From: an uncultured Actinomycetes bacterium | Lineage (GTDB): Bacteria; Actinomycetota; UBA4738; HRBIN12 | Assembly: GCA_963797635.1 (NCBI GenBank) | Contig: CAWCPZ010000011.1 | Location: 563,248 to 627,247 of the forward strand | Direction of reading: 5' to 3' | Length of the DNA: 64,000 bases | Shown: positions 1-64,000 of the stretch, piece by piece | Layout of the letters: every line of letters begins with the position of its first letter | Position numbering within the stretch: position 1 is the stretch's first letter | Notes under the pieces: generated by a model | Database searches by the model: none | What the model saw: the letters and a program-made list of their open reading frames with translations, nothing else | What the model was told of the DNA's origin: nothing | Made by a program: the position numbers and the translations under genes

Positions 1-593
1 GGCAGCGTCCACGAATCGCTGGGCGCGAACATCCGATCCTGCAGCGTGTAGCGCTTGGCGTACTTCCAGTAGTTCGGGATCTCCCGCGCCGTGTGGAAGC
101 CCATGACGTCGGGCTGGCCGGCCGGCCCGTTCCTCGCCTTCCTGCACGGGTAGTAGTCACGGTTCTCGGGCTTGGAGCAGCCGTTGCCGATCTGGCGCAG
201 CGAACGTACGAACCCGTCCATCTTGCCGCCGTCGATCGAGATCCTCGAGCCCTGTTCGCCGTGCGGTCCGCCCTGATCGAACTGGTTCAGGTCGTGGTAG
301 GGCCTGCGGCACGGACCCTTCGGATCGGGCACACACGGCTTGAAGCGACCGTTGGGGAACCGAGGGATGCCGTTGGCACCGGGGAACGTCCCGAAGTAGT
401 GATCGAACGAGCGGTTCTCCTGCACGATGAACACGAAGTGGTCGATGTTCTCGATGCCGGCCGCCGGGTCGATGCCTCTCGGAGGCGTCGCGGAGGCGGT
501 GGCCTCGACCGACGACGGCACGGCGGCGGCGATGATGCCCAGGACGATGAGCGGCAGCAGGATGCGGAGGGCGCGGGTCATGGAATCGCGCAT
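1..593 (-). CDS. Secreted phosphoesterase family protein (phospholipase C / acid phosphatase type), 5' part only; the 3' end lies beyond the window start
   Basis: Own minus-strand translation from ATG 593 (second in-frame ATG at 581): MRDSMTRALRILLPLIVLGIIAAAVPSSVEA (signal peptide), then [26 protein letters not shown], the phosphoesterase signature. Clear paralog of ORF 656..2041. GGGAG lies 8 nt upstream of ATG 593. Not in the ORF track because no stop falls inside the window. Confidence 0.8.
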   Translation of the reverse strand, partial: MRDSMTRALRILLPLIVLGIIAAAVPSSVEATASATPPRGIDPAAGIENIDHFVFIVQENRSFDHYFGTFPGANGIPRFPNGRFKPCVPDPKGPCRRPYHDLNQFDQGGPHGEQGSRISIDGGKMDGFVRSLRQIGNGCSKPENRDYYPCRKARNGPAGQPDVMGFHTAREIPNYWKYAKRYTLQDRMFAPSDSWTL

Positions 594-616
594 GCTACCC
601 GCTCCCCCGGCCCGCT

Positions 617-637
617 CAGGGAGCCGCTCGCTCCCTG
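617..637 (-). terminator. Intergenic hairpin (8-bp stem CAGGGAGC/GCTCCCTG, 5-nt loop) between the two phosphoesterase paralogs
   Basis: Inverted repeat read directly from the sequence. It lies between the stop of the upstream paralog (656) and the start of the downstream one (593). No U-tract, so terminator function is only inferred. Confidence 0.3.
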
Positions 638-655
638 ACACAGGATCGCCATCGG

Positions 656-2129
656 TCAGCCCGGTTCTGGATCCAGCACGAGGGGCGGCAGCGGTTCCTG
701 CTCGAAGTCGAAGATGTCGCGCAGGTCACCGAGGCCGGGCACCTCCTCGCGCACGGTGGGCCGCGAGTCCGGCCATCCCCAGTTCTCGCCGTCGAGCCGT
801 CGCCCGTCGATGAACCGGTCCTCGATCAGCTTCAAGAACGAATCGAACGAATATCGCTGGTGGTCCACGTCCAGGTCGCTGTCGACCCATGGACTGATCA
901 CGATGCCGGGGACACGGATGCCGTAGCCGAACTCGTCCACCCTCGGCGGCAGCACGTGGTCGTAGAAGCCGCCCCAGTCGTCCCACGTGAGGAAGATCGC
1001 CGTGCGTTCCCACTGCTCGGGCGGTCCCTGCATGATCGAGTTGACGACGCGTGTGACCCACGCCTGGCCGGTGGCGATGTTCCCCAGTTCGTCGCCCGGG
1101 TGCTCGCTCCGGCCGGCCGTGGGCACCACCCAGGACACGGACGGGAGGTCGCCGGTCTTGATCGAGTTGAAGAAGTCCGCATACGGCGCCACGTTGCCCA
1201 ACTGTCCGCTCTGTCGCACCGTCTGGAACCCGGGCAGCGGATTGAAGATCGGGTTCGTGGAGCGAGCGTTCCGCTGGGGCTTGCACGGGTTGTCGACGCA
1301 GCTGTCCGGGCCCACGTAGTAGCCCCAGCTCACGCCCGCCTTGCCCAGCATCCACGTGATGTCGCCCCACGCGTACGGCATCTTCGCGCCCTGCTTCAGC
1401 GGCCACCACTGATCGGGCTTGCGGACCTGGGTGTTGCAGCTCATCGGGTCGTTCAGATCGGGGCAGCGCGCCGTCCAGCCCGACACCAGCGCCAGGTGCG
1501 AGGGAAGCGTCCAGGAGTCGGTGGGCGCGAACATGTGGTCCTGGAGCAGGTAGTGACGCGCGTACGCCCAGTAGTTCGGGATCTCCTTGGCGGTGTGGTA
1601 GCCCATCACGTCGGGCGTGCCGTCGGGGCCGGGGTGCGTGAGCGGGCAGGGGGACTTCGTCGGGTCGTGCAGGCACGAGTTCCCGATCGACTCGAGCGCC
1701 TGGATGTACCCGTCCATGCGCCCGCCGTTCACATCGATCAGGGATGCGTGGGAGTTGTGCGGTCCTCCGGCGTCGTACAGGTTCGTGTCGTGGTACGGCG
1801 TCCGGCACACGCCACCGGCGAACGGATCGGGCACGCACACGTCGAAGGAACCGTCATCGTTGCGCGGGATGCCGTCGGCCCCCGGGAAGGTGCCGAAGTA
1901 GTGGTCGAAGGACCGGTTCTCCTGCACCACGAACACCAGGTGGTCGATGTTGCCGAAGCCCAGCGACGGGTCGATCGTCGAACCCTGCGTGGCCGACGGC
2001 GTGGTGGGCGTGGAGGCGGCGACCGACCCCGTGGGCTGCACGGTCGGGTCGTCGGCTGGAACAGGTCGCGGCGGTCGCGGCGAACGCCAGGGCGAGCGCG
2101 ACCACGACGAACACGCCCCGGGATCTCAT
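656..2129 (-). pseudogene. Phosphoesterase family protein (phospholipase C / acid phosphatase type); signal peptide out of frame with the catalytic part
   Basis: ORF 656..2041 (461 aa) contains [24 protein letters not shown]. The signal peptide [22 protein letters not shown] starts at ATG 2129 but in the frame of ORF 1854..2174. The two frames join if one nt is skipped around 2045-2075. Alternative reading: GTG start at 2041, giving a protein with no signal peptide. Confidence 0.8.
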
Positions 2130-2298
2130 CCGGGCGACGGTACCCGGCGGATATGGGGATGTCCAACAACGCATCCCGGACGCGAGAACCAGCAGCCGCC
2201 GCTACGATGACCCGCACGCGGCTCCGGCCGAGCGCCGGAACCATCGATACGACCGCCACCATCGACGCCCATCACCACCGCAAGGAGTTGAGCCCCGA

Positions 2299-3762
2299 AT
2301 GAGCGACAGCAGTCACCGAGCAGCACGGATCCCGGTCACCCTGATCCCGGGCGACGGCATCGGTCCGGAGTGCGTGACCGCGGCATGCCGGATCATCGAG
2401 GCCACCGGCGCACCCATCGACTGGGAAGACGCCGAGGCCGGTGCCGAGGTCTTCAAGAAGGGCATCGCCTCCGGCGTGCCGCAGGAGACGATGGACTCGA
2501 TCACGCGCACGCGCGTTGCGCTCAAGGGACCGTTGGAGACCCCCGTCGGGTTCGGGGAGAAGAGCGCCAACGTGACGCTCCGCAAGCTCTTCGAGACCTA
2601 CGCGAACGTCCGACCGGTGCGTGAGATGCCCGGCGTCACGACCCCGTATTCGGGCCGGGGCATCGACCTGGTGATGGTCCGGGAGAACGTCGAGGACCTG
2701 TATGCCGGCATCGAATACATGCAGACCCCGGGGGTCGCGCAGGCGCTGAAGCTGATCAGCGTGAAGGGCTCGGAGAAGATCGCTCGGTTCGCGTTCGAGT
2801 ACGCGCGCAGCGAGGGTCGCAGCAGCGTCGCGTGCGCCACGAAGGCCAACATCATGAAGTTCTCCGAAGGCACGCTGAAGCGCGTGTTCGAGTCGGTGGC
2901 GCCCGACTACCCCGAGATCGAATCGTGGCACGTGATCGTGGACAACGCCGCCCACCAGCTGGTGAAGAAGCCCGAGCAGTACGAGGTGATCGTCACCACG
3001 AACATGAACGGCGACATCCTGTCCGACCTCTCGAGCGCATTGATCGGCGGACTGGGATTCGCGCCGAGCGCCAACATCGGCAACGAGGTGGCGATCTTCG
3101 AAGCGGTGCACGGGTCGGCGCCCAAGTACGCGGGCAAGAACGTGATCAACCCCACCGCCGTGATCCTGTCGAGCGTGCTGATGCTGCGTTCCCTCGGCCT
3201 GTTCGAAGAAGCGAGCGCGATCGAGCACGCGGTCTTCGTGACGCTGGAATCGGGCACGCTGACCGGTGACGTGGTGGGCTACGACGCCGGTGTCTCCACC
3301 ACCGACTACACCGACGCCATCATCGGGAACCTCGGCAACAAGACCGACCGATGGACGATCCGCGAGGTCCGGCCGCTGAAGCTCCCGGAGCTCTCGCCCG
3401 ACCCCGACTACGTGAAGGTGAGCTCACGCGCGGTCGTGGGCCTGGATGTGTTCGTGGAGTCCCCGATGTCGGCCGAGGAGCTGGGCGCCTCGCTCACCGA
3501 GCTCGCCACCGGCACGCGGCTGGAGCTGAAGATGATCTCGAGCCGCGGCACGAAGGTGTACCCGCCGACCGGCACGATCACCGACACGCTGGACCACTGG
3601 CGGTGCCGGTTCATCATCCGCGAGGACCCGGGCGACCTCTGGGACGAGGACGTGCACCAGTTGCTGGCTCGCATCAGCCGCCGTCACACCTGGATGCACA
3701 CCGAGAAGCTGCAGGAGTTCGACGGGGAGCTCGGGTTCACCCGCGACCAGGGCGAGAACTAG
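2299..3762 (+). CDS. Isocitrate/isopropylmalate dehydrogenase family protein, NAD-dependent isocitrate dehydrogenase-like, with a C-terminal extension of about 137 aa
   Basis: In-frame ATG 2299 within ORF 1744..3762, preceded by AAGGAG (2282-2287). Sequence IPVTLIPGDGIGPE...SANVTLRKLFETYANVRP...NMNGDILSDL...HGSAPKYAGKNVINP is typical of the Iso_dh fold. The 185 aa upstream in the track ORF are R/P-rich and look spurious. Confidence 0.85.
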   Translation: MSDSSHRAARIPVTLIPGDGIGPECVTAACRIIEATGAPIDWEDAEAGAEVFKKGIASGVPQETMDSITRTRVALKGPLETPVGFGEKSANVTLRKLFETYANVRPVREMPGVTTPYSGRGIDLVMVRENVEDLYAGIEYMQTPGVAQALKLISVKGSEKIARFAFEYARSEGRSSVACATKANIMKFSEGTLKRVFESVAPDYPEIESWHVIVDNAAHQLVKKPEQYEVIVTTNMNGDILSDLSSALIGGLGFAPSANIGNEVAIFEAVHGSAPKYAGKNVINPTAVILSSVLMLRSLGLFEEASAIEHAVFVTLESGTLTGDVVGYDAGVSTTDYTDAIIGNLGNKTDRWTIREVRPLKLPELSPDPDYVKVSSRAVVGLDVFVESPMSAEELGASLTELATGTRLELKMISSRGTKVYPPTGTITDTLDHWRCRFIIREDPGDLWDEDVHQLLARISRRHTWMHTEKLQEFDGELGFTRDQGEN

Positions 3763-4248
3763 TGCCCTCGGCATCGCCGCCGGTCGTCACCCTCCGGCCG
3801 ATGACGGAGGCGGAATACGAGGCGTACGTCCCCCACGCCACCGAGACGTACGCGGTCGACCTGGCGCGGAACAACCTGGTGAGCGAGGAGGAGGGCTGGG
3901 CGCGGTCGCGACGCTCCTTCGACACGGAGCTGCCGGACGGGATCCACACCCCCGACCAGCGGCTCCTCATCGCGGAGGATGCCGAAGGGCGACTGGTCGG
4001 CTACCTCTGGCTCGCGCGGAAGCCCGAGACCGACACCGTTGTTCATCTACGACATCGAGGTGGTCGCCGAACGCCGAGGTGAAGGCTTCGGGCGGAGCCT
4101 GATGGAGCACGTGGAGGTCGAGGGCCGTGCGATGGGTCTGGGCCGGATCGAGCTCAACGTCCACGCCGACAACGAGGTGGCGCGTTCGCTGTACGAGTCC
4201 GCGGGCTATCGCGAGATGCGACGCCAGATGGTCAAGCTGCTCGACTGA
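3762..4248 (+). pseudogene. GNAT-family N-acetyltransferase, frame break near 4038-4042
   Basis: GTG 3762 overlaps the preceding TAG (TAGTG). The N-terminal part (VVTLRPMTEAEYEAYV...GYLWLARKPETDT) is in the frame of ORF 3351..4082. The C-terminal part (FIYDIEVVAERRGEGFGRSLMEH...NEVARSLYESAGY, the acetyl-CoA binding motif) is in ORF 3979..4248. Skipping one nt restores DTVFIYDIEV. Confidence 0.75.
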
Positions 4249-4260
4249 CGTCGGGGAAGG

Positions 4261-4325
4261 ATCGTCCGGAGACTCGGTCCTGAACTGGCGAGGGTGAGCG
4301 CGCGAGGACCGGGTCTCCGGACGAT
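4261..4325. terminator. Long imperfect inverted repeat (20-nt arms with 1 mismatch, 25-nt loop) between convergent genes
   Basis: ATCGTCCGGAGACTCGGTCC (4261-4280) pairs with GGACCGGGTCTCCGGACGAT (4306-4325). It lies between the GNAT stop (4248) and the stop of the small minus-strand ORF (4328). Confidence 0.5.
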
Positions 4326-4327
4326 GG

Positions 4328-4480
4328 TTACCGGCTGGGGCGAGCCGGACGCCGTGGCGGGGAGGTCTCGGAACGACCCGCGTCACGATGTCCTTCGGTG
4401 AGCCGGCGAGCCGATTCGGCCGCTTGACGGAGCTGCTGCTCCCGCTGCCGTACGACTTCCTGGTGTCCGATCGGGTTCAT
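4328..4480 (-). CDS. Small hypothetical protein (50 aa)
   Basis: Internal ATG 4480 of ORF 4328..4546, preceded by a strong Shine-Dalgarno (GGAGGAGGG). Product MNPIGHQEVVRQREQQLRQAAESARRLTEGH... No recognisable family. Divergent from the ArsR-type regulator. Confidence 0.35.
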   Translation of the reverse strand: MNPIGHQEVVRQREQQLRQAAESARRLTEGHRDAGRSETSPPRRPARPSR

Positions 4481-4504
4481 CGTCCCTCCTCCTTTCGGCG
4501 ATTG

Positions 4505-4519
4505 CTTGAACGTTTCAAG
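4505..4519. promoter_or_regulatory. Candidate operator: perfect inverted repeat CTTGAA-CGT-TTCAAG in the divergent region upstream of the ArsR-type gene
   Basis: Seen directly. It is an AT-rich palindrome in an otherwise GC-rich spacer. The TGAA..TTCA core resembles ArsR/SmtB-type operators. A TAAGCT -10-like hexamer lies 12 nt before ATG 4576. Confidence 0.35.
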
Positions 4520-4575
4520 GCGCAGGATACGGTCTTGTGTTCCCACACGATAGCGATTAAGCTAACCCGAAAGCG

Positions 4576-5581
4576 ATGGCCATCTCGATCCTGCTCTCGG
4601 GCGAAGACCTGGCGGAGACGCGGTTCGCGTTCTCCCCCATCTGGGAACTCGGCATGAGCTTGTACAAGCCCATGCGCGACCCGGCGAAGCACGCGCTGCA
4701 CCTCCCGTGGGTCCAGGAAGCCCGCAAGGCCATCGAGGGCCACGACCTTTCCCTCTTGTTCGCGGTGGTGCCGCCGGAAGGGATCGGGCCGAACGTGCAT
4801 CCCTACATCCCCGACTTCCTCACCCCGCCGCCGGAGACGCCGTTCCCCGAGTTCGAGGACGAGCTCGAGCACGTGGGTCGCACCGACCCCGATCAGGTGC
4901 GTCGCGAGCTGGAGCACATGATCGGATCGCTCCAGGGCGCGTCGGTCGGCGCCCTCACGATGGACATCCTCGAAGACCCGGCTCCGTTCCTGCCCAGGCT
5001 GGTCGAGCAGATGCGCGAGTACTGGAAGCTGGCGATCGAGCCGCACTGGCCGCGCATCCGCCAGCTCCACGAAGCCGACGTCACCTACCGGGCGCGACAG
5101 TTGGCGCTGGGCGGCGCCGAGCTGCTCTTCGCCGACCTGCACCCCATGCTGGAATGGCAGGACGGCTCCCTGGTCCTGAACAAGCAGTTCTGCGAAAGCG
5201 TCGATCCGGCGGGGCGCGGCCTGATCCTGATCCCCGCGCGTGTTCGACTGGCCCGGCGTCGCGGTCCTGATCGAAGGCGACCAGCCCGTCCTGTCCTACT
5301 CCCCCCGCGGCATCGCCACGCTGTGGGACGATGCGCCGCCCCAGCGCACGGGCGCGATGGACGAGCTGATCGGCGGCACGCGCGCGGACCTGCTGCGCGT
5401 GCTGGAGGTGCCCATGACCACCGGCGAACTGGCGCGGCGGCTGCATCTGACGCCGGCCGCGATCTCCCAGCAACTCGGGCTGCTCCGGCGGGCGGGCGTG
5501 GTGGACGCGAGGCGCCAGGGGCGTGAGGTCTACACCGAGCTGACACCGGAAGGTCGCAAGCTGCTCGACCTGCTCGGTTGA
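4576..5581 (+). pseudogene. ArsR-family transcriptional regulator with a long N-terminal (DUF5937-like) domain, frame break near 5235-5241
   Basis: The N-terminal 220 aa are in ORF 4576..5526. The C-terminal winged-helix part (GGTRADLLRVLEVPMTTGELARRLHLTPAAISQQLGLLRRAGVVDARRQGREVYTEL) is in ORF 5240..5581. Skipping one nt joins ...GRGLILIPA to VFDWPGVAVLIEG. Confidence 0.75.
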
Positions 5582-5617
5582 TGGATTGCTAGACTGCCCG
5601 ACGGCCGACCGGCCCGA

Positions 5618-5693
5618 GGTCCCATCGTCTAGAGGCCTAGGACATCACCCTCTCAAGGTGAAGACACGGGTTCAAATCCCGTTGGGACTACCA
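5618..5693 (+). tRNA. tRNA-Glu (anticodon CUC), CCA encoded
   Basis: Hand-folded cloverleaf of 76 nt. Acceptor stem GGTCCCA/TGGGACT (G1-U72 wobble), D stem GTCT/GGAC, anticodon stem TCACC/GGTGA, loop CTCTCAA (U33, anticodon CTC, A37), T arm ACGGG-TTCAAAT-CCCGT, discriminator A plus CCA. Confidence 0.9.
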
Positions 5694-5796
5694 CCGCTGA
5701 CCTGCGGCTCCAGCGAAGGCGAACGTCCGCACGGGAGAGGTATCTACGAGCTGCTCGGCGGACCGACGGGTAGGTCACAAGGACGAGTTGCGAGAT

Positions 5797-6360
5797 TCAT
5801 GGCTCTATCCGCTTGACGACCTCGGCTCCGCCATCGGTCACTCGAACCCGTAAGTACCCCGTCCCGTCGGCGACGGTCCCAGCTTCGAGCCGCGCATGGG
5901 TGCTTCCGGAGCGCCTGGCGGTCCACGTGAGTTCCCCGGTCGTGCAGAACTGCGTCTCCTGGTGATCGTCGGTCAGGCGGGCCGCGGAGACGAGGAGGGA
6001 ACCCGATGCATGCCGGAAGCCGATCGCTCCATCCATCGCGAAGTACATGAAGTCAAAGTCCTCCTCGAACGCGAACTCTCCACCCTCGTCAAGCCTCATG
6101 CCCGCCCCCATGAAGAAGTCGGTCGTCCAGGCTTCGGTGGTGGCGTCCTCGCACGTGAGCGTGAAGTCGATAGAGATCGCCCTGAGGAATCGACGCCCAT
6201 CGTCCTTCTTCAAGACATCGATCGTGACGTGCCTCCACGTTGGAGCAGCAGAGGTCTTGCCGTCGAAATGGATGAGCCGGGCAGCGGAGGCTGGGACGGC
6301 CAGGGTCACGGCGAGCGCGAGCGCGACGGTAATTGAGACCGCGGTGCGGGTCATTCGCAT
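5797..6360 (-). CDS. Secreted hypothetical protein (187 aa), paralog of 6369..6914
   Basis: Internal ATG 6360 of the fused track ORF 5797..6942, with AGGAG 7 nt upstream. Signal peptide MRMTRTAVSITVALALAVTLAVPASA. Motifs shared with the neighbour: KKDDGRRFL, LTCEDATT, DGAIGFRHASG, CTTGELTWT. Confidence 0.7.
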   Translation of the reverse strand: MRMTRTAVSITVALALAVTLAVPASAARLIHFDGKTSAAPTWRHVTIDVLKKDDGRRFLRAISIDFTLTCEDATTEAWTTDFFMGAGMRLDEGGEFAFEEDFDFMYFAMDGAIGFRHASGSLLVSAARLTDDHQETQFCTTGELTWTARRSGSTHARLEAGTVADGTGYLRVRVTDGGAEVVKRIEP

Positions 6361-6368
6361 TGTCACTC

Positions 6369-6914
6369 CTAGTGTCCGTGTACGACGCGGAGCTTCAAGT
6401 AGCTCCCGCCCCCTGGGACACCCATAGACGACGGCTCGGCCTGAGTGTGAGGGATTCGCTCGACCGTCCAGGTCAACTCTCCGGTCGTACATAGTTGGGT
6501 ATCGGTCCCGTCGGCGGTGACCTCGGCGGTACTCAGAAGGTAGGTTCCGCTCCCGTGTCGGAAACCGATCGTCCCATCGACACGCACATACGTTGCTGAA
6601 TCCTCGAACTCGTCGCTGTCGTCGATCACCCGGGAGAACGACCCGTCTTCGCCCAAGCGACCGATGCCGATGATGACGCTGGACTTGAACGTGGTGGCGT
6701 CTTCGCACGTGAGGACTGACCGGACAGCGATGAATTGGAGGAATCGGCGACCGCTGTCCTTCTTCAACACGTACGCGATCACGCGGTTGTAGGAGGGAGC
6801 CGAGGTTTCCCCTCGGTACTCGATGAGCTGTGCCGCGGAAGCAGGCAACGCCAAGACCAGCGAGAGGAGAATTGCGACAGATAGCGCCAGGACGGTCCGG
6901 GTCAAAGTTCGCAT
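6369..6914 (-). CDS. Secreted hypothetical protein (181 aa), paralog of 5797..6360
   Basis: ORF 6369..6914, with GAGGAGGA upstream of the ATG. Signal peptide MRTLTRTVLALSVAILLSLVLALPASA. Shares KKDSGRRFL, LTCEDATT, DGTIGFRHGSG and CTTGELTWT with the downstream gene. Confidence 0.7.
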   Translation of the reverse strand: MRTLTRTVLALSVAILLSLVLALPASAAQLIEYRGETSAPSYNRVIAYVLKKDSGRRFLQFIAVRSVLTCEDATTFKSSVIIGIGRLGEDGSFSRVIDDSDEFEDSATYVRVDGTIGFRHGSGTYLLSTAEVTADGTDTQLCTTGELTWTVERIPHTQAEPSSMGVPGGGSYLKLRVVHGH

Positions 6915-7396
6915 GATCCTCCTCGGTTGCGTGGGCAGGCACCGAGCATCTTGGGGCCGTCAGACTCGTGGGTCAACGAAGAGCCTGATTTGCGGCGAGC
7001 AGGCCGACCCTCGACAACGCGACGACGATTCACGAAACTGCTGAAGCATGGCGGTCTCGCCGGGTTCGGTCTCGATCGCGGGCACGGTCAGCGGCTCTTC
7101 TTGTACCCCGTGGTCTTGGTGGCCCTGCTTCGGGCGGCGACATCCACCTTGGAGGGGAACTGCTGTTTCGACTGGAAGAGCTGCTTCAGCCACCGGACGA
7201 ACCTCATGATCTACCTACCTCCGCTCCGCAGAACTGATCACTCTTCAAGGTCATGTTAGGTCGCAAGTCCATCTCCTGATCCCGTTTGACCCCGGTCTCC
7301 TCGCTTACTCCTGCGGCTGTAAGGACAGCCCGCCGTGCCCTCGTAGAAGGTCGCATACGACGTTCGATCGCAGTTCGATCGATACGACGAACCTGC

Positions 7397-8170
7397 TCAG
7401 CTACCCGGCGCGCGAGCATGGACGGCGGTGAAGGCGATCGTTTCGGTCCACCATCCCGGATCGGCGCAATGGGCGAGGAAGGCGTCGATCAGTCGGTCAT
7501 CCACCTGTCCTGACCCGACGAGCTGGTCCCGGAGCTCGGTGATCGTCTCCGTCCAGTAGTGCGCCCACGGCGAGTCCCCCTGATACACGGCCGTCTCGGC
7601 GGTCCCGGCGACCTGCTCGAGACCTGCCGCCGCGAGCCGCGGGGCCAGGGTTCGACCGATGTGGTAGTCGATCCCCTGGTCGCGCGACCACGCGAGCCAC
7701 CCGTCCCAGAACGCTCGCACGTCGGGCGGCTCGGCGACGCTGACCGGGAGGAAGTCCGGCTCGATCAGCAGGATCCCTCCCCCCGGCGCCAAGCCGGCGA
7801 CGAGGTTCCGGATGGCCGCATCGGCGTCGGTGACGTGATGCAGGACGGCCCGCGCAGTGACGAGATCGAAGGTGCCGGGATCGACCGGCGCGGCGACGAT
7901 GTCGCCGACTCGCAACTCGAGTTGCGGCGCCTGCACGTCGACGAGCGAGAGGTCGAGATCCACCGCGACCACGTGACCGCCGGGTCCGACACGTTCGGCG
8001 AGCCACGCGGAGATCGAGCCGTTGCCGCAGCCCACCTCGAGCGCCCGCGTCCCCTCCCCGATCCCCAACGACTCGAGGTGTCGTCGGTGCATCGGGTCGA
8101 GCAGTCGCGACATGAGCGCCAGCCGCGCGGCTTCACCTTCGAGGTGGTGGTCCAGGACGTACTTGCCCAT
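7397..8170 (-). CDS. Class I SAM-dependent methyltransferase
   Basis: ORF 7397..8170 (257 aa). Motif I LEVGCGNGSIS, then VVAVDLD and ILLIEPD, typical of the Rossmann-fold methyltransferase family. Confidence 0.85.
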   Translation of the reverse strand: MGKYVLDHHLEGEAARLALMSRLLDPMHRRHLESLGIGEGTRALEVGCGNGSISAWLAERVGPGGHVVAVDLDLSLVDVQAPQLELRVGDIVAAPVDPGTFDLVTARAVLHHVTDADAAIRNLVAGLAPGGGILLIEPDFLPVSVAEPPDVRAFWDGWLAWSRDQGIDYHIGRTLAPRLAAAGLEQVAGTAETAVYQGDSPWAHYWTETITELRDQLVGSGQVDDRLIDAFLAHCADPGWWTETIAFTAVHARAPGS

Positions 8171-8195
8171 GCACCCGATCCTACGGGGCCGAGAC

Positions 8196-9521
8196 CTAGC
8201 GGTCGACGATCGGCTGGGTCATCGGTTCGGATTCGGGGAGTCGCATCACATCGGGGCGGTCGGGAAACGGATGCATCGCGTCGATCGGTTCGGCCTCGGT
8301 CTCCACGACCTCATCGAGCTGGTCCTCGTCTCCGGGCATCGCCTTCACCGACGATGGCATGGCGGCGTAGGCGAGGAGCCCGGCGATGCCCGCCACCGCG
8401 GTCCCGATACCGCCGATGATGAGCACGGTCTGGCCGTCCAGGCCGGCCACCAGCCCCCCGGCCGCGCCGATCGCGATCAGCTGGGTGCCGTTCATCAGCC
8501 CGCCGTAGGCCGCGAACACGCGACCGCGGTACCGGTCCTCGGTTCGGTGCACGATGAGGCTGCGCATCGAGACCGTGATGACGCCGTTCGCGACGCCGCC
8601 CACCAGGAACATCACCAGGGCGACGGCGAGCACACCCGATGCGCCGGCGATGGCGACCGCGGCGCCCCCCACGACCGCCGCGATCGCCATGGCCGACAGC
8701 AGACGCCCCTTCCCCAGGCGCCGGGCGATCAGCGAAGCGCCGATCGCCATCCCCACGAGCCAGACGCTGGCCAACAGGCCGTATCCCCAGGCGCCGGCGT
8801 CGAGGGTATCCCTCGCGAAGAACACTTCGGCCACGTTGTCCATGGCCGCGAAGAGCACGATGGCCGCGATCAGCCCGAAGCCCACCAGCAGCATCCGATC
8901 CCGGGTCACCACGCTGAACCCCGCCCGTGCTTCGCCGTCGGCTTCACCCTCGGCGTCCGGCTGCCGGCGGACCGTGAGAGCCGCCGCCGCCAACGTGATC
9001 ACCACGAACGTTCCCGCATCGACCAGCAGCGCCACCTTCGAGCTGGCGCCCGCCGAGATCGTGCCGGCCAGCACCGGTCCGCCGATCATGCCGACGTAGC
9101 GGGCGGTCTCCAGGTAGGCGTTGCCCTCGGTGGCGTGTTCCTCCCCCACGATGACCGGCGCCAGGGTGTAGATCGCGGGCGTGGCGACCGCGGTGCAGGC
9201 CCCCAACAGGAACGCCAGCATCAAGATCCCCGGAAGTCCGGTGGTGAACGCGAGCCACCCGGCGATCCCGGCCTGGAGGGCCGAGGCGATCACCAAGGAC
9301 CGACGCGTCTCGAAGTTGTCGACGATCACGCCGGCCGCCGGGGCGAAGATCACCAGCGGCAGCAGACCCGCGAGCAACAAGGCTGCCACCGCCCAGCCGG
9401 AATCGGTGAGGTCGGCGACCTTGATCGCCAATGCGATCAGCGCCAGTTCGTCGCCCAGCGAGGAAAGTCCGGTCGACAGGACCAGCAACCGGAAATCACG
9501 GCCTCGAAGCGAACCCCCCAC
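8196..9521 (-). CDS. MFS transporter
   Basis: ORF 8196..9521 (441 aa). About 12 hydrophobic segments. The N-terminal RDFRLLVLSTGLSSLGDELALIALA is typical of the EntS/DUF894-like MFS group. Confidence 0.85.
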   Translation of the reverse strand: MGGSLRGRDFRLLVLSTGLSSLGDELALIALAIKVADLTDSGWAVAALLLAGLLPLVIFAPAAGVIVDNFETRRSLVIASALQAGIAGWLAFTTGLPGILMLAFLLGACTAVATPAIYTLAPVIVGEEHATEGNAYLETARYVGMIGGPVLAGTISAGASSKVALLVDAGTFVVITLAAAALTVRRQPDAEGEADGEARAGFSVVTRDRMLLVGFGLIAAIVLFAAMDNVAEVFFARDTLDAGAWGYGLLASVWLVGMAIGASLIARRLGKGRLLSAMAIAAVVGGAAVAIAGASGVLAVALVMFLVGGVANGVITVSMRSLIVHRTEDRYRGRVFAAYGGLMNGTQLIAIGAAGGLVAGLDGQTVLIIGGIGTAVAGIAGLLAYAAMPSSVKAMPGDEDQLDEVVETEAEPIDAMHPFPDRPDVMRLPESEPMTQPIVDR

Positions 9522-9620
9522 GGGGGCGGATGCTAGTCCTCCCCAAGGCCCCGCACATCGCCTTCATGACCCATTCGGCCAGCACCCGGTCGGGCTATGG
9601 CATCGGCGTGAGGAGTGGTA

Positions 9621-11051
9621 CTACTCGGTGACCACCGAACGGAGGCGCGTAGTGGTGCGCTCCTTCCCCAGCAGCGCCAGGGACTCCGGCAGCGGCGGCG
9701 ACACGTTGGATCCCGTGACCGCCGCACGAACCGGCTGGAAGGCTTTGGTGCGGCTCAATCCTTCGGCTTCGGCGAGGGCATCGAGCGCGGCCTGGATCGG
9801 CTCGCCATCCCATGGTTCGACCGTCTCCAGCGCGTCGGCCACACGTGGGAGGTAGCCCTCGGGCGCCTTCGCGACCAATCCCCGGGCCTTCTCGTTCAAG
9901 GTGATGTCGTCGGTGAACAGGAAGGCGAGCAGCTCCGGGGCCTCGCGCAGGGTCTTCATCCGCTCCTTCACCAGCGGCATGGCGGCCTTGAGCATGGGCG
10001 GATCCGGCATGAGCCCTGCCTCGGTGAGGAAATGGAGGCATCGCGCCGCGAGGTCGTCGTCGTCGAGGCCCTGGATCAGGTGGTTGTTGAGCCAGGTGAG
10101 CTTCTCGGTGTCGAACGCGGCCGGGTTGGACGAGACGCGTTCCAGGTCGAACGCCTCGATGAGCTCGTCGCGGCTGAGGATCTCCCGGTCGTCGCCCGCC
10201 GACCAGCCCAGGAGCGAGAGGTAGTTGACCATGGCCTCGGGCAGGTAGCCGAGCTCGCGGAAGGATTCGACGCTGGTGGATCCGTGCCGCTTCGACAGCG
10301 GCTGGCGGTCGGGGCCGAGGACCTGCGGCACGTGGGCATAGCGAGGCGGCGTGCCGCCGAGGGCTTCGATCACCGCGGCGTTCCTGGGCGCGCTGGCGAG
10401 CAGGTCGTCCCCGCGCACGACGTGGGTGACGCCCATCAGCAGGTCGTCCACGGCCACGGCCAGGAGGAACACCGGCGATCCGTCGGAGCGCATCAGCACG
10501 AAGTCGCGGAGCTGGCCGGCCGCGAACCGGACCTCGCCCTTCACGATGTCGTCGACCACCCACTCGTGGTCGGGCATGCGGAACCGCACCACGGACTCGC
10601 GGCCCTCGGCCTCGTAGGCGGCGATCTGGGCCGCGTCGAGGTCACGGCAGTGGCCGTCGTAGCCCGGGGCTTCCTTCCGGGCGCGCGCGGCGGCCGACCG
10701 GGCCTCGAGTTCCTCCTTGGTGCAGTAGCAGCGGTAGGCGGCACCGCTCGCGAGGAGCTCGTCGGCCTTCTCCCGGTAGATGTCGAGCCGCTGGGACTGC
10801 CGGTAGGGGCCATGGTCGCCTCCCACCTCCGGGCCTTCGTCCCAGTCGAGGCCGAGCCAGCGGAGATCCTCCAGGACGCCGTGGACCGCTTCCTCGGTGA
10901 CGCGGCTCGCGTCGGTGTCCTCGACCCGAAGGATGAAGGTGCCGCCCTGGTGACGGGCGAACAACCACGAGAACAGCGCGCTGCGGACGTTGCCCACGTG
11001 GAGCGAGCCGCTGGGCGCGGGCGCGAACCGGCACCGCACCTCGCCGGTCAT
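9621..11051 (-). CDS. gltX: Glutamate--tRNA ligase
   Basis: Internal ATG 11051 of ORF 9621..11402, overlapping the upstream stop (ATGA). Sequence MTGEVRCRFAPAPSGSLHVGNVRSALFSWLFAR (HIGH-type motif), ILRVEDTD, and LSKRHGSTSV (KMSKS-type). 476 aa. Confidence 0.95.
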   Translation of the reverse strand: MTGEVRCRFAPAPSGSLHVGNVRSALFSWLFARHQGGTFILRVEDTDASRVTEEAVHGVLEDLRWLGLDWDEGPEVGGDHGPYRQSQRLDIYREKADELLASGAAYRCYCTKEELEARSAAARARKEAPGYDGHCRDLDAAQIAAYEAEGRESVVRFRMPDHEWVVDDIVKGEVRFAAGQLRDFVLMRSDGSPVFLLAVAVDDLLMGVTHVVRGDDLLASAPRNAAVIEALGGTPPRYAHVPQVLGPDRQPLSKRHGSTSVESFRELGYLPEAMVNYLSLLGWSAGDDREILSRDELIEAFDLERVSSNPAAFDTEKLTWLNNHLIQGLDDDDLAARCLHFLTEAGLMPDPPMLKAAMPLVKERMKTLREAPELLAFLFTDDITLNEKARGLVAKAPEGYLPRVADALETVEPWDGEPIQAALDALAEAEGLSRTKAFQPVRAAVTGSNVSPPLPESLALLGKERTTTRLRSVVTE

Positions 11052-11809
11052 GCCTTCACCGGGTTGATCAGCGGGCCGATGCCGTCGACCTCGACCTCGA
11101 CGACATCGCCGTCGCCGAGCTTGCCGACGCCCTCGGGCGTGCCCGTGAGCAGGACGTCGCCCGGAAGCAAGGTCATGAACGAGGTGACGTATTCGATCAG
11201 CGTCGCGACCCCGAACACCATGTCGGTGGTGGACGCGTGCTGGCGGACGTCGCCGTTGAGCCGCGTCTGGACGGTGGCGTCGTTGGGATCGAGCTCGGTT
11301 TCGATCCACGGACCGAGCGGGCACGACCCGTCGAAGCCCTTGGCGCGCGCCCACTGGTCGTCGGTCTTCTGCAGGTCGCGCAGGGTCACGTCGTTCGCAC
11401 ACGTGTAGCCCAGGATCACGCGGTAGGCGTCCTCGGCGCGGATGTTCCGCGCCAGGCGGCCGATCACCACGGCCAGCTCCCCCTCGTAGTCGACCCGGTG
11501 GCTGACCGGCAGGAGCGGGATCGGGTCCAGCGGGCCGATCACCGCGGTGGACGGCTTCAGGAACAGCAACGGTTCCTCGGGCACGTCCATCCCGAACTCC
11601 GCGGCATGGGCGGCGTAGTTCTTGCCCACGCAGACGAGCTTGGAGGGCAGCACGGGCGCGAGCAGGTGGACGTCCTCGAACGGCAGCTCCTCGCCGGTGG
11701 GCAGCGGGTCCTCGAAGAACGTGCCCTGCAACACGCGGACGACGTCCTCACCCGCTTCGGTGACACCGGTCGCGATGCGTTCGCCGTGACGGAACCTGAG
11801 CAGTCTCAT
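11048..11809 (-). CDS. Fumarylacetoacetate hydrolase (FAH) family protein
   Basis: ORF 11048..11809 (253 aa). Contains VCVGKNYAAHAAE, LFLKP, DYEGELAVVIG and PGDVLLTGTPEGVG. Sits immediately upstream of gltX, a synteny known from mycobacteria. Confidence 0.9.
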   Translation of the reverse strand: MRLLRFRHGERIATGVTEAGEDVVRVLQGTFFEDPLPTGEELPFEDVHLLAPVLPSKLVCVGKNYAAHAAEFGMDVPEEPLLFLKPSTAVIGPLDPIPLLPVSHRVDYEGELAVVIGRLARNIRAEDAYRVILGYTCANDVTLRDLQKTDDQWARAKGFDGSCPLGPWIETELDPNDATVQTRLNGDVRQHASTTDMVFGVATLIEYVTSFMTLLPGDVLLTGTPEGVGKLGDGDVVEVEVDGIGPLINPVKA

Positions 11810-11844
11810 GTCGCGCCCGAGGCTAGCAGCATGCTCATCGAGGA

Positions 11845-12643
11845 CTATCCGACCGTGGATCCGCCGGCGAAGGTGGCTCCCACCTGACGCCAGTACCCGG
11901 CGATGGGTTCGATGGGTTCCAGCGACGCGAGTTCCTCATTGGGCGCGTCGTGGAGCGAGACCGTCACCTCGCCCGTCCAGACAGGGCCGAGGTCGACGTC
12001 GACCGAGCGCATCGTCACCAGTTCGTCGAGGCTGGCCGGCTGCGACGGGTCGATGTTGGGCATCCACCGCGAATGGAGCATGGGCAGGGCGTTGACGAAA
12101 CCGCCCGCTTCGGATCCCCCGGTCAGCGTCAGCGTGACGTCGGCGAGCCGCCGGTCGTTGGCGGCCAGCGTGGCGCCGAACACGCCGCCCGGCTCCAGCC
12201 GAGGGCCGGCGGCGCCCACCGTGACCGGACGCGTCATCCAGATCTGGCCCGAGCTTCTTCGGGTAGCCCTGATACCAGCCGCGGGCCAAGGCGAAGTCCT
12301 TGTCGACCCAGATGTAGACGCAGCGGGAGTAGGTCTCGCCCCCGTGGCTGCATCGCACCACCACGAAGCATTCCTTGTACTGCGAGCGCACGGGATCGAG
12401 CAGTTCCTCGCGCGAGTCACTGCACGATTGCCAGTCGGCCCAGATGATCGCCACCGCGCCGGGGTCCTCAGGGGCGAGGTCGACCCCATCTGGCAGGAGC
12501 GCGGCGACGTTCGCGGGATCGGTTCGATACTCGGCGGTCAGGACGTCCCCGGAGTAGTGCCATGGCGGCGGCGGCACGATGGACGCTCGCCCCTCGGGCG
12601 AGAACGGCAGCATGAACCCCGTCGGCTCCGTCACGCGGGTCAT
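11845..12643 (-). pseudogene. Acetoacetate decarboxylase (ADC) family protein, frame break near 12245-12255
   Basis: The N-terminal part starts at ATG 12643 (MTRVTEPTGFMLPFSPEGRASIVPPPPWHYSGDVL...ARGWYQGYPKKLG), in the frame of ORF 11936..13255. The C-terminal part (IWMTRPVTVGAAGPRLEPGG...AGYWRQVGATFAGGSTVG) is in ORF 11845..12489. One nt skipped joins them. Confidence 0.7.
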
Positions 12644-12682
12644 ACTACGCTTCGTTCCCGAACCATCTTCGAAGGGTTGGCG

Positions 12683-13528
12683 ATGGAGACCAGGCGCATC
12701 CTGCTCGACGGCGCACCGACGACGGTCGTGCGCGAGGACGACGAGTTGGTGGCCCCCGACGGACGCCGCATGCCCCTCGACGAGCCGGTGCACCTCCCTC
12801 CTGTGACGCCGACCAAGATCATCTGTGTCCACCTGAACTACGAGAGCCGGCGAGCCGAGTTCGGGGTCACCCTGGGGCCGGCCCCGACCTATTTCCACAA
12901 GCCGGTGTCCTCGCTCAATGCGCACGGCGGCGAGATCGTCCGGCCTCCTCGATGCCGCTACCTCAACTACGAAGGCGAGATCGGCATCGTGATCGGCCGG
13001 CGCTGCCGCCACATCGCCCCCGACGAGGCCGAGGACTACATCCGCGGGTTCACCATCGGGAACGACTACGGACTGCACGACTTCCGCGACACCGACGCCG
13101 GTTCGATGCTGCGCGTGAAGGGCTCGGACACGCTCTGTCCGCTCGGCCCGTCGCTGGTGGAAGGCTGGGACTTCCACGACAAGCGGATCCGCACGCTGGT
13201 CAACGGCGAGGTGGTGCAGGACGGGAACACCGACGAGATGATCTGGGACATGCACTACCTGGTCGCCGACATCGCGAGGACGATCACCTTGGAGCCCGGC
13301 GACGTGTTGCTGTCGGGCACGCCGGCGAACTCGCGACCGGTCCAGCCGGGCGACGTGGTCGAGGTCTCGGTGGACGGCCTCGGCACGCTGCGCAACACGA
13401 TCGTCGAAGGCACCGTGCCGATCCGCGAGGATGTCGGCGCCCAGCCCAGCGAGAGCGAAGAGGTCATCTCCACGACCTTCGGCGGCGACTGGGAGTTCCG
13501 CGGGATCCGCGCTCCGAGGAGGGACTGA
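12683..13528 (+). CDS. FAH family protein (HpaG-like isomerase/decarboxylase type)
   Basis: In-frame ATG 12683 of ORF 11903..13528. Sequence METRRILLDGAPTTVV...KIICVHLNYESRRAEFG...NYEGEIGIVIGRRC...PGDVLLSGTPANS. 281 aa. Confidence 0.85.
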   Translation: METRRILLDGAPTTVVREDDELVAPDGRRMPLDEPVHLPPVTPTKIICVHLNYESRRAEFGVTLGPAPTYFHKPVSSLNAHGGEIVRPPRCRYLNYEGEIGIVIGRRCRHIAPDEAEDYIRGFTIGNDYGLHDFRDTDAGSMLRVKGSDTLCPLGPSLVEGWDFHDKRIRTLVNGEVVQDGNTDEMIWDMHYLVADIARTITLEPGDVLLSGTPANSRPVQPGDVVEVSVDGLGTLRNTIVEGTVPIREDVGAQPSESEEVISTTFGGDWEFRGIRAPRRD

Positions 13529-13530
13529 CC

Positions 13531-13896
13531 ATGGCGACCGTTCGATACCTGGTGAACGAGGTGGAGGCCTCGATCCGCTTCTACGTCGACCTGCTGGGGT
13601 TCGAGGTGGCTGAGGACTACGCGCCCGCGATGGCCATCGTGCGGCGCGAGGACCTCACCCTGTGGCTCGCAGGGCCGCTCGCCTCGGCGGCCCGGCCCAT
13701 GCCCGACGGCGCGCAGCCGGTCCCGGGGAGTTGGAACCGGTTCGTCGTGACGACCGACGATCTCGACGCCCTGATCGAACGGCTGGCGGCGTCGGGGGCA
13801 CGGTTCCGCAACGAGGTCGTGACCGGCCCCGGAGGGCGACAGATCCTGGTCGAGGATCCATCGGGCAACGTGGTCGAGCTCTTCCAGCGGGCGTGA
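13531..13896 (+). CDS. VOC / glyoxalase family protein
   Basis: ATG 13531 inside ORF 12952..13896. MATVRYLVNEVEASIRFYVDLLGFEV...GGRQILVEDPSGNVVELFQ is a typical glyoxalase/bleomycin-resistance fold. 121 aa. Confidence 0.85.
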   Translation: MATVRYLVNEVEASIRFYVDLLGFEVAEDYAPAMAIVRREDLTLWLAGPLASAARPMPDGAQPVPGSWNRFVVTTDDLDALIERLAASGARFRNEVVTGPGGRQILVEDPSGNVVELFQRA

Positions 13897-14889
13897 CGGC
13901 ACTCGACCGAGCCGTCGAGGCGTGGGACCTGTTCCGGCGCTCGTGCGTCCGTGAGGGCCCCGACGGTCTGACCATGCTCGAGGGCCCGGAGGCCCGGCGC
14001 GCTCCCGTGTGGCCGTACAGCCAGGCCCTGGCGGCCGCCGTCGACATGGCGCTGCTCACCGGCGACCGCTCGGAGGCGGATCGGTGGGTCGCCGGCCTCG
14101 CTCCGTACGCCCGAGGGGACGGCTACACGCCGATGCCGGGGCAGCGTCGCCGCTACTACGACGACAACGCCTGGATCGGCCTCGCGCTGACCCAGCTCCA
14201 TCTGCAGACGGGGGACGCCGGCGTGCTCGAGCACGCCCGGCGCGTGTTCCGGTTCGTTGCGCAGGGTCAGGATGCTGACGGCGGCGTGCGGTGGGTCGAG
14301 GGTCGCCGGTCGCGGAACACCTGCTCGACCGCCCCGGCCGCAGCAGCTGGCGCTACGGCTCCACCTGATCGCCACCCGGGCGACGACGATGGGGTTCGCG
14401 AGCGGCGCGCTGGCGTGGCTCGACCGCGCGCTGCGGCTTCCCGGTGGGATGTACGCCGACCACGTCGACCGGCACGGCGTGGACGAGACGCTCTGGACCT
14501 ACAACCAGGGGTCGGCCGCGGGGGCGCACGCGCTCTTGTCCCGAGCTACCGACGCTGACGCCCCGTTGGGCGATGCGACGCGCACCGCCCGAGCGAGCCT
14601 GAGGCACTTCGACGGCGAACGGACCTGGCGACATCCTCCGGTGTTCAACGCCGTCTGGTTCCGCAACCTCCTGGCGCTCGACGCGATCTCGGCCGTCCCC
14701 GGCCTGCACGACGCGCTCGATCACTACCTCGACCGTGTCTGGCGCACGGCGCGCGATCCCGCCACCGGCCTGTTCACCGATGGCGGTATCGGCTCCTACG
14801 ACGGCACGCCCGCGATCGACCAGGCCGGCCTGGTGCAGCTGTTCGCGCTGCGTGCATGGCCGCCCGATCGGTTGCAGGACGTGTGCTGA
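13893..14889 (+). pseudogene. Glycoside hydrolase family 76-like protein, frame break near 14335-14345
   Basis: GTG 13893 overlaps the preceding stop (GTGA). The N-terminal part (...RRRYYDDNAWIGLALTQLH...GGVRWVEG..NTCSTAPAA) is in ORF 13662..14558. The C-terminal part (QLALRLHLI...TLWTYNQGSAAGAHALL...) is in ORF 14257..14889. YYDDNAW is a GH76-type motif. Confidence 0.65.
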
Positions 14890-14901
14890 CGGTCCGAGCG
14901 G

Positions 14902-17094
14902 CTAGCCGACGGGGACCGGCGCCTCCTGCTCGGCCTCGGGCTCCCCGGCCTCGGGGTCGTCGGCGAGCTCGAGGTTCATGTTCGGCAGGATGCGGTCGAG
15001 CCAGCCCGGCAGCCACCAGTTCGCATCGCCCAGGAGCACCATCGTGGCCGGCACGAGCACGATCCGCACGATCGTCGCGTCGATCAGCACCGCGACCGCC
15101 AACCCGATACCGAACATCTGTGCCACGGGATCGGGCTGGGTCACGAAGCTCAGGAACACCGCGATCATGATGAGCGCCGCGCTGGTGATCACACGGGCCG
15201 TGGTGGAGATCCCCGTGACCACGCTCTCGACGTTGTTGCCCGTCTTCAGATAGTCCTCGCGGATGCGCGAGAGCAGGAAGACCTCGTAGTCCATCGACAG
15301 GCCGAACAGCACCGCGAACATCATCATGGGCACGAAGCTCACGATCGGGATCAGCTGATCGATGCCGAGCAGGCTGCGACCCCAGCCCCACTGGAAGATC
15401 ACCACGACGACCCCGTACGCGGCGCCGATCGACAGCAGGTTCAGCACGGCCGCCTTCAACGGCACCAGGACCGAGCGGAACACCACCATCAGCAGCAGGA
15501 AGGACAGCAGCACCACGGCGGCGATGAACCAGGGCAACGCGTTCGTGATCCGGTCGGACAGGTCGATGAACGTGGCCGTGGCGCCGCCGACGTGCACCAC
15601 CGCGCCCTCGGGGGTGGCCCCGGGGATCGTGTCGTCGCGGAGCACCCGCACCAGATCGGTGGTGGCTTGATCCTGTGGCGAGGTCGTGGGGAACACCTGG
15701 ATGATCGCGGCGTCCCCCGCCTCATTGGGCTGAGGCGGCGTGACGGCCGCCACGCCCTCGGTCGCGGCGATCGCCGAGTTCAGGCCCTCGAGGCCCTGCA
15801 GCGCCGCCGGATCGTCGATCTCCACCGCGAGCAGGAGCGGACCGTTGAAGCCGGGGCCGAAGCCCTCGGACAGCAGGTCGTATGCCTGGCGGCGGGTCTC
15901 CGACGTCGGCGCCGTGCCGTCATCGGGGAACCCGAGCTTCATCGAGAACAGCGGGACCGCCAGCACGAGCAACACCAGGACGGCACCGACGAAGTAGCGC
16001 CACGGGCGATGTTCGACCTCGCGCCCCCACCGCAACCACATGTTCTCCTTGGCGGGCTTGGTCTCATCGCGCTTGCGCTTCCGGTGGATGCTCAGGTTGT
16101 CGATCGCGTTGCCCGCGAACCCGAGCAGCGCCGGCAGCAGCGTGATGGCCGCGACGACGGCCACCAGGACGACGATCGCCGCGGCGGTGGCCATCATGCC
16201 GACGAACGCGATCCCCGAGATCCACAGCCCGAGCAGCGCGATCGCCACGGTGATCCCGGCGAACACGACCGCCTGGCCCGCGGTGGCGGTCGCCAGACCG
16301 ATCGCATGCAGGGGCTCCATGCCGGCCTGCAGGTTCTGGCGGTATCGGGTGACGATGAACAAGGCGTAGTCGATCCCGACACCCAACCCGATCATCGAGG
16401 ACAGGATCGTGGAGAACTCAGGGACGCTCGTGAACGCCGACACGATGAGGATGAGGCCGGTTCCCGTCGTGAGGCCGATCACGGCCGTGCCGATGGGCAG
16501 GCCCATGGCCACGACGGAGCCGAACGCGATCAGCAGGATGATCATGGCGGCGAGCAGGCCGACCAACTCGGAGGACCCGGGCTCGGGCTGCGATCCCCAC
16601 GACGCGTACTCGCCACCGATCTCGGCCTCGAGATCAGGCGAGCGTCCACTCTCGACCGCGGACTCGAGCTCGGTGTACGGCTCGGTTCCCAGGTCGACGG
16701 CGGACACGTCGTACGCCACCTGCGCGTAGCCGATCGAGCCGTCGGCCGACACGGCGCCCTGGGTCTCGAGCGGGTTCGTCACGGAGACGACATGGGGCTG
16801 ACCCGCGATGGCATCCAGGGTGGAACCCACCGCGTCGGCCTGTTCCTCGAGCGCCCCGCTGGTCGAGTGGAAGACGATCAACGCCGAGGTGCCCGAGGCG
16901 GATGGGTACCGCTCAGCCAACAGGTCGTAGGCCCGCTGGGACTCGGAGTCCGGCAGGTTGAAGTCGTCGGCGAGCTTGCCACCGAGCGCGCTCCCTGCGG
17001 CGAAGATCACGAACACGGCGGCGACCCAGATCACGACGGTTCTCCAGCGCCGACGCGCAGCGAGTTGGCCAAGCCGATAGAGGAACGAACTCAT
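14902..17094 (-). CDS. MMPL family (RND superfamily) transporter
   Basis: ORF 14902..17094 (730 aa). Two blocks of about 6 TM segments each, separated by soluble loops. The N-terminal FLYRLGQLAARRRW and the repeated IGxGxDYALF / GLSMDYEVFL motifs are typical of MmpL. Confidence 0.9.
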   Translation of the reverse strand: MSSFLYRLGQLAARRRWRTVVIWVAAVFVIFAAGSALGGKLADDFNLPDSESQRAYDLLAERYPSASGTSALIVFHSTSGALEEQADAVGSTLDAIAGQPHVVSVTNPLETQGAVSADGSIGYAQVAYDVSAVDLGTEPYTELESAVESGRSPDLEAEIGGEYASWGSQPEPGSSELVGLLAAMIILLIAFGSVVAMGLPIGTAVIGLTTGTGLILIVSAFTSVPEFSTILSSMIGLGVGIDYALFIVTRYRQNLQAGMEPLHAIGLATATAGQAVVFAGITVAIALLGLWISGIAFVGMMATAAAIVVLVAVVAAITLLPALLGFAGNAIDNLSIHRKRKRDETKPAKENMWLRWGREVEHRPWRYFVGAVLVLLVLAVPLFSMKLGFPDDGTAPTSETRRQAYDLLSEGFGPGFNGPLLLAVEIDDPAALQGLEGLNSAIAATEGVAAVTPPQPNEAGDAAIIQVFPTTSPQDQATTDLVRVLRDDTIPGATPEGAVVHVGGATATFIDLSDRITNALPWFIAAVVLLSFLLLMVVFRSVLVPLKAAVLNLLSIGAAYGVVVVIFQWGWGRSLLGIDQLIPIVSFVPMMMFAVLFGLSMDYEVFLLSRIREDYLKTGNNVESVVTGISTTARVITSAALIMIAVFLSFVTQPDPVAQMFGIGLAVAVLIDATIVRIVLVPATMVLLGDANWWLPGWLDRILPNMNLELADDPEAGEPEAEQEAPVPVG

Positions 17095-17157
17095 GGGAGC
17101 CTTTCGTCAGGAGCGGACGGCGTAGGACTCCACGATAGGCAAGGCGGTGCTCGACTG

Positions 17158-18325
17158 TCACCGACCGGGGCGCTCGGCGTCGCCCCACAGACGATCGGCC
17201 ACGCGGCCCACGAGCTCCAGCTTGCGCCACTGGGCGTCCTGGTCGGTCTCGTTGCCCACCATCACGCTCGCGAACCCGCACTGCGGGCTGATCGCGAGCC
17301 GCTCCATGCCTCCTGCGAAGCCCGCGGCCTCGTCCATCCGACGCATCAGGTCGTCTTCGTCCTCCAGGACCGGGGTCTTGGAGTTGACGATGCCCATCAC
17401 CATGACCGAACCCTCGCGCAGGTGCCGGACCGACTCGAACCCGCCGTCACGACCCTCGTCGTCCCATTCCACGAGGAACGAGTCGTACGGGAGTCCGCCG
17501 AACACCCGCTCGGCGACCGGTTCGAGCGAGCCCTCGCACATCCACGACGAGCGGAAGTTCCCACGGCAGATGTGCAGTCCCACGGTGACGTCGTCGGGGA
17601 TCCCCTCGAGCACGGCCGTGTCGGCCGCGACGGCCGCCTCGACCAGCCCGTCGATATCGTGGCCCGCCGCTTCGAACCGTGCGTATCCACGCCGGATCGA
17701 CCAAGTAGGGATACAAGGGGAAGTCGAACTGGACGTATCGTGCCCCGGCCGCGATCGCCTCGGCCACCAGGCCCCGTTCGATCTCGATCGCGTGGTCCAC
17801 GAACTCGGCCAGCGACGCATACCCACGGCCGTCCGTGCCGGCGACCGTCGTGAAGGGGTGGGTGAAGATCGAGGCCGCCGGGAACGTCACCTTGAACGGA
17901 TACCCGCCGGTCTCTGCCCTCATGAAGGAGGCTTCCCGCGCGGCCGGTGCATCCACGGGCGCGAGCCGATCCACGATCTCGTGGATGTGGAGCTCGACGT
18001 CCTCCCCACGATCGTTGCGGAACGAGACCGTCTTGCCGGTCCGCACGCCGCTCACCGCGTCGTAGAAGGAGTTCATGAACATCCAGCGACGGAACTCCCC
18101 GTCGGTCACCACGTCGAGGCCGCAGTCGATCTGGCGCCGGACCACCTCGCGGATCGCTTCGTCCTCGGCCTCACGGAGCGCGGTGGGATCCTTCGCGCGT
18201 TCCTCGTCCAGCACGGCGGAGTGACCCTCGTCGTAGAAGGACGCCACGGCAGCTTGTAGCGGCGCGGGACGCAGGAGCGAGCCGACCGTCTCGGCGCGGG
18301 CGGGCCGGCGGGGCGTGTGGGTCAC
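17158..18325 (-). pseudogene. Cobalamin-independent methionine synthase (MetE C-terminal domain)-like protein, frame break near 17690-17700
   Basis: GTG about 18325 overlaps the upstream stop (GTGA). The N-terminal part (THTPRRPARAETVGSLLRP...DVVTDGEFRR...YVQFDFPLYPYLVDP) is in ORF 17447..18820. The C-terminal part (GLHICRGNFRS...ISPQCGFAS) is in ORF 17158..17826. Confidence 0.75.
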
Positions 18326-18820
18326 TCCTCGCCCTCGGGCGGTTCCACCTCTTCGGCCTCCAGAGCCTCGATCACCGGCTTTCGCGTGGGCCGGGCCGAT
18401 CCGGTTGCCCTCCCACTGGTAGGTCCGGCCGCTGCCGGGGTCCTCGACCGTGAGGGTGCGGACGTTCACCCGGCCGTGCACGGTGATGTGCGCCTTCGAC
18501 CGATCGATCGTCGCGAACGTCTCCTCGGGCTGCCACCCCACGCCGTGCTGGCCACACTTGATCGCGTACAGGGTGGTGGGCGTCACGGCGAGCATCGTCC
18601 AACGCGGCACGCCGTCCATGTGCGACATCGCGCGGCCGCTCTCCATGCCGGCCGCCACGCCGGCGATCTCGCCCACGATGTTGTCGGTCGCGAACCCCGC
18701 GCCGGTCGCGCCCATCATCCCGCCGGTGGTCCCACGCGGTTCGAACATCCCCGCCGCCAGGATCTGCTCGTCGCCGCCCAGGTAGGCCTTAGCTTCCTCG
18801 ATCAGTTTCTCGTCACTCAT
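18322..18820 (-). pseudogene. Hypothetical protein (about 165 aa, Gly-rich N-terminal half, acidic tail), frame break near 18380-18386
   Basis: ORF 17447..18820 starts MSDEKLIEEAKAYLGGDEQILAAG... and runs without a stop into the next gene. Skipping one nt after ...NRIGPAHAK gives PVIEALEAEEVEPPEGEE-stop, which overlaps the next gene's GTG. No family recognised. Confidence 0.55.
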
Positions 18821-18841
18821 CGTGCGGGCTCCTTCCGGTAC

Positions 18842-19250
18842 TCAACGGCTCGTGGGCAGGACGGCCACGAGGTCGACTTCGATCAAGGCTTCAGGCATGA
18901 CCAGCGCCACGACCTGCACCGCCGTGCTCGCCGGCGGTTCCTCCGGCAGGTAGCGAGCGCGCACCTCCCGCACCTCGGGGAATCCTTCGAGCGTGGTCAC
19001 GAAGGTCTGGATCTTGACGACGTCCTCGAATGACGCACCGTGCGCCTCGAGGATGTGGACCAGGTTCTCGAAGACCTGCTCGGTCTGTGCGGCCATGTCG
19101 CCCGACCCCGACCAGCACGCCGTCGCGGTCGAGGGCGAGCTGGCCCGAGACGAACAACCACCGGACCTCACCGGCCTCGACCACCGCGGCGTGGGAGTAG
19201 GTCCCGACCGGTGGCGCCACCGATGAGGGGTTCGAACGGATCGATCGCAT
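18842..19250 (-). pseudogene. RidA/YjgF family (reactive intermediate deaminase) protein, frame break near 19100
   Basis: The N-terminal part (MRSIRSNPSSVAPPVGTYSHAAVVEAGEVRWLFVSGQLALDRDG) is in ORF 18891..19250. The C-terminal part (DMAAQTEQVFENLVHILEAHGASFEDVVKIQTFV...IEVDLVAV) is in ORF 18842..19171. Confidence 0.75.
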
Positions 19251-19292
19251 CAGTCACCTCCTGTGGTGCACCGTACTTCGTGGTGCGCTGGC

Positions 19293-20475
19293 TCACGAGC
19301 GAGCATCCCACCGGACCCAGAGGGAGTCCGGCGCTCGGAACTCCCAGCCGCTCAGCGTCACCGGCCGGTCGGGGTCGAGCCGGAGGCCGGGCAGCCCGTC
19401 GAGCAGCAGATCCAGCGACACCCTCGAGAGGTACCTGCCGAACCACGCCCCCAAACAGAAGTGGGTGCCGATCGCGAAGGCCAGGTGCGCGCCCTCCTTG
19501 CGATGCACGTCGAACCGATCGGGATCGGTCCAGCGACGAGGATCACGGTTCGCCGACGACAGGACGGCGCCCAGCAACGCCCCTTCGTCCAGCGGCACTC
19601 CCGGCGAGCTCGGTGGCGCCCGTGGTCTGGCGGGTCGACGTCCCCACCGGCCCGGCCCAGCGCAGGGTCTCCTCCACCGCGGCCTTGACCAGGGAACGGT
19701 CGCCCCGGACCTCCTCGAGCTGGTCCGGGTGCGTCCCCAGCGCCCACAGGGTCAACGCGATGACGTCCCGCGGTTCCTGCAAGCCGCCGGAGAGCATCAG
19801 CTTCGTGTTGGCGACGATCTGGTCCCGCGTCATGCGGCGACCGTCCTGCTCGTGGTGCAGCATCCACGACAGGACGCTGCCGTCGGGTTCGGCGTCCAGG
19901 CGATCCAGCACCTCGCCGATCGCCGCTCCGAGCGCGGCGCTGGCGTCATCGGCCGGCGCCTGCTTCGCCGGGTCACCCTCGAAGTTCGCCAGACCCGGCA
20001 TCAGCCCTTCGTTCCAGCGGAGGATGTCCTGCCAGGGCACGTCCTGCAGGCCCAGCATGAAACAGAGGCTCTGCACGCTCATCGGGTCGGCGTAGGCACG
20101 GAACAGGTCGGCCTCACCGTCGGCGGCGAACCCCTCGATCAGCTCCTGCGCCAACCGGGGGATCATGCCCCGCGTGCGTTCCTCGACGTCCCGAGGACGG
20201 AACGGCGTCTCGGTGATGGCCCGGAGCCACGCCTGCTCCGGACCCTCCATGCCCAGCATGTTCTCGCCCATCGTGCGATTCAGGGTCGACGGCGTGGTGG
20301 CGGCGGTGAACACCTCGGGTGCGAGGTCGACGTGGCGCACGTCGTCGTGCCGGGTGACGAGCCACAGCCCGACCGCCGGCACCCAGCTCACGGGTTCGTC
20401 CTCGCGGAGCGCGGCGTAGATCGGATAGGGGTCACGCTCGAGCGCCTCGAGCGTGATGGACTCCCCGATCGACAT
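19293..20475 (-). pseudogene. Cytochrome P450, frame break near 19598-19603
   Basis: The N-terminal part is in ORF 19543..20505. ATG 20475 is preferred because GGGGAG lies 6 nt upstream (sequence MSIGESITLEALERDPYPIY...). The I-helix-like segment is MLSGGLQEP and the EETLR motif is present. The C-terminal part is in ORF 19293..19598 and carries the heme loop FAIGTHFCLGAWF. Confidence 0.8.
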
Positions 20476-20528
20476 CGCCTGCTCCCCGGCCCGTCCGCTC
20501 CGCATCGCCCCGCGTTCGGCGACGGGGT

Positions 20529-20558
20529 ATTTTGTGCCCGAACGATTCGCCCGCGCAA
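20529..20558 (-). promoter_or_regulatory. Candidate promoter of the P450 gene at 19293..20475 (TTGCGC-N18-CAAAAT, with TCGTTCGG in the spacer)
   Basis: Read on the minus strand. Same architecture and a 16/19-nt identical core as the site upstream of the second P450 gene (22802..22831). Function not tested. Confidence 0.35.
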
Positions 20559-20637
20559 ACCGCTGCCACTCGGGCTACGGTTCGGCGCGGAGCGCGGCTC
20601 GTCCGATGCACGACCGGAACCGCCGAGGGGGAAACGG

Positions 20638-21945
20638 ATGGACCTGAACGGCAAGCGCCTGCGGCTGTTGTATCCCGACATCCACGGGCTGGAGCGAGGC
20701 AAGTACCTGTTCGGCAAGGTGGCGGAATCGGGCCACGCGGCGTTCTGTGTCGGCGTCTATCCGCTCACGCACGATCGCGAGATCCTCATGGTGCCGAACA
20801 CGCAGTTCGACGTGGGGCTGCCCGACATCGATGTGGAGCTCGACCGCGAGTCGCTCCGTCCGAGCTGGGAACCCGAGACCGTGATCGGCATCGGCGACGT
20901 CCACTATCAAGGCGGTCCGGCGGTGCTGGACCCACGCCACGCCCTGCATCGAGCCGTCGAAGCCTGGCGATCGATGGGCCTGGAACCGCAGATCAGCTTC
21001 GAGCTCGAGTTCTACCTGATGGAGCCCGACGGCGGCGGCGGATGGCGGCCGGTCTCGCTGCCGGGCCATCGCGTCTACGGGACGGGCATGTCCGTCGACC
21101 CCACCGGCTGCGTCGAGGACATGGTCACGACCGCGCTGGCGTGCGGCTTCCCCGTGGAGAGCTGGAGCAGCGAGTACGACGAGTCCGCCTACGAGGTGAA
21201 CATCCGCTACAACGACGCGCTCCCCGCGGCCGATGACGCGTTCGTGTTCCGGTTGCTGATCCGCGAGATCGCCGAGCGCAACGGCAAGCTCGCGACGTTC
21301 CTGGGCCGGCCGCTCGCCGACCGCGGCGGCAGCGGGATGCACGTGAACTTCAGCTTCCGTCGTGAGGACGGCTCGAACGCGTTCCACGACCCCAACGATC
21401 CGGAAGGGCTCTCGACCCTGGCGCGGCAGTGCATCGCGGGGGTGCTCGAGCATCACGCCGGGATGGCGGCGCTCATGGCCCCGCACGTGAATGCCTACAA
21501 GCGGCTGCAGCCCGACATGTTGAACGGCTACTGGGGGAACTGGGGGCACGACGACCGCTCCGTGTCGGTCCGCGTGCCGCCGGCGCGTGGCGAAGGAACG
21601 CGCCTGGAGCAACGGACGGCCGACGCAGCCGCCAACCCGTACCTGGTGGGGGCGGCCGTGTTGCACGCGGCCCGCTTCGGCGTCGAGGACGAGATGGAGC
21701 TGAGGCCGCCACAGCCGGTCGGTGACGATCCCGACACCGACGTGCGGATCCCCGCGAACCTGGACGCGGCGCTGAAGGTCTTGAACGGCGACCAACGGCT
21801 GGTCGAGGCCATGGGCACGGAGCTGATCGAGGCGTTCACCATCCTCAAGCGGGGCGAATGGGAGCGCTACATGGGGGCGAACCAGGAGACCGACACGACC
21901 GAGGTCACCGATTGGGAGCTTCGGTACTACCTGCCGTACCACTAG
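20638..21945 (+). CDS. Glutamine synthetase family protein (GlnA-like; gamma-glutamyl-amine ligase type)
   Basis: In-frame ATG 20638 of ORF 19465..21945. 435 aa with SFELEFYLM, the SGMHVNFS motif, NAYKRL and RVP...RLEQRTADAAANPYL, typical of the GS catalytic domain. It lacks the length and regulatory loop of canonical GSI. Confidence 0.85.
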   Translation: MDLNGKRLRLLYPDIHGLERGKYLFGKVAESGHAAFCVGVYPLTHDREILMVPNTQFDVGLPDIDVELDRESLRPSWEPETVIGIGDVHYQGGPAVLDPRHALHRAVEAWRSMGLEPQISFELEFYLMEPDGGGGWRPVSLPGHRVYGTGMSVDPTGCVEDMVTTALACGFPVESWSSEYDESAYEVNIRYNDALPAADDAFVFRLLIREIAERNGKLATFLGRPLADRGGSGMHVNFSFRREDGSNAFHDPNDPEGLSTLARQCIAGVLEHHAGMAALMAPHVNAYKRLQPDMLNGYWGNWGHDDRSVSVRVPPARGEGTRLEQRTADAAANPYLVGAAVLHAARFGVEDEMELRPPQPVGDDPDTDVRIPANLDAALKVLNGDQRLVEAMGTELIEAFTILKRGEWERYMGANQETDTTEVTDWELRYYLPYH

Positions 21946-21966
21946 ATGGATGGCGGAGGGCGATCG

Positions 21967-22769
21967 ATGCGGCTCGAAGGCAAGGTGGCGATCGTCAGCG
22001 GTGGCGGTTCGGGGATCGGCGCCGCAACCGCTCGCAGGTTCGCCGACGAAGGGGCGAAGGTGGTCGTCACCGGGAGACGGCCGGAACCGTTGCTCGCGGT
22101 CGCGGACGAAACGGGGGGCCTGGCGTTCCCGGGCGATACCACCGACCCTGGCCATGCCGCACGCCGCGGTGATGGCCGCGTCCGAGGCCTTCGGAGGACT
22201 CGACATCGTGGTGGCCAACGCCGGAGTTGGGTTCGGGGGGACGGCGGCATCGGTCACCGATGAGGAATGGCTGCGCACCCTGGACGTGAACGTCACCGGA
22301 GCCATGCGCCTGGCTCGAGCCGCGATCCCGGCGATGGCCGATCGCGGCGGCGGCTCGATCGTGCTCGTGTCCTCGGTCTCCGGCGTCGTGTCGTCACCCT
22401 CGAGCGCCGCATACGTCACGTCGAAGGCCGCATTGATCGGGTTGGCCACGCGCGATCGCCGTCGATCACGCGCCGCAGGGGATCCGGTGCAACGCGCTGT
22501 GCCCGGGGTGGGTCCGAACGGCCATGGGCGATGCCGCCATGGAGGAACTCGCCACCGCCCGGGGCGTGGATCTGGACGCGGCCTACGCCATCGTGACCGG
22601 CCCGATCCCGATGCGGCGCGCCGCCAGCCCCCAGGAGATCGCGGCCTGTGCCGCGTTCCTGGCGAGCGACGATGCTTCCTACGTGACGGGAACCAGCCTG
22701 TTCGCCGACGGCGGCCTTCTCGCGGTCGACCCGGGTGGATTGGCGTTCGAAGGGATGGAAGCGCCGTGA
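21967..22769 (+). pseudogene. SDR family oxidoreductase, two frame breaks (near 22155-22160 and 22445-22450)
   Basis: Three consecutive frames: [37 protein letters not shown] (ORF 21946..22263), then [21 protein letters not shown]...SSAAYVTSKAALIGLA (ORF 21950..22825), then RAIAVDHAPQGIRCNALCPGWVRT...YVTGTSLFADGG (frame of ORF 22524..22769). Contains TGxxxGxG, NAG and YxxxK. An alternative ATG lies at 21946. Confidence 0.8.
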
Positions 22770-22801
22770 CCGTCTCGGCCGACTTGGGGCCTCCAGACGG
22801 G

Positions 22802-22831
22802 TTGCCCGTGAAGGTCGTTCGGTAGCAAAAT
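22802..22831 (+). promoter_or_regulatory. Candidate promoter of the P450 gene at 22881..24147 (TTGCCC-N18-CAAAAT, with TCGTTCGG in the spacer)
   Basis: An AT-rich CAAAATAC is preceded at a fixed distance by TCGTTCGG, duplicating the element at 20527..20545 (opposite strand). It lies about 45 nt upstream of the start codon. Confidence 0.35.
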
Positions 22832-22880
22832 ACTTTCGCTGCGCGTGCGCGTCGAGAAGCTGACGGGAGTCGACCCATGA

Positions 22881-24147
22881 GTGAAGTGTCAGGGACTGTC
22901 TCGAAGGGCGCTCGGCGACATCGACCTGGTGAACCCCGACAACTACGTCGATGGCGTGCCGTTGGAGTGGTTCGACCGGCTTCGCGACCGACCATCCCGT
23001 GATCTGGCACCCCGAGCCGTCGCCGAACCACGGCTTCTGGGCGGTCACGCGCTACGACGACCTCACCGCGATCCACATGGACTGGGAGACCTTCTCGTCC
23101 GAGACCGGCGCGGTCTCGCTCGAGGAGCTCGACGCCGAACAGCTCGAGATCCGCAAGTCGATGCTCGAGACCGACCCCCCGCGCCACACCGAGCTGCGCA
23201 AGATCTGCTCGAAGCGGTTCAGCGCCCGCGGCGTGGGCAAGTACGAGGACTGGATCCGCGAGGTGGCCAGCGACGTGCTCGACCAGGCCCTGCCGAAGGG
23301 CGAGTTCGACTTCGTCAGCGAGATCAGCCGCGATCTGCCGATCCGGTTCCTGTGCTCGATCTTCACGGTGCCGCAGGAGGATGCGCCGAAGCTGATCGGG
23401 TGGGGCGACAACATGATCGCCAACCAGGACCCCGACCTGTCGGCCGCCGTCGTGGACAAGGTCGACACCGAGGCCTACCGCCTGTTGCCGTTCCGCTCCC
23501 CCACCGCGCTCGACGTGTTCGCCTACGCCGACGCGCAGCGGGACCTGCGCGTCGCCGAACCCGCCGACGACGTGCTGCAGGCCCTCACGATCGCCCAGTC
23601 CGAAGGCGTGCTCAACGAGCAGGAGTTCCACAACTACTTCGGGGTGCTGATGATCGCCGGCAACGAGACCACGCGGCACACGATCAGCCACGGCATGCTG
23701 GCGCTGATGCAGCATCCCGAGCAGCTCCAACTGCTCCGCGACCAGCCGGAGCTGATCCCGAACGCCACCGAGGAGATCCTGCGGTGGGCGACGCCCGTGC
23801 TGCACTTCCGGCGCACGGCCACGCGCGACGTCGAGCTGCGCGGCCAGCAGATCAAGGCCGGGGACAAGGTGGTGACCTGGTACATCAGCGCGAACCGCGA
23901 CCCCGAGATGTTCGCCGATCCCTACACGTTCGACGTGACGCGCACGCCGAACGACCACGTGACGTTCGGGCCGGGCGGACCGCACTTCTGCCTGGGGGCG
24001 CACCTCGCGCGCCTCGAGACGAAGATCCTGTTCCAGGAGTTGATCCCGCGCCTCGACACGATCGAGCTGACCGGGCCGGTCGAGCGCATCCGCTCGAACT
24101 TCGTGAACGGCATCAAGCGGATGCCGGTGCGCGTCACCACGCGCTAG
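22881..24147 (+). pseudogene. Cytochrome P450, frame break near 22997-23001; start unresolved (GTG 22881, or ATG 22877 in a third frame)
   Basis: The N-terminal part (ALGDIDLVNPDNYVDGVPLEWFDRLRD) is in ORF 22881..24281. The rest (DHPVIWHPEP...AGNETTRH...EEILRW...FGPGGPHFCLGAHLA) is in ORF 22951..24147. GGGAG lies 7 nt before ATG 22877. Confidence 0.8.
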
Positions 24148-24160
24148 CCCGACGCCCCCC

Positions 24161-25102
24161 ATGCTGCCCCCGCGCCTGGTGCTGGTGCTCAGCGAGAACC
24201 ACACGCTGGTGCCACCACGTGACTTGCGAGGCCTGGTCGAGGTCGCCGTCGAAGCCGAACGAGCCGGGTTCGACGGGGTGATGGTGAGCGAGCACATCGT
24301 CCTGGGTCGGGGCGCCGATGCCGACGGAGTGCCCGCGAATCCCAGGGACTACGCGCTTCCGGGCAATCAGGACCCGGCCACACCGTGGCCGTCATCGCTC
24401 CTGCTGCTGGCAGCGGTCGCATCGGCGACGACGAGGCTGCGGCTGATCGCGAGCGCCGTGATCCCTCCCCTGCGCCACCCGCTGCTGATCGCGAAGGACC
24501 TCGCCACACTCGACCTGTTGTAGTGAAGGCCGGCTCGTGGTGCAGCCCACGGTGAGCTGGCACCGCGCCGAATACGACGCCTTGGGCGTCCCCTTCGAGA
24601 CCGGGGCCGGCGTCTCGATGAGCACCTCGATGGCGTGGGCGGCGCTGTGGCGAGGTTCGCCGGCGACCTTCGAAGGTGAGTACTACGCGTTCGATGACGT
24701 CTGGCTCGAGCCGAAGCCGTTCCGTGCCGACCGGGCCGAGGCTGTGGTTCGGCGGTCAACGGCTGCACGACCGGCTCCTGCAACGTCTCGTCACGTTCGG
24801 TCACGGATTCAACCCGCTGGGACGACCGAGCGATGAGGAACTCGAGCGGCTCGCGGCGGCGATGGCCGATGCCGGCCGCGATGCGGCCGACCTCGAGATG
24901 GTCGGCGGCACGCGCGGTTCGTTCCCCGACGCGGACAGCCCGGCGCCGCTGGGCGCTGCCCTCGATCAGATCCCGGATCAGGTGGCGCGAGGGTTCGGCA
25001 CGATCTGCATCAAGCCCGGACAGTTCACCGACGACCGGGCCGAGATCCCGGGATCTGCTGCAGCGCATCGTCGACGGTACGGCCGCCAGGACCTCTGCCT
25101 AG
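24161..25102 (+). pseudogene. Luciferase-like (LLM class) flavin/F420-dependent oxidoreductase, three frame breaks (near 24520, 24730, 25048)
   Basis: Four consecutive frames: ORF 24161..24523 (GFDGVMVSEHIVLG...LRHPLLIAKDLATLDLL), ORF 24537..24836 (SEGRLVVQPTVSWHRAEYDALGVPF...), ORF 24676..25740 (GPRLWFGGQRLHDRLLQRLVTFGHGFNPLG...ICIKPGQFTDD) and ORF 24833..25102 (RDLLQRIVDGTAARTSA-stop). Confidence 0.75.
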
Positions 25103-25117
25103 TCTGGTTCAGACTAG
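25099..25117. terminator. Perfect palindrome CTAGTCTG-GTT-CAGACTAG between convergent genes; the stop codon of the + strand gene lies inside the stem
   Basis: Seen directly. TAG 25100-25102 ends the LLM gene. The MarR gene's stop also lies inside the palindrome (its 3' end is placed at 25109). A near-identical copy lies at 54396..54412. Confidence 0.45.
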
Positions 25118-25649
25118 TGGCGGCCGTCGGCGGCGTCGGCCGTCGGGCACGGCTCGCAGCAGCGAACGGAGCATGGCGGCCAGGCTGTCCTGCTGGTCGC
25201 GGACAGGTGCGCGCGACCGCCGACTCCTCGGCGTTGAACTTGGGGAACAGTCCCTCGATCGTCGTCCGGCCCGACGGCGTCAGCTCGACGATCACCATGC
25301 GACCGTCCTTCGCGTCCTTGCGCCGGGTGACGAAGCCACGCGATTCGAGGGTCGTCATCACGCCGGTCGCCGTCGGGCGGCTGATCCCCACCGCCGCCGC
25401 GAAGTCCCGCGCCTCCATCTCGCCCCACACCCACAGCACCCACAGGCCGACGAACGAGGTCCAGCTGAGGCGGTCGGCGGCCAGCACCTTCGCTTCCATG
25501 TGCCGGCGGATCGCGGTCGAGCTGCGGAACAGGTTCGAGACCGCCCACATCGCGCGGAAGTCCAGCGGCAGGTGGCCGAGCTCCTCGACGATCTTGCGTT
25601 CGGCGGGCAGGAGGCCGTCGGCGCCGATGCGGTTCGGGCGATCGCTCAT
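25109..25649 (-). pseudogene. MarR family transcriptional regulator (HpaR-like by context), frame break near 25195-25215
   Basis: ORF 24978..25649 gives MSDRPNRIG...DRLSWTSFVGLWVLWVWGEMEARDFAAAVGISRPTATGVMTTLESRGFVTRRKDAKDGRMVIVELTPSG. The expected C-terminal helix (RDQQDSLAAMLRSLLRAV) appears only after skipping one nt. ATG 25649 overlaps the upstream stop (ATGA). Confidence 0.75.
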
Positions 25650-27079
25650 GCCGCGCTCCCCGTGCGAGCGAGGCGCTCGCCGAGCTCACGCGCGACGTCG
25701 AGCAGGGCCAGCACGTCGTCCTCGGTGGTGCGGAAGTTGACGAAGCACGGCCGCAGCCACACCTCGCCGTCGATCAGGGCCGACGACAGGTAGACGCGGC
25801 CATCGGCCTGGATCGCGTCGGCGAGCGCCTGGTTGTGCGCGTCGAGGTCGGCGACGCCCGGCGGGCACGTGGCGGATCGGCACGATCGACAGTTGCGGGG
25901 GCGCCTCCATGACCTCGAAGTCCTCGGTCGTCTGCGCGTGGCGGTACAACAGGTCCGCCTCGGCCAGGTTGCGTTCGATCGCGTCGCGGAACTGCGCCGC
26001 GCCGTGCGCCCGGAACGCCAGCCACATCTTCAGGGCGCGGAACGGCCGCGAGTACTCCAGCGTGATGTCGACGGCGTGCAGCTCGTGCTGCTGGTGCGGC
26101 AGGTAGCCCTGTTCGTGCGCGAACGCGGCGGCGAGGGCATCGTCGTCCCTCACCAGGACGACGCCGCAGGCCTTCGGCAGGTACAGCCACTTGTGAGCGT
26201 CGACCGAGCACGAGTCGGCCCGCGAGAAGCCCGCGAACCCCGCCGCGCGCGACTCGGTGGCCGCCGCCGGCAGACCGTAGGCGCCGTCGACGTGGAGCCA
26301 CACGCCACGCGCCTCACACACGTCGGCGATCTCCTCGAGCGGGTCGATCGCGCCCGTGAGCGTGGTGCCGGCCGTCGCGATCACCGCCATCGGGCGTGAT
26401 GCCCGCCGCGATGTCGGCATCGATCGCCTCGGCGAGGGCGTCGGGCCGCATCCGGCGGAGCCCGTCGAGGTCGACCGCGCGCAGGTTGTCCGAGCCCATC
26501 CCCAGCAGCTCGACCGCCCGCATCACGGAGTAGTGGACCTCCTTCGAGCAGTAGACGGCGACGCGCCGCCCGCCGAGCCCGGTGTGGCGGGATCCCGGCA
26601 TCGCGCGTTCGCGGGCGGCCGCCAGCGCGCTCACGTTGCTGATCGTGCCGCCGCTCGTGAACGCGCCACCCGTGGCCGGGAACCCGATGAACTCCGCGAC
26701 CCAGCGAACGGCCTGATCCTCGACCTGCGTCGCCGCGCGGGCATCGACCGCCAGGTTGATGTCGTAGGTGTGGGCCAGGAAGTCGGCGAGGGCACCGATC
26801 TCGAGGCCGCTCGAGCCGATGAACGCGAAGTAGCGAGGCCTCGCCTGCGCGATCGACTCGTCGAGGATGCGCGCGGCGTCATCGAGCGCCTCGTGCGACC
26901 GGGCTCGGACCCGAAGGCAGGCCCGCTTCGAGGAGCCGCCGCACGCGATCGTCCAGCGGCGGCTCCTCGGGCCGGAACCGGTCGAAGCTGCGCCAGGCCT
27001 CGGTGACCAGCCGGACCGCGTGCTCGAGCGCCTCTTCGCGAGGCGCATCGAGCCGCAGCGGCCGGTCGGGTTGCGTCAT
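25646..27079 (-). pseudogene. Pyridoxal-dependent (group II) amino-acid decarboxylase, three frame breaks (near 26896, 26398, 25862)
   Basis: Four consecutive frames: ORF 26879..27079 (MTQPDRPLRLDAPREEALEHAV...), ORF 26314..27048 (SHEALDDAARILDESI...TSGGTISNVSALAAARE...), ORF 25686..26420 (MAVIATAGTTLTGAIDPLEEIADVC...SVDAHKWLYLPKACG, the PLP-lysine motif), then a tail PGVADLDAHNQALADAIQADGRVYLSSALIDGEVWLRPCFVNFRTT. Confidence 0.8.
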
Positions 27080-28591
27080 AGCGCAGATGGTACGCAGAAC
27101 TCAGGAAGCCCCGACATCCTCCGAATGGAGGTCACCGAGCACCTCGCTCGCGGGCGCCCGCCGCCCATCACCATCGTGACGATCGCTCCGATCACCGAGC
27201 CAGACCGAGCGCGAACCAGGGTGCCAGGACCGTCGGGCTGGTCTGCTTGTAGAACGACGCCGAAGATCGCCGCCGCCGGTGAGCGCGATACCGACGATCG
27301 AGGCGATGTACACCCCAGCCATGCTGCCGTGGTCTGACGAGCCCGCGGAACGCCCCGACCGACATCAGCAGGTAGACGACGACGAGCGCGAACCCGCCGA
27401 AGGTCGAGGCCCAGACGAAGATCGAGAAGTAGTGCGGGAGCTCCGGGAGGGCGAACAGGTCTTCCCAGAACTCGTTCAGCGGCGATGAACCCGGCCATGA
27501 CGACGATCATCAGCACGATCGCACCGATCGGCGTGCCGTACTTCTTCGACACGGAGGCCAGGCCGCCGGGAAGCCGACGGTCGCGAGCCATCGCGAAGAC
27601 GCCGCGGGTCGAGGCGGTCGCCGCACCCACGCCGACCGCGAGGATGTCGAGGAACACGACGATCACGAGGAGGTCGAGGATGAACGTCGATCCGTACCCC
27701 CCGGCGGCCTCGGGCGAGCCGAGCGCGAACAGCGGCGGCGGCAGCCGCGGCGAAGATGTTGTCCACGTTGAACCCGAAGCCCGCCACCTGCGCGTACGAC
27801 GCGATCAGGTAGAAGAGCGACACGACCACGACGGACGTCGAGCACGGCCTTGGGGATCGCTCGCTTCGGCTCCTGCGTTTCCTCCGCGAGGTTCGCCGCG
27901 GTCTCGAACCCGACGAAGATCAACACGCCGTAGAGCACCCCGAAGAAGATGCCCGGACCAGCCCGACGTCGAGGAGTTCGGGTTGAACGCCGTTGCCACA
28001 TCGTTGTCGCCGCCGACGTCGATGATCACCTTGATGAAGAAGGCCAGCACGACCGCCGCCGAGACCAGCGCCAGCGTCAATTGCACCCGGGTCGAGATCT
28101 GCACGCCGAAGTAGAGCACCACGAACACCAGCAGCGCGAAGAACGCGCTCCACGCCCAGATCGGCAGCGGAGACTCCGCGCTGAACACGCCGGGGACCGC
28201 AGGGTCGGACGTGAAGATCGAGTCGTGGATGTACCCGCCGATCAGCACGCCGAGGCCGGCCGTGAGCACCATGGTGCCGCTGTAGTACAGCCACCCGGCA
28301 GCGGCGCCCGACGTTGTTGCCCAGTCCGGCCGACACGTAGTCGTACAGCGAACCGGCGGCGTGGATCTTCTTCGCGTACTGCGCCACGATCCACCCGAGC
28401 GCGAACACGCCGATCGCCGCGATCAACACCGACAGCGGCGCGGCAACTCCCGCGCCCTTGGCGGCCACGTTCGCTCCCACGATCAGCGGGATGAGGAACG
28501 CGGCGGAGAACACCGGTCCCATGAAGCCGACGGACTGGGCGATCACGTCGACGAGCGAGAGCTTCGCCTCGCCGAGCCGTTCGTAGCCCAT
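27076..28591 (-). pseudogene. APC family amino-acid permease with at least 8 frame breaks
   Basis: ATG 28591 (MGYERLGEAKLSLVDVIAQSVGFMGPVFSAAF...). The protein is spread over ORFs 27920..28726, 27805..28272, 27663..28001, 27476..27829, 27076..27666, 27101..27322 and unlisted short frames. The frame steps by one nt each time, near 28290, 27975, 27840, 27735, 27480, 27335, 27275, 27255 and possibly 27215. The C-terminal end is not resolved. Confidence 0.75.
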
Positions 28592-28670
28592 GTCCTGTGA
28601 CTGACCTGGTTGGTCTGCCACTGGAGCCTCCCTTCCTGTTCGGTTCCCCCCGTCCGACCGGTCGCCGCAG

Positions 28671-29570
28671 CTAGGCCGCGGTCCCCTCGCCGGTCCAACC
28701 GTCCGCGGGCCGCTCGAACCAGACATGCACCTGGCCCGTTCCCACGGAAGCTTCGTACTCGCTGTAGGGCTCCCCCGGCGCCTGGCAACGCGCGCCGCCG
28801 ATCGCCGAGGCCATCATCAGGTAGTGGCCGAAGTGCCCCTCCGGCGCCGCCTTCCGGTACTCCGGCATCCAGTCGATGATCCCCGCGTGGTCGCCGTCCT
28901 TCATCATCGCGAGCACGCGCTGGTCGGCCTCGTAGCTCTCGCGATGCAGGATGTTGTCGGGCGCCTTCGAGCTCTCGTGCTGCCGGAGTTCCTGGAACGA
29001 GAAGAACCGGTGGGTCATGCCACCGCTCGCGAGCAGCACCACGCGCCGGTCGCTCTCGCGGATCGCGTTGCCGATCAGCTCGCCGAACAGCAGGAAGTCC
29101 TCGGTGGTGCAGCACTGGTTGATCGCCACGCTCATCCACCGCGTGTCGGCGTCGCCCAGGAACGTCCACACGTTCACGGTGCCGTAGAAGATCGGCAGGA
29201 ACGGATCGTCGCAGGGCAGGATCCAGCAGTCGTCGCGCCCTTCGGCCTGCGCCGCGATCGCGTTCGCGAGCTCGGGGTCGCCGGGCATGTCGTAGGGCAC
29301 CTGCTTCATGCCGCGCGGCAGTTCATGGCTCGTGAACTTGCCGGTCCGGCGTTCGGCCGAGGTCACGATGTGTTCGAAGGTCGACTCCCAGTGCGTGTCG
29401 AACACGATCACGGTGTCCGGGTTCAGCCGGTCGAGCGCCTCGGACTTCAGTCGATGCAGGCCGGGCACCAACGAGATCTCGTTGCCGTCGTTGAGTTCGC
29501 GCCGCGTGTCCTCCGGCAGCATGATCGTGGGAACGTGCGCGACCAGTGCCGCGCCGACGATCTCACCCAT
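28671..29570 (-). CDS. hpaD: Class III (LigB-type) extradiol dioxygenase, homoprotocatechuate 2,3-dioxygenase (HpcB/HpaD)-like
   Basis: ORF 28671..29570 (299 aa). MGEIVGAALVAHVPTIML, DTVIVFDTHW, LASGGMTHRF and SVGTGQVHVWF match, from memory, the corresponding blocks of E. coli HpcB (MGKLALAAKITHVPSMYL, DTIIVFDTHW, LASGSLSHRF, SSGTGQVNAVF). Confidence 0.8.
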   Translation of the reverse strand: MGEIVGAALVAHVPTIMLPEDTRRELNDGNEISLVPGLHRLKSEALDRLNPDTVIVFDTHWESTFEHIVTSAERRTGKFTSHELPRGMKQVPYDMPGDPELANAIAAQAEGRDDCWILPCDDPFLPIFYGTVNVWTFLGDADTRWMSVAINQCCTTEDFLLFGELIGNAIRESDRRVVLLASGGMTHRFFSFQELRQHESSKAPDNILHRESYEADQRVLAMMKDGDHAGIIDWMPEYRKAAPEGHFGHYLMMASAIGGARCQAPGEPYSEYEASVGTGQVHVWFERPADGWTGEGTAA

Positions 29571-29588
29571 GTGCGTCTCTCCCCTCCA

Positions 29589-31128
29589 TCAGGTGGTCCA
29601 CGGTGCCGTGCAGACGTTCTTCACATCGCTGTAGAAATCGAAGCTCCACGTGCCGCCCTCTCGGCCGATCCCGGAGTTGCGCGAGCCGCCGAACGGGGCC
29701 GCCAGGTCGCGCACGAAGAAGCAGTTGACCCACACGGTGCCGGCCACGAGCGCCGCGCTCACGCGTTCGGCGCGGCCCGGATCGCCCGTGTACAGGATCG
29801 CGGCCAGGCCGTACCGCGTGTCGTTCGCCAGCGCCACGGCTTCGTCCTCGTCGGCGAACGTCTGCAGGGTGAGGACCGGGCCGAAGACCTCCTGCGTCAG
29901 GATCTCGGAGCCGGCCGGCGCATCGGTGAACAGCGTGGGTCGGTAGTACAGGCCCCCGAGCTCGTCGTTGGGTCCACCGCCGAAGACCGCACGGGCACCG
30001 TCGGCCTTGGCGCGTTGGACGAATCCGTCGACGCGCTCGAAGTGTTCGCGGGTGATCTGCGGGCCGATCTCGGTGGCCGCTTCTCGTGGGTCGCCTTGCA
30101 CGATCTCGGCGGCGGCCCGGGTGAACCGGTCCAGGAACTCGTCGTGGATCGACGCCTCCACGAGCAGCCGCGTGCCGGCCAGGCAGACCTGACCGGCGTT
30201 GTCGAACTGGTTGACCGCCTGCTTCACGACCGCGTCGAGATCGGCGTCGGCGAAGGCGACGAACGGTGACTTGCCCCCGAGCTCCAGGCTCGCCGGGGTG
30301 AGGTTCGCGCCGGCGGCCTGCGCCACGAGCTTGCCGGTCGGCACCGATCCGGTGAACGCGATGCGATCCAGGCCGGGATGGGCGGTGAGGGCGGCGCCCG
30401 CCTCCTCGCCGATCCCCTGCAGCACGTTGAACGCGCCGTCGGGCAGGCCGGCATCGTGCGCGATGTCGGCGAGCATCGAGGCGGTGAGCGGCGCCCACTC
30501 CGGCGGCTTGAGGATCACGGCGTTGCCGGCCGCCAGCGCCGGAGCCACGCGCCAGGTGGCGAGCATCAACGGAGCGTTCCACGGCGTGATCACGGCCGTG
30601 ACGCCGCTGGGGTCCCACTCGAAATGCTCGGCGAACCCGTCGTGGTCCTTGTCGTCACCCAGCGTCAGCAGGTGGTCGGCGAAGAACCGGAAGTTCCGCG
30701 CGACACGCGGCATGACGGAGTTCCGCATCGACCGGAGCAGCGACCCGTTGTCCCGCGTCTCGACCGCCGCGAGTTCGGGGACGCGCGCCTCGACGCCATC
30801 GGCGATCCGGTGCAGGACCTCCGCTCGCTCCTTCGGCGGGCATCGAGCCCCAGACGGCGAACCCCTCACGAGCGGCGGCGACGGCCTGGTCGGCTTCGGG
30901 GGCTCCCCCGCGGGCGACCTCGGCGATGGGCATCTCGTCGATCGGCGAGACGTCGACGAAGGTCTCGGCCGACGCGACGCGCGTGCCGCCGATCCAGTGG
31001 TCGGTGGAGACCTCGATGCCCTCGACGACGGCGTGCCCCGTGGCGACCCTCTCCTCGCGTCGTGGGACGCGGTGCGTCCCAAGGTCGTTCGGACACGAAC
31101 GGTATGGCCGGTGCCAAGCCGCTGTCAA
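29589..31128 (-). pseudogene. NAD-dependent aldehyde dehydrogenase (HpaE-like by context), frame break near 30830-30838; start unresolved
   Basis: The body is in ORF 29589..31082 (ITPWNAPLMLATWRVAPALAAGNAVILKPPEW, ELGGKSP, VCLAGTR, EEVFGPV). The N-terminal part (VSTDHWIGGTRVASAETFVDVSPIDEMPIAEVARGG...FAVWGSMPA) is in ORF 30655..31128. The only conventional start upstream is TTG 31128. A strong GAGGAGAGGG near 31050 has no ATG/GTG/TTG after it. Confidence 0.8.
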
Positions 31129-31189
31129 GCCTCAGGGAACCGGTCCGGCCTCGCGGGGCGTCGGAGAGCCAACGACGAAAGGGGCTCCG

Positions 31190-32273
31190 ATGCGTCGCGA
31201 ACGGATCGCACCGACGATGGTGATGATCGCCTTGACCACCATCCTCACGATGGGACCGGCCATGAACGCGCTCGCCTGCGGCGGGCTCGTGGCGCCGAAC
31301 GGCACCATCAACCTGCTCAAGACCACCACCCTGGCGGCCTACCACCGAGGGATCGAGCACTACGTCACCTCGTTCGAGTTCGCCGGCCAGGGCGCGGCCG
31401 AGGTGGGCTCGATCGTTCCCCTCCCGGGCGTCCCGACCAGGGTCGTGAAGGCCGGTGGGTGGACCCTGCAGCGGTTGGTCGAGGAGGTCACGCCTCCCCC
31501 GCCGGAGCTGGAGACCGCGGACTTCGCAGCGGCCGCCACGCCCGTCAGCGCAGGTGCTGCTCGAAGCGCAGATCGACGCCCTCGACATCACCGTCCTGAA
31601 GGGCGGCGCCGTGGCGGTCGGAGCCTGGGCGAAGGACCATGGGTTCTTCCTTCCACCCGATGCTCCCGAGGTCCTGGAGTTCTACGCCGATCGGAGCCCG
31701 ATCTTCATGGCGGCCCGGTTCAACGCCGGACGCGCGGAAGAGCAAGGGGTGCAGACCGGCGAAGGCACCCCGATCCACGTGGCGATCCCCACGCCGAACC
31801 CCTGGGTCCCGCTCCGCATCCTCGGGCTCGGTCGGCAGGAGGGCGAGCTCATCCAGGCCGACGTGTTCCTGTTGACGGATGCGCCGCCCTCCACGCTGCC
31901 GCAAGCCGAGCATCCCAGCGACGATCCTGACCAACGTGGCCTGATCCAGGAAGTGAGCGAGCCGGCATCGCCTTCGCTGCTGCGCGATCTCCGATCGGAC
32001 GATCGGATGCGGTGGTTGCCGGGATCGGATCTGTGGCTCACCTACATCCGCATCAACGAGGAGGCCGGCCGGCTCACGCACGACCTGGCGATCGACGCCA
32101 GCGGGTACGGCCAACCCGATCCGGTGGCGGCGGGATTCGCGCGCCGGCTGATCAGCGCTCCGACGGATGATCCGACCACGCGCGAGACCGTCGTGGTGCT
32201 CGCCCTGCTCGTGGGGACGGCGTTCTCGGCCGGATGGATCGCGAAACGCCGGAGGACGGGATCGTCCGCATGA
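31190..32273 (+). pseudogene. DUF2330-like secreted/membrane-anchored protein, frame break near 31545-31552
   Basis: ATG 31190 (MRRERIAPTMVMIALTTILTMGPAMNALACGGLVAPNGTINLLKTTTLAAYHRGIEHYVTSFEF), in the frame of ORF 30926..31930. The rest (QVLLEAQIDALDITVLKGG...C-terminal TM VVVLALLVGTAFSAGWIA) is in ORF 31455..32273. Confidence 0.7.
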
Positions 32274-32692
32274 GGCAGCCTCATCGACTCGTGGTGAGCA
32301 TCGCGCTCCTGCTCGCATCGGCCGTGGCGGTCCCGGCGTGCGGCTCGGCCCGCGCCGCCGAGGACCTCCGCACCGTCCACATCACGATCCACCATTCGGC
32401 GTTCGATCCGGACGAGCTCGACGTCGCCCCCGGCGAAACCGTGCGCTTCGTCGTGGAGAACACCGATCCGATCGACCACGAATTCCTCGTGGGGAACGAG
32501 CAGGTCCAAGCGGTCCATGAACTCGGGACCGAGGCACATCACGCGCCGAAGCCCGGAGAGATGTCCGTCCCGGCCCTGACGACGAGGGTCACGACGTACA
32601 CCTTCCCGACCGGCCATGGTTCGACGATCTTCGGATGCCATCTCCCCGGCCACTACGCCTACGGGATGCGTGGAGCGATCCGGTTCGGATGA
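32270..32692 (+). CDS. Cupredoxin-like (type-1 copper) lipoprotein/secreted protein
   Basis: ATG 32270 overlaps the upstream stop (ATGA). Signal peptide with Cys (LLLASAVAVPAC). Copper ligand pattern H...C-x3-H-x4-M (GCHLPGHYAYGM). 140 aa. Confidence 0.8.
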   Translation: MRQPHRLVVSIALLLASAVAVPACGSARAAEDLRTVHITIHHSAFDPDELDVAPGETVRFVVENTDPIDHEFLVGNEQVQAVHELGTEAHHAPKPGEMSVPALTTRVTTYTFPTGHGSTIFGCHLPGHYAYGMRGAIRFG

Positions 32693-32702
32693 TGCCGGAC
32701 GG

Positions 32703-35231
32703 CTACGAGGAGAAGTGCGCCGTCAGGTCCGGCGTGGCGCGCAGGCGAAGGGCGGCCGCTATCCGCTGGCGCTCCAGCATCTGCTGCAGGGTCTTGGCCG
32801 ACTGCGGGATCGGGTGGCGTTCGAAGAAGGCAGCGGCCGCGGCCACGTCCTCGGGCCGGGAGAGGAACCGCACGCCGTCGACCATGCGGATCGTGAGTGA
32901 GGACGGGAAGCGCGAGACGAGATCGTCCCAGTGTTCCGTGAGGAAGGTCCAGGAGCGCGGTCCCAGGTCGCGGTTCGTGCCGGCGAACGCCACCACGAAG
33001 GGGGCGTTCTGGGAGCGGATGTCGTCGCCGAGCGTCGCGGCGAGCGTGCGATCCATCAGCGCCGGGTCGCGGAAGAGCGGCAGCGCGATCAGGTAGCGCA
33101 GCTGCTCCTGCGGCGTGGGCGCATCGCGATAGGCCTCCCAGAAGCGCTCGTAGTCGTCGGCATCGCCGGCCACCGCCACGACGTTGACCGCGGCCGCCGC
33201 CAGCGCGGGATCGACGGGCTTGCCGGCACGGGCCTCGCCTTCGAATTCACGCGCGGCGGCTTCAGCGTTGGGATCGGCGCCCAGCACACCGAGACCCTGC
33301 AGGAGCGCTCCGCGCAGCGCGCGCGTGAGATCGGCGTCCTCTTCCCGAGCCTCCCAGCCGAGGCGATCCATGGCGGGGGCCACCAAGCCACGGACGAACC
33401 CGCGGAACCGCTCACGGGCCTCGCCTTCCACGAAGCGGTCGCACCAGCCGAGGCCGGCCATCAACGCCTGCCACACGGCCAGATCGTCTTCATCCTGGAA
33501 CCCCGCCGCGAACCGGACGAACGCCGATGCATCGGCGGCTCCGGAACTCACGGCGGCCCAGTGGTCGTCGACCAGCCCGTACCGTTCGAGGGGCGAGACC
33601 TCGGACAAGCGCCCGGTGAGGCGGTCCAGGAGATCTCCGTCGTAGCGCACGCGGACGAAGCTGCTCGCGCCCGCGTTCGCCACCATGGCGGCGTCAGGAT
33701 CTGCCGGCGAGCTGACGCCCCCCGCGGGAACCAGCACGGAGCGCTCCTCGCCGCCGAGCTCGCGCACCCGCAGCGGCACGTCCCAGGTGGTGACGTCATC
33801 GGCTCCATCGGCCAGGAACCGACGCTGAGCGATCCGGACGCCCTCATCGTCGGGCGAGACGGTCAGGAGCGGGTAGCCGCCCTGCCAGATCCACTGGTCC
33901 ATGATCCGGCGGACGGGTTCGCCGCTGGCCTCCTCGAGCGCGTTCCACAGGTCGTGGGTCTCGGTGTTGCCGTAGGCGTGACGCTGCAGGTACAGGCGGA
34001 TGCCGTCACGGAACTCGTCGCCCCCGAGGTAGCGGTCGAGCATGCGCAGGGTGGCCGCGCCCTTCTGGTAGGTGAGCACGTCGAACATGCCGGCGGTGTC
34101 ATCGGGCGAATGGACGGGGTACTCGATCGCGCGCGTGGCGTGCAACGCGTCGACCTCCTTCGCGGAGGTGCACGCGCGGGCGAACGAGGACCAGCGCTCC
34201 CAGTCGGGCCGCCACGCATCGACCGTCACCAGCGCCATGAAGGTGGCGAACGCCTCGTTCAGCCAGATGCCGTTCCACCACCGCATCGTCACGAGGTTGC
34301 CGAACCACTGGTGGGCCAGCTCGTGGGCGACGACGTCGGCGATGTTCTCGAGTTCGGGTTGCGTCGCCTGCTCCGGGTCGACCAACAGCAGCGACTCGCG
34401 GTAGGTGATGCAGCCGGTGTTCTCCATCGCGCCCTGCGCGAAGTCGGGCAACGCGATCATGTCGACCTTGCGATCGGGATACGGGAGGCCGTAGTAGTCG
34501 GTGAAGAACCACATGGAGAAGACGGCGGCATCCAGCGCGAACTTCGTCAGATGGCCCTTGCCAGGAACGTAGACGACCCGGATCGGCACGCCGTCGGCAT
34601 CGACGGGGTCGCTGCACTCGAGCCGGCCCACCACGAACGCCACCAGGTAGGTGGACATGCTCATGGTCTCGGCGAATCGGACGCGGATCCGGTCATTGCC
34701 CAGATCCTCGCGCTCCACCTCGGGACCGTTGGAGATGGCGGCGAGACCGTCGGGGACGATCAGGGTGATGGCGAACACGGCCTTGAGGTCGGGTTCGTCC
34801 CAGCACGGGAAGGCGCGCCGGGCATCGGCCGCCTCGAACTGCGTGGTGGCGATCGTGTGGATGTCGCCGTCGTCGTCTGCGTAGGTGGAACGGTAGAAGC
34901 CGTGGAGTTGATCGTTGAGCTCGCCGCGGAACGCCAGGTACAGCGTCCAGGAGCCTGGATCGGCGGGATCGGCAAGGCCGAGCGTGGCGCGCTGCAGCTC
35001 CTCGTCGAAGGCGATGCCGCTCACTTCGATCCGGGTTCCGGCGGCGTTGGAGAGCCACCCGTTGTCGATCTCGAGGGCCAGGGCGTTGATGACGATCTCG
35101 TCGATGCGCTCGTGGACCTCGACGGTCACGGCTTCGGTTCCCGAGAAGGTGGCGGCCTCCAGATCGGGTTCGATCGTGAGGTCGTAGCGCGAGGGGATCA
35201 CGCTTCGCGGGAGACGGTAGCGGTCCTGCAT
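32703..35231 (-). CDS. pepN: Aminopeptidase N (M1 family)
   Basis: ORF 32703..35231 (842 aa). Contains GAMEN and HELAHQWFGNLVTMRWWNGIWLNEAF (HEXXH-18-E). Confidence 0.95.
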   Translation of the reverse strand: MQDRYRLPRSVIPSRYDLTIEPDLEAATFSGTEAVTVEVHERIDEIVINALALEIDNGWLSNAAGTRIEVSGIAFDEELQRATLGLADPADPGSWTLYLAFRGELNDQLHGFYRSTYADDDGDIHTIATTQFEAADARRAFPCWDEPDLKAVFAITLIVPDGLAAISNGPEVEREDLGNDRIRVRFAETMSMSTYLVAFVVGRLECSDPVDADGVPIRVVYVPGKGHLTKFALDAAVFSMWFFTDYYGLPYPDRKVDMIALPDFAQGAMENTGCITYRESLLLVDPEQATQPELENIADVVAHELAHQWFGNLVTMRWWNGIWLNEAFATFMALVTVDAWRPDWERWSSFARACTSAKEVDALHATRAIEYPVHSPDDTAGMFDVLTYQKGAATLRMLDRYLGGDEFRDGIRLYLQRHAYGNTETHDLWNALEEASGEPVRRIMDQWIWQGGYPLLTVSPDDEGVRIAQRRFLADGADDVTTWDVPLRVRELGGEERSVLVPAGGVSSPADPDAAMVANAGASSFVRVRYDGDLLDRLTGRLSEVSPLERYGLVDDHWAAVSSGAADASAFVRFAAGFQDEDDLAVWQALMAGLGWCDRFVEGEARERFRGFVRGLVAPAMDRLGWEAREEDADLTRALRGALLQGLGVLGADPNAEAAAREFEGEARAGKPVDPALAAAAVNVVAVAGDADDYERFWEAYRDAPTPQEQLRYLIALPLFRDPALMDRTLAATLGDDIRSQNAPFVVAFAGTNRDLGPRSWTFLTEHWDDLVSRFPSSLTIRMVDGVRFLSRPEDVAAAAAFFERHPIPQSAKTLQQMLERQRIAAALRLRATPDLTAHFSS

Positions 35232-35273
35232 CGGAGCGGGAGCCTACCGCGAGAACCAGCGATGCGTCTCGAA

Positions 35274-35298
35274 GGAACCTTCGGGCGAGGATCCGGTC
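35274..35298 (+). promoter_or_regulatory. Candidate ECF-type promoter GGAAC-N17-GTC upstream of the sigma-factor gene
   Basis: GGAAC lies at 35274-35278 and GTC at 35296-35298, in the 116-nt spacer between pepN and the sigma gene, about 50 nt before ATG 35348. Pattern match only. Confidence 0.3.
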
Positions 35299-35347
35299 AT
35301 CGTGGTCAGATTGGTGGGACGTCCGGGAGCACCGCGAGGGATGCCGC

Positions 35348-36736
35348 ATGGCTCACGACCGCGATGACATCGCCGATCCTCGCCTCTCCCTGCCCGAGGT
35401 CGATCCGGGGACCGAGTTCGAACTGTTCTTCGAGCTGGAGTTCGAGCGGGTGTTCGGCGCCGCCTACCTCGCGACCGGGTCGCGGCGAGATGCCGACCAC
35501 CTGACCCACCTGGCCCTCCTGCGCACGTGGGACCGGTGGGCGCGGGTGCGCGAGATGGAACAGCCCCTCAGCGTTCCCGATCCGGGTGGCGCTCGACCCC
35601 TCGAAGATGCCCTGGCGGCGAGCCGTGGTTTCGGCCCGGGGGCGCCTGCACGGCGAGCGCAGGCTGGAGCCCTTCGAGGACGTCACCATCGACGACCGCG
35701 TCCGGCAGGTGCTCGAGACGATGCCGTGGCGACGTCGCGCCGCGATCACCCTCACCGGATCCCTGCACCTCACGGCGGGCGAGGCGGGTCGCGCGTTGCG
35801 GATGCGCGCCCGTCGCATCCGCGAAGAGGTCGCGGCTGCATCCACAGACCTGTCCGCCGCGGTCGCCGACGACGAGGAACCGACAGAGCCTGCCGCGGTC
35901 CTCGACACCGTGCGGCTCGCCGCCGCCCCCGCCAGCGGCACGTTCGCCCGCCACCAGTCGCTTCGACGGAGAACGCGGGACCGTCGCCGCGTCGCCACGG
36001 TGGCGTGCGCGCTGTCGCTGGCGGCCCTGGTGATCTTCCTCGGAACTCGAGGATCGACCTCCGGAGCTCCGGCCGACGCATCGCCGACTCCCGTGCAGGG
36101 TGCGCTCGACGCCGGCACCTACCGCTTCCCCGACATCTCGGCCGCGGCCACGGTGACGCTCCCCGAAGGGTGGCGGGCCGGCGATTCGATCTGGGGTTCG
36201 GACGGCCGCGGGTTCGCCGCGGTGACGACCGGTCCCGACGGCGGCTCGGTGAGCGTGGCGGTGTTCGACCTCGCGCACCTGAACCCGGTCGACCCGGTGG
36301 GGCACGTCTACACGCAGACACCGGCGCGGCTGCGACAGTGGTACGACGGGTTCGACGCCGAGTTCGAACGCGAGGTCCGGCCCCGGTTGCGATCCGCCAT
36401 CGCGGGCGTCGCCGACCGATGGCAACCCGGCCGGCCGCTGGCGTGGATCTTGAGCCAGGTGCCGCCGCGGACCCATCGAGGTGTCCGAGCCGATCATCGC
36501 CGACCGGCTGGGGACGCTGGCCTCCTTCGTGAACACCGGACCCTCGAGCGCGCTGTTCGGCATCACGGGCGTGGGCACGATCTCGCTGCGACCCGACGTG
36601 ACCTACACGTTCTGGGTCCCCACCGACCCCGAACGCCTTCGGCACCCCGATCATGGTGGGCATCGCTCGGGAAGCGGGTTCGATCCCCACCGCCGGCGAG
36701 TGGAAGGTGGTGGGATCGCTCGCCTTCGACGGTTGA
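35348..36736 (+). pseudogene. ECF-type sigma-70 family factor continuous with a TM segment and an extracytoplasmic domain of about 250 aa; three frame breaks (near 35570, 36466, 36636)
   Basis: Region 2 (FELFFELEFERVFGAAYLATGSRRDADHLTHLALLRTWDRWARV) is in ORF 35348..36532. Region 4 (VLETMPWRRRAAITLTGSLHLTAGEAGRALRMRARRIREEV), a linker, the TM segment VATVACALSLAALVIFLG and a soluble domain are in ORF 35586..36758, then ORF 36481..36762, then a short tail ending FGTPIMVGIAREAGSIPTAGEWKVVGSLAFDG-stop at 36736. Confidence 0.65.
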
Positions 36737-36742
36737 ACGCGG

Positions 36743-37669
36743 TCAGTCGTTCACGTAGGTGAGCCAGTCCGGATACTTCGGGTTCTCGCCCTTGGTGGCG
36801 GCGAAGAACGCGGACTGGAGCTCCTTCGTGATCGGGCCGCGGTGGCCCTCACCGACCTCGCGGTCATCGACCTCGCGGATCGGCGTGATCTCGGCCGCGG
36901 TCCCGGTGAAGAAGCACTCCTCGGCGTTGTAGAGGTCGGTGCGGACCAGGTTCTCCTCGCGGACCTCGTAGCCGGCATCGCGCGCGAGGGCCATCGTGGT
37001 TTCCCGCGTGATGCCGTCGAGCGAACCCGCCTGGGTGGGCGGCGTGAACAGCACGCCCTTGCGAACGATGAAGATGTTCTCGCCGGACCCGTCGGTGACG
37101 TAGCCGTGGTCGTTCAGCATGATCGCCTCGTCGTAGCCGGCCTTCAGGCTCTCGACCTTGGCGAGCACGCTGTTGATGTACTGGCCGGTGGCCTTCGCCG
37201 CGGCGGGCAGCGAGTTCTGCGCGTTGCGGCGCCAGCTGCTCACCTTCACCCGGACCCCCTGCTCCAGCGCATCCTCGCCGAGGTAGGCGCCCCACGGCCA
37301 CACCGCGATCGTGACGTTGACGGGAGACTCCAGCGGGTTCACGCCGATCTCGCCGTACCCACGGAACGCGAGCGGCCGGATGTAGCACGACTGCAGCCCG
37401 TTCGCGCGGATGACCTCCTTCGTGGCGTCCTTCAACGCCTCGGGCGAGAAGGGGATGTCCAGGTGGTACAGCTTCGCGCTGCGGTACAGGCGCTTGAGGT
37501 GCTCGTCCAGGTGCCAGACGGCGGGGCCGCGTACGGTCTCGTAAGCCCGGATGCCCTCGAAGACGCCGCTGCCGTAGTGCAGCGCGTGGCTGAGCACGTG
37601 GACCTGCGCGTCGCGCCAGTCCACCAACTCGCCGTCCATCCAGATCTTCTCGACCTCGGTGATCGGCAC
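36743..37669 (-). CDS. ilvE: Branched-chain amino acid aminotransferase
   Basis: Internal GTG 37669 of ORF 36743..37867. Sequence VPITEVEKIWMDGELVDWRDAQVHVLSHALHYGSGVFEGIRAY...GENIFIV...LDGITR. 308 aa, PLP fold type IV. Confidence 0.9.
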   Translation of the reverse strand: MPITEVEKIWMDGELVDWRDAQVHVLSHALHYGSGVFEGIRAYETVRGPAVWHLDEHLKRLYRSAKLYHLDIPFSPEALKDATKEVIRANGLQSCYIRPLAFRGYGEIGVNPLESPVNVTIAVWPWGAYLGEDALEQGVRVKVSSWRRNAQNSLPAAAKATGQYINSVLAKVESLKAGYDEAIMLNDHGYVTDGSGENIFIVRKGVLFTPPTQAGSLDGITRETTMALARDAGYEVREENLVRTDLYNAEECFFTGTAAEITPIREVDDREVGEGHRGPITKELQSAFFAATKGENPKYPDWLTYVND

Positions 37670-37791
37670 CGTCGAACCTCCTGGTGTCGGCGGGCGCTCA
37701 TCGGGTCGCCCGTTCGTGGCCCTCCAGGATAGCGGGGCGACCCAGGCTCGGCGAGCCCACGCACCGCCGCCACCCCGGGTAGGCTCAACCC

Positions 37792-38205
37792 ATGACGAGC
37801 GACCAGCCGGGGATGCGCGACCCTCACGATCCCGACGACCAGTACTCCCCGTCCGAAGGTCCCTCACCGTCGAACGACGACGCCGACAGCGGAGAGTCGC
37901 TCGAGTCCTACATCTCCGAGATGGACCACAGCCTGGGCGTCGACGACCACACCACGACGTCCGAACAGATGGCCGGCGACACGATCGACGATCGCACCCG
38001 GCGGGAGCAGCCGCAGAACGACCGGCGCCACAAGCACCTCGACGTCACCGACGACTCCGACGTGGAGGCCCTCGACCACGAAGCCGCCCTGGTCGGCGAA
38101 TCCGCCGAGACGTTCGAGCCGGACGCCCCCGAGGTGGACGCGATGCACGTCGTCGACGATCTCCCCGGCGCCGTCGACCACCCCGACGACTACGTCGAGG
38201 AGTAG
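37792..38205 (+). CDS. Highly acidic hypothetical protein (DUF5709-like)
   Basis: ORF 37792..38205 (137 aa), rich in D/E. A TAGGCT -10-like hexamer ends 6 nt before the ATG and there is no Shine-Dalgarno, which suggests a leaderless mRNA. Confidence 0.6.
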   Translation: MTSDQPGMRDPHDPDDQYSPSEGPSPSNDDADSGESLESYISEMDHSLGVDDHTTTSEQMAGDTIDDRTRREQPQNDRRHKHLDVTDDSDVEALDHEAALVGESAETFEPDAPEVDAMHVVDDLPGAVDHPDDYVEE

Positions 38206-38210
38206 GCAGG

Positions 38211-38992
38211 TCAAGGCAGCCGGTAGACGGCGAACCGCCACTCGAAGGTCTCGGGTGGGATCTCGCTCAGCGGCCCCCAGCGGTCCTCGGCCCAGCGTCG
38301 GACCTCGGCCGCCGCGTCCTCACGCGTCGCTGCGTCCGGCACCGCCCACGTCCATGAGAATCGGTTGCCCTCGATCGCCTGCATGAAGTGCTCGAGGTCG
38401 TCCCGATCCGTGATCGGTGAACCCGATGTCGGGGAGCTTCTGCAGCCCCAGCGAAGCGACCTCGGCGTCGAGCTCGTCCCACCCGTTCCATGCCAGGCCG
38501 GCGGGTTCGGTCGAGATGCCGGTGATCTCGGCGAACCGTGCCTGCATCTCCTGCCGGTAGCCACCGTAGGCGCCGAGTGCCGCGATGAACGTGCTTCCCG
38601 GGGCGAGGATGCGTTCGATCTCTCGCACGGCGGCCCGCCAGTCCGGGATCAGGTGCAGCACCCACCGCAGGTAGGCGCCGGCGAACGCGTCGTCGGCGAA
38701 GGGCAAGCTGGTCGCATCTCCCTCCACCAACGGGAACGGTGGGTGCACCACCGGCCTTGGCGAGGAGTTTCGACAACATGGGCCGGGAGAGGTCGACGCC
38801 CATCACGCGGACGCCCGCATCGTGCAGCGGAAGCGCCACCTGGCCCGTTCCCACGCCGACCTCCAGGATGGGACCTGCGCCGCGGAACACCTCGGCCAGG
38901 GCCTCCGTGGTGAGACGAACGCCCTCCTCCGACAGCCCTCGGGTGGCGTCGTAGTACTCGGCGGCGCGGTCGAACGCGATCGAGTCGCTCAT
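38211..38992 (-). pseudogene. Class I SAM-dependent methyltransferase, two frame breaks (near 38751 and 38416); paralog of 38989..39768
   Basis: Three frames: ORF 38267..38992 (MSDSIAFDRAAEYYDATRG...ILEVGVGTGQVALPL), ORF 38320..38751 (HPPFPLVEGDATSLPFADDAFAGAYLRWVLHLIPDW...) and ORF 38211..38564 (PITDRDDLEHFMQAIEGNRFSWTWAVP...). Confidence 0.7.
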
Positions 38993-39768
38993 GCCGCCCT
39001 CCGGTACACGCGCCAGCGGACGTGCTCCGAGGGGATCGGCCGGTCGAGGTCACCGAAGCGCTCGATGGCCCACGCGCGCACCTCGTCCGTCGCGCGCGCG
39101 AGTTCATCGTCGGGAACCCGCCACGTCCACGACCAGCGCTTCGAGGGAACCTCGTCGAAGACCTCCTGCAGCGTCGTGGTCCGTTCGTACATCACCGGGA
39201 CCTCGTCCTGAAGCGCCCATCCGACGAGCGCGAAGCCTTCGTCGAGCTGCTCGTCTCGGTCGACCGCCGTGAGACCGAGAGCGACGACCGCGTCGCCCAG
39301 GATCTCTCTGTATCGCAGGTAGGTTTCCCGGAAGGGCCCGGAGAAACCGCCCGGCTCGATCGCGACGGTTCCACCGGTCACCACCGTGCGATCGAGCTCG
39401 CGCAAGACCCCCATCCAATCCGGGATCAGGTGCAACACCCACCGCATGTAGGCGCCGCCCAGGGACCCGTCGGCGATCGGCAGCCGGGTGGCGTCCCCTT
39501 GGATCAGCGGCAGCGCGGGACCACCGGGCTTGGCTCGGAGCACCGTCATCATCTCGGCCGAGAGGTCGAGGCCGGTGACATCGACGCCGCGGTCCGCCAA
39601 CGGAAGCGCGATCTGACCCGTGCCGACGCCGAGCTCGATCACCGGCCCGCGACCGGGCATCACCGATGCCAGCAGGTCGACGATCGTGCGCAGCGCGTCC
39701 GGGTCCGTGACGCGGGTCTCGTCGTAGTACGCCGCGGCCCGGTCGAACGAGACCGACGCTCCGCTCAT
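38989..39768 (-). CDS. Class I SAM-dependent methyltransferase (intact paralog)
   Basis: Internal ATG 39768 of ORF 38989..39957. Sequence MSGASVSFDRAAAYYDETR...VIELGVGTGQIALPL...GAYMRWVLHLIPDW...RWSWTWRVP. Overlaps both the upstream and downstream genes by 4 nt. Confidence 0.85.
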   Translation of the reverse strand: MSGASVSFDRAAAYYDETRVTDPDALRTIVDLLASVMPGRGPVIELGVGTGQIALPLADRGVDVTGLDLSAEMMTVLRAKPGGPALPLIQGDATRLPIADGSLGGAYMRWVLHLIPDWMGVLRELDRTVVTGGTVAIEPGGFSGPFRETYLRYREILGDAVVALGLTAVDRDEQLDEGFALVGWALQDEVPVMYERTTTLQEVFDEVPSKRWSWTWRVPDDELARATDEVRAWAIERFGDLDRPIPSEHVRWRVYRRAA

Positions 39769-40739
39769 GCGCCGCGCAGGAGTTCGTGCCGGGGGCGCTC
39801 CGCCTGCTTCGGCCGCTCGGGCCATCGCGTCACGGCGCCTTCCTGGTAGCCGAGCGCGATCATGCGGGTCTGCAGGTAGGGCCCGGCCTCCCACGCGGTG
39901 GAGAGCGGGCCGGGCCGGTAGCCACGAGAGGCGGCCGACCGCTGCAGCGATTCGCACGCGGCCCAGTCCTCACGGTTCGTGATGTCCCAGAAGTCCACGG
40001 CGTACGCCGGGTCGAAGCCGGGCCGGTCCCAGGCTTCGGGCGGGAACAGCCACTCGCACTCGATGAAGCTCCGATCCGGGGCGAGCGCTTCGATCCGATG
40101 GGTCAGCACGTAGTCGGGGTGGGGGCTGATCAACAGGTTCGGGAAGACACCGAAGTAGCCCACCTCGCGCAGTTGGTTGCCCGTGAGTCCGGGGATCGGC
40201 ACGCCGCCGGAGCGACCGTCCAACGACATCGTCTCGACGTCGTCACGCAGGTCCATGGGCCCGGCGACGAACAGGCCGAGCAGGTCGATCGAATACCCGC
40301 TGTCGGGCGGGGTCACCTTGCACAGCGCCGGGTGGATCTCCGAGCAGTGGTAGCACTCCTGGTAGTTCTCGTGGATCAGCTTCCAGTTCGCCGCGATCTC
40401 GTAGCTGTGGCGCGCCCCGACGACCAACCGCTCGGGCGTCCATGGCGCCAGGTGGTCCCAGAGGTTCCCGAACTGGTCCTCGAAGGCGATGCCGTCCGCG
40501 TCGCGTCGAGCGAACACCCAACCGGCGCGTTCGACCTGACCGGCGACCTGCCGGTGCGTGCCGGCGCGGCCCAGGCAGACCCACGAGGGCGCGAAGAAGT
40601 GCTCCTGCTCCCAGGCGAACACCTCCGGTGAGGTGTGCGCCGCCCCCGGCATGGCGAACGAGGTGCCGAACGGCCGCGTACAGCGTTCGACGGCCTCGGG
40701 ATCGAGTGGCGCGGGCGTGCGATCCATGGCAGCCAGCAT
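39765..40739 (-). CDS. Aromatic ring-hydroxylating oxygenase alpha-subunit homologue (catalytic SRPBCC domain) lacking the Rieske [2Fe-2S] domain
   Basis: ORF 39765..40739 (324 aa). The N-terminal FAWEQEHFFAPSWVCLGRA is followed after only about 11 aa by VERAGWVFA. The catalytic-domain blocks NWKLIHENYQECYHCSEIHP and DFWDITNREDW are present. No CxH...CxxH motif occurs anywhere. Confidence 0.75.
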   Translation of the reverse strand: MLAAMDRTPAPLDPEAVERCTRPFGTSFAMPGAAHTSPEVFAWEQEHFFAPSWVCLGRAGTHRQVAGQVERAGWVFARRDADGIAFEDQFGNLWDHLAPWTPERLVVGARHSYEIAANWKLIHENYQECYHCSEIHPALCKVTPPDSGYSIDLLGLFVAGPMDLRDDVETMSLDGRSGGVPIPGLTGNQLREVGYFGVFPNLLISPHPDYVLTHRIEALAPDRSFIECEWLFPPEAWDRPGFDPAYAVDFWDITNREDWAACESLQRSAASRGYRPGPLSTAWEAGPYLQTRMIALGYQEGAVTRWPERPKQAERPRHELLRGA

Positions 40740-40775
40740 CCCTCGCAGAGCCCGGTCGCCGCAACCAGCGAACGG

Positions 40776-41318
40776 TCAGTTCATCGCTGGGTCGTCGGGC
40801 ATCAGGCGCAGCATGTCGAAGTCTCGGCCCTTGCGGCGGAGCACATCGGCCCACAGGCGGCCGGGCTCCGGATGGAACACGTCGTCGGGGATCGCCGGCT
40901 CGACCAACCAGGAGTCCTCGGCGAGTTCGGCCTCCAGCTGCCCCGCGCCCCAGCCCGAGTAGCCGGCGAACACCCGCGCCCGGCGGATCGCCGTGACGAT
41001 GTCCTCGTCGGCCTCCGGCGGCAGGAACCCGATCGAGCCCATCGCCAGGATCTCGGCGCGGCTCGGATCCACGAAGTCGGCCACCACGACCACGGAATCC
41101 GGCTGCACCGGCCCGCCCACGTGCAAGGGCTCGTCCTCGGTGACGAGGCCACCGAGCGGCGGCACGGCCTCGCGCACGGTGACCTCCAACGTCCGGTTGA
41201 GCACCACGCCGACCGCCCCCTCCTCGTCGTGGTGGCCGATGAGCACCACGGTGCGACGGAAGTTCGGGTCGAACAGCGGTGAGTTCGCGATCAGGAGCAT
41301 GCCGGTGAGCGGGTCCAC
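40776..41318 (-). CDS. YqgE/AlgH family protein (UPF0301)
   Basis: Internal GTG 41318 of ORF 40776..41432 (ATG 41300 is an alternative). Sequence LLIANSPLFDPNFRRTVVLIGHHDEEGAVGVVLNR...VFAGYSGWGAGQLEAE. Confidence 0.8.
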   Translation of the reverse strand: MDPLTGMLLIANSPLFDPNFRRTVVLIGHHDEEGAVGVVLNRTLEVTVREAVPPLGGLVTEDEPLHVGGPVQPDSVVVVADFVDPSRAEILAMGSIGFLPPEADEDIVTAIRRARVFAGYSGWGAGQLEAELAEDSWLVEPAIPDDVFHPEPGRLWADVLRRKGRDFDMLRLMPDDPAMN

Positions 41319-41325
41319 CCGGGCA

Positions 41326-42198
41326 TCATCTCGCGTCGAGCAGCCATGTAGCGGTCTCGACGTGTTCGGGCATCGCCCCGTGGGCATCGAACCCCCACGA
41401 CAGCGTGTGGGCCATGGTCCATCGGCGCACACGTTCGCGATCGAGATCGAGCTCCGCGCTCACGCGGTCGAGCCGCCGGATCACCGCGGGCCGGCTGTGG
41501 CCGAGTTCCCCGCCCCGCACGATGGCGGCGACGCCGAACTCGCGCTCGCCAGCGAGCGGCTTCGGATCGATCACCAGCCACGGCTCACGCGTGGCGCTCA
41601 GGATGTTGTCCGCGTGCAGATCCTGGTTCACGAGCACCTGCTCGCCCTGCGTGGCGGCGAGCTCCGTGAACGCCTCCGCGGCGGCTTCGACCAGCCGCGC
41701 ATCGACCGTCCGGCCGGTTCGCTCCCAGTCGGCCAGCATCTCGGTTCGAAGGTCCGCGGCTTCGTCCGCGAGCGAGCGGAACGGCTCGCCCGCCGGGATC
41801 CAGAGTCGAGGCAGGAGGCCGATCACCACGCCGAGCGCCGCTTCGGGATCGCGGGTGCCGAGCTCGGTGAGGTGCGATCCCGGCCTCGCCCGTTCCAACA
41901 GGAACGCGCAGCGTGCCGGATCGTCATCCAACAGGCGAACCGCGCCCTCGCCGTTCCAGGCCTGCAACGCCGTGGCCTCTTGCTCCGCTTCCCGGTGGGG
42001 CAGCTCGACCTTCAGGACGGCGTCGGTGCCGTCCGGGAGGGTCGCCGGCATCGCCAGGGACGAGTAGCCGTGACCGAACGCCTCGCCGATGGTGAGCGAC
42101 CACCGCTCGACGCACTCGTCGACGAGCGTCGGCAGGGCAGCGAGCCATGCTGCCCCACCGGGCTCGTCTCGGAGCGGCTCGAGGTCCTCGTAGGTCAC
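41326..42198 (-). CDS. Aminoglycoside phosphotransferase family protein (APH(6)/streptomycin-kinase-like)
   Basis: ORF 41326..42198 (290 aa). Contains AVLKV, the catalytic loop VNQDLHADNIL, and WLVIDPKPLAGEREFG, typical of the APH_6_hur group. Confidence 0.8.
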   Translation of the reverse strand: MTYEDLEPLRDEPGGAAWLAALPTLVDECVERWSLTIGEAFGHGYSSLAMPATLPDGTDAVLKVELPHREAEQEATALQAWNGEGAVRLLDDDPARCAFLLERARPGSHLTELGTRDPEAALGVVIGLLPRLWIPAGEPFRSLADEAADLRTEMLADWERTGRTVDARLVEAAAEAFTELAATQGEQVLVNQDLHADNILSATREPWLVIDPKPLAGEREFGVAAIVRGGELGHSRPAVIRRLDRVSAELDLDRERVRRWTMAHTLSWGFDAHGAMPEHVETATWLLDAR

Positions 42199-42229
42199 GA
42201 CCTCGAGGCTAGCGCGGGTGTCGTCGCGC

Positions 42230-43399
42230 TCACCCCTTCGCGGGGATCTCCTTCTTCGGGTCGAGGAACGGCAGGGCGGTCACCGTGGCCGTCATCGGGC
42301 CGTCGGGCGACGTGATCTCGATCCGCGTGCCCTCCGTGGCTGCGGCGATCGGCACCCACGCGAAGCCCATGTTGAAGTCCAGTCGCGGCGAGTAGGAGGC
42401 GCTGACCAGGCGCCCGACCTGCTTCCCGGTCTCTTGGCCCCCTTCGACCACGGGCCAGAAGTCCTCCAGCCACATCCCGAGCGGCTCGCCGTCGATCTTC
42501 ACGCCGACCAGCTTCTGCTGCACGCCGTCAGCCTTGATCTGCTCCAAGGCCTTCCGGGAGACGAACTCGTTGTCGTTGTCGAGCTCGGCGAGCCGCTCCA
42601 ACCCGGTGATCTCGAACGGGTTGTTCGTGACGTCCATGTCGTTGCCGTAGTTGAAGATGCCGGCTTCCATGCGACGCTGATCGCTCGGCGCGATCGCGCG
42701 CAGCTCGAACTCCTCACCGGCGTCCATGATCGCGTCCCACAGCTCGTTCGCGGCCGAGGCGTCTCGCAGGTACACCTCGTAGCCCAGCTCGGCGCTCCAG
42801 CCGGTACGCGACACCACGACCGGGATGCCGTTCAGCTCGGTCTGCTTGTGCCAGTAGTACTTCTGGTCGGCCACCGCGTCGCCGAAGAGCTTGCGGATCA
42901 ACGGCTTGGAGCGCGGACCCTGGATCTGCAACGGCGAGACGTCGGGCTCGCGGATCTCGACGTCCATGTTCGCGAACGCCTGCACCCCGAGGGCGTACAG
43001 GAGCGCGTCCGAATCCGCGAGCGAGAGCCAGAAGTGGTCCTCGGCGAGCTTCAGCAGGATCGGATCGTTGATGATGCCGCCGTCGGGCGCGCAGATCAGC
43101 ACGTACTTGCACTGCTCCGGCTGGGTCTGCGACAGGTCACGCGGCGTCAGCAGCTGCGTGAACCGCGCGGCGTCGGGGCCGGTGATCTCCACCTGGCGCT
43201 CCACCGCCACGTCCCACAGCGTGACCTTGTCGACGAGGTGCCAGTACTCCTTGATGTCGTCGTCGTAGAACGTGGGGATCAGCATGTGGTTGTACAGGTC
43301 CCAGCTGGTGGCGCCGGCCTCCACCGTCTTGTCGAAGTACGGAGACTTCTTGTACCAACTGGCGAAGTAGAACGGGAACGATCGGTTCTGCTCAGGCAT
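42230..43399 (-). CDS. Aminomethyltransferase (GcvT/DmdA/LigM) family protein, folate-dependent
   Basis: ORF 42230..43399 (389 aa). Contains LWDVAVERQVEITGPDAARF, LQIQGP and SRTGWSAELGYEVY, as in the glycine-cleavage T-protein fold. Confidence 0.85.
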   Translation of the reverse strand: MPEQNRSFPFYFASWYKKSPYFDKTVEAGATSWDLYNHMLIPTFYDDDIKEYWHLVDKVTLWDVAVERQVEITGPDAARFTQLLTPRDLSQTQPEQCKYVLICAPDGGIINDPILLKLAEDHFWLSLADSDALLYALGVQAFANMDVEIREPDVSPLQIQGPRSKPLIRKLFGDAVADQKYYWHKQTELNGIPVVVSRTGWSAELGYEVYLRDASAANELWDAIMDAGEEFELRAIAPSDQRRMEAGIFNYGNDMDVTNNPFEITGLERLAELDNDNEFVSRKALEQIKADGVQQKLVGVKIDGEPLGMWLEDFWPVVEGGQETGKQVGRLVSASYSPRLDFNMGFAWVPIAAATEGTRIEITSPDGPMTATVTALPFLDPKKEIPAKG

Positions 43400-43405
43400 G
43401 GTGCG

Positions 43406-45068
43406 TCATCCCTTCCGTGGACGTGAACGAGTGAGGCGCCCGCCCTTGCGGTCCGCCTTGATCTGTTTGAACGCGTTGTAGCCGGGGATCCCGCACACTC
43501 CCCCGCCGCCGTGGGTGGCGCTGGAGGCCTGGTACAACCCGCGGATCGGCGATCGGTAGTCGGCGTAGCCGGGCGCCGGGCGCATGTGGAACAGCTGCTC
43601 GGCGGACTAGCTCCCCGTGGAAGATGTTGCCGCCGATCAGCCCCCATTCGTGCTCCATCTCCCACGGCCCGATCACCTGGCGATGCAGCACGCTGTCGGC
43701 GAACCCGGGCGCCATCTCGTCGTAGCCCGCGATCACGCGGTCGGCGTAGGCGTCGAGTTCCTCGGTGTGAGGCTTCTCGCTCCACTCGTGCGGCACCCAC
43801 TGCGTGAACAGCGACACGACGTGCTTGCCCTCGGGCGCCAGCGTGCGGTCGTACACCGTCGGCATCACGCCGTCGCTGAACGGCGCGGTCGAGGGCAGGC
43901 CGGCGCGCGCTTCCTCGAACGCCTTCTCCAGGTAGGCGATCGAGTGCGCGAGCTCGAACCCGCCGGTGAGGTCCTGCAGGTCGGGCTTGGCGGTGAACAC
44001 CGGCGCGCGGTCGAGCGCACAGTTGATCTTCACGACGCCGCTGCGCGTCTTCCAGTTGTCGATGTCGTCGACGAACGCCGCGGGCAGCTCGCTCCGGTCG
44101 ATCTGCTCCAGGAACGTGATCTTCGGATGGATGGCGGTGACCACCACCGGCGCGCGGAGCTCCTCGCCGCCCTCCAGGACCACGCCGGTCACGCGGCCAC
44201 CCTCGGTGAGGACCTTCGCGACGCGGGCGTCCGTGCGGATCTCGGCGCCGAAGCTGCGGGCGCTGGCCGCGATCGCGTCGCTCACGGCGCCCATGCCGCC
44301 TTCCGGCACGGCCCACGCACCGAGGTGGCCGTCGCCGACGTCACCGATCGAATGGTGCGCCATCACGTAGCCGGTGCCCGGTTCGTACGGGCCGGCCCAG
44401 GTGCCGATCAGGCCGTTGAGCGCCATCACGGTCTTCACCTGGTCGGTCTCGAAGAATCGGTCGAGGATGTCGACGATGCTCATCGTCATCAGGCGGGTGA
44501 CGTCCCCGATCGTCTTCACGTCGAGCCCGCGGAACCGCCACGCCAGCCGCAGCTGCTCGTAGAGGTCCGCGGGCTTCTTCGACCCCACGGTGGGCGGGAT
44601 CGACATCAACATGGGGCCGAGCACGTCGGCGAGGCCGCCGATCCAGGCGTCCCAGCGCTCGATCGCGTCGGCGTCGTGCTTGGAGAACTGCGCGAACGAC
44701 TCGTAGTTCTTCTTCGCATCGTCGTCGTACTGGACGATGCAGCGCCCGTCGGGGAAGGGCAGGAAGTACGGGCCGACCGGGTAGGCCTTGTACCCGTGGT
44801 CGGCGAGCTTGAGGTCCCGCTGGATCGTGTCGGGCATCAGGCTCATGACGTAGCTGAGCGTGGTGACCTTGAACTCGGGAGCCTCGGGCCAGGGGGCCAT
44901 GGTGTCGGCGGCGCCGCCCACTTTGTGCCGTGCTTCCAAGACGACGGTCTTCGCGCCCGACCTGGCGAGGTAGGCGCCGGCGACGAGGCCGTTGTGGCCG
45001 CCGCCGATCACGATCGCGTGGTACGTGTTGGTGCCGGTGGAGCTGGTGGAGCTGGTGGTGCCGGACAT
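43406..45068 (-). pseudogene. Phytoene desaturase-family NAD(P)/FAD-dependent oxidoreductase, frame break near 43606-43612
   Basis: ORF 43392..45068 carries HAIVIGGGHNGLVAGAYLARSGAKTVVLEAR (dinucleotide fold). After GNIFHGEL the conserved tail SAEQLFHMRPAPGYADYRSPIRGLYQASSATHGGGGVCGIPGYNA appears only when one nt (ctAgtcc) is skipped. The stop is then at 43406. Confidence 0.8.
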
Positions 45069-45124
45069 GACGGTGTTCCTCCGGTCTGGGCCCCGGGTGG
45101 GACCCGCCCGAATCGGGACGCTAG

Positions 45125-45164
45125 TCCTGAACGGCCGTTCAAAGCAAGTCAGGAAACCTGAACG
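45125..45164. promoter_or_regulatory. Cluster of palindromes and direct repeats upstream of the oxidoreductase/aminomethyltransferase operon
   Basis: TGAACGGCCGTTCA (45128-45141, a perfect 14-bp palindrome with a GAAC-N4-GTTC core), TCAGGAAACCTGA (45149-45161), and the direct repeat CCTGAACG at 45126 and 45157 (31 nt apart). All lie 60-95 nt upstream of ATG 45068 (minus strand). Confidence 0.3.
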
Positions 45165-45373
45165 TGATTCAGCCGGCTTGGCGGCCGCCCAGACCCAGAT
45201 ACCTTCCTATGCAAGGTCCCTGCGCCCCTTGCGGTCGGCACATCACCCGGCCTCCGGGTCAACGACCACGGGTTCCCCCGGCGGAACGTCAACACCTTCC
45301 GGGTTCCGTCCTGCGTGGGAACCCGTACGCCGTTGACGATCGCCGGGGCGAGGGAGCGAGACCCCTCCGAGCC

Positions 45374-46622
45374 TCAGCTCGCCGGCGGATACATCATCGC
45401 GTCGGCGATCTCGGCCTCGGCGTCGAGATCGGGGGCGCTCCCCTCGTCCGGCTCGTGCCGCAACCGAAGCAGCGGCACCAGGATCAGCGCCGCCAGCGCC
45501 GCGCCGGCCCCACCGAGCAGATACACGCTCTGCGGTGCCATCACGGTCAGCACCGGACCCGCGGCCACGTACGCCACCGCGAGCCCGAACGACAGCACCG
45601 CCTCGAACGCCGCCATGGCGCGGCTCCGCACCGCGTCGGGCGTTCGGCGCTGGAGCATCCCGTTCTCCGACACGATCGTCAGGCCGTCGCAGACCCCCAT
45701 CGCCAGCAGCGCCCCCAGCACGAACGGGAACACCGGCGCGAACCCCACGCCGAACGCCGCCAACGCGATCCCGAACGCGCCGAAGACCATCCACACCGGC
45801 TCGGTGCGCGCGGTCATCCATCGGCCCACCCCGGCCCCGACGGTCGAACCCAGTCCCCAGCAAGCGATCAGCAGTCCGTAGCCCATGGGCCCCCAGCCGA
45901 ACGACTTCGGCAAGCGGTGCGTCGGCCACCATGCCCATCCCCATGCCGACCACGAACACGAACCACGCGATCGACAGCCGTCGCAGCACCGGTTCACGCC
46001 ACAGGTAGACGATGCCCGCGGTGATGCCGGCGTGCTCTTCGTGCTCGGCGCCTCGCTCCTCCTGGAAGCGACCGCGCACCGAGATCGTCAGCAGCAGCGA
46101 GATGACGAACGAGACCGCGTTCACCCCGAACACCCATGAAACGTCCGTGAGGGCCAGCAGCAGCCCACCGATCACCGGGCCGATCGCGATGCCTGCATGC
46201 ACGCCCAGCGTGACCAGGCTGTTCGCCCACGAGATGTCCTCCGGGTCGTCCACCAGGTTCGGGATCGCCGCCCGTGAGGCCGACAGGAACGGCAGCTCAG
46301 CGATCGCCGAGGCGAACGCCAGCAGGATCAGCGCGAGCGGCGAGTGCACGAACACCATCGCGGTGAAGAACACGCACGAGATCGCCTCGGACCAGATCAG
46401 CACCATGCGGCGATCCAGCCGGTCGCCCAGGGCACCGGCGAACGGCCCGATCAGCCCTGCGACCCCGAACGTCAACAGCAGCGACAACGCCTGCATGAAC
46501 GGCGAGTGCGTGCGGTCCCAGACCGTGAAGTTGAGCGCCGTGAACGCGGCGGCGCCACCGGTCACGGACAGCAGGCGACCGAGGGCCAGACGTCTGACGT
46601 TGGATCGAGGTGAGCGGCTCAT
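45374..46622 (-). pseudogene. MFS transporter, frame break near 45900-45908
   Basis: ATG 46622 (MSRSPRSNVRRLALGRLLSVTGG...), inside the fused ORF 45243..49559. The C-terminal half (SFGWGPMGYGLLIACWGLGSTVGAG...) is in ORF 45374..45997. Confidence 0.75.
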
Positions 46623-46807
46623 GAAGCGGACTCCTTGCGGGGGTGGTGCCGGCGGGGCTGCCTGGTGACCTAGCGGGCAGTGGGCGCGATGGATCGCGTC
46701 CGCACACTGCCGGCATCGCCGGTCACCAAGAGATTCCGCTTCATGATCGAGCGAGTGTAGCACGGGGCCACCGGCCGTTCCGGGAACGAACGAAGGATCG
46801 GGCGCTG

Positions 46808-48389
46808 CTACGCAGGCAGCGTGACGGTGCGCAGCTGGTGCGCATCGATGATGGACGCCACCTGCTCCAGCACCTCGATCGAGACCTCGGTGTCGACGGT
46901 GAGGCACATCAACGCGTCGCCGCCTTCGACCCTGCGGCCGACGTCCATCGTCGCGATGTTGACGTCGTGCTCGCCCAGCATCGTGCCCACGGTGCCGATG
47001 ATCCCCGGCCGGTCCGCGTACGTGAAGAACACCATGTGGCCCGCCGGGCGTCACCTCGATGTCGAAGTCGTTCACCTGCGTCACGCGCTCGTGGTCCTTC
47101 GCCAGGATCGAACCCGCCACGCTCACCGGGCCCTCGTCGGTCTCGGCCCGCAGGGCGATCGAACTCACGTAGTCCTGGGACACCGTCGAGCGCATCTCGC
47201 TCACCGTGAGTCCGCGCTCGCGTGCCAGCATCGGCGCGTTCACGAACGAGACCGGCTCGTGCACGGTTCGGCCCAGGATGCCTTTGAGGATCGCCAGCGT
47301 GAGCACGCGGGTGTCGGATTCCGCGATGCGGCCCAGATACGAGGCCACGATCGACCGCACACCACCCTCGGCGAGTCCCGCCACCAGCGTGCCCAACCGC
47401 TCGGCCAGCGGCACGAACGGTCGCACCACCTCGGTCACCTCGGCGCCGGCGCTGACGTTGACCGCGTACGGCACGAACTCACCCATCAGCGCCAGCCGCA
47501 CCATCTCGGCGACGGTGGTGCCGGCCTTGTCCTGCGCTTCCTTGGTCGAGGCTCCGAGGTGCGGCGTCACCACCACGCTGTCCAACGCGAAGAGCGGCGA
47601 GTCGGTGGTGGGCTCGTTCGCGAACACGTCGAGCGCGGCACCGCCCAGGTGTCCGCTCTCGATCGCCTTGGCCAGGGCATCCTCGTCGACGATGCCGCCG
47701 CGCGCCGTGTTCACCAGGCGAGCACCCTGCTTCATCAGCCCGAGCTCGTGCTCGCCCAGCAGCCCCTCGGTCTCGGGGGTTCGCGGCAGATGGATCGACA
47801 CGAAGTCGGCCTGGACCAGGAGCGACTCGAGCGACGGCATCGCATCGACGCCCATCTCCTTCGCACGCTCGGCGCTGACGTAGGGATCGAACGCGATCAC
47901 CCGCATGCCGAACCCGGCCGCGCGTTGGGCCACCAACGCCCCCACCCGTCCCAGCCCGACGAGGCCGATCGTCTTGCCGGCGAGCTCCACGCCCTCCCAC
48001 TTCGAGCGCTCCCACGCGCCCTGTTTCAGCGCGGCGTTGGCCTGCGGGGTGTTGCGAGCCTGCGCCAGGAGCAAGGCCATCGCCTGCTCGGCGGCGCTGA
48101 TGATGTTGGACTGCGGCGCGTTGACCACCATGACGCCGCGGCGCGTGGCGGCTTCGACGTCGACGTTGTCCAGGCCGATCCCCGCGCGCGCCACCACCTT
48201 CAGCTGTGGCGCGGCGGCGAGCACCTCGTCGGTGACCTGCGTGGCGCTGCGGATGATGAGCGCGTCGTAGGGCGCGATCTCGGTCGCGAGGTCGCCCCCG
48301 GCGAGGTCGGTGCGAACGTCCACCTGGAAGTCCTTGCGGAGCAGCTCCAGCCCTTGCTCGGAGAGCTGCTCGGTGACGAGGACCCTCAC
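46808..48389 (-). pseudogene. serA: D-3-phosphoglycerate dehydrogenase, frame break near 47036-47043 (before the ACT domain)
   Basis: GTG 48389 overlaps the upstream stop (GTGA). Contains VRVLVTEQLSEQGLELL, GLVGLGRVGALVA and PHLGAST, inside fused ORF 45243..49559. The ACT domain (HMVFFTYADRPGIIGTVGTMLGEHDVNIATMDVGR) is in ORF 46808..47035. Confidence 0.85.
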
Positions 48390-49547
48390 GAGGCGCGCGA
48401 CTCCATGAAGACCGTCTCGGCGGCCGCCACCGCAGCGCCGCGCTTCACGGGGTGACCGAGCGTCTCCAAGGTCATCTCCAAGCGCCGCGAGCCCCCGGAT
48501 GATGTCGAGCTCGGAGAAGTATCCGAAGTGCCCGATGCGGAAGACCTTGCCCTTCAGCGGTCCCTGACCCGGAGCCAGCACGCACCCGTGATCGGCGCGG
48601 ATCGTGTCGCTGATCGTGTCGGCGTCGATGTTCTCGGGCGCGCGGATCGCGGTGACGGTCCAGTTGTCCTCGAGCCCTTCGCCGAACAGGTCCAGGCCGA
48701 GCGCCTTCGCGCCTTCCTTCACCGCCCGCGACAGCATCTGATGGCGAACCATCGCCGCCTCGATGCCGTCCTGGAAGTACAGCGCCAGGGCGGCCTGCAG
48801 GCCCTGCATCACGCTGATCGCGGGCGTCCACGGGTTCTCGGGGTGCGGCAGGTCGGCGAACCGCTTGTAGGTGGCCCAGTCGAAATAGAAGCGCGGGTTC
48901 GTCGCGGAGCGCGATGCCTCCCACGCGCGCTCGCTGATCGCGCAGAACGCGATGCCGGGCGAGGCGCTCAGGGCCTTCTGGCTGCCGCCCACCGCGACGT
49001 CGATCCCCCAGGCGTCGAACTCGAACGGCACGGCGCCGAGCGAGGACACCGCGTCGACGATCACCAGGGCGCCGGCGTCGTTGGCGACCTTCGCGAGCTG
49101 CTCGATCGGTTGGATCACGCCGGTGGAGGTCTCGGACTGGGTGAGCAGCACGGCCTTCACGGGATGCTCGGCCAGCGCGGCCGCGACGTCGTCGGGGCGG
49201 ATCTTCGTGCCCCACTCGTACTCGACGGTCCGCACCGTGAGCCCGTAGGTCTCGGCGAGCTTCTTGAACCGCTCGGAGAAGAACCCGGCCAGGGGCACCA
49301 GGACCTCGTCGCCGGGACTGAAGCAGTTGGCGATCGCGGACTCGAGCCCGCCCGTGCCGCTGGAGGTCATGAGCAGCACGTCGGCCGAATCGGTCTTGTA
49401 GAGCTCCTTCAGCCGCGTGGTGACGTCGCGCATCAGGTTCCCGAAGCCGGGACCACGGTGATAGACGAGCGGGCTGCCCTGGGCGAGCAGCACCTCGGGC
49501 GGGATCGGGGTCGGACCGGGGGCCAGGATGATCTCGGGCCTGTCCAT
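48386..49547 (-). pseudogene. Class V aminotransferase (serine-glyoxylate / phosphoserine aminotransferase-like), frame break near 48478-48482
   Basis: ATG 49547 (MDRPEIILAPGPTPIPPEVL...; GAGGAG lies 11 nt upstream). Contains GGSQKALSASPG (PLP lysine). The tail LEMTLETLGHPVKRGAAVAAAETVFMESRAS-stop is reached by skipping one nt. Otherwise the frame reads straight into serA. Confidence 0.8.
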
Positions 49548-49689
49548 CGGTTGGATCACTCCTCGAACGACGTCGGAACCGTCAGCCTACCAATGCGTCG
49601 ACGGCAGGATTCCGCAAGGACGGCGACGGCAAGGAACCGCAGCTCCGTATCATCCTGTGGGCGCTTCGCCAGGGGCGCCGACCCCAACG

Positions 49690-52600
49690 ATGGCGACCCT
49701 TCGATTCCTGCTCAAGCGGTTCGCGGCTCAGCGTCTGCTGGGCCTGGCGGTCATCGTCACGCTGGCGTTCAGCGTGGGCGTCCTGGTCGCCGGCCCCATC
49801 TACGCTGACGCCGCCCGAGAGGCCATCTTCTCCTCCACGCTGAGCGATGCCGGCGTGACCGTGGCCAACGCGCGCTACCAGGTGTTCGGCGACGAGGACT
49901 TCGACTGGGCGAACGCCGACGCGGCGGTGGAGGGGGCGCTCACCGGCGTTCCGACCGACACGATCGTCTCCCAGGGGCTGTCCACGGTGCGGTTCGGCGA
50001 CACCGAGGGGCCGTCCCTCCCGGTGTTCTTCCGCGAGGGCGCGGCCGACCATCTGCAGATCCGCGGAGAGGCGCCCGCCGCCGGTGAGATCGCCCTGCCC
50101 TCGAGCACGGCGCAGACCGCGGGCCTGCAGCTGGGTGACCCGGTCACGATCGTGGGTCCCAACGACGAGACGGTGACGTTGACGCTCAGCGGGACGTACG
50201 GCTCGCCCGACCGCGAGGATCCGTTCTGGTTCGGCTCACGCAACCCGTTCCCGGGCCCGGATGCCACCGACCCCCCGCCGCTGCTCATGGACCGCGATGC
50301 CTACCTCGAGGCCGCCACGACGCTGGGGCTGACGAGCGAGTTCGCCTGGGACGCCTACCTCGCCGTCGGCGATCTCACGTACGACGAGGCGCGCTCGGTT
50401 CCCGGCCAGCTGCTCCACGCCGAGGATGTCATGAGCGAACAGCCGGGCATGACCACGGTTCGCCTCACGACCGGGCTCGACACGCTGTTCGGCATCGTGG
50501 ATCAGCGCGTGCAGAACCTTCGGATCCCGATCCTGCTCGTCGTGATCCAGATCGGCGCGGTGACGCTGGCCGTGCTGGCGGGGGTGGGGGCGCTGGCGCT
50601 CACCCGCCAGTCCTTCGAGCTCGCCGTGCTCCACAGCCGCGGGTTCACGAAGCGGACGTTGCTGACCGCACAGGGTTTGCAGGCGCTCACCTACGCGGTG
50701 GTGGCCTACCCGTTGGGTCTGCTCTTGGGGCTGGTGCTGGCGAAGCTCGCCGGCCGCTCGAACGGCAAACAGCTCCCCGGGGTGGTGTTCCCCGTCCACC
50801 TCAACGCCGGAGCCGAGCTGCTCGGTCTGCTGGCGGCGGCCGCGGGGGCCGCGATCTTGTTCGGGCTCTCCTACCCGCTCGTGAAACGCACCGTGTTGGA
50901 GGAGCGGCGGGCCGCCTCGCGCGAGGACCGGCCGTTGCTCGCCCGGGTGCCCGTGGAGCTGTTCGTCCTGCCCCTCGGGATCTTCGCCTACCTCCAGTTG
51001 CGGGGCGGCACCGAGGTGACGCCGGGCGGGGGCACGATCGATCCGCTGGTCCTGGCGGCCCCCACCCTGCTGCTGTTCGGCATCTCGTTCCTGGCCCTGC
51101 GCCTGCTGCTGTTCGTGCTTCGACGGCTCGACGGGCGGATCGGACGGACGCGGCGGGTGTCCACCTACCTGGCGGGTCGCCGGGTCGGGCGCTCCCCGGG
51201 CACCGGGTTCGCCGCGGCGCTCCTGCTGCTGCTGGCGATGGGGCTGCTGGTGGTCTCGACCTCCTACCGGGCGATCGTGCTGCGCAACCACGCCGACGCC
51301 GCGCACACGCAGGTCGGCGCCGACTGGAACGTGCAGGTGAGTCCCCCCGAACAGGTCCTGGCCGCCATCGGCGACCTTCCCGAGGAAGCCACCGCGGTGG
51401 TGCGCACCGAACCGACGTTCTCCGACGGGAGCTTCTCCCTGCCGCCGACCGTGCTGGGCATCGATCCCGCCACCTACGAGGAGGGCGGCTGGTGGCGATC
51501 GGACTTCTCCTCGTCATCGCTCGAGGACATCGTGGAGGGATTGGCCACCGACCCGCTCGGGCTGCCGGTCGACGCGGGAACCCTGACGCTCGCCCTCGAC
51601 GTCCCCGTCCTTCCGCAGGGCATGCTGGTCCAGGCCACGGAGTTCGACGACGCCGGCCAGGTGCGCACCGTGGAAGCTCGGCTGCAGGAGGGTTCCGGCT
51701 CCTACGACCTCGATCTGGACGCCGGCCGCCTCGCCTCGATCACGTTCCACGTCGACACCGGGACCGAGCTGCCTCCCGAACTGAAGATCGGGTTCCGTTC
51801 GGTCGAACTGGCGGGCCAACCGCTCTCGATCGAGGCCTGGGAACCGATCACCTGGCGCAGCAGCCAGGGAACCCTCGAGCCCGACGGCGACGGAGGTCCC
51901 ACCATCTACACGATGAGCCCGGGGGCCGGGAACGTGATCGGCGGGATCTGGCCGGCGCCGCCCGACCTGCCGGCCGTGATCTCGGAGAACTGGGGCTCGG
52001 CCGTGAACGCCCCCTTCGACGTGGGCGTGGCGGGCCAGAGCACGACGGTCCACCCGTTCGCCACCGCCAACCAGTTCCCCAGCCTCGTGCCCAACGCGCC
52101 GTTCGTCGTCGTGTCCGCGCCCGCGATCCTGGAGCGGCAGTTCGCGATCCCGGAGGCCGGGCTCACGTTGGATGAGGTGTGGGCCAACACGCCGGACGAT
52201 CCGTCGCCGGTGTTGGAGACCGCAGGCTTCATCCCGGGCCTCGTCCAGGCCACCGCCCCGATCGAAGGACTCCTGGCGCAGCTGCCGCAGTCGCTCGCCG
52301 TGGGGATGAACTTCACCGCCGCCCTGGCCGGCGTCGGGCTCGTGGTGATCGGCGTGGCGGCGGGGTTGTACTTCACGATGCGTCGGCGCGACTACGAGTT
52401 CGCCGCGTTGCGGGCCATGGGCACGAGAGCGGGACAGATCCGTCGCGCGCTGATCCTGGAACAGGTGGGACTGCTGGGGTTCGCGCTGGTGGCCGGCATC
52501 GCGATCGGGTACTTCCTCCTGCGACTGATGATGCCCTACGTCGGCACGAGCCTCGGGGTGCCCTACCCCGTGCCGGTGCTGGTGATCGACTGGGCGGCGC

Positions 52601-52713
52601 TCGGCGTGGCGGTGGTGGCGATCGTCGTCGCGGCTGCCATCTCGCTGGCCGCCGCGATGCGGTTCCTGATGCGCTCGTCGGTGACGGGCGTGCTGCGAGG
52701 TGAAGCGGAATGA
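49690..52713 (+). CDS. Large FtsX-like ABC transporter permease (1007 aa; two 4-TM FtsX modules plus large extracytoplasmic regions)
   Basis: In-frame ATG 49690 of ORF 49528..52713 (MATLRFLLKRFAAQRLLGLAVIVTLAF...). TM clusters lie around aa 290-440 and 890-1000, with long soluble stretches between them. No frame break. Confidence 0.85.
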   Translation: MATLRFLLKRFAAQRLLGLAVIVTLAFSVGVLVAGPIYADAAREAIFSSTLSDAGVTVANARYQVFGDEDFDWANADAAVEGALTGVPTDTIVSQGLSTVRFGDTEGPSLPVFFREGAADHLQIRGEAPAAGEIALPSSTAQTAGLQLGDPVTIVGPNDETVTLTLSGTYGSPDREDPFWFGSRNPFPGPDATDPPPLLMDRDAYLEAATTLGLTSEFAWDAYLAVGDLTYDEARSVPGQLLHAEDVMSEQPGMTTVRLTTGLDTLFGIVDQRVQNLRIPILLVVIQIGAVTLAVLAGVGALALTRQSFELAVLHSRGFTKRTLLTAQGLQALTYAVVAYPLGLLLGLVLAKLAGRSNGKQLPGVVFPVHLNAGAELLGLLAAAAGAAILFGLSYPLVKRTVLEERRAASREDRPLLARVPVELFVLPLGIFAYLQLRGGTEVTPGGGTIDPLVLAAPTLLLFGISFLALRLLLFVLRRLDGRIGRTRRVSTYLAGRRVGRSPGTGFAAALLLLLAMGLLVVSTSYRAIVLRNHADAAHTQVGADWNVQVSPPEQVLAAIGDLPEEATAVVRTEPTFSDGSFSLPPTVLGIDPATYEEGGWWRSDFSSSSLEDIVEGLATDPLGLPVDAGTLTLALDVPVLPQGMLVQATEFDDAGQVRTVEARLQEGSGSYDLDLDAGRLASITFHVDTGTELPPELKIGFRSVELAGQPLSIEAWEPITWRSSQGTLEPDGDGGPTIYTMSPGAGNVIGGIWPAPPDLPAVISENWGSAVNAPFDVGVAGQSTTVHPFATANQFPSLVPNAPFVVVSAPAILERQFAIPEAGLTLDEVWANTPDDPSPVLETAGFIPGLVQATAPIEGLLAQLPQSLAVGMNFTAALAGVGLVVIGVAAGLYFTMRRRDYEFAALRAMGTRAGQIRRALILEQVGLLGFALVAGIAIGYFLLRLMMPYVGTSLGVPYPVPVLVIDWAALGVAVVAIVVAAAISLAAAMRFLMRSSVTGVLRGEAE

Positions 52714-53576
52714 CCATGGTGAGTCCCGACGTGTTCACCCCGGCGGATCGCGATGCCCTGATCCGGTTCCGGCACGTCTACAAGGTGTACCGGGTGGCCG
52801 ACACCGGCGTCGTGGCGCTCGGCGGCGTCGACTTCGACATCGCCCAGGGCGAGTTCCTGGCGGTGGTGGGGCCGAGCGGCGCGGGCAAGTCCACGATCTT
52901 GAACATGGTGGGCGGCCTCGACCGCGCGTCCGCCGGCGAGGTGATCGTCGACGGCCAGGACCTGGGCCAGCTCGACGACGACGCGCTCACGCAGTACCGG
53001 GGCGAACGCATCGGGTTCGTGTGGCAGGGCACCGCGCGCAACCTGGTGCCGTACCTCAACGTGCGTGAGAACGTGCGGCTCCCCGGCACCGTGCATCGCA
53101 GCGCCGAGCGCTCACGTCAGCGCGACGTCGAGGAGCTGCTGGCCCTGGTCGGGCTGAAGGACCGATCCAAGCACCGGCCGGGCATGCTGTCGGGCGGTGA
53201 ACAGCAGCGTGTCGCGATCGCCGTGGCACTGGCCAACACGCCCACGATCCTGTTGGCCGACGAACCCACGGCCGAGCTCGACTCCGAGAGTTCGGCCCGG
53301 GTGCTGGAGGCCTTCCGCGCGGTGAACCAGGAGTTCGGCACGACGATCGTGATGGTGACCCACGACCTGGCTGCGGCGCGGGCGGCCTCGCGGCGGATCC
53401 GCGTCCGGGACGGGCGGGTGCTGCACGAAGGCCTGGCGGTCGATCCGATCGGCGAGGACGGCCGCGTCAAGCTCCCCGACGACGCGATCGCCGCGCTGGG
53501 CGGGGTCGAGCTCGAGGCCGAGGTCGGGCCCGACGAGATCCATCTGCGGCGAAGGAGCGAGACCGGCCATGCCTGA
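52710..53576 (+). CDS. ABC transporter ATP-binding protein with a C-terminal extension of about 60 aa
   Basis: ORF 52710..53576 (288 aa). Walker A GPSGAGKST, signature LSGGEQQRV, Walker B ILLADEPT. Start overlaps the permease stop. Confidence 0.9.
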   Translation: MTMVSPDVFTPADRDALIRFRHVYKVYRVADTGVVALGGVDFDIAQGEFLAVVGPSGAGKSTILNMVGGLDRASAGEVIVDGQDLGQLDDDALTQYRGERIGFVWQGTARNLVPYLNVRENVRLPGTVHRSAERSRQRDVEELLALVGLKDRSKHRPGMLSGGEQQRVAIAVALANTPTILLADEPTAELDSESSARVLEAFRAVNQEFGTTIVMVTHDLAAARAASRRIRVRDGRVLHEGLAVDPIGEDGRVKLPDDAIAALGGVELEAEVGPDEIHLRRRSETGHA

Positions 53577-53714
53577 TCGCGACGACCTGCGGAACGTCTG
53601 GGGTCCCGGAGCCCAGCGGGGCGACGAGGACGGCGGGGCGCCGCGACGCCGGCCCCGGGTGCCGCGGAGCCTGCACGGCCGGCCGGCGGTGCCCCACTCC
53701 TGGAGGGCATCAAC

Positions 53715-54398
53715 GTGGTTCGCTCCTATCCGGGCGCCCAGGGGGTGCTCGCGGTACGCGGCGCGTCGCTGTCGCTGGCCTCGCAGGACTTCGTGGCGCT
53801 GATGGGGCCGAGCGGTTCGGGCAAGACCACGTTCATCGGCACGCTGTCCGGACTCGATGCCCCCGACGAGGGCGAGGTGCGGTTCAAGGGCGAACCGATC
53901 ACGGCGATGTCCCGCGCCGAGCGGATCGCGCTGCGCCAGACCGGCATGGGCGTCGTGTTCCAGTCGTTCGGGCTGCTCCCCACGCTGTCGGCCGTGGAGA
54001 ACGTGGAACTGCCCCTGCGGGTGAACGGTGTCGACCTGGGCGAGGCGCGGGAACGCGCGATCGGCTGGCTCGAGCGTCTGGGCCTCACCGACCGGGTCGA
54101 CAATCGGACGTTCGAGCTGAGCGCGGGCCAGCAGCAGCGCGTGGCGGTGGCGCGGGCGCTGATCGCCGAACCCGAGGTCGTGCTCGCCGACGAACCGATC
54201 GCCGAGGTCGACACCGAGAACGCCGACCTGATCCTGGAGGCGCTCTGGGACGTGATCGGGCGCGGCGGGGCCGTGCTGGCCGCCACCCACAACCCGGAGG
54301 CGCTGCGCTACGCGAACCGGGTGGTGCTGTTCCGCGACGGTCAGATCGAAGCCTCGGGCTCCCCCGAGGAGCTCGCCGGCCACCTCACCACCGACTAG
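53715..54398 (+). CDS. Second ABC transporter ATP-binding protein; 5' end unresolved (probably extends upstream towards 53569)
   Basis: ORF 53715..54398. Walker A GPSGSGKTT, signature LSAGQQQRV, Walker B VLADEPI. The conserved N-terminal strand (PLLEGINVVRSYPG) continues upstream of GTG 53715 in the same frame, but that frame has no start codon. ATG 53569 is in another frame. Confidence 0.8.
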   Translation: MVRSYPGAQGVLAVRGASLSLASQDFVALMGPSGSGKTTFIGTLSGLDAPDEGEVRFKGEPITAMSRAERIALRQTGMGVVFQSFGLLPTLSAVENVELPLRVNGVDLGEARERAIGWLERLGLTDRVDNRTFELSAGQQQRVAVARALIAEPEVVLADEPIAEVDTENADLILEALWDVIGRGGAVLAATHNPEALRYANRVVLFRDGQIEASGSPEELAGHLTTD

Positions 54399-54412
54399 TC
54401 TGACCCAGACTA
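54396..54412. terminator. Palindrome TAGTCTG-ACC-CAGACTA, second copy of the element at 25099..25117; the stop codon is again in the stem
   Basis: TAG 54396-54398 ends the ABC ATPase gene. A convergent small ORF ends at 54422. The extended 19-nt sequence matches the reverse complement of the first copy at 17 of 19 positions. Confidence 0.4.
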
Positions 54413-54421
54413 CCCGCGCGG

Positions 54422-54574
54422 CTAGAAGCGCAGGGACTTCCAGACGTCGTCTCCGCGGTCGGTGAACGCGTCGGGGTCCAGGTCGACCGGCAGCGGTTGG
54501 TCGCCGGGCTCGCGGCCCAGCACGCGATCCACCAACCTTCGCCGGCCCTGGCCCTTGCGGAGGGCCTTGGCCAT
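54422..54574 (-). CDS. Possible small protein (50 aa), below the ORF-track length cut-off
   Basis: Own translation: MAKALRKGQGRRRLVDRVLGREPGDQPLPVDLDPDAFTDRGDDVWKSLRF-stop. The frame stays open for 15 more codons upstream (DLDLQRRIRETRRDR) without a standard start. No family recognised. Confidence 0.3.
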   Translation of the reverse strand: MAKALRKGQGRRRLVDRVLGREPGDQPLPVDLDPDAFTDRGDDVWKSLRF

Positions 54575-54657
54575 CCGATCGCGCCGCGTCTCACGGATGC
54601 GGCGTTGCAGATCGAGGTCTCAGGTGGGATGGCCCAGCGCCGGCCCCGAGATGTGCA

Positions 54658-55882
54658 TCAGGGCACCAGCGTCCGCAGGTCGACGTCGGGATCCTCCAGC
54701 GCGGTCGGGTCGGGGGCCACCTGGGCGGCGATCAACCCGAACGACCGGCGGACGTCCCGCGGCCAATCCAGGCTGACCGTCGACCGCAGCACGCCGTCGC
54801 CGTCGAGCAGGAACGCGCAGAACGAACGCTCCTCCAGGGACCCCCGCACGACCATCCAATCCCACGTGGGGGCGATCCCCGCGGTCTGCACCTGGGACTC
54901 GTACTGGTCCGACCAGAACCAATGGGGATCGCCGAACACGGTCTCGGCCCCGAGCATGTTCCGAGCGGCGGTTTCGCCCATCTTGATCGCGTTGTCGTAG
55001 TGCTCGACGCGGATGGGACCGAAGAGCGGATGCTCCTGCCTCGCCACATCGCCCGCCGCATAGACCCCACGCACCTCGGTCTCGAGCGTCGGCCCGACCG
55101 GGATGCCACCACCCTGGTCCAGGCCCGGTTCCGGCCATGAGCTCCACCGCGGGCTCGGTGCCCACCCCGACGATGGCGACATCGGCATCGATGCGACGAC
55201 CGCCGCTGGTCACCACCGCTTCGAGCCGGCCGTCGCCTTCGAAGCTGGCCACTGCCTCGTTGAACAGCATCTTCACCCCGTGATCGCGATGCACCGCCTC
55301 CAGGACCCGGCCGATGGCGGGTCCCAGGATCCGATACAGGGTGGTCTCGAAGATCTCCACGACCGTTACGTCGTTGCCGAGCATCCGGAGCGAGGCCGCG
55401 ACCTCGGCGCCGATGAAGCCCATGCCGACGCACACCACCCGCGCGCCCTGACCGACGGCCTCCTTGATGCGATCGGCATCGTCGGCGTGGCGGAGATCGA
55501 ACACGCCGGGGAGCCCGGCGCCCGGCGCATCGAGGCTCCGGTTGCGGCTTCCGGTGGCCATCAGCAGCCGGTCGAAGGCGATGCGCTCGCCGCCGGCGAG
55601 CACCACCTCGCGTTCGCGCACGTCGATCTGGACGGCGCGCGTGCCGAACCTGGCGTCGATCTCCTGCTCGGCGTACCACTCGGGCGGTCGCACGAAGGCG
55701 TCCTCGAGCGGCTGCTCGCCGCGCAGGTACTCCTTCGACAGGGGTGGACGTTCGTAGGGCGCCAGCGGTTCGGCGCCGATCAGGGCGATCCGGCCGTCGA
55801 ACCCCTCGCCGCGCAGGGTCGCCGCCGCGGTGGCCCCGGCCAGCGAGGCTCCGACGATGACGAACGTCCGGTCGGTGGTCAC
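54658..55882 (-). pseudogene. FAD-dependent pyridine-nucleotide-disulfide oxidoreductase (ferredoxin reductase type), frame break near 55122-55132
   Basis: ORF 54620..55882 gives MTTDRTFVIVGASLAGATAAATLR...VVCVGMGFIGAEVAASL (two dinucleotide folds). The C-terminal half (GLDQGGGIPVGPTLETEVRGVYAAGDVA...HWFWSDQY) is in ORF 54658..55188. Confidence 0.8.
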
Positions 55883-55889
55883 GCTCCCC

Positions 55890-56201
55890 CTACGCTTCGA
55901 CCTTCAGCTGTCCGCCGTCCTCGGCGACCCCGTAGGTCGCGATGGGCTCGGTCGCCGGCCCCTGGATCACCGCGCCGGTCCCCATGTCGAAGACGCTGCC
56001 GTGGCACTCGCACTCGATCGTGGAGCCCTCGACCTCGCCGCCGTTCGCGAGGTTGCAGCCACGGTGCGTACAGATGTCGCTGAACGCATACAGGGTGCCG
56101 TTCGATCGCGCCACGGCGATCTCCGCATCGCCGACGGCGAACGGCGTGGCCTCGCCCTCGGGCACCTCATCCGCCGAGCCGACCGTGATCCACTCCCCCA
56201 C
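55890..56201 (-). CDS. Rieske [2Fe-2S] ferredoxin (oxygenase ferredoxin component)
   Basis: Internal GTG 56201 of ORF 55890..56249, with AGGAGG 8 nt upstream. Contains CTHRGC...CECHGSVF (CxH-x17-CxxH). 103 aa. Confidence 0.85.
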   Translation of the reverse strand: MGEWITVGSADEVPEGEATPFAVGDAEIAVARSNGTLYAFSDICTHRGCNLANGGEVEGSTIECECHGSVFDMGTGAVIQGPATEPIATYGVAEDGGQLKVEA

Positions 56202-56264
56202 GTGTCCAACCTCCTGTGTCCGCGGCGTCCGGTCTCGGACGCAGGGCATCAGCTTACGCCGGGC

Positions 56265-57552
56265 TCAGTATCCGGGCGTCTCCTCGCCCGAGCGACGTTC
56301 CCTGGCCCGCAACCGCGCGCGGTACCAGGACCCGATCGCCAGCAGGGCGTAGAACGCCGCCAGGATCAAGATCCCCTGCCGGAAATCGATCGGCAGGAGC
56401 GCCGGGATGAAGGCCCCGGCCACCCACGCCAGTTGGAACAGCACCTCGTAGCGCACGAACACCCGCCCCTGCGCCCCCGCGGGGGCGTGGCGCTGCATCA
56501 GGCTCTGGAACGCGAGCCGCCCGAACTCGGTGGCCGCGCCAGCCACGAACGCGTAGATCGTGAGCAACGGCAATCCGAAGATCTCGAACGCGAGCAGGGC
56601 GCCGATGCACGCGGCGCTCACGCACGCGATCACCACCGCTTCCTCCCGCGTGGTGGTGGGCACCCTCGGCGCCACCACGTCGGCGACGAACGTGCCCACG
56701 ATGCCCCCCGCCGCCAGCACCGCGAACCAGTACGCCGGCGCGCCGCCTTCCCGCAGCGAGAACGCCAGCAGGAAGAGCAGGAACCCGCTCGCCGCGCGCA
56801 GGCCGACGGCGCCGACCGCGGGCGCGGCCGAGATCCGGGATGCGCCCACGCGGCCCCACCGTGTCGGGCGCCTGGCCGGTGCGAGCCGGGTGGGGCAGCC
56901 GCAGGTTCAACAGGGCGGATCCGGCGTAGACGACGGCGGCCAGATAGATCGGACCCGCCGACCCCCACACCTTCAGGAACACGAACGCGATGGGCGCGGC
57001 GATCACGGCGCCGATCGCGGCCAGGCGCCCCAGCCGGGCGTTCGCCCGCATCAGGCCTTCCTCGTGCGGGGCGTAGGCCATCGTGAGGCCGTTCTTCGTG
57101 ATCGCGTGCACCTTCGACAGCACCAGCAGGATCAACGCGCTCGGGAACAACAGGATCGAACCGAACCGTGGCGCGGCATAGATCGCGACGGCGGCGCGCC
57201 CGGCGGCCGCCCCGAACGAGATCGCGCGCCGCGGACCGGCCTTGTCCAACATCGGGACCAGCAGCGGGCCGGCCAACGCCAGCGGCAGCATCGTGAGGGC
57301 GAGGTAGGCGGCGACCTTGAGCTTCGCCTCGCCCACCGGCAGCGAGAAGAACACCGAGTCGGCCAGGGCCACCGCCAGCATCGCATCGCCCATCACCGAG
57401 GTGAAGTGGCACAACGCGTAGGTGTCGAGCGGATCGGTGGAGCGCCACATCCGCTGGAAGGGATGGATCGCGCCGCGGACCATGCTCGACGCGCCGTACA
57501 GCACCAGCTGCCAGAAGGGCACCCGCTGCGGACGCTCCGGTGGGGTGTGCAC
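56265..57552 (-). pseudogene. MFS-type transporter, frame break near 56850-56858
   Basis: The N-terminal half is in ORF 56254..57552 (hydrophobic up to ...LNLRLPHPARTGQAPDTVG). The C-terminal half (VGASRISAAPAVGAVGLRAASGFLLFLLAFSL...) is in ORF 56265..56849. Confidence 0.7.
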
Positions 57553-57565
57553 CGGTTCCGCGTTC

Positions 57566-59020
57566 CTACCCGGAGAGCCGTTCGAGCAGGAGCTCCTTCG
57601 CGAGCTTCGGGTTGGCCGAGCCCGCCGACTTCTTCATGACCTGGCCCACCAGGAACCCGAGCACGGCCTCCTTGCCCCCGCGGAACTGTTCGACGACCTC
57701 GGGGTTCTCGGCCAGGACCTCGTCGGCGATCGCCCCGAGCGCGCCGCTGTCGGAGACCTGGGTGAGACCCTTGCGCTCGACGATCTCGGCGATGGGATCG
57801 CCGGTGGCCACCGCCTCCTCGAGGGCCTGCTTCGCGCCTGCTCCACTGACCGTGTCGTCGGCGACCAGGGCGATCAGGTCGGCGATGTGCTGCGCCGTGA
57901 CCGGCGAGGCGGCGGGATCGACACCGAGCTTGTTGAGCGAACCCGCCAGGTCCTGGGTGATCCAGTTCGCCGCCGCCTTGGGATCGGCCCCCAGGGCCAC
58001 GGTCTCGTCGAACAAGGCCGACGACGCGCGGTCCCCGACCAGCACGCGAGCCACGTCGGGCTTGAGCCCGTCGTCGGTCTCGTAGCGGGCACGGCGGGCT
58101 CGCGGCAGTTCGGGCAGGCCCGCTCGGATCTCGGCGATCCACTCCTCGCTGGGCTCCAGCGCCGGGATGTCGGGTTCGGGGAAGTAGCGATAGTCGAACG
58201 CTTCCTCCTTCGAACGCATCGACTTCGTGGAGCCCGAGTCCTCGTCCCAGTGACGCGTCTCCTGCGCGATCGCCTCGCCGGCCTCGAGCGCCTTGGTCTG
58301 CCGCTCGATCTCGAAATGGAGCGCGCGCTCCAGGGAGCGGATCGAGTTCATGTTCTTGATCTCGACCTTGGTGCCGAACGCCTCGGTACCGACCGGTCGC
58401 ATCGAGATGTTGGCGTCACAGCGCAGCGAACCTTCCTCCATGCGCACGTCGCTGACGTCGAGCGACTCCAACGTGGCGCGGAGTTCACGGAGGTAGGCGG
58501 CTGCCTCCTCCGGAGAACGGATGTCGGGCTCACTCACGCACTCGACCAGGGGCACGCCCGCGCGGTTGAAGTCGATCAGGGCGGCGTCGGCGTCGTGGAT
58601 GCGGCCCGTGGCGCTCGCGTGCACGGTCTTGCCGGTGTCCTCTTCCATGTGGACGCGCGTGATGCCGATGCGGCTGGTGGTGCCGTCGGGCAGGTCGACG
58701 TCGAGGTGTCCGCCCACGCAGATCGGCAGGTCGTACTGGCTGATCTGGTAGTTCTTCGGCATGTCCGGATAGAAGTAGTTCTTCCGGTGGAACAGCGAGT
58801 GCGGCGCGATCTCGCTGCCGACGGCCAGGCCGATCAGGATGATGCGACGGATCGCTTCGCGGTTGGGCACCGGCAACGAACCCGGGTGACCCAGGCAGAC
58901 CGGGCACACGTTCGTGTTGGGCGCCGCGCCGAACTCGGCGCGGCAGCCGCAGAACATCTTCGTCTGGGTGTTGAGCTCGACGTGGCACTCGAGCCCGATG
59001 ACGGCTTCGACCTCGGTCAT
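57566..59020 (-). CDS. gatB: Asp-tRNA(Asn)/Glu-tRNA(Gln) amidotransferase subunit B
   Basis: ORF 57566..59020 (484 aa). Contains IGLECHVELNTQTKMFCGC, NTNVCPVCLGHPGSLP, NRAGVPLVE and a C-terminal GatB/YqeY domain. Confidence 0.95.
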   Translation of the reverse strand: MTEVEAVIGLECHVELNTQTKMFCGCRAEFGAAPNTNVCPVCLGHPGSLPVPNREAIRRIILIGLAVGSEIAPHSLFHRKNYFYPDMPKNYQISQYDLPICVGGHLDVDLPDGTTSRIGITRVHMEEDTGKTVHASATGRIHDADAALIDFNRAGVPLVECVSEPDIRSPEEAAAYLRELRATLESLDVSDVRMEEGSLRCDANISMRPVGTEAFGTKVEIKNMNSIRSLERALHFEIERQTKALEAGEAIAQETRHWDEDSGSTKSMRSKEEAFDYRYFPEPDIPALEPSEEWIAEIRAGLPELPRARRARYETDDGLKPDVARVLVGDRASSALFDETVALGADPKAAANWITQDLAGSLNKLGVDPAASPVTAQHIADLIALVADDTVSGAGAKQALEEAVATGDPIAEIVERKGLTQVSDSGALGAIADEVLAENPEVVEQFRGGKEAVLGFLVGQVMKKSAGSANPKLAKELLLERLSG

Positions 59021-59083
59021 GAGGCGCCTAGCCTAACGGCCCGCCCCAACGGTCGCCTCTTCGTCAGCGCCCGGTCCGGGGCG

Positions 59084-59527
59084 TCAGTCGGCGATCGGCT
59101 CCCAGATCAGCTCGGCAACGTCGATCACGAGGTCGGGCTCCGCTTGATCGGGGTCGGCCGGCGCGCGCACCTCGCCGACACAGACGCACACGGCATCGTT
59201 GAGGCGCCGATACGGCTCAGCGTCGCTGAGATGGAAGACCGCGCCGACGATCTGCCGGTGTCCCTTGGGGTAGGCACGCCCGTACCCATGCCACTCGAAC
59301 ATGATCACGGCCCCGTCGTCGGTCTCGATCACGGCACGGAGGTCAGGCCGGAACGGGCCATCAACCCCCTGGCGGCGGGGGAAATTCACGCCTCGGAAGC
59401 GGCCGCTGATCGATCCCTCACAACGACCCTCGGCGAGGTACAGGTGCTGTTCCCAGCCGCCCTCGAGCTCGACCTTCCAGCTCTCGGGATACGTGAACCG
59501 GATCCGATACAGCTGCTCGACCTTCAC
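59084..59527 (-). CDS. DUF3237-like hypothetical protein
   Basis: ORF 59084..59527 (147 aa). MKVEQLYRIRFTYPESWKVELEGGWEQHLYLAEGRCEGSISGRFRG... Family assignment is from memory of the DUF3237 pattern and is moderate only. Confidence 0.6.
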   Translation of the reverse strand: MKVEQLYRIRFTYPESWKVELEGGWEQHLYLAEGRCEGSISGRFRGVNFPRRQGVDGPFRPDLRAVIETDDGAVIMFEWHGYGRAYPKGHRQIVGAVFHLSDAEPYRRLNDAVCVCVGEVRAPADPDQAEPDLVIDVAELIWEPIAD

Positions 59528-59636
59528 CTGTCCTCCTGTTCCGGCGCCGACATCCGGACAACGCTATCTCAGGTCTTCCGTGGTTCGATTGCTGGCGTGG
59601 ATCGCCCTGAGTCTGTCGATCGAGAGGAGTTCGACC

Positions 59637-60185
59637 ATGACTGAAGGATCAGGAGCGAAGGACGCTTCACGCACGTTCGATGACCAGGACCGCGCTCGAG
59701 GGCAGGACTGGTTGGGTGATCTCGGGCAGGAGGAACGCCGAGAACTCCTGGCGTGGGTGGGCCAGAACCTGACGGAGGTGCGGCAGACCGCGCTCGGTCA
59801 GCGACCCGTCTACTGGATCCTCTGGCTCGGCTTGGCGGTCGGCTTGGTGGCGTATGTCGCTGGGTACTTGATCAAGGCCTCGACGCCAACGGAGCCTCTT
59901 GGGCTGGTTGGCGACCTGCTGTATACGTTCGGTTGGGCACTGTGGACCGGTGTCGTCGTGGTGGTGTTCCTCCAGATCATCCCGGAGACGAAGCGGCGCC
60001 AATACAAGAGGGCGCTCGATGCCTACGAGGCATCGCTCCGCGAGGAAGCAGAGCCGGAAGCGAGTGACAGCCGGTCCGATAGCCAGCGTGACTTGATCCG
60101 ATCGAGTCGGCATGGTCGTCTCGGGCCACCCGTGTCGCTCGGCGGGATGGTCCAGCTGTGGTCTATGCACACCTTCGCGTACTGA
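59637..60185 (+). CDS. Hypothetical membrane protein (2 predicted TM segments)
   Basis: In-frame ATG 59637 of ORF 59301..60185, preceded by GAGAGGAG. TM segments: VYWILWLGLAVGLVAYVAGYLI and LYTFGWALWTGVVVVVFLQII. No family recognised. Confidence 0.5.
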   Translation: MTEGSGAKDASRTFDDQDRARGQDWLGDLGQEERRELLAWVGQNLTEVRQTALGQRPVYWILWLGLAVGLVAYVAGYLIKASTPTEPLGLVGDLLYTFGWALWTGVVVVVFLQIIPETKRRQYKRALDAYEASLREEAEPEASDSRSDSQRDLIRSSRHGRLGPPVSLGGMVQLWSMHTFAY

Positions 60186-60500
60186 CATGGTCTACGCTGC
60201 CGGGTTCGGCATCCGGCGGTTCCCGTCGCGTCACTGCTCGGCGCGGCACACTCCCGGAGTTCTTCGGCCTCTTCCCGATTACGGGGTCGTGGTCCTCTCG
60301 GACGCTGCGATCCTGTGCGTCCATCGTGACCTGGCCTCCTGGCCGCCGGCTCGTGGAATGGATCAGCGGGACGGTGCTGATCTCGTCCGTCCCGAGGCGA
60401 TCTTCGCTCGCCTGCGATCGGGACCGGCATCGCGAGCGGCTTCCGCCTGGCGTGATCGTCGACTGCTCGCGGTCGAGACCCGCCCCGCTATCCTGGCTCG

Positions 60501-61592
60501 ATGCCCGATGCCGCCCGCCCGTCCACCGCCAAGATCTGGACGATCCTGGGCGCCCTCTATTTCGTCTGGGGCACGACCTATCTGGGCATCGAGAAGGTCA
60601 ACGAGACGGTGCCGACCTTGCTCGGCGCTGCGGCGCGGTTCCTGTTCGCGGGCACGGTCCTGTTCGCGTGGACCTCGATGCGGACGCACGAGCGCACGAC
60701 CCCGAAGCAGTGGCGCGCCGCCGGCATCGTGGGCATCTTCCTGCTGCTCGGCGGGAACGCGCTCGTGGCGGTGTCGGAGAACATGGGCACCCCCACGAGC
60801 ATCGTGTCGCTGATCATCGCGCTGATCCCGCTGTGGCTCGCGTTCTTCGATCGGGTCGTGTTCCGTGCGGCGCCGCTCGGCTGGAAGGTGGTCGTGGGGC
60901 TGGTCGGAGGGTTCACCGGCGCCGCGCTGCTGGTGAGCGGCAGTGCCGGCAACGGCGTGCCGGTCGGCGGCATGCTCGTCGCGGTCGCCGCCACGCTGTG
61001 CTGGACCGTCGGATCCCTCTACGCGCGCACGGCTCCGCTGCCGAAGGCTCCCCTGCTCGGCAGCGGCATGCAGCAGCTGGTCGGCGGCGGGGTCATCCTG
61101 CTCGTCGCCCTCGTCGTCGGGGAGGCCGCCGACTTCAACCTGAGCGCGATCTCATCGTCGTCCTGGCTCGGTCTCGCCTGGCTGATCGTCGCCGGATCCT
61201 TCGTCGGGTTCAGCGCCTACCTGTGGCTGCTGCGGAACGTGCGCACGTCGCTCGTCTCCACCTACGCGTACGTGAACCCGATCGTCGCCGTGACCTTGGG
61301 GTGGTTCGTGCTGGACGAGGACCTGACGGCCCGGCTGTTCATCAGCGGTGCCATCGTGCTGGCTTCCGTGGCCTTGATCGTGTCCTCGGGTGCTGCGGCT
61401 CGCCGGACCGAGGACGCGGGCAACCCGGCCGCAGGCGTCGCGCGCGAGATGGCCGAAGGCTCAGACGCCGGCGACGAGCGGCGGCCGGAGCTCGAGGGCG
61501 AGCTCCCGCTCGAGAGCGGCGGCCGCCCGGAGCAGCGTCTGCTCGCCAAGGACGGGAGCGGTGAACTGGAGGCCGATCGGGAGCCCGGTTGA
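60501..61592 (+). CDS. EamA/DMT family transporter; the 3' tail overlaps gatA on the opposite strand
   Basis: ORF 60501..61592 (363 aa). About 10 TM segments, with [15 protein letters not shown] and [14 protein letters not shown] blocks. A TATCCT hexamer ends 6 nt before the ATG, suggesting a leaderless mRNA. The last 44 codons overlap gatA (61461..). Confidence 0.8.
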
Positions 61593-62936
61593 GTCCAGGC
61601 CGCACGGCACGCTGATCGCGGGCACGCCCGCCAGGTTCGCCGGGATCGTGAAGATGTCGTTCAGGTACATCGCCATGGGGTCGTCCACCTTCGCCCCGAT
61701 CGGGAACGCGGTGGTGGGCGAGGTGGGCGAGACCAGCACGTCGAAGTCGGCGAACGCGGCTTCGTAATCGCGGATGATCAGCGTGCGCACCTTCTGTGCC
61801 TGGCCGTAGTACGCGTCGTAGTAGCCGGCGCTCAACGCATACGTGCCGAGCATGATGCGGCGCTTCACCTCGGGGCCGAACCCGGCGCCGCGCGTGCGGA
61901 ACATCATCTCGATCGAGTCGTCGCCGTCCACGCGCAGGCCGTATCGCACCCCGTCGTAGCGGGCCAGGTTCGATGAGGCCTCGCTCGGCGCGATCAGGTA
62001 GTAGGCGCTCAGCGCGTAGCCGGCATGCGGAAGGGTCGCCTCCCCCACCTGCGCGCCGAGGTCGGCGAGCCGATCGACCGCCGCCCGCACCGAGGCGGCG
62101 ACGTCGGGCTCGACACCTTCGCCGAACGCGTCGGCGAGCACGCCGATCCGCAGCCCTTCCACGCCCCGGCCGAGCTGCTCGTGGTAGTCGGGCACCTCGA
62201 CGTCGAGGCTGGTCGCGTCGCGATGGTCCTTGCCGGCGAGGACGCCGAGCAGGGTGGCGGCGTCGGGCACGCTCCGCGTGAACGTGCCCACCGTGTCCAG
62301 CGACGAGGCGAACGCCACCAACCCGTAGCGGCTGATCAACCCGTAGGTGGGCTTGAGCCCCACGACGCCGGTGAGCGACGCCGGCTGGCGCACCGAGCCG
62401 CCGGTGTCGGTGCCCAGGGCCCATACCGCGGCGCCCGCGGCCACCGCGGCCGCGCTCCCGCCGCTCGAACCGCCCGGCACGGTGTCCAGGTTCCATGGGT
62501 TGTGCACGACCCCGTAGGCGGAGTTCTCGGTGGACGAGCCCATCGCGAACTCGTCGCAGTTGGTCTTGCCCACCAGCACGCTGCCGGCGCCCGACAGCCG
62601 CGTCCACGCGGTGCAGTCATAGGGCGGGACGTAGGTCTCCAGGATCTTCGACGCGCACGTCGTTCGGATGCCCTTCGTGGTGAGCACGTCTTTGAGCGCG
62701 GTGGGGATGCCGGCCACGCCCGATTGCGGCGCGCCGGTGGCGAGGTAGGTGTCGAGTTCGGCCGCGCGTTCGCGCGCCACCTCGGTGGTCACCGACAGGA
62801 ACGCACCGAGTTGGTCGTTGACGGCTTCGAGCCGGGCCAGGCTGGAATCGGTGAGCTCCACCGCGGTGATCTCGCCGGCGCGGAGCTGGGCCGAGAGCTC
62901 GGTCCCGGTGCGATCGCAGAGTTCGAGCTCGCTCAC
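61461..62936 (-). CDS. gatA: Glu-tRNA(Gln)/Asp-tRNA(Asn) amidotransferase subunit A
   Basis: ORF 61461..62936 (491 aa). Amidase signature [14 protein letters not shown] and [10 protein letters not shown]. Confidence 0.95.
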
Positions 62937-63226
62937 GAGCCGGTCTCCGCGATCTTCGGCACCATGAACCGGCCGTCGGCCTGCGCCGGGGCGTTGGCCA
63001 GTGCCGCGTCGTGCGGGATCGACGGCTCGGGCGTGTCCTCGCGGAAGACGTTCGCGCGAGGGATCGCCGAGGCGGTGGGCGGCACGTCGTCGGCCGCCAC
63101 CTCGCCCACAGCGGCGGCGTGCTCGAGGATGACCCCGAGCTGCGCGCGCAACTCGGTCTTCTCCTCCTCGGTCAGATCCAGCCGGGCGAGCCGTGCGACG
63201 TGGTCGATGTCGATCTCTATCGCCAT
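62933..63226 (-). CDS. gatC: Glu-tRNA(Gln)/Asp-tRNA(Asn) amidotransferase subunit C
   Basis: ORF 62933..63226 (97 aa). [36 protein letters not shown]... Overlaps gatA by 4 nt. Confidence 0.9.
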
Positions 63227-63260
63227 GGCGGGCAGTGTAGCGGCCGACGTTCAGACGAGG

Positions 63261-64000
63261 TCAGGGCAGCGGGGGCAACGGCGGTGGTGGTGGCATCGGG
63301 GGCAGCGCCACCGTGGCGCCGGGCAGGGGCGGGGGCAACGGCGCCGCCCCCGACATCGGCGCGAGCGCGCGCTGCCGGCCGAGGATGTCCCGCAGGATCA
63401 CGACCGCGCAGATGGCGGCAGCGATCTCCACCAGGCGCGCGATCACCGCGACGATGTCGCTCGACGCCACGGTGCTGAGATCGCTCTCCTGCTGCATCGC
63501 GCTCGCCACGATATCCAGGAGGTTCCCCCCGATCCAGCACGCCCACCACAGCCCCAGCACCCACCAGGCCCTGGCACGCCACCAACCCTTGGGATCGTCG
63601 GTGGGTTCGCTGGCTTTCCAGAGCTCCGACATCGCACCCAAGGGCTTCCAGAGGCTCGCGAACGGGATGAACCACCAGCCCACGGCCCATCCGGGTGTGT
63701 AGCTCAGGCCGATGCGCCCGAACGACCGGAGGTTGCTGTGGGCCCGGTGCTGCCAGATGCACCACAGCACCGCGGTGACGAGCAGCGCGATCAACGTCCA
63801 GCCACCGATCGCCTCGACGCGGTTGTCGCTCGCGACCGCTTCCTCGATCGACACCGGACGTCCGGCGAGCGAATCGAGCACCAGCGAACGCTCGATCAAC
63901 AGCGACACCACACCGAGGATGTCGATCACGGCCGTCACCGCCAGCATGGCCACCACCCAGTACGTGAGGACCCCGAGCGGTTTGCCGCGCGCCGGTGTCT
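63261..64000 (-). CDS. DUF4328-like membrane protein with a proline-rich C-terminal tail; the 5' end probably lies beyond the window
   Basis: ORF 63261..63956. The frame stays open to position 64000 (..PARGKPLGVLTYW upstream of the listed start). Contains SYTPGWAVGWWFIPFASLWKPLGAMSELWKAS (W-rich DUF4328-type block). The tail is PLPPPLPGATVALPPMPPPPPLPPLP. Confidence 0.6.
   Translation of the reverse strand, partial: TPARGKPLGVLTYWVVAMLAVTAVIDILGVVSLLIERSLVLDSLAGRPVSIEEAVASDNRVEAIGGWTLIALLVTAVLWCIWQHRAHSNLRSFGRIGLSYTPGWAVGWWFIPFASLWKPLGAMSELWKASEPTDDPKGWWRARAWWVLGLWWACWIGGNLLDIVASAMQQESDLSTVASSDIVAVIARLVEIAAAICAVVILRDILGRQRALAPMSGAAPLPPPLPGATVALPPMPPPPPLPPLP

Follow-up and report, generated by a model that had tools for sequence, protein, structure and literature searches.

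The window analysed here, a stretch of 64,000 nucleotides, carries genes for transporters, regulators and metabolic enzymes, and in 25 of its genes the reading frame is interrupted by a total of 45 single-base breaks (Table 1), 42 of which are of insertion type versus 3 of deletion type (binomial sum ~4e-10). The presence of these breaks in the sequence is confirmed, the same frame steps being recovered by a reference-free segmentation based on codon usage (Viterbi). Relatives with 92-98% DNA identity pinned 35 of the extra bases to the nucleotide, while six further insertions (~22150, ~22447, ~24521, ~24735, ~25048 and ~56835) were placed from the frame change, 14-32 more distant orthologues and Pfam domains that run across the junction. 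Deletion of 32 single bases and restoration of one returned 17 genes to a single stop-free frame, and across the junctions the repaired proteins are matched by single Pfam models.

These results largely bear out a first-pass annotation of the same DNA, which had reported about 40 one-base breaks in about 25 genes, reparable by removal of one base and free of in-frame stops; the breaks lie where it had placed them, to within about 20 bases, and MmpL, PepN, FtsX, the GS-like gene, GltX, GatB and GatA, which it had named as clean, are unbroken. The purely insertional spectrum that had been claimed holds as a bias but not as a strict rule, given the three deletion-type events, of which that at 27161 is the clearest. 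Two items were corrected: a break placed at 25205 consists of two one-base deletions and an insertion in the MarR gene, and a deletion suspected at 53569-53715 is the spacer separating two ABC ATPase genes, with no break. The +1 frame steps at 8171, 41332, 42233, 55893 and 57572 are ordinary gene boundaries and no breaks.

Table 1. Frame breaks in the window, with the genes affected and the comparison with relatives (L numbers) and orthologues.
Position	Strand	Event	Gene	Observations
2054	-	extra G	PF04185 phosphoesterase, 656-2125, near N-terminus (signal peptide)	not in L091; frame step at 2057; Pfam match limited to mature part
4039	+	extra T	GNAT acetyltransferase, 3760-4248	not in L091 (gene intact, 160 aa); Acetyltransf_1 domain crosses junction
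5239	+	extra C	DUF5937/ArsR-HTH regulator, 4573-5578	not in L091 (gene intact, 334 aa); DUF5937 domain crosses junction
12251	-	extra G	acetoacetate-decarboxylase family, 11848-12661	not in L035, L091; +1 vs 18 orthologues; ADC domain unbroken once repaired
14345	+	extra A	GH76 glycosidase-like, 13888-14886	not in L035; Glyco_hydro_76 domain crosses junction; repair reopens frame
17680	-	extra T	MetE-like (Meth_synt_2), 17161-18325	not in L035; 29 orthologues fit +1 mod 3; Pfam domain unbroken
18375	-	extra C	165-aa protein without Pfam family, 18325-18841, near C-terminus	not in L035; repair reopens frame
19101	-	extra C in CCC run	RidA/L-PSP, 18845-19253	not in L035; Ribonuc_L-PSP domain unbroken
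19604	-	extra G	cytochrome P450, 19296-20520	common to Nanopore MAG contig L035; not in L001 and >60 other orthologues
22130-22175	+	first +1 break, base not pinned	short-chain dehydrogenase, 21966-22772	32 orthologue alignments, mostly +1; adh_short_C2 domain unbroken over both junctions; gene missing from L035 and L001
22437-22465	+	second +1 break	same dehydrogenase	+1 vs 32/32 orthologues
22986	+	extra G	second cytochrome P450, 22923-24147, near N-terminus	not in L035, L001; +1 vs 38 orthologues
24489-24523	+	first +1 break	luciferase-like monooxygenase, 24161-25105	interval set by stop codons; frame step at 24521; +1 vs 14 orthologues; Bac_luciferase domain unbroken
24720-24750	+	second +1 break	same monooxygenase	+1 vs 17/17 orthologues; Pfam domain unbroken
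25035-25072	+	third +1 break	same monooxygenase, near C-terminus	+1 vs 4/5 orthologues; frame step at 25048
25147-25214	-	one extra (25147), two missing bases (25200, 25212-14)	MarR regulator, 25151-25664, C-terminus	three-frame comparison with L001, L035; base missing at 25200 is G in L035, T in L001
25865	-	extra G in GGG run	PLP-dependent decarboxylase, 25649-27100	not in L035, L001; +1 vs 57 orthologues
26391	-	extra C	same decarboxylase	not in L035, L001; +1 vs 56/56 orthologues
26896	-	extra C	same decarboxylase	not in L035, L001, L089, L093-L096; +1 vs 47/47 orthologues
27161	-	missing base	amino-acid permease, 27104-28600	T in all 8 relatives (L035, L001, L089, L092-L096); neighbour base G/T polymorphic among relatives
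27196-27204	-	two extra bases: C or G at 27196/7, A at 27204	same permease	27196/7: ACGAGC in 4 relatives, ACCAGC in 3, window ACCGAGC (both alleles); relatives vary (G/C) at the base preceding extra A
27257-27277	-	two extra bases: A at 27257, G or C at 27275-77	same permease	not in 7 relatives; both adjoin sites polymorphic among relatives
27338-27339	-	extra base	same permease	window GACGAGC, relatives GACAGC, GAGAGC (tandem alleles)
27480	-	extra C	same permease	not in any of 7 relatives
27738	-	extra G	same permease	7/7 relatives without it; substitution 2 bases off
27839-27840	-	extra base	same permease	window GTCGAGC, relatives GTCAGC (5), GTGAGC (2) (tandem alleles)
27954	-	extra C in CCC run	same permease	7/7 relatives without it
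28309-28310	-	extra base	same permease	window CCCGACG, relatives CCGACG, CCCACG, CCTACG (tandem alleles at three-allele site); +1 vs 38/38 orthologues
30835-30840	-	extra base	aldehyde dehydrogenase, 29592-31131	three different alleles in relatives, with window CGGCGGG as their superstring; +1 vs 22 orthologues
31539-31540	+	extra base	DUF2330, 31214-32270	window CACGCCC, relatives CACCCC, CAGCCC; same frame shift in L089; one additional codon in L001; domain unbroken once repaired
35564-35567	+	extra C in CCCC run	470-aa protein without Pfam family, 35308-36733	not in L089, L090; substitution adjoins
36464-36465	+	extra base	same 470-aa gene	L089 GCCGCGCGG, L090 GCCCCGGGG, window GCCGCCGCGG; scored both-allele at half-width 2 bases
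36631	+	extra G	same 470-aa gene	not in L089, L090
38410	-	extra G	SAM methyltransferase, 38214-39003	common to L089; not in L090, L082
38737-38740	-	extra base	same methyltransferase	window GAACGGTGGG unites the bases of L089 GAAGGTGGG and L090 GAACGGGGG; Methyltransf_11 domain crosses junction
43608	-	extra T	amine-oxidase-family flavoprotein, 43409-45012	not in L089, L090, L082
45902-45906	-	extra base	MFS_3 transporter, 45377-46589	not in L081, L087, L089, L082, all mutually different; window has L089-like left and L081/L087-like right part
47045-47048	-	extra base	phosphoglycerate dehydrogenase, 46811-48400	common to L089; L081, L082 CGCGGGCG, L087 CGCCGGCG, window and L089 CGCCGGGCG (both alleles)
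48481-48482	-	extra base	class-V aminotransferase, 48389-49559, ~25 codons upstream of stop	L081 CCAGCG, L087 CCAACG, window CCAAGCG (both alleles)
55124-55127	-	extra C in CCC run	ferredoxin reductase, 54661-55882	not in L085, L082; Pyr_redox_2 domain crosses junction
56830-56886	-	net +1 break, base not pinned	MFS_1 transporter, 56334-57571	frame step at 56835; MFS_1 domain crosses junction; sole covering relative L082, 77% identical

The amino-acid permease gene, for which at least eight breaks had been claimed, holds 11 events (10 insertions and 1 deletion), and it is a recurrent hot spot: here the independent contig L092 has some 17 extra bases that are private to it.

The view that the extra bases are genuine mutations of the organism, as in pseudogene decay, is not supported. 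The 35 pinned bases are missing from every covering relative at 92-98% DNA identity, including independently assembled relatives of ~96% identity, JGI contigs and one NCBI MAG, with the exception of five sites (including the noncoding 28664), each of which is common to one other assembly, mostly another long-read contig. Once repaired, the broken genes show dN/dS values of 0.02-0.15, as low as those of unbroken genes (0.04-0.06 for the permease with its 11 events), and not one stop interrupts the reopened frames. For the first P450 gene (19296-20520), dN/dS between the window and L035 is 0.125, indicating that no gene decay followed an ancestral break. Furthermore, the density of +1-type breaks is 17.5 per 100 kb over 40 loci from Microflora Danica Nanopore MAGs versus 2.4 in 48 others, taken as short-read from their contig names only; similar insertion-biased breaks lie at other positions in other Nanopore-only MAG contigs of the clade, and several Microflora Danica MAGs are one-sided like the window (insertion:deletion 11:0, 10:1 and 13:3), which ties the pattern to sequencing technology. 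These MAGs were obtained from Nanopore reads only, with Flye --meta assembly and one round of Medaka polishing (PMC12313526), and in soil assemblies frameshift errors have been found to be commoner with Nanopore than with HiFi (PMC13087279). Every read-free test run thus agreed with the initial preference for insertion-biased consensus error over pseudogene decay. The frame breaks are almost certainly absent from the organism itself and bear on data quality rather than biology.

Random read errors are not supported either. At 8 of the 26 sites covered by at least two relatives, a SNP among these relatives falls exactly where the base is added, with its two alleles standing one after the other in the window, as compared to 3.0% of simulated insertions (P = 7e-7); in the densest region, with seven relatives, this applies to 6 of 13 sites against a null of 6% (P = 5e-5), and 10 of the 13 have a polymorphic site no more than 2 bases away. 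The three deletion-type events are also located where relatives disagree. Moreover, 26 of 32 extra bases represent a synonymous alternative of the adjacent third-position base (null 45%, P = 3e-5; context-matched null 54%, P = 7e-4). Three further long-read contigs have 25 private extra bases, of which 22 are of this kind. Runs of at least three identical bases hold only 6 of the 32 in the window. Since most extra bases thus match the alternative allele at a synonymous SNP, strain collapse is indicated rather than random read error, which supports and refines the interpretation of the first-pass annotation.

Accordingly, we consider it likely that a consensus built over collapsed, co-occurring strains has turned SNPs into one-base insertions. 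The platform behind the window is most likely a long-read metagenome assembly, namely Nanopore with a Flye/Medaka-type pipeline, and Flye has been shown to collapse strains that are ~98.7% identical into one consensus (PMC8302730). The reads that the assembler merged into one contig would have come from a single soil actinobacterial species, present as several strains living together, so that the reads of the window would include both alleles. What distinguishes these strains at a given site would be a SNP or a short variant of several bases, most often C versus G at a synonymous third codon position. If the two alleles missed a common pileup column and were shifted against each other, giving one insertion and one deletion, the consensus would retain both side by side, for a net +1, or in rare cases lose both, for a net -1. 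Each such site would break the reading frame of the assembly although no cell would have the extra base. In read alignment, a mismatch normally costs less than an insertion plus a deletion, and the offset step is therefore conjecture; a literature search found no paper on exactly such a conversion of SNPs into insertions by strain collapse. Context-specific basecalling error would also fit two observations: some motifs around the extra base are seen repeatedly (five instances of C[G]AG in the window, and AT[G]C in contigs other than the window), and five extra bases, one of them noncoding, are shared with another assembly. For about half of the extra bases, no second allele occurs among the relatives sampled so far.

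Under strain collapse, the more variation the sampled population harbours in a gene, the more breaks that gene would have, and nearly invariant genes would have none. Bins of 500 bases that contain extra bases diverge from the nearest relative by 4.2%, compared to 2.4% for the others (P = 0.003), and dS to the nearest relative is 0.03-0.04 in clean genes, MmpL and PepN among them, versus 0.08-0.29 in broken ones. The breaks therefore track local sequence diversity, which partly explains their uneven spread over the window.

It had been claimed by the first-pass annotation, from the sequence alone, that about 40 one-base frame breaks interrupt about 25 genes and that they reflect insertion-biased consensus error. 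The same frame steps were recovered, with no reference needed, by a six-frame Viterbi segmentation that had been trained on the codon frequencies of the window itself. In the left-to-right direction the frame index goes up by 1 after an inserted base, whichever the strand, but down by 1 at a typical start/stop overlap of 4 bases, so that breaks can be distinguished from gene boundaries. Pairwise alignment with close relatives at 92-98% identity pinned 35 extra bases to the nucleotide. Six further breaks, at about 22150 and 22447 in a short-chain dehydrogenase gene, at about 24521, 24735 and 25048 in a luciferase-like monooxygenase gene and at about 56835 in an MFS transporter gene, lie in genes that are absent from the closest relatives or covered only by distant ones; here 14-32 more distant orthologues give offsets that are nearly all +1 modulo 3 and Pfam domains continue through the junctions, while the bounds set by stop codons are useful only at 24489-24523, being too wide elsewhere. 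Deletion of 32 pinned bases together with restoration of one missing base produces a single uninterrupted frame in each of 17 genes with no in-frame stop. When an extra base at 25147, in the C-terminal part of a MarR gene, is included, 25 genes contain 42 insertion-type against 3 deletion-type events. All of these are single-base events, with no larger indels and no in-frame stops, unlike the mixed lesions of normal decay.

The insertion bias first described is real, but its strictness is not, given that all eight relatives have a base at 27161 which the window lacks, and that the supposed one-base insertion at 25205 resolves into two single-base deletions (25200 and 25212-14) accompanying the insertion at 25147 in the MarR gene. 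A deletion suspected between 53569 and 53715 was rejected, this interval being an intergenic spacer between two ABC ATPase genes that differs by only 2 bases from the JGI contig L085. Further candidates dismissed as breaks include +1 steps at 8171, 41332, 42233, 55893 and 57572 (gene boundaries over-called by the Viterbi segmentation), many -1 steps (4-base start/stop overlaps) and the interval 5797-6942 (two tandem paralogues). The genes listed as clean, namely MmpL, PepN, FtsX, GS-like, GltX, GatB and the amidase-family GatA, are indeed without breaks and were correctly named.

The window, with a G+C content of 69%, belongs to a lineage of soil actinobacteria that is represented solely by metagenome-assembled genomes (MAGs). 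A protein search with one cytochrome P450 of the window returned 80 loci, all but two of them titled as Actinomycetota, Actinomycetes or Actinobacteria MAGs, and about half of them originating from the Microflora Danica (MFD) project. The MFD MAGs are Nanopore-only and were assembled by Flye (--meta --nano-hq) followed by one Medaka round (PMC12313526). Pairwise DNA comparison shows that close relatives cover nearly the entire window, and the LigB protein of the window has an exact match common to 14 contigs.

Database loci of relatives aligned with the window
Locus	Window positions	DNA identity
L091	1-13651	94-98%
L035	12087-35111	96.2%
L001	19226-34604	92-94%
L089	26732-47645	95.8%
L090	35026-44688	92.6%
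L092-L096	26660-31572	96-98%
L081, L087, L085 (JGI contigs)	44926-55866	94-97%
L082	38-63 kb	77%

The evidence from relatives and from selection says that the extra bases are not mutations. Relatives at 92-98% identity, drawn from at least ten independent contigs, lack the 35 pinned bases, with the exception of four coding sites (19604, 31540, 38410 and 47046), each of which recurs in one other long-read contig (L035 or L089) from a different sample and is lacking in the other relatives. A noncoding extra base at 28664 also occurs in another assembly and, as several relatives have it, looks like a natural polymorphism. Intact versions of broken genes exist in relatives at 96-98% identity, for example the amino-acid permease (503 aa), the aldehyde dehydrogenase (512 aa), the GNAT protein (160 aa) and a regulator (334 aa). 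Measured against relatives in the repaired frame, dN/dS is 0.02-0.15 in broken genes, indistinguishable from 0.014-0.09 in unbroken ones, and reaches only 0.04-0.06 in the permease despite its 11 events; codon bias is preserved downstream of every break. For genes with shared breaks, dN/dS between the two carriers is at most 0.13, which excludes an old shared pseudogene. The repaired genes look fully functional, with a single open frame in 17 of them, Pfam domains that span junctions and purifying selection, and the organisms almost certainly carry them unbroken.

These observations bear directly on the view that the extra bases are real, whether through one-directional pseudogenisation or an insertion-biased mutator. 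The bases do stand in the deposited sequence, a few are common to two assemblies, and the genes hit belong mostly to accessory metabolism and transport. Pseudogene-rich reductive genomes, such as those of Mycobacterium leprae and of recent host-restricted symbionts, likewise have many genes interrupted within a short stretch. However, genuine decay leaves a mixture of lesions (deletions and insertions, larger indels, stops) together with relaxed dN/dS, whereas the window has single-base lesions only, no stops and no relaxation of selection, including in the genes whose breaks are shared, and its nearest relatives hold the genes intact. This explanation is very improbable, all the more so as mutation would neither follow sequencing technology nor favour synonymous third-position alternatives nor duplicate both alleles of relatives' SNPs, as the breaks described below do.

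Programmed +1 ribosomal frameshifting, or another form of recoding that reads through the breaks, would account for shifts that all go in the same direction. In systems such as prfB the position of the site is conserved across orthologues and a defined shifty motif is present; the likeness to the window consists of a single-base frame offset inside an otherwise intact coding sequence. The window sites, on the other hand, have no common motif, number up to 11 in one gene and lack conservation even between assemblies that are 96% identical, and in over 60 relatives the orthologues run on unbroken at these positions; recoding has a practically negligible probability. Were the bases nevertheless physically present in a living lineage, as +1 insertions beside synonymous sites in dozens of genes kept under purifying selection, which is an exceedingly remote prospect, some hitherto unknown tolerance or recoding of +1 shifts would be implied.

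The frequency of breaks was found to depend on sequencing and assembly technology rather than on lineage. The same frame-break detector was run on all loci, a crude counter that double-counts some sites and, in every class, scores some gene boundaries as -1 events, and only the contrast between classes is used: 40 MFD Nanopore loci contain 146 +1-type and 75 -1-type breaks in 834 kb, while 48 other loci of the same clade, taken as short-read from their contig names alone, contain 15 and 27 in 620 kb, corresponding to 17.5 versus 2.4 +1-type breaks per 100 kb. By this crude count the one-sidedness (+1:-1) of the window (23:1) has counterparts in other loci, among them L025 (11:0), L062 (10:1), L035 (13:3) and L016 (8:1). 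Furthermore, private extra bases at positions that are unbroken in the window occur in each of L035, L089, L090 and L092, and the permease is a break hot spot both in the window and in the independent contig L092. That copy (L092:1-4900, ERZ25039582 contig_11621, window 27166-28623) has about 17 private one-base insertions, mostly C before G, and about 6 deletions in the permease.

For soil assemblies it has been reported that Nanopore data yield more frameshift errors than HiFi data (PMC13087279). The window resembles the frameshift errors of Nanopore-only assemblies, as seen in IDEEL-type tests for truncated proteins, in that genes found whole in other assemblies are cut by isolated single-base indels, at a rate that depends on technology and sample (PMC13087279, PMC9262707). 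The classical description of such errors is one of indels in homopolymers (PMC9262707), whereas 19 of 32 extra bases in the window have no identical neighbour, only 6 lie in runs of 3-4 and the longest run is 4, bearing out the first-pass remark that the extra bases extend beyond homopolymers. The breaks, which are neither confined to homopolymer runs nor mostly deletions, belong with long-read consensus frameshift errors while being distinct from the homopolymer-bound textbook form.

Strain polymorphism is indicated as the source of these errors by three independent observations, namely tandem alleles, codon phase and local diversity, which together tie the artefacts to polymorphic sites, albeit indirectly and by sequence comparison. 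Firstly, when polymorphism is scored from relatives in other samples rather than from the window's own reads, of 26 sites for which two or more relatives are available, 8 coincide exactly with a SNP of those relatives of which the window holds both alleles, where random insertions in simulation give 3.0% (P = 7e-7). In the densest region, covered by seven relatives, both alleles are found in 6/13 sites against a null of 6% (P = 5e-5), and 10 of the 13 lie within 2 bases of a polymorphic site. For example, at 27196/7 four relatives read ACGAGC and three ACCAGC where the window has ACCGAGC; at 48481/2 the relatives' CCAGCG and CCAACG correspond to CCAAGCG in the window; and at 30835-40 the window sequence is a superstring of three alleles. 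All three deletion-type events likewise fall on sites where relatives disagree, as at 25200, where neither the G of L035 nor the T of L001 is present in the window.

Secondly, 26 of 32 extra bases can be read as a synonymous alternative of the adjoining third-codon-position base, against 45% under random insertion (P = 3e-5), and the private extra bases of L035, L089 and L090 behave similarly (22/25). Read error or mutation has no reason to know codon phase, and such an excess therefore points to standing variation that has been filtered by selection. Thirdly, divergence from the nearest relative is 4.2% in 500-base bins with breaks and 2.4% in those without (P = 0.003), a moderate effect (Spearman rho 0.30 between error density and local diversity), and dS is 0.03-0.04 in the clean MmpL, LigB and PepN genes (against L035) versus 0.08-0.29 in broken genes (against the nearest covering relative). 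As breaks follow local divergence, their very uneven spread, which the earlier annotation had found puzzling, is largely explained. A mosaic test of the relatives' alleles gave alternation where breaks lie and one dominant haplotype in PepN, a picture that an equidistant third lineage would render identically and that is therefore left out of the evidence.

If strain polymorphism played no part, a noisy long-read consensus at low coverage could simply contain random indel errors, which would also belong to the error class typical of long-read assemblies, namely isolated single-base indels. The rate varies greatly between Nanopore MAG loci, as coverage would make it, the six events in short runs lengthen runs of identical bases, and about half of the sites have no second allele in the sampled relatives. 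Such errors should nevertheless ignore both codon phase and the relatives' SNPs, and they would not be expected to track local divergence or to fall so often away from identical bases. Nanopore homopolymer errors are, moreover, deletion-biased, which is the opposite of the 42:3 ratio in the window, and random error is considered unlikely to be the explanation.

Systematic, context-specific basecalling or polishing errors, for instance at modified bases or particular k-mers, would recur wherever their motif occurs. Such recurrence is suggested by the five extra bases present in another assembly (the four coding sites and noncoding 28664), by a C[G]AG context at 12251, 27197, 27339, 27840 and 56830, by an AT[G]C context in L035, L089 and L090, and by the permease being a hot spot in L092 as well. 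The AT[G]C cases, in which ATC becomes ATGC, are private extra bases of L035 (window 26602 and 27184), L089 (42476) and L090 (43554), twice within CGATCG, and could reflect a motif-specific basecalling problem. Yet the excess by codon phase persists when the null is matched for the two flanking bases and their reverse complement (26 observed, 17.1 or 54% expected, P = 7e-4), a motif model does not predict the both-allele pattern, and the window has thousands of further CAG and ATC sites without such an error. The few recurring bases fit equally well with common SNPs that segregate in several soils, and the five shared ones could stem either from repeated collapse at the same common SNPs or from a systematic error tied to context. 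As a full account, context-specific error is judged quite unlikely, although at C[G]AG and AT[G]C it may contribute.

The most likely mechanism is strain collapse with a consensus that turns SNPs into insertions. The assembler would have merged co-occurring strains into a single contig; at SNPs an offset insertion and deletion would then have stood in for a mismatch between the two alleles, leaving a consensus with both bases (+1) or occasionally neither (-1), and both alleles would presumably be present in the reads of this sample. Flye is known to merge strains that are about 98.7% identical into one consensus contig (PMC8302730), and microdiversity is known to affect MAG quality (PMC9262707, PMC12313526). 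The window behaves as such a merged-strain consensus, although the cited papers on strain and haplotype collapse treat fragmentation and chimeric choice of SNP alleles rather than tandem insertion of both alleles. We infer the latter signature from the allele and codon-phase tests, and a literature search found no description of SNP-to-tandem-insertion consensus errors. The initial preference for insertion-biased consensus error over pseudogene decay is thus supported by the intact relatives, the low dN/dS and the link to technology, with strain polymorphism now added as its probable source.

The frame breaks are almost certainly an assembly artefact of low biological interest. No biological follow-up is warranted, but the finding has practical weight for users of long-read (Nanopore) soil MAG catalogues: about 25 of the roughly 60 genes in the window would be mis-called as fragments or pseudogenes, and as other loci of the clade from Nanopore MAGs have the same insertion-biased breaks, any pangenome comparison, pseudogene count or protein catalogue based on such MAGs would be distorted. 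If reads bear out that the extra base is the second allele of a mostly synonymous SNP, errors of this type could be recognized and repaired without a reference, and strain-aware polishing, not more coverage, would be the remedy.

Several variable segments were observed besides the single-base events. The dehydrogenase (21949-22796) and monooxygenase (24138-25133) genes are absent from L035 and L001, whose flanks join directly, and are present in more distant relatives such as L004, L010 and L002, which looks like strain-level variation in gene content; their break density is unusually high, with 2 and 3 breaks, respectively, in less than 1 kb each. Many small indels distinguish the relatives in the intergenic segment 45080-45390 and in the C-terminal part of a GH76-like gene (14370-14600), where they compensate each other, and these look like genuinely hypervariable segments rather than single-base errors. 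Compared with L091, the GNAT gene has a compensating pair (3985-3992) in which a gained base and a lost base lie 7 bases from each other; this may be a genuine variant or two consensus errors. Conservation with L091 is also poor at 5.7-6.3 kb, downstream of a tRNA-Glu(CTC) gene (5618-5693), which is the sole RNA gene found by ARAGORN and Rfam, the Rfam scan of the window returning nothing besides it.

Paralogy is apparent at two places. The beginning of the window (1-2125) falls within tandemly arrayed paralogues of a PF04185 phosphoesterase (phospholipase C-like), of which L091 has four in a row (L091:3575-9831), and two neighbouring SAM methyltransferase paralogues (38214-39770) share about 68% DNA identity, with breaks in the first only. 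Lastly, the palindrome AGTCTG-N3-CAGACT, with TAG/CTA flanks, is present in two copies (25101-25115 and 54397-54411) against a chance expectation of 0.07; both occupy a short spacer that immediately follows a + strand gene, and both adjoin a - strand coding segment, the first is conserved in L001, and the element may be a shared bidirectional terminator hairpin.

Follow-up and report, generated by a model that had tools for sequence, protein, structure and literature searches.

What is a glutamine synthetase (GS)-like gene doing between two cytochrome P450 genes, in a stretch where its neighbors carry frame breaks? The question is raised by positions 19293 to 25102 of the window, the 64,000-nt stretch of DNA from an uncultured Actinomycetes bacterium analyzed here, for which an earlier note had proposed a five-gene module glutamylating and then oxidizing amines in the manner of the Ipu pathway. 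We found that the conserved unit is not this five-gene span, but the GS-like gene (GS1) together with one of the P450s (P450b) within a core cluster of about ten genes. This cluster is widely conserved and may well serve the breakdown of an aromatic amine; no published description of a GS1-P450b catabolic cluster was found.

Gene content of the locus

Genes were called by Pfam searches of all 104 stop-to-stop frames of at least 70 aa overlapping 17000-29000, complemented by tblastn with intact orthologues. This recovered the gene order and strands previously proposed: between 19293 and 25102, which are the two outer stop codons, P450a on the minus strand is followed on the plus strand by GS1, an SDR oxidoreductase, P450b, and an F420-type luciferase-like oxidoreductase (LLM). 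Past the LLM, a MarR-family regulator (25120..25709, minus strand, ends approximate; Pfam MarR 2.4e-14; 86% identity to the G017 orthologue) and then a group II PLP decarboxylase of the aromatic-amino-acid type (25649..27100, minus; Pfam Pyridoxal_deC in two pieces, tblastn in four frames) start at ~25.1 kb, so that the gap of ~0.5 kb to the decarboxylase had been given correctly.

GS1 is a probable glutamyl-amine ligase

GS1 (20638..21945, plus; 435 aa; Pfam Gln-synt_C 1.3e-82), a predicted glutamyl-organic-amide synthetase, is open throughout, with GAGGGGG as its ribosome site and a dN/dS of 0.041 against the conspecific genome G237. It scores under the curated NCBIfam cut-offs for GS of types I, II, and III and for PuuA (229 bits on the latter model, cut-off 650). 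Relative to E. coli GlnA, GS1 has retained every metal ligand (six) and every Arg ligand (four), leaving the metal, ATP, and glutamate ligands intact, and in 18 of 18 orthologues S53 is replaced by I, Y179 by V, the flap residue E327 by L or M, N264 by G, and H271 by N, the adenylylation Tyr being likewise missing from all 18. The two true GS paralogues of the same genome retain every residue that GS1 lost, and similar losses occur in PuuA, IpuC, and a TdnQ-like protein.

A phylogeny built from 33 proteins recovered the P450-linked GS-like proteins of Novosphingobium and Ruegeria as the sister group (100/100) of the GS1 clade (100/99), and a 100/99 branch parts GS1 from E. coli GlnA and from the true GS of its own genome. 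Thus, GS1 does not group with bona fide GS, and the suggestion that it is a paralogue with another function held. Having lost its ammonium-site and flap residues and branching away from true GS, GS1 looks like a glutamyl-amine ligase, and it probably attaches glutamate to an organic amine. In PMC11335346, a missing flap Glu and Asp50' are given as typical of such ligases, for which the name GoaS is proposed; PuuA, IpuC, AtdA1/TdnQ, and NpaA1 are enzymes of this kind.

GS1 and P450b belong to a conserved core cluster

GS1 was found in 180 of the 222 genomes of the host's family, and its conserved partner P450b (~22877..24147, plus; Pfam p450 3.7e-30; 91% identity to the G009 orthologue) accompanies it in 63/63 loci with at least 6 kb of downstream sequence. 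Further counts refer to the 47 loci with at least 9 kb on both sides of GS1, where the core comprises FAA (43), ADC (43), MarR (41), decarboxylase (38), permease (33), LigB (32), and ALDH (30) genes; as these loci are kin, the high counts overstate the independent support, and independent lineages number about four. The tie to the decarboxylase operon, whose proximity the earlier note had pointed out, holds in different genera. Compact relatives show the order FAA and ADC (reverse), FAA, GS1, and P450b (forward), followed by MarR, decarboxylase, permease, LigB, and ALDH (reverse), with the second FAA gene directly upstream of GS1; a forward FAA gene is the upstream neighbor of GS1 in 24 of 71 loci.

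In the window, the core FAA and ADC genes sit 7-9 kb upstream, beyond the span first described. They encode an HpaG-like FAA-hydrolase-family enzyme (11051..11935, minus; Pfam FAA_hydrolase 8.1e-71), an ADC-like (acetoacetate-decarboxylase-family) enzyme (11851..12634, minus; tblastn 55-67% identity to a Novosphingobium ADC-family protein, in two frames), and a second FAA-hydrolase-family enzyme (12677..13513, plus; 72% identity to a Novosphingobium FAA-family protein). Downstream of the decarboxylase, all on the minus strand, follow an APC-family amino-acid/amine permease (27366..28770; Pfam AA_permease pieces), an intact LigB-type extradiol dioxygenase (28674..29570; Pfam LigB 8e-27), and an HpaE-like aldehyde dehydrogenase (ALDH; 29592..31124; Pfam Aldedh 2.9e-139).

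The nearest solved relatives of the decarboxylase are the aromatic amino-acid decarboxylases 4obu and DOPA decarboxylase 7xin; the window's decarboxylase itself scores far under all curated decarboxylase equivalog cut-offs. LigB has homoprotocatechuate (3,4-dihydroxyphenylacetate) 2,3-dioxygenase 8iq8 as its best solved relative and is 55% identical to a Novosphingobium gene annotated as catechol 1,2-dioxygenase. LigB, ALDH, and FAA enzymes all stay under the curated Hpa equivalog cut-offs (LigB on HpaD_Fe, 149.8 bits vs 315.95; the G021 orthologue of ALDH on HpaE, 511.6 vs 638.35; the FAA enzyme at 11051..11935 on HpaG-C-term, 198.9 vs 276.4). Neither the 47 related loci nor the compact order include an amide hydrolase in the core, an amidotransferase-type one lying nearby in 12/47 loci, and no ferredoxin or reductase gene was found within the window's GS1 cluster.

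Homologous clusters occur in other lineages

Synteny extends to three further lineages, such that a GS-like ligase lies beside a P450b-type P450 in four altogether. A Novosphingobium plasmid carries P450, GS, and ALDH genes near LigB-like (55%), ADC (55-67%), FAA (72%), and MarR genes, and on an S. canus plasmid a GS-P450 pair lies opposite ferredoxin, reductase, ADC, and ALDH (63%) genes, together with LigB (53%), FAA, and LLM (63%). In Ruegeria, the GS-P450 pair adjoins paaABCD with an ALDH gene near, and no LigB gene was present in the 19 kb covered. These GS-P450 pairs belong to Novosphingobium sp. EMRT-2, Ruegeria sp. TM1040, and S. canus NBC_00633, and their P450s are 44%, 43%, and 52% identical to P450b, respectively. 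Furthermore, an S. lunaelactis plasmid combines GS with permease, ADC, LigB-like, and FAA genes, two ALDH genes, and a PuuD-family hydrolase; no P450 was seen in the 31 kb covered, which fits a substrate that is a catechol from the start.

Relation to known systems

In the isopropylamine (Ipu) pathway, the amine is glutamylated first and the amide is then oxidized by a P450. Here, too, genes for a GS-like ligase, an SDR, and a P450 are neighbors, and the logic may be called Ipu-like as proposed, but GS1 and P450b are not Ipu orthologues. Compared with the annotated ipuC cluster on pTC1 of Paenarthrobacter aurescens TC1 and its look-alike on pYJNG of Microbacterium sp. YJN-G, GS1 is only 31% identical to IpuC and falls in another clade (the second GS-like ligase of some relatives, GS2, falls on the IpuC side), and P450b shares 29% identity with the P450 of the Ipu cluster. 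Moreover, hydrolase, ferredoxin, and reductase genes, all lacking in the window's cluster, occur in the Ipu clusters, as does an alanine dehydrogenase gene, whereas GS1 is accompanied by ring-cleavage genes and a decarboxylase. Orthology was rejected on these grounds.

AtdA1/TdnQ and NpaA1 (PMC11335346) glutamylate an aromatic amine before oxygenation, as GS1 is predicted to do, and share with it the loss of ammonium-site and flap residues. However, oxygenation in the aniline and naphthylamine systems is carried out by a Rieske dioxygenase on an arylamine (as in Hydrogenophaga), whereas the GS1 cluster has a P450 and, as likely amine, an arylethylamine made by the decarboxylase; also, GS1 and the TdnQ-like protein are widely separated in the 33-protein tree. 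The putrescine (Puu) pathway of E. coli (PuuA, PuuB, PuuC, PuuD) shares the principle that gamma-glutamylation shields the amine while the remainder is oxidized, and a PuuD-family gene exists both in the S. lunaelactis cluster and elsewhere in the host genome (one PuuD-type gene). Yet PuuA sits on a long separate branch, and the GS1 cluster has no flavin oxidase.

The LigB-type dioxygenase, HpaE-like dehydrogenase, HpaG-like FAA enzymes, and likely tyrosine-derived amine are reminiscent of homoprotocatechuate (Hpa) meta-cleavage pathways, from which the cluster differs by its sub-cut-off scores in these three families and by an ADC-like enzyme where a hydratase and an aldolase would be expected. 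In addition, the upper part of an Hpa-type pathway usually consists of an amine oxidase and HpaBC, whereas that of the GS1 cluster consists of ligase and P450. A 3,4-dihydroxyphenylacetate catabolon for tyramine and dopamine has reportedly been studied in Pseudomonas putida U.

A candidate pathway and its main alternative

We consider the case evenly balanced for a glutamyl-amine ligase and a P450 feeding an Hpa-like ring-cleavage pathway, a reading in which GS1 and P450b would carry out the opening steps in the breakdown of an aromatic amine derived from an imported amino acid. The specific route that we favor within this general statement, at less than even odds, is put forward tentatively, judging from gene content. 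Tyrosine or DOPA would be taken up by the permease and converted by the decarboxylase to tyramine or dopamine, an aromatic monoamine, which GS1 would cap as gamma-glutamyl amide by joining it, at the expense of ATP, to the gamma-carboxyl of glutamate, glutamine not being its product. P450b would add the needed oxygen, LigB would open the catechol ring, and the HpaE-like dehydrogenase, the two FAA-family enzymes, and the ADC-like enzyme would handle the product of ring fission, the nitrogen being shielded meanwhile; the resulting Puu-type intermediates would lose their glutamyl group later, through a PuuD-type hydrolase encoded elsewhere.

Somewhat unlikely, by our estimate, is a route by N-dealkylation, in which P450b would hydroxylate the carbon beside the amide nitrogen and the carbinolamide would fall apart into glutamine and an arylacetaldehyde, which would pass via (di)hydroxyphenylacetate into homoprotocatechuate-type meta-cleavage by LigB, ALDH, FAA, and ADC enzymes. 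Piperidine and pyrrolidine pathways (Pseudomonas pip, mycobacterial pipA/mor), in which a GS-like gene adjoins a P450 attacking the carbon next to the amide nitrogen, provide a precedent for such chemistry. As the amine nitrogen would enter glutamine directly, no hydrolase would be needed, in line with its absence from the core cluster. Within the CYP125/124/153 clan, in which P450b falls, the enzymes studied so far hydroxylate aliphatic termini and not aromatic rings, a preference that fits N-dealkylation better than ring hydroxylation. HpaD and HpaE, the nearest characterized relatives of LigB and ALDH, use free-acid substrates, the Ruegeria pair lies beside phenylacetate genes and close to an ALDH gene, and there are two ALDH genes in the Novosphingobium and both Streptomyces clusters. 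Against this, the family core includes a single ALDH and lacks a 4-hydroxyphenylacetate 3-hydroxylase, which leaves one or two steps missing if tyrosine is the source. Furthermore, the chemistry is argued by analogy, and the S. lunaelactis cluster, with ligase, PuuD-family hydrolase, and ring-cleavage genes but no P450 in the 31 kb covered, cannot be explained in this way.

Most frame breaks are probably artefactual

The earlier note was right that only the GS-like gene is intact among those it listed: we counted one break each in P450a and P450b, two in the SDR, at least three in the LLM, three in the decarboxylase, and none in GS1. These could be true mutations in a decaying relic in which GS1 alone still works, an improbable explanation, although four of the five genes of the span are broken and accessory genes have genuinely been lost in this lineage (GS2 and an amidotransferase are gone; SDR and LLM are gone in G014 and G237). 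The breaks were compared with the conspecific genomes G014 and G237, or with five or six more distant relatives, and every alignable one but that of P450a is a single extra base private to this assembly. Among the breaks located are those of the SDR at ~22160 and ~22450 (+1 against five or six relatives), an extra G at 22986 in P450b (a second break being possible in its first codons), and single-base breaks in the LLM (~24522, 24631, 24731, 25050) and the decarboxylase (25863, 26391, 26896); the permease has many single-base breaks. Further sites lie in ADC (near 12258), the MetE-like gene (~17680), P450a (~19599), and the HpaE-like ALDH (~30837). The break at 19599 is the exception, being common to G014, though not G237, with a different base inserted and homopolymer length unchanged, and counts in favor of decay.

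At 26896, 27338, 27738, 25055, and 19105, the extra base is missing also from contigs of other, independent metagenome studies. Broken genes have dN/dS values of 0.04-0.12 vs G237 (decarboxylase 0.039, permease 0.063), compared with 0.04-0.05 for intact ones. One PF00133 tRNA-synthetase gene of the genome is likewise split in two frames, as is another GS paralogue, and the fragmentation of the region (0.50-0.58 vs a genome median of 0.67) is not an outlier. Since nearly all breaks are private to this assembly, purifying selection is strong, and even an essential tRNA synthetase is split, most likely the frame breaks are assembly (sequencing) errors and not decay, and a biological reading of them was not borne out.

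Accessory genes vary among relatives

Of the proposed module, only the GS1-P450b pair is constant; P450a (19293..20475, minus; Pfam p450 on its C-terminal piece; 74-83% identity to the G009 orthologue, two frames; heme-Cys motif FAIGTHFCLG) is present in 29, the SDR (21946..22766, plus; Pfam adh_short pieces in three frames) in 27, and the LLM (24161..25102, plus; Pfam Bac_luciferase pieces in at least three frames) in 16 of 47 related loci. With the MetE-like gene, they form an accessory set, and P450a, SDR, and LLM are eroding in this species. The LLM is of the F420-dependent TIGR03619 type, whose cut-off the G009 orthologue passes (177.1 bits vs 166.9). The MetE-like gene (cobalamin-independent methionine-synthase family; 17182..18316, minus; tblastn 71-80% identity to the G017 orthologue, two frames) reaches 247 bits on NF005085, below the cut-off of 313. 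Also accessory is a conserved hypothetical protein of ~148-179 aa (18377..18820, minus; 84% identity to the G009 orthologue), for which the Pfam search matched no family; beside it lies a RidA/L-PSP-family protein (18845..19249, minus; Pfam Ribonuc_L-PSP 1.1e-20; 64.4 bits on the NCBIfam Rid family, under cut-off). Relatives additionally possess GS2 and an amidotransferase-type hydrolase, both absent from this genome, in which no such hydrolase was detected at E 1e-20.

The presence of P450s, a SnoaL-like protein, an F420 reductase, and the MetE-like protein in the accessory set, as well as two homologous clusters on Streptomyces plasmids, could point to a biosynthetic cluster, in which the glutamyl group would be a carrier or protecting group toward a small natural product; some biosynthetic pathways, including ones of Streptomyces, employ GS-like ligases in such a carrier role. 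We regard this as very improbable, given that the core families (LigB, HpaE-like ALDH, HpaG-like FAA, permease, MarR) are catabolic, that no conserved NRPS, PKS, or tailoring core accompanies them, and that the cluster is near-universal among the small-genome soil bacteria of this family.

P450b, its upstream motif, and possible redox partners

The best solved match of P450b is CYP125MRCA (426 bits over 410 residues), while extant CYP125 and CYP124, terminal hydroxylases of sterols and methyl-branched lipids, match at ~270 bits; the gene context of P450b is, in contrast, unrelated to steroid catabolism, its partner being a GS-like ligase. That the adjacency is meaningless, with GS1 serving nitrogen assimilation or an unrelated amine and P450b the terminal hydroxylation of sterols or terpenoids, is hardly credible: the reconstructed CYP125 ancestor does oxidize sterol side chains, unrelated genes separate the pair in some genera, and a conserved upstream motif of its own means that P450b need not share a transcript with GS1, but the pair is kept in every locus despite these insertions and recurs in Novosphingobium, Ruegeria, and S. 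canus, GS1 lacks the ammonium-site residues, and no steroid-catabolism genes were seen within the window.

The 19-nt motif, TCGTTCGGnnnCAAAATAC, has just two matches in the 3-Mb genome, upstream of P450a (20527..20545, minus) and of P450b (22815..22833, plus), and is kept ahead of P450 genes in relatives. Some 30 kb away, a broken ferredoxin reductase and a Rieske ferredoxin (54661..56264, minus; Pfam Reductase_C/Pyr_redox_2 and Rieske) are possible redox partners of the P450s; the reductase is 39% identical to that within the S. canus cluster.

Gene content of the cluster

The assembly of the genome under study (G000) comprises 2,995,007 bases in 13 contigs (69% G+C, marker completeness 92.68%), the window being positions 563248-627247 of its contig C11, and its close homologues come from sources named as uncultured Actinomycetota MAGs. 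A gene map based on Pfam searches of all 104 stop-to-stop frames of at least 70 aa overlapping 17000-29000, together with tblastn using intact orthologues of relatives, bore out the gene order, strands and end points given in the earlier note. An accessory P450 gene (P450a, 19293-20475, one frame break) lies on the minus strand and is followed on the plus strand by the open GS-like gene GS1 (20638-21945, 435 aa), an SDR gene (21946-22766, two breaks), a second P450 gene (P450b, about 22877-24147, one break, possibly two) and the gene of a luciferase-like F420-type oxidoreductase (LLM, 24161-25102, at least three breaks). Beyond these, all on the minus strand, are genes for MarR (about 25120-25709, its end being approximate), a group II PLP decarboxylase (25649-27100, three breaks), an APC permease (27366-28770, many breaks), a LigB-type dioxygenase (28674-29570, intact) and an aldehyde dehydrogenase (ALDH, 29592-31124, one break).

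Both P450 genes are preceded, at 45-70 nt and in the same orientation relative to the gene, by the 19-nt motif TCGTTCGGnnnCAAAATAC (20527-20545, minus strand, and 22815-22833, plus strand), which was first noticed by eye and then tested by pattern matching. At up to one mismatch these were its only two matches in the 3-Mb genome, the reversed control pattern giving none. Furthermore, 80 related loci yielded 69 matches with up to two mismatches, distributed over 50 loci, and 62 of the 69 were located just before a P450-like hit. The motif probably serves both genes as a common operator or promoter element. A repeat search over four intergenic regions revealed nothing convincing.

A predicted GS-like ligase distinct from glutamine synthetases

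GS1 matches the Pfam family Gln-synt_C (1.3e-82) and, numbered by alignment to E. coli GlnA, retains all six metal ligands and four arginines, leaving the metal, ATP and glutamate ligands intact; E129, E131, E212, E220, H269, E357, R321, R339, R344 and R359 are kept in 18 of 18 GS1 orthologues. The same 18 have lost the ammonium pocket and the Glu flap (S53I, Y179V, E327L/M, N264G(E), H271N), while two true glutamine synthetase (GS) paralogues of the same genome retain every residue that GS1 lost. The adenylylation tyrosine is absent, the Tyr397 column being a gap, and the Asp50 column aligns to Asp, albeit within a poorly aligned N-terminal stretch. PuuA, IpuC and a TdnQ-like protein display losses of the same kind, and such loss of the ammonium site and flap is described as a mark of glutamyl-organic-amide synthetases (PMC11335346). 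GS1 also scored below all curated equivalog cut-offs (PuuA, 229 vs 650; type III, 210 vs 470; type I, 199 vs 429) and below that of the GlnII model.

A maximum-likelihood tree was computed for 33 proteins in a single search under LG+G4 (without GSII, GSIII, GlnA2-4 and PipA), and in it the GS1 clade received a support of 100/99. Its sister group consists of P450-adjacent GS-like proteins of Novosphingobium and Ruegeria (100/100), and a plasmid protein of Streptomyces lunaelactis branches next (92/77). True GS, PuuA, IpuC and the TdnQ-like protein were placed elsewhere, and within this set of 33 proteins without GSII and GSIII a branch with 100/99 support parts GS1 from E. coli GlnA and both true GS of its own genome, in agreement with the earlier suggestion that the protein is not a bona fide GS. 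By its ligands, its losses and its branching, GS1 is predicted to belong with the glutamyl-organic-amide synthetases (PuuA, IpuC, AtdA1/TdnQ, NpaA1, GlnA3/4). An ESM Atlas look-up returned GS-family clusters of Actinomycetota only.

Conservation of the GS1-P450b pair

At E 1e-60, 23 of 24 other genomes of the genus carried GS1, against none of 16 from other families of the order. At E 1e-90 the tally was 180 of 222 genomes for its own family, 8 of 27 for a second family and none of 44 for six others, both tallies including genomes flagged as unpublished. The ligase thus occurs in roughly four fifths of the genomes sampled from an uncultured soil family. All ten loci compared from other genera have P450b on the strand of GS1 and no more than 3 kb away, seven of them with the decarboxylase nearby and eight with MarR. 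We then considered a larger sample, 80 loci taken from named MAG records, in which genes were assigned by their best tblastn hit (E 1e-15); this search of named genomes led to uncultured Actinomycetota in 80 of 80 cases, the cultured carriers discussed below being drawn from a plasmid collection.

The earlier note had proposed the neighbourhood as a five-gene module, of which the ligase and P450b proved conserved, P450b being present in 63 of 63 loci with at least 6 kb downstream, whereas P450a, SDR and LLM were variable. Among the 47 loci with at least 9 kb on both sides, which are kin and hence not independent events, P450b was present in all 47, the FAA- and ADC-family enzymes in 43 each, MarR in 41, the decarboxylase in 38, the permease in 33, LigB in 32, and ALDH and a MetE-like gene in 30 each. 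P450a followed with 29, SDR with 27, LLM with 16, a second GS-like ligase (GS2) with 15, an amidotransferase with 12 and SnoaL with 2. The compact cluster reads FAA, ADC (both minus), FAA, GS1, P450b (all plus), MarR, decarboxylase, permease, LigB and ALDH (all minus). Genomes of the window's genus have an accessory set interspersed among these genes, with amidotransferase, MetE-like gene, p179 and P450a (minus) on one side and SDR, GS2, occasionally SnoaL, and LLM (plus) on the other; in genome L127 the set stands separately, behind P450b.

GS2 is 33% identical to GS1 and falls on the IpuC side of the tree. Neither GS2 nor an orthologue of the relatives' amidotransferase (E 1e-20) was found anywhere in the genome under study, and two conspecific genomes, G014 and G237, cleanly lack SDR (21949-22796) and LLM (24128-25134), which is a presence/absence polymorphism at gene boundaries inside the cluster. 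These absences together indicate that the accessory set is being lost in this species.

Genes in the gap between GS1 and P450b of three other genera were dismissed as unrelated inserts (saccharopine-dehydrogenase-like, toxin-antitoxin pairs, M20 peptidase, CMD-family), and no ferredoxin was found in that gap. Locus L051 (genome G129, 8211-11115) has three items inserted between the two, a gene resembling saccharopine dehydrogenase, a PIN/RHH pair and a MazF-like toxin gene, yet GS1 and P450b are still within 3 kb of each other. In locus L022 (genome G021), a heliorhodopsin gene (9381-10256, Pfam 1.4e-96) directly follows P450b, at the place taken by LLM in other members of that genus.

Partner enzymes

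CYP families are delimited at the level of 40% identity. The best solved match of P450b, taken from its orthologue in L019 (6826-8187), was a reconstructed CYP125 ancestor (PDB 8vxi, 426 bits over 410 residues), whereas extant CYP125 and CYP124 scored about 270 bits (CYP125 about 274) and CYP153 and P450terp lower. This may mean that the reconstruction resembles a consensus, or else that GS-linked P450s of this kind are part of the CYP125 clade as sampled. Pfam searches of the window frames revealed no steroid genes near P450b; the ancestor is reported to hydroxylate sterol side-chain termini (PMC12100521).

The nearest solved structures of the decarboxylase were 4obu and a DOPA decarboxylase, and the protein scored far below all curated decarboxylase models. 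LigB was nearest to a 3,4-dihydroxyphenylacetate 2,3-dioxygenase; the closest counterparts of ALDH and of the FAA enzymes were HpaE and HpaG, respectively. All three kinds of protein scored below the curated NCBIfam cut-offs (HpaD_Fe, 149.8 vs 315.95; HpaE, 511.6 vs 638.35; HpaG-C-term, 198.9 and 196.4 vs 276.4). The LigB, ALDH and FAA proteins are related to HpaD, HpaE and HpaG, and are not equivalogs. The intact LLM orthologue of G009 passes the F420-dependent model TIGR03619 (177.1 vs 166.9), the window copy being in pieces.

Comparison with known systems

The resemblance to the isopropylamine (Ipu) pathway put forward in the earlier note holds for the logic, which the Ipu clusters share, but not for the genes themselves. 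GS1 is no IpuC orthologue (31% identity, different clade), and the Ipu P450 is 29% identical to P450b and 25% to P450a, orthologous to neither. Furthermore, SDR, amidotransferase, P450, ferredoxin, reductase and ligase are all encoded in the ipuC cluster annotated in P. aurescens TC1 and in a similar cluster of Microbacterium, whereas Pfam and tblastn found no class I amidotransferase-type gamma-glutamyl amide hydrolase, ferredoxin or reductase at 17-31 kb of the window. Its sole reductase and ferredoxin pair lies at 54661-56264.

Closer counterparts came from plasmids, where tblastn of GS1 against 72,556 records matched 658, all below 60% identity. The best match, Novosphingobium sp. EMRT-2 (GS 45%), has an operon P450-GS-ALDH adjoining MarR, with an annotated catechol 1,2-dioxygenase gene (55% identity to LigB of the window), ADC-family (55-67%) and FAA-family (72%) genes, a second ALDH and a ferredoxin, its P450 being 44% identical to P450b. 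In Ruegeria sp. TM1040, an amidotransferase gene and, divided from it, P450-GS (P450 43% identical to P450b) adjoin paaABCD. A Streptomyces canus plasmid carries GS-P450 (P450 52% identical to P450b) and, opposite, ferredoxin, reductase (39% identical to that of the window), ADC, ALDH (63%), LigB (53%), FAA, TetR, a second P450, ferredoxin, a TIGR03619 LLM (63% identical to that of the relatives), an APC permease and a further ALDH. Finally, S. lunaelactis pSLUN1 has MarR beside GS-permease, with ADC, two ALDH, a PuuD-family hydrolase, LigB-like, FAA and PLP enzymes, and no P450 in the 31 kb covered.

A possible route for aromatic amines

Putrescine, isopropylamine, cyclic amines and anilines are already known to be glutamylated before they are oxidised. 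The logic itself is known; the clade and the gene combination are new. We found no description of a GS-like ligase together with a P450 and aromatic ring cleavage, nor of a version joined to extradiol cleavage and an amino-acid decarboxylase, in the openly readable literature searched. For gamma-glutamyl-tyramine, -dopamine and -phenylethylamine, the papers listed concerned metabolomics and methanofuran/methylofuran biosynthesis, whose ligase is of another fold. A Gulosibacter study was set aside, as it handles GS as ordinary nitrogen assimilation (PMC9477822).

On the basis of enzyme families, we favour, tentatively, a route in which the permease would import tyrosine or DOPA, the decarboxylase would yield the amine and GS1 would glutamylate it. 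P450b might then add the missing ring hydroxyl and LigB open the ring of the protected catecholamine, with the ALDH, FAA and ADC enzymes completing an Hpa-like sequence and a gamma-glutamyl-aminobutyraldehyde-type product passing to Puu-type enzymes. A single PuuD-family gene is present in the genome, located on contig C4 some 6 kb away from a further GS-like gene. This route, as a whole possible rather than probable, is backed by its use of every core gene and by its explaining the S. lunaelactis cluster, which has a PuuD-family gene but no P450.

Alternatively, and likewise judged from families, P450b could hydroxylate the carbon beside the nitrogen, releasing glutamine and an arylacetaldehyde that would enter the ordinary homoprotocatechuate pathway. 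Such chemistry would suit the P450 clan of P450b, a core cluster devoid of a hydrolase and the paa context in Ruegeria, but one or two of its steps would have no gene, and we consider it, too, possible rather than probable and slightly less likely than the favoured route.

Returning to cleavage of the tagged ring, the combined reading, which we hold with low confidence, is that of an undescribed tyrosine/DOPA-amine route in soil Actinomycetota, some Alphaproteobacteria and some Streptomyces plasmids, in which a gamma-glutamyl tag may be placed on the nitrogen before ring oxidation and opening and a CYP125-clan P450 may have been recruited to the tagged amine. The tag would prevent cyclisation of the ring-fission product onto its amine, and the carbon skeleton would drain into Puu-type gamma-glutamyl-aminobutyrate intermediates. 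If true, the turnover of aromatic biogenic amines in soil and in the sea would include a further route, and the CYP125 clan would gain a new function. Since culturable strains of Novosphingobium, Ruegeria and Streptomyces carry the same gene set, the idea is testable at the bench.

Frame breaks in the assembly

The GS1 proteins of G014 and G237 are 99-100% identical to that of the window, at a DNA identity of about 96.5% and about 93-94%, respectively. Against both, the window has one extra base in P450b (22986), in the decarboxylase (25863, 26391, 26896), in ALDH (about 30837) and at many sites of the permease. Because G014 and G237 are without SDR and LLM, these two genes were compared with more distant relatives, and one extra base at about 22160, 22450, 24522, 24631, 24731 and 25050 set the window apart from all five to six of them. 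Among the best 12 of 61 events, metagenome contigs from four runs of four studies were one base shorter at 26896, 27338, 27738, 25055, 19105 and 17152.

With private bases ignored, dN/dS against G237 was 0.039 for the decarboxylase, 0.063 for the permease, 0.097 for P450b, 0.099 for ALDH and 0.122 for P450a, next to 0.041 and 0.049 for the intact GS1 and LigB. Outside the window, a PF00133 class I aminoacyl-tRNA-synthetase gene (G000:C11:179490-181317) and a fifth GS paralogue (G000:C12:24894-25869) are likewise split into two frames, further evidence of single-base errors in this assembly. Unusual fragmentation of the cluster region was rejected, as its two 10-kb bins (0.50 and 0.58) were no outliers to the genome median of 0.67 (lower quartile 0.54). 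From the private extra bases, the low dN/dS, the split genes elsewhere and the ordinary fragmentation, we conclude that nearly all frame breaks are consensus errors; they cannot be taken as gene decay.

The break of P450a at 19599 is common to the window and G014 and absent in G237, while one 263-base contig of another study has one gap across this stretch; it could be a real mutation in the lineage of the two genomes or a systematic error of two assemblies of the same kind. The first dozen codons of P450b (22839-22910) show a net 10-base difference to G014 and G237, so that the ATG at 22877 does not share the frame of the remaining gene and only the GTG at 22881 does, which may reflect a second error or a different start. 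Elsewhere in the window, a stop-free minus-strand frame of 1447 codons (45246-49586) contains consecutive aminotransferase class V, phosphoglycerate-dehydrogenase and MFS domains, and probably comprises several genes within a single open frame in GC-rich DNA, or has lost stop codons.

Follow-up and report, generated by a model that had tools for sequence, protein, structure and literature searches.

The window, a 64,000-nucleotide stretch of DNA from an uncultured soil actinobacterium, carries on its minus strand a string of five genes running from 31128 down to 25109. Pfam and NCBIfam assign them, in order, to an aldehyde dehydrogenase (ALDH), a LigB-type dioxygenase, an APC permease, a PLP-dependent decarboxylase and a MarR regulator, matching the families, order and strand given in an earlier, sequence-only reading. 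The string and its neighbours are as follows.

31086..31128, minus strand: operon promoter and predicted operator (sequence reading and 16-locus alignment)
29589..31056, minus strand: NAD(P)-dependent aldehyde dehydrogenase, HpaE-like (PF00171, 465 bits)
28671..29570, minus strand: LigB-type (class III) extradiol dioxygenase, HpaD-like, 299 aa, intact (PF02900, 94.5 bits)
27101..28591, minus strand: APC-family amino-acid permease, 493 aa in relatives (PF00324/PF13520 on pieces)
25646..27079, minus strand: group II PLP-dependent amino-acid decarboxylase, 476 aa in relatives (PF00282)
25109..25649, minus strand: MarR-family repressor, HpaR-like, last gene of the operon (PF01047)
25099..25117, no strand: perfect palindrome with 8-bp arms at the convergent junction of the MarR and luciferase-like genes
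24145..25102, plus strand: luciferase-like oxidoreductase, convergent with the operon, two frame breaks (PF00296 on two pieces)
22906..24147, plus strand: cytochrome P450 resembling CYP125/CYP124, frame broken once near 22974 (PF00067)
21946-22761: SDR, frame-broken, following the ligase below
20638..21942, plus strand: glutamine-synthetase-like (GS-like) ligase, candidate gamma-glutamyl-amine synthetase (PF00120, 281 bits)
12662..13509, plus strand: FAH-family enzyme, HpaG-like (PF01557), orthologous to the FAH gene found in other families' clusters
11851..12661, minus strand: acetoacetate-decarboxylase (ADC)-family protein, frame-broken (PF06314), orthologue of an ADC gene adjacent to the dioxygenase elsewhere

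Transcription unit and operator

The five genes are separated by gaps of 18, about 79 and 21 nucleotides and a single 4-nucleotide overlap, and because promoter and palindrome are also invariant in 16 loci, the string is, as read from its sequence, a single transcription unit with a single promoter. The overlap (ATGA, 25646-25649) joins the decarboxylase stop to the MarR start and recurs in contig L068 from an independent metagenome. A second ATGA proposed as an overlap, at 27076-27079, does exist as a tetranucleotide, but the true permease stop is the TGA at 27101-27103, 21 nucleotides ahead of the decarboxylase ATG; the apparent overlap stems from an out-of-frame ORF piece. Likewise, the string does not begin with a gene at 31128, as the TTG that opens the longest ALDH ORF belongs to the -35 hexamer of the promoter. 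Its end at 25109 is the final base of the MarR stop (TGA, 25109-25111), reached after reading through two one-base deletions. Gene order is identical in 23 of 24 genomes of the same genus and in most genera of the family, so the arrangement is, on this comparison, far beyond chance. The palindrome at 25099..25117 may act as a bidirectional terminator; it lacks a following T run and was not among the terminators called by the scan.

The promoter consists of a -35 hexamer (TTGACA, 31123-31128) and a -10-like TACCGT (31099-31104), the latter overlapped by the palindrome CGTTCG-N4-CGAACG at 31086-31101. Across 16 aligned loci of the family, CTTGACA and CATACCGTTCG-N4-CGAACGAC are invariant, while the 4-nucleotide spacer and the flanks vary. 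The 3-Mb genome has four copies of the 6-4-6 palindrome, and the inspected flanks of the other three lack the TTGACA/CATACC promoter context. The MarR site predicted earlier at 31085-31105 thus matches the position of a palindrome that overlaps the -10 region and is invariant among relatives. Since this operator is conserved, the HpaR-like MarR protein probably represses the operon by binding it, and an intermediate of the aromatic pathway is probably the releaser. Judged by sequence, the operon is real and probably repressor-controlled.

Frame breaks in the assembled genes

As assembled, four of the five genes are not ORFs: about 17 single-base indels interrupt them (ALDH 1, permease about 11, decarboxylase 3, MarR 2), and the dioxygenase has none. 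The ALDH, whose start codon is ambiguous, is split into two frames by an insertion near 30837-30840, a base absent from contigs of two soil runs. About 10 insertions and 1 deletion, mapped against seven relatives and L068, break the permease, and its Pfam matches are also found on an intact orthologue. Insertions near 26896, 26391 and 25860 divide the decarboxylase into four frame pieces that, read through, are 98.5% identical to the intact JGI metagenome protein P0122 (476 aa). Deletions near 25213 and 25199 disrupt the MarR gene, of which the C-terminus and stop are recovered in a third frame.

These breaks are almost certainly consensus errors of an error-prone assembly, the genes being intact in nature, because the genes of L068 are intact (LigB 299 aa, permease 493 aa, decarboxylase 476 aa) and the changes between L068 and the window are mostly synonymous. 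The two are 94.9% identical over 5.2 kb; relative to L068 the window has 13 single-base insertions and one single-base deletion, which all fall within the permease and decarboxylase. With indels projected out, the decarboxylase shows 66 synonymous and 6 nonsynonymous changes, and the permease (96.8% identical at the protein level) 58 and 16, respectively, with no stops in either. It could be argued that the frameshifts are real, leaving the permease, decarboxylase, MarR and ALDH genes as recent pseudogenes with only the dioxygenase surviving, given that seventeen frame-breaking indels fall within 6 kb against none in the dioxygenase, a density at the 99th percentile for the genome. Yet projecting the indels out reveals neither a nonsynonymous excess nor stop codons. 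Bacterial gene decay usually shows a deletional bias, the opposite of the pattern here, where 13 of the 14 indels relative to L068 are insertions, mostly outside homopolymers. Moreover, the extra bases at 26391, 27197, 27204, 27257, 27480 and 30837 are absent from near-identical DNA in contigs of four soil studies. A codon-usage Viterbi scan of the whole genome found about 3.4 frame-switch candidates per 10 kb, in clumps, with about a dozen patches as dense as the operon cluster, and scattered breaks in different genes occur genome-wide and in several sister assemblies with few contigs. Recent gene decay is therefore highly improbable.

Enzyme families and conserved partners

The LigB enzyme, ALDH and MarR protein were previously likened to HpaD, HpaE and HpaR, and this likeness holds insofar as each matches its Hpa model best, yet all score below the NCBI equivalog cut-offs. 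The dioxygenase reaches 148.6 bits against TIGR02298 HpaD_Fe (cut-off 316) and aligns over its full length with the solved 3,4-dihydroxyphenylacetate 2,3-dioxygenase 8IQ8 (E 1.5e-23), keeping the His and Glu motifs. An intact ALDH orthologue (L015:10021-11508) scores 512 bits against TIGR02299 HpaE (cut-off 638), and an intact MarR orthologue 50.5 bits against TIGR02337 HpaR (cut-off 121). The best named match of the FAH protein is the HpaG C-terminal model (199 bits, cut-off 276), ranking after a generic FAH-family model. With all four Hpa-like proteins under their cut-offs, membership in an hpa operon is not supported, in line with the earlier view that the layout departs from the textbook one, and the ring-cleavage substrate can be called only HPC-like. 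A homoprotocatechuate-like ring-cleavage chemistry is nevertheless supported by these best matches to HpaD, HpaE, HpaR and HpaG, and by a non-homologous VOC-type dioxygenase, found in place of the LigB type in some lineages, which best-matches the VOC-type HpaD model TIGR02295.

The decarboxylase is less specific in its affinities. Its best solved relatives are the decarboxylase-domain protein 4OBU (201 bits) and DOPA decarboxylase 7XIN (178 bits), in NCBIfam it matches diaminobutyrate (182 bits) and aspartate (162 bits) decarboxylases best, and its lysine motif DAHKW is invariant. Solved structures from the different subfamilies give it nearly the same score, singling out neither an aromatic nor a non-aromatic clade, and aromatic, acidic and diamine decarboxylases all lie at about the same distance from the enzyme. 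Among 39 loci anchored on decarboxylase orthologues (at least 48% identity), 24 hold at least three pathway partners and 20 an extradiol dioxygenase, which bears out the proposal that decarboxylase and permease are functionally tied to the ring-cleavage genes; about a third of the orthologues lie outside any such cluster. Around more distant homologues, any partner was seen at only 1 of 13 loci. LigB-type (13 loci) and VOC-type (7 loci) dioxygenases never occur together among the 39.

Beyond the operon, the GS-like ligase, P450, HpaG-like FAH and ADC-family enzyme travel with the operon genes across several actinobacterial orders. The dioxygenase is present in 37 genomes of a 401-genome phylum sample, and a genome-list comparison places P450 orthologues (at least 47% identity) in about 34 of the 36 others, counts that come from related genomes rather than independent samples. 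In distant families, the dioxygenase is adjoined by orthologues of the ALDH, FAH, ADC, GS-like and P450 genes, and family f19 unites FAH, GATase1, GS-like, P450, VOC dioxygenase, ADC, ALDH, M20, permease and decarboxylase genes in one tight operon. The FAH gene in the window is the genome's best match to that of locus L069 (49% identity), and the ADC-family protein is the best genome match to the ADC genes of L069 and L071 (45-56% identity), the L069 copy scoring 268 bits to PDB 4ZBO and 191 bits to MppR. The luciferase-like oxidoreductase shares 62-73% identity with its orthologues from distant clusters, its L071 orthologue exceeding the cut-off of the F420-dependent LLM model TIGR03619 (178.6 versus 166.9 bits). 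The pathway had been considered incomplete here; the same window, however, holds the GS-like ligase, P450, F420-type LLM, HpaG-like FAH and ADC enzyme.

GS-like orthologues lie within or beside dioxygenase clusters of distant families. The best NCBIfam match of the ligase is gamma-glutamylputrescine synthetase (229 bits, cut-off 650); against GlnA it scores 199 bits, below that model's cut-off of 429. The P450 matches CYP125MRCA (422 bits) and CYP125 (268 bits) in the PDB and is nearest the CYP125/CYP124 terminal C-H hydroxylases, not known phenol ortho-hydroxylases. Both genes lie on the strand opposite to the operon, under different control and without the operator. No gamma-glutamyl hydrolase was found within the window, the nearest Peptidase_C26 gene being on contig C4.

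Proposed pathway and its alternatives

Taking protein families and conserved gene context together, we consider it somewhat probable (about 0.58) that the route starts with decarboxylation of an aromatic amino acid (probably tyrosine or DOPA), after which the amine would be gamma-glutamylated, undergo P450 oxidation and be broken down through homoprotocatechuate-like meta-cleavage. The permease would take up this amino acid, with tyrosine and DOPA the likeliest candidates, and the decarboxylase would produce the amine, which the GS-like ligase may couple to the gamma-carboxyl of glutamate, by analogy with PuuA, IpuC and the aniline/naphthylamine ligases. The P450 would then oxidise the glutamylated amine, the HpaD-like dioxygenase open a 4-substituted catechol ring and the HpaE-like ALDH oxidise the ring-fission semialdehyde, while the HpaG-like FAH and the ADC-family enzyme (likely a hydratase/aldolase) would complete meta-cleavage. 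By established meta-cleavage chemistry, the presence of an ALDH and the lack of a meta-cleavage-product hydrolase are consistent with ring fission to an aldehyde, which would imply a 4-substituted catechol.

Other readings of the cluster deserve weighing. The sequence-only reading expected an amine oxidase and 4-HPA hydroxylation. In such a scheme, an amine oxidase or transaminase encoded elsewhere would yield the aldehyde, whose oxidation to 4-hydroxyphenylacetate and subsequent hydroxylation would supply homoprotocatechuate for cleavage by HpaD and HpaE orthologues, with the GS-like and P450 genes as unrelated neighbours. The best family matches to HpaD, HpaE and HpaR, the 384-388 bits of the ALDH against phenylacetaldehyde dehydrogenase models and the flavin amine-oxidase-family genes elsewhere in the genome agree with it. 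However, those flavin oxidase genes are all distant from the cluster, and no copper amine oxidase, HpaB above cut-off or CHM isomerase was found in the 92.7%-complete genome. Sub-cut-off Hpa scores, and the linkage of GS-like and P450 genes to dioxygenase, ALDH and decarboxylase across several orders, including the f19 operon, which this scheme leaves unexplained, further make it very unlikely. Two modules could instead share one promoter, the decarboxylase and permease exchanging amino acid for amine to maintain pH or energy balance, as TyrDC-TyrP or GadB-GadC do, beside a separate aromatic pathway of dioxygenase and ALDH. Pairs of decarboxylase and APC transporter are a textbook antiport design, the family permease is only about 26% identical to that of the f19 operon, the transporter therefore having been exchanged, and one genome of the family (L052) keeps ALDH, dioxygenase and permease without decarboxylase or MarR. 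Still, the decarboxylase orthologue stays tied to pathway genes in lineages with differing permeases and dioxygenase types, it is the last catabolic gene in the 10-gene f19 operon, and the regulator is an HpaR-like repressor, not an acid-stress type, so that this arrangement seems just as doubtful.

Slightly less improbable, though still unlikely, is a non-aromatic substrate, namely a diamine or branched-chain amine that is glutamylated, hydroxylated by the P450 at a terminal carbon and oxidised by the ALDH in an Ipu/Puu-type route, the dioxygenase serving another role. The NCBIfam matches of the decarboxylase, the GS-like enzyme's proximity to gamma-glutamylputrescine synthetase, BcaP as second-best match of the permease and the CYP125/CYP124-like P450 all point this way. 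Against it, an extradiol dioxygenase of one or the other superfamily is integral to the cluster, the two being mutually exclusive and both most resembling homoprotocatechuate dioxygenases; HpaG-like FAH and ADC-family enzymes adjoin it; and the decarboxylase's best solved relatives are 4OBU and DOPA decarboxylase.

Within the glutamylated aromatic-amine route, two variants differ in when the nitrogen is released. The one slightly favoured keeps it glutamylated through ring cleavage, so that the ring-fission aldehyde would meet no free amine to cyclise onto and the route would end in a gamma-glutamyl-4-aminobutyrate-type product to be split by an amidohydrolase. In the other, the P450 would hydroxylate the carbon beside the amide nitrogen to give an arylacetaldehyde and glutamine, making the ring-cleavage substrate true homoprotocatechuate. 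The CYP125/CYP124 likeness of the P450 fits this N-dealkylation, or an aliphatic substrate, better than ring hydroxylation. No paper describing this cluster was found, and the operon and its neighbours appear to form an undescribed route in which an amine is tagged with glutamate rather than oxidised.

The five-gene string and its frame breaks

The five gene families named in the sequence-only reading, namely aldehyde dehydrogenase (ALDH), LigB-type dioxygenase, APC permease, PLP decarboxylase and MarR regulator, were all recovered by Pfam and NCBIfam searches, in the same order and on the minus strand from 31128 down to 25109. The end point at 25109 also stands, with the MarR stop being TGA 25109-25111 after reading through the breaks in frame. 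The genes are spaced by gaps of 18, ~79 and 21 nt and one 4-nt overlap. Two ATGA overlaps had been proposed; the one at 25646-25649 is genuine and joins the decarboxylase stop to the MarR start, while at 27076-27079 there is none, as the permease ends at TGA 27101-27103, 21 nt ahead of the decarboxylase ATG. Similarly, the TTG at 31128, where the string had been taken to begin, is part of the -35 box of a promoter and no start codon. The G+C content of the window, which belongs to contig C11, is ~69%, and the host genome comprises 3.0 Mb in 13 contigs and is 92.7% complete.

Features of the string and its upstream region
28671-29570, minus strand, LigB-type dioxygenase, 299 aa, the only open frame of the five genes as assembled
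31123-31128, minus strand, -35 box TTGACA, from footprinting
31099-31104, minus strand, -10 box TACCGT (TANNNT-type), from footprinting
31086-31101, minus strand, palindrome CGTTCG-N4-CGAACG, invariant in 16 loci

As assembled, the ALDH is split over two frames, the decarboxylase over four and the permease over many, and MarR lacks its C-terminus. An alignment with seven same-genus loci displays ~17 indels found in the window alone, all of one base except one of two bases. Over 5.2 kb, the window shares 94.9% identity with L068, a contig from an independent JGI metagenome. There the dioxygenase, the permease (493 aa) and the decarboxylase (P0122, 476 aa) are all intact, and P0122 is 98.5% identical to the window product read across its frame pieces. 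The 13 one-base insertions and single one-base deletion by which the window departs from L068 all fall in permease and decarboxylase, and substitutions amount to ~3-5% in each gene. With indels projected out, synonymous to nonsynonymous codon changes number 58:16 in the permease and 66:6 in the decarboxylase, with zero stops; this scarcity of nonsynonymous changes and the lack of stops indicate that selection acted throughout the divergence. Contigs from four soil and sediment studies also lack six of the extra bases and contain the missing one. The frame breaks in the string are almost certainly assembly errors. That the frameshifts are real and the genes pseudogenes is very improbable, since there is no excess of nonsynonymous changes, there are no stops, close relatives do not have the breaks in common, and the breaks are missing from L068 and from the contigs of the four studies. 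In intact relatives, the AA_permease domain spans the whole permease; an intact orthologue matches TIGR00909 over residues 45-369, and the 493-aa gene of L068 contains PF13520 and PF00324.

Across the whole genome, a Viterbi scan of codon usage yielded ~3.4 frame-switch candidates per 10 kb, strongly clumped. The string, with 11 candidates in 6.2 kb, lies at the 99th percentile; about a dozen patches are equally dense, and the maximum is 18. The densest patches are at C11:189000, C7:177000, C3:118000 and C11:684000-691000 (contig:position). The plus-strand neighbours of the string are likewise frame-broken, and in few-contig sister genomes the breaks hit other genes of the same cluster. The records of these sister genomes are long-contig 'MFD' MAGs, which we take to be nanopore assemblies. 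Two minus-strand ORFs, 20575-24297 and 32703-35231, were considered as intact genes proving the errors local and were rejected; ORF 20575-24297 is antisense to plus-strand genes, and these are frame-broken too. The assembly carries clumped single-base errors, and frame-broken genes in this MAG are not to be taken as pseudogenes; apparent pseudogenes anywhere in it need to be checked against other assemblies.

A conserved promoter and a predicted operator

Phylogenetic footprinting of the ALDH upstream regions of 16 loci that represent many genera of the window's family revealed an invariant CTTGACA, a ~18-nt spacer and CATACCGTTCG-N4-CGAACGAC between unalignable flanks, with the 4 nt inside the palindrome varying freely. 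The palindrome coincides with the region earlier proposed to bind MarR and is a putative operator. Its 6-4-6 form occurs in four copies in the genome, and only the window copy was seen behind a promoter; it is absent upstream of the GS-like ligase and P450 genes described below. As expected for MarR-family autoregulation, the conserved palindrome overlaps the promoter of the regulator's own operon, which supports a single, autoregulated and repressor-controlled operon with a predicted MarR operator. A promoter scan returned zero sigma-70 matches, a terminator scan four weak sites in coding sequence, at or below chance, and two metatranscriptome runs contain about one-tenth of the sequence words.

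Two further observations concern the ends of the string. Most loci of the family lack a canonical start codon in the stretch from the promoter to the AVVEGIEV sequence of the conserved ALDH N-terminus (window 31030-31060 and the 16-locus alignment); an ATG occurs there in two loci, and an ACG two codons downstream is widely conserved. At the other end, a perfect palindrome at 25099-25117, with 8-bp arms around a 3-nt loop, sits exactly at the junction where MarR and the luciferase-like gene converge, and the stop codons of both genes fall within it.

Homoprotocatechuate-like enzymes and their conserved partners

The dioxygenase displays the LigB catalytic-subunit fold (PF02900, 94.5 bits, residues 7-285) and aligns over its full length with 8IQ8, a solved 3,4-dihydroxyphenylacetate 2,3-dioxygenase (E 1.5e-23). 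The HVP, FD(T/S)HW, SG..(T/S)HRF and EG motifs of 8IQ8 are retained, and we take their His and Glu residues to be metal-binding or catalytic. The second-best solved relative, a 2-aminophenol dioxygenase beta subunit, scores 48 bits. The likeness to HpaD, HpaE and HpaR suggested from sequence holds in part: each is the top curated match of its protein, and all three fall below the equivalog cut-offs. The dioxygenase reaches 148.6 bits against TIGR02298 HpaD_Fe (cut-off 315.95), and its orthologue in the clean 9.2-Mb genome L060 119.8 bits; the intact ALDH orthologue reaches 512.2 bits against TIGR02299 HpaE (cut-off 638.35), the best of 43 ALDH models; and MarR, which contains PF01047, reaches 50.5 bits against TIGR02337 HpaR (cut-off 121.2). 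Judged by these scores, the string is no textbook hpa operon, yet it is homoprotocatechuate-like.

In E. coli, the homoprotocatechuate (4-hydroxyphenylacetate) meta-cleavage operon is hpaGEDFHI with the repressor HpaR. Both systems place a LigB dioxygenase beside a semialdehyde dehydrogenase and have a MarR-family repressor and an HpaG-like FAH, whereas here the scores lie below the equivalog cut-offs, neither an HpaF isomerase nor an HpaBC hydroxylase was found in the genome, and an ADC-family protein is present where HpaH/HpaI would be. In addition, a PLP decarboxylase and an amino-acid permease are located inside the operon, and a GS-like ligase and a P450 are conserved partners. The genome has no CHM isomerase (PF02962) and no HpaB above cut-off, with only a 25-bit partial match to HpaB_N, and its sole HpcH/HpaI aldolase is distant, on contig C3.

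The pathway had been read as incomplete at this site; instead, the string makes up one half of a wider conserved gene set, whose partners lie in the same window, four of them on the plus strand and convergent with the string.

Partner genes in the window
20638-21942, plus strand, GS-like ligase, top match gamma-glutamylputrescine synthetase
between the GS-like ligase and the P450, plus strand, SDR
22906-24147, plus strand, CYP125/CYP124-like P450
convergent with the string, plus strand, F420-type luciferase-like oxidoreductase
12662-13509, plus strand, FAH, best match in the genome of the FAH gene of the distant family f19
11851-12661, minus strand, ADC-family gene, best match in the genome of the f19 ADC gene

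The ligase scores 281 bits to PF00120 and, each time below cut-off, 229 to the PuuA-type model (cut-off 650), 209 to type III GS (470) and 199 to GlnA (429), placing it in the GS family as a probable ligase other than a true glutamine synthetase. The FAH has the HpaG C-terminal domain as its top named match. The ADC-family protein matches PDB 4ZBO with 268 bits and MppR with 191 bits, both presumably ADC-fold enzymes that act on pyruvate-derived 2-oxo acids via aldol and dehydration chemistry. No gamma-glutamyl amide hydrolase is encoded in the window, the best Peptidase_C26 gene being on contig C4; GATase1-type genes occur in the f19 operon and, among 39 related loci, in the clusters of 15.

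Several nearby genes fall outside this set. An FAH gene at 11054-11824 was considered as the pathway FAH and rejected, as it is Rv2993c-like, adjoins gltX and is not orthologous to the pathway gene. This gltX (glutamyl-tRNA synthetase) and Rv2993c-like pair spans 9654-11824, about 1 kb from the unrelated pathway FAH, and the pairing is familiar from mycobacteria. Directly after the HpaG-like FAH, a frame-broken VOC/glyoxalase-family gene (13510-14337) is not an orthologue of the f19 VOC dioxygenase (no tblastn match at 1e-10). A second P450 (19293-20505, minus strand), frame-broken and divergently oriented to the GS-like gene, shares only 28-36% identity with the pathway P450 and is outside the gene set conserved across families.

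A survey of 401 genomes sampled from the phylum found the dioxygenase in 37, including 19 of the 22 genomes of the window's family and 17 genomes of other families. A set of 16 genomes from other families of the same order yielded none. Comparing two genome lists, P450 orthologues (at least 47% identity) accompany it in ~34 of the 36 other dioxygenase-positive genomes, and they are also present in families without the LigB dioxygenase. In distant families, the dioxygenase adjoins orthologues of the ALDH, FAH, ADC, GS-like ligase and P450 genes; in L060, genes for ferredoxin and ferredoxin reductase are present as well. Family f19, which lacks LigB, has a tight operon of FAH, GATase1/C26, GS-like ligase, P450, two-domain VOC dioxygenase, ADC, ALDH, M20 deacylase, APC permease and decarboxylase; its ALDH is 54% and its decarboxylase 55-57% identical to those of the window. 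The VOC dioxygenase has TIGR02295, the VOC-type HpaD, as its top curated match.

Anchoring the survey on the decarboxylase instead (orthologues of at least 48% identity, loci of at least 14.5 kb, n=39), three or more partners were found in 24 of the 39 loci, while distant decarboxylase homologues had any partner in 1 of 13. LigB was present in 13 of the 39, VOC in seven and both in none. The titles of the carriers include Gaiellales, Solirubrobacterales, Nanopelagicales and Actinomycetes MAGs. Two unrelated dioxygenase folds fill the same slot, and within its superfamily each resembles the homoprotocatechuate enzyme most, which argues that homoprotocatechuate-like catechol ring cleavage is integral to the pathway. 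The LigB to VOC swap in otherwise orthologous clusters is a clean natural case of non-orthologous displacement. A natural variant that could reveal the contribution of the decarboxylase is locus L052 (G319:C1:1470000-1489999), from one genus of the family, where ALDH, dioxygenase and permease are immediately followed by the luciferase-like gene, without decarboxylase or MarR, and the P450 is ~0.9 Mb away.

A proposed amine route and its alternatives

From the computed gene families, conserved linkage, operator and gene intactness in close relatives, a general model may be proposed with a probability of about 0.58, in which the amine produced by the decarboxylase would be glutamylated, oxidised by the P450 and then subjected to homoprotocatechuate-like meta-cleavage. 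The permease would import an aromatic amino acid and the decarboxylase yield its amine, which the GS-like ligase may glutamylate by analogy with Ipu and with the Puu and aniline/naphthylamine enzymes (PMC11335346, PMC4539516, PMC8998196). The P450 would oxidise the glutamyl amide, and dioxygenase, ALDH, HpaG-like FAH and ADC-family enzyme may perform dehydrogenative meta-cleavage; the presence of an ALDH and the lack of a meta-cleavage-product hydrolase suggest, from established meta-cleavage chemistry, a 4-substituted catechol. The P450 might hydroxylate the ring, giving a glutamyl-catecholamine whose ring would be cleaved while the nitrogen remains protected; this would explain the amidohydrolases (GATase1, M20, HDAC-type) in many clusters and the off-model Hpa-like enzymes. 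Alternatively, hydroxylation beside the amide nitrogen might release arylacetaldehyde and glutamine, with the ALDH making homoprotocatechuate, which fits a CYP125-like C-H hydroxylase and DOPA as substrate. Ring hydroxylation is slightly favoured.

A more specific version, that the amine of tyrosine or DOPA stays N-gamma-glutamylated through ring opening, is tentative and less likely than not. It could be speculated that this route, using either the LigB or the VOC homoprotocatechuate-like dioxygenase, is common to abundant uncultured soil Actinomycetota, Gaiellales, Solirubrobacterales and freshwater Nanopelagicales and yields pyruvate and a gamma-glutamyl-4-aminobutyrate-type product, merging with Puu-type chemistry. 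The glutamyl tag would serve as a protecting group against the aldehyde cyclising onto the amine.

The decarboxylase has PF00282 on both halves, and DAHKW, HVDGAY and H-x-S are invariant (alignment A1), the PLP-lysine motif included. Its scores are close to flat over solved aromatic, acidic and diamine enzymes, so it cannot be placed by sequence: 4OBU 201 bits, DOPA decarboxylase 178, desferrioxamine decarboxylase 174, CSAD 168 and plant TyDC 158. The top NCBIfam match is diaminobutyrate decarboxylase (182 bits, cut-off 900), Enterococcus-type TIGR03811 scores 47 bits (cut-off 905), and a protein atlas offers just generic 'PLP-dependent decarboxylase' clusters; the label 'aromatic-L-amino-acid decarboxylase' originates solely in JGI automatic annotation. 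With the diaminobutyrate match on one side and the conserved catechol-type ring-cleavage genes on the other, a non-aromatic amine is considered improbable, though the least so of the rival readings. The idea of an aromatic acetaldehyde synthase was dropped: the catalytic loop lacks the tyrosine, but at this alignment position so do the two best solved decarboxylase relatives, and the residue does not discriminate. Decarboxylase orthologues 54-57% identical, with zero pathway partners within 10 kb, occur in cultured Conexibacter sp. DBS9H8 (L110), Sphaerimonospora cavernae (L111) and Actinoallomurus soli (L114), which could serve as comparison strains for the decarboxylase substrate.

In lactic acid bacteria, a tyrosine decarboxylase works with a tyrosine/tyramine antiporter, and the amine is exported for proton-motive force. 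There too, a group II decarboxylase adjoins an APC-family transporter, and decarboxylase and permease might likewise form a separate antiport module here; the pair is, in contrast, embedded among catabolic genes, making this quite unlikely. A classical amine-oxidase route would equally pass from an amine to homoprotocatechuate-like cleavage, yet no copper amine oxidase was found in the 92.7% complete genome, and we give this route similarly little weight.

The proposed glutamylation can be compared with known systems. The isopropylamine (Ipu) pathway of Pseudomonas sp. KIE171 reportedly combines a GS-like ligase with a P450-type hydroxylase whose substrate is the gamma-glutamyl amide; it also has a permease, aldehyde dehydrogenases and an amide hydrolase. 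The pairing of GS-like ligase and P450-type hydroxylase is shared, whereas the Ipu substrate is aliphatic and the pathway has neither ring cleavage nor decarboxylase. During aniline and 1-naphthylamine degradation (AtdA1-A5, TdnQTA1A2B, NpaA1-A5), a GS-like ligase glutamylates the aromatic amine before oxygenation, followed by meta-cleavage of the catechol (PMC11335346, PMC4539516). A GATase1-type hydrolase accompanies the GS-like ligase there and in the clusters of the window's relatives, and extradiol cleavage and semialdehyde dehydrogenase are alike. In contrast, the oxygenase of those systems is a Rieske dioxygenase instead of a P450, their ring-cleavage enzyme is catechol-2,3-dioxygenase-like instead of homoprotocatechuate-like, and their substrate is an arylamine, while the one proposed here would be an alkylamine made by the cell from an amino acid. 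Finally, Puu of E. coli and GlnA2/GlnA3 of Streptomyces coelicolor gamma-glutamylate putrescine and polyamines (PMC8998196, PMC5403932). The ligase is nearest to gamma-glutamylputrescine synthetase, the logic of ALDH and C26/GATase1 hydrolase is common to both, and the variant that keeps the glutamyl group would end in a Puu intermediate. Puu differs in having no P450, dioxygenase, FAH or ADC enzymes, and its ligase is an equivalog, compared with 229 bits against the cut-off of 650 here.

All component families are known. Literature searches found neither an account of the gene set nor one of the catabolism of gamma-glutamyl-tyramine or gamma-glutamyl-dopamine, and gamma-glutamyltyramine was found only for methanofuran and methylofuran biosynthesis. 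The window contributes a family-specific layout, with decarboxylase and permease inside an HpaR-like-controlled dioxygenase/ALDH operon, along with the conserved operator, the count of LigB/VOC displacement and the frame breaks shown to be artefacts. If true, the proposed route would be a third means by which bacteria consume aromatic biogenic amines and tyrosine or DOPA, besides amine oxidases and transaminases, and would explain how a ring-fission aldehyde coexists with an amine group. It would also give a function to a gene set of uncultured actinobacteria that are very abundant in soils and lakes, and would thus be relevant to how carbon and nitrogen from plant and animal residues are turned over.
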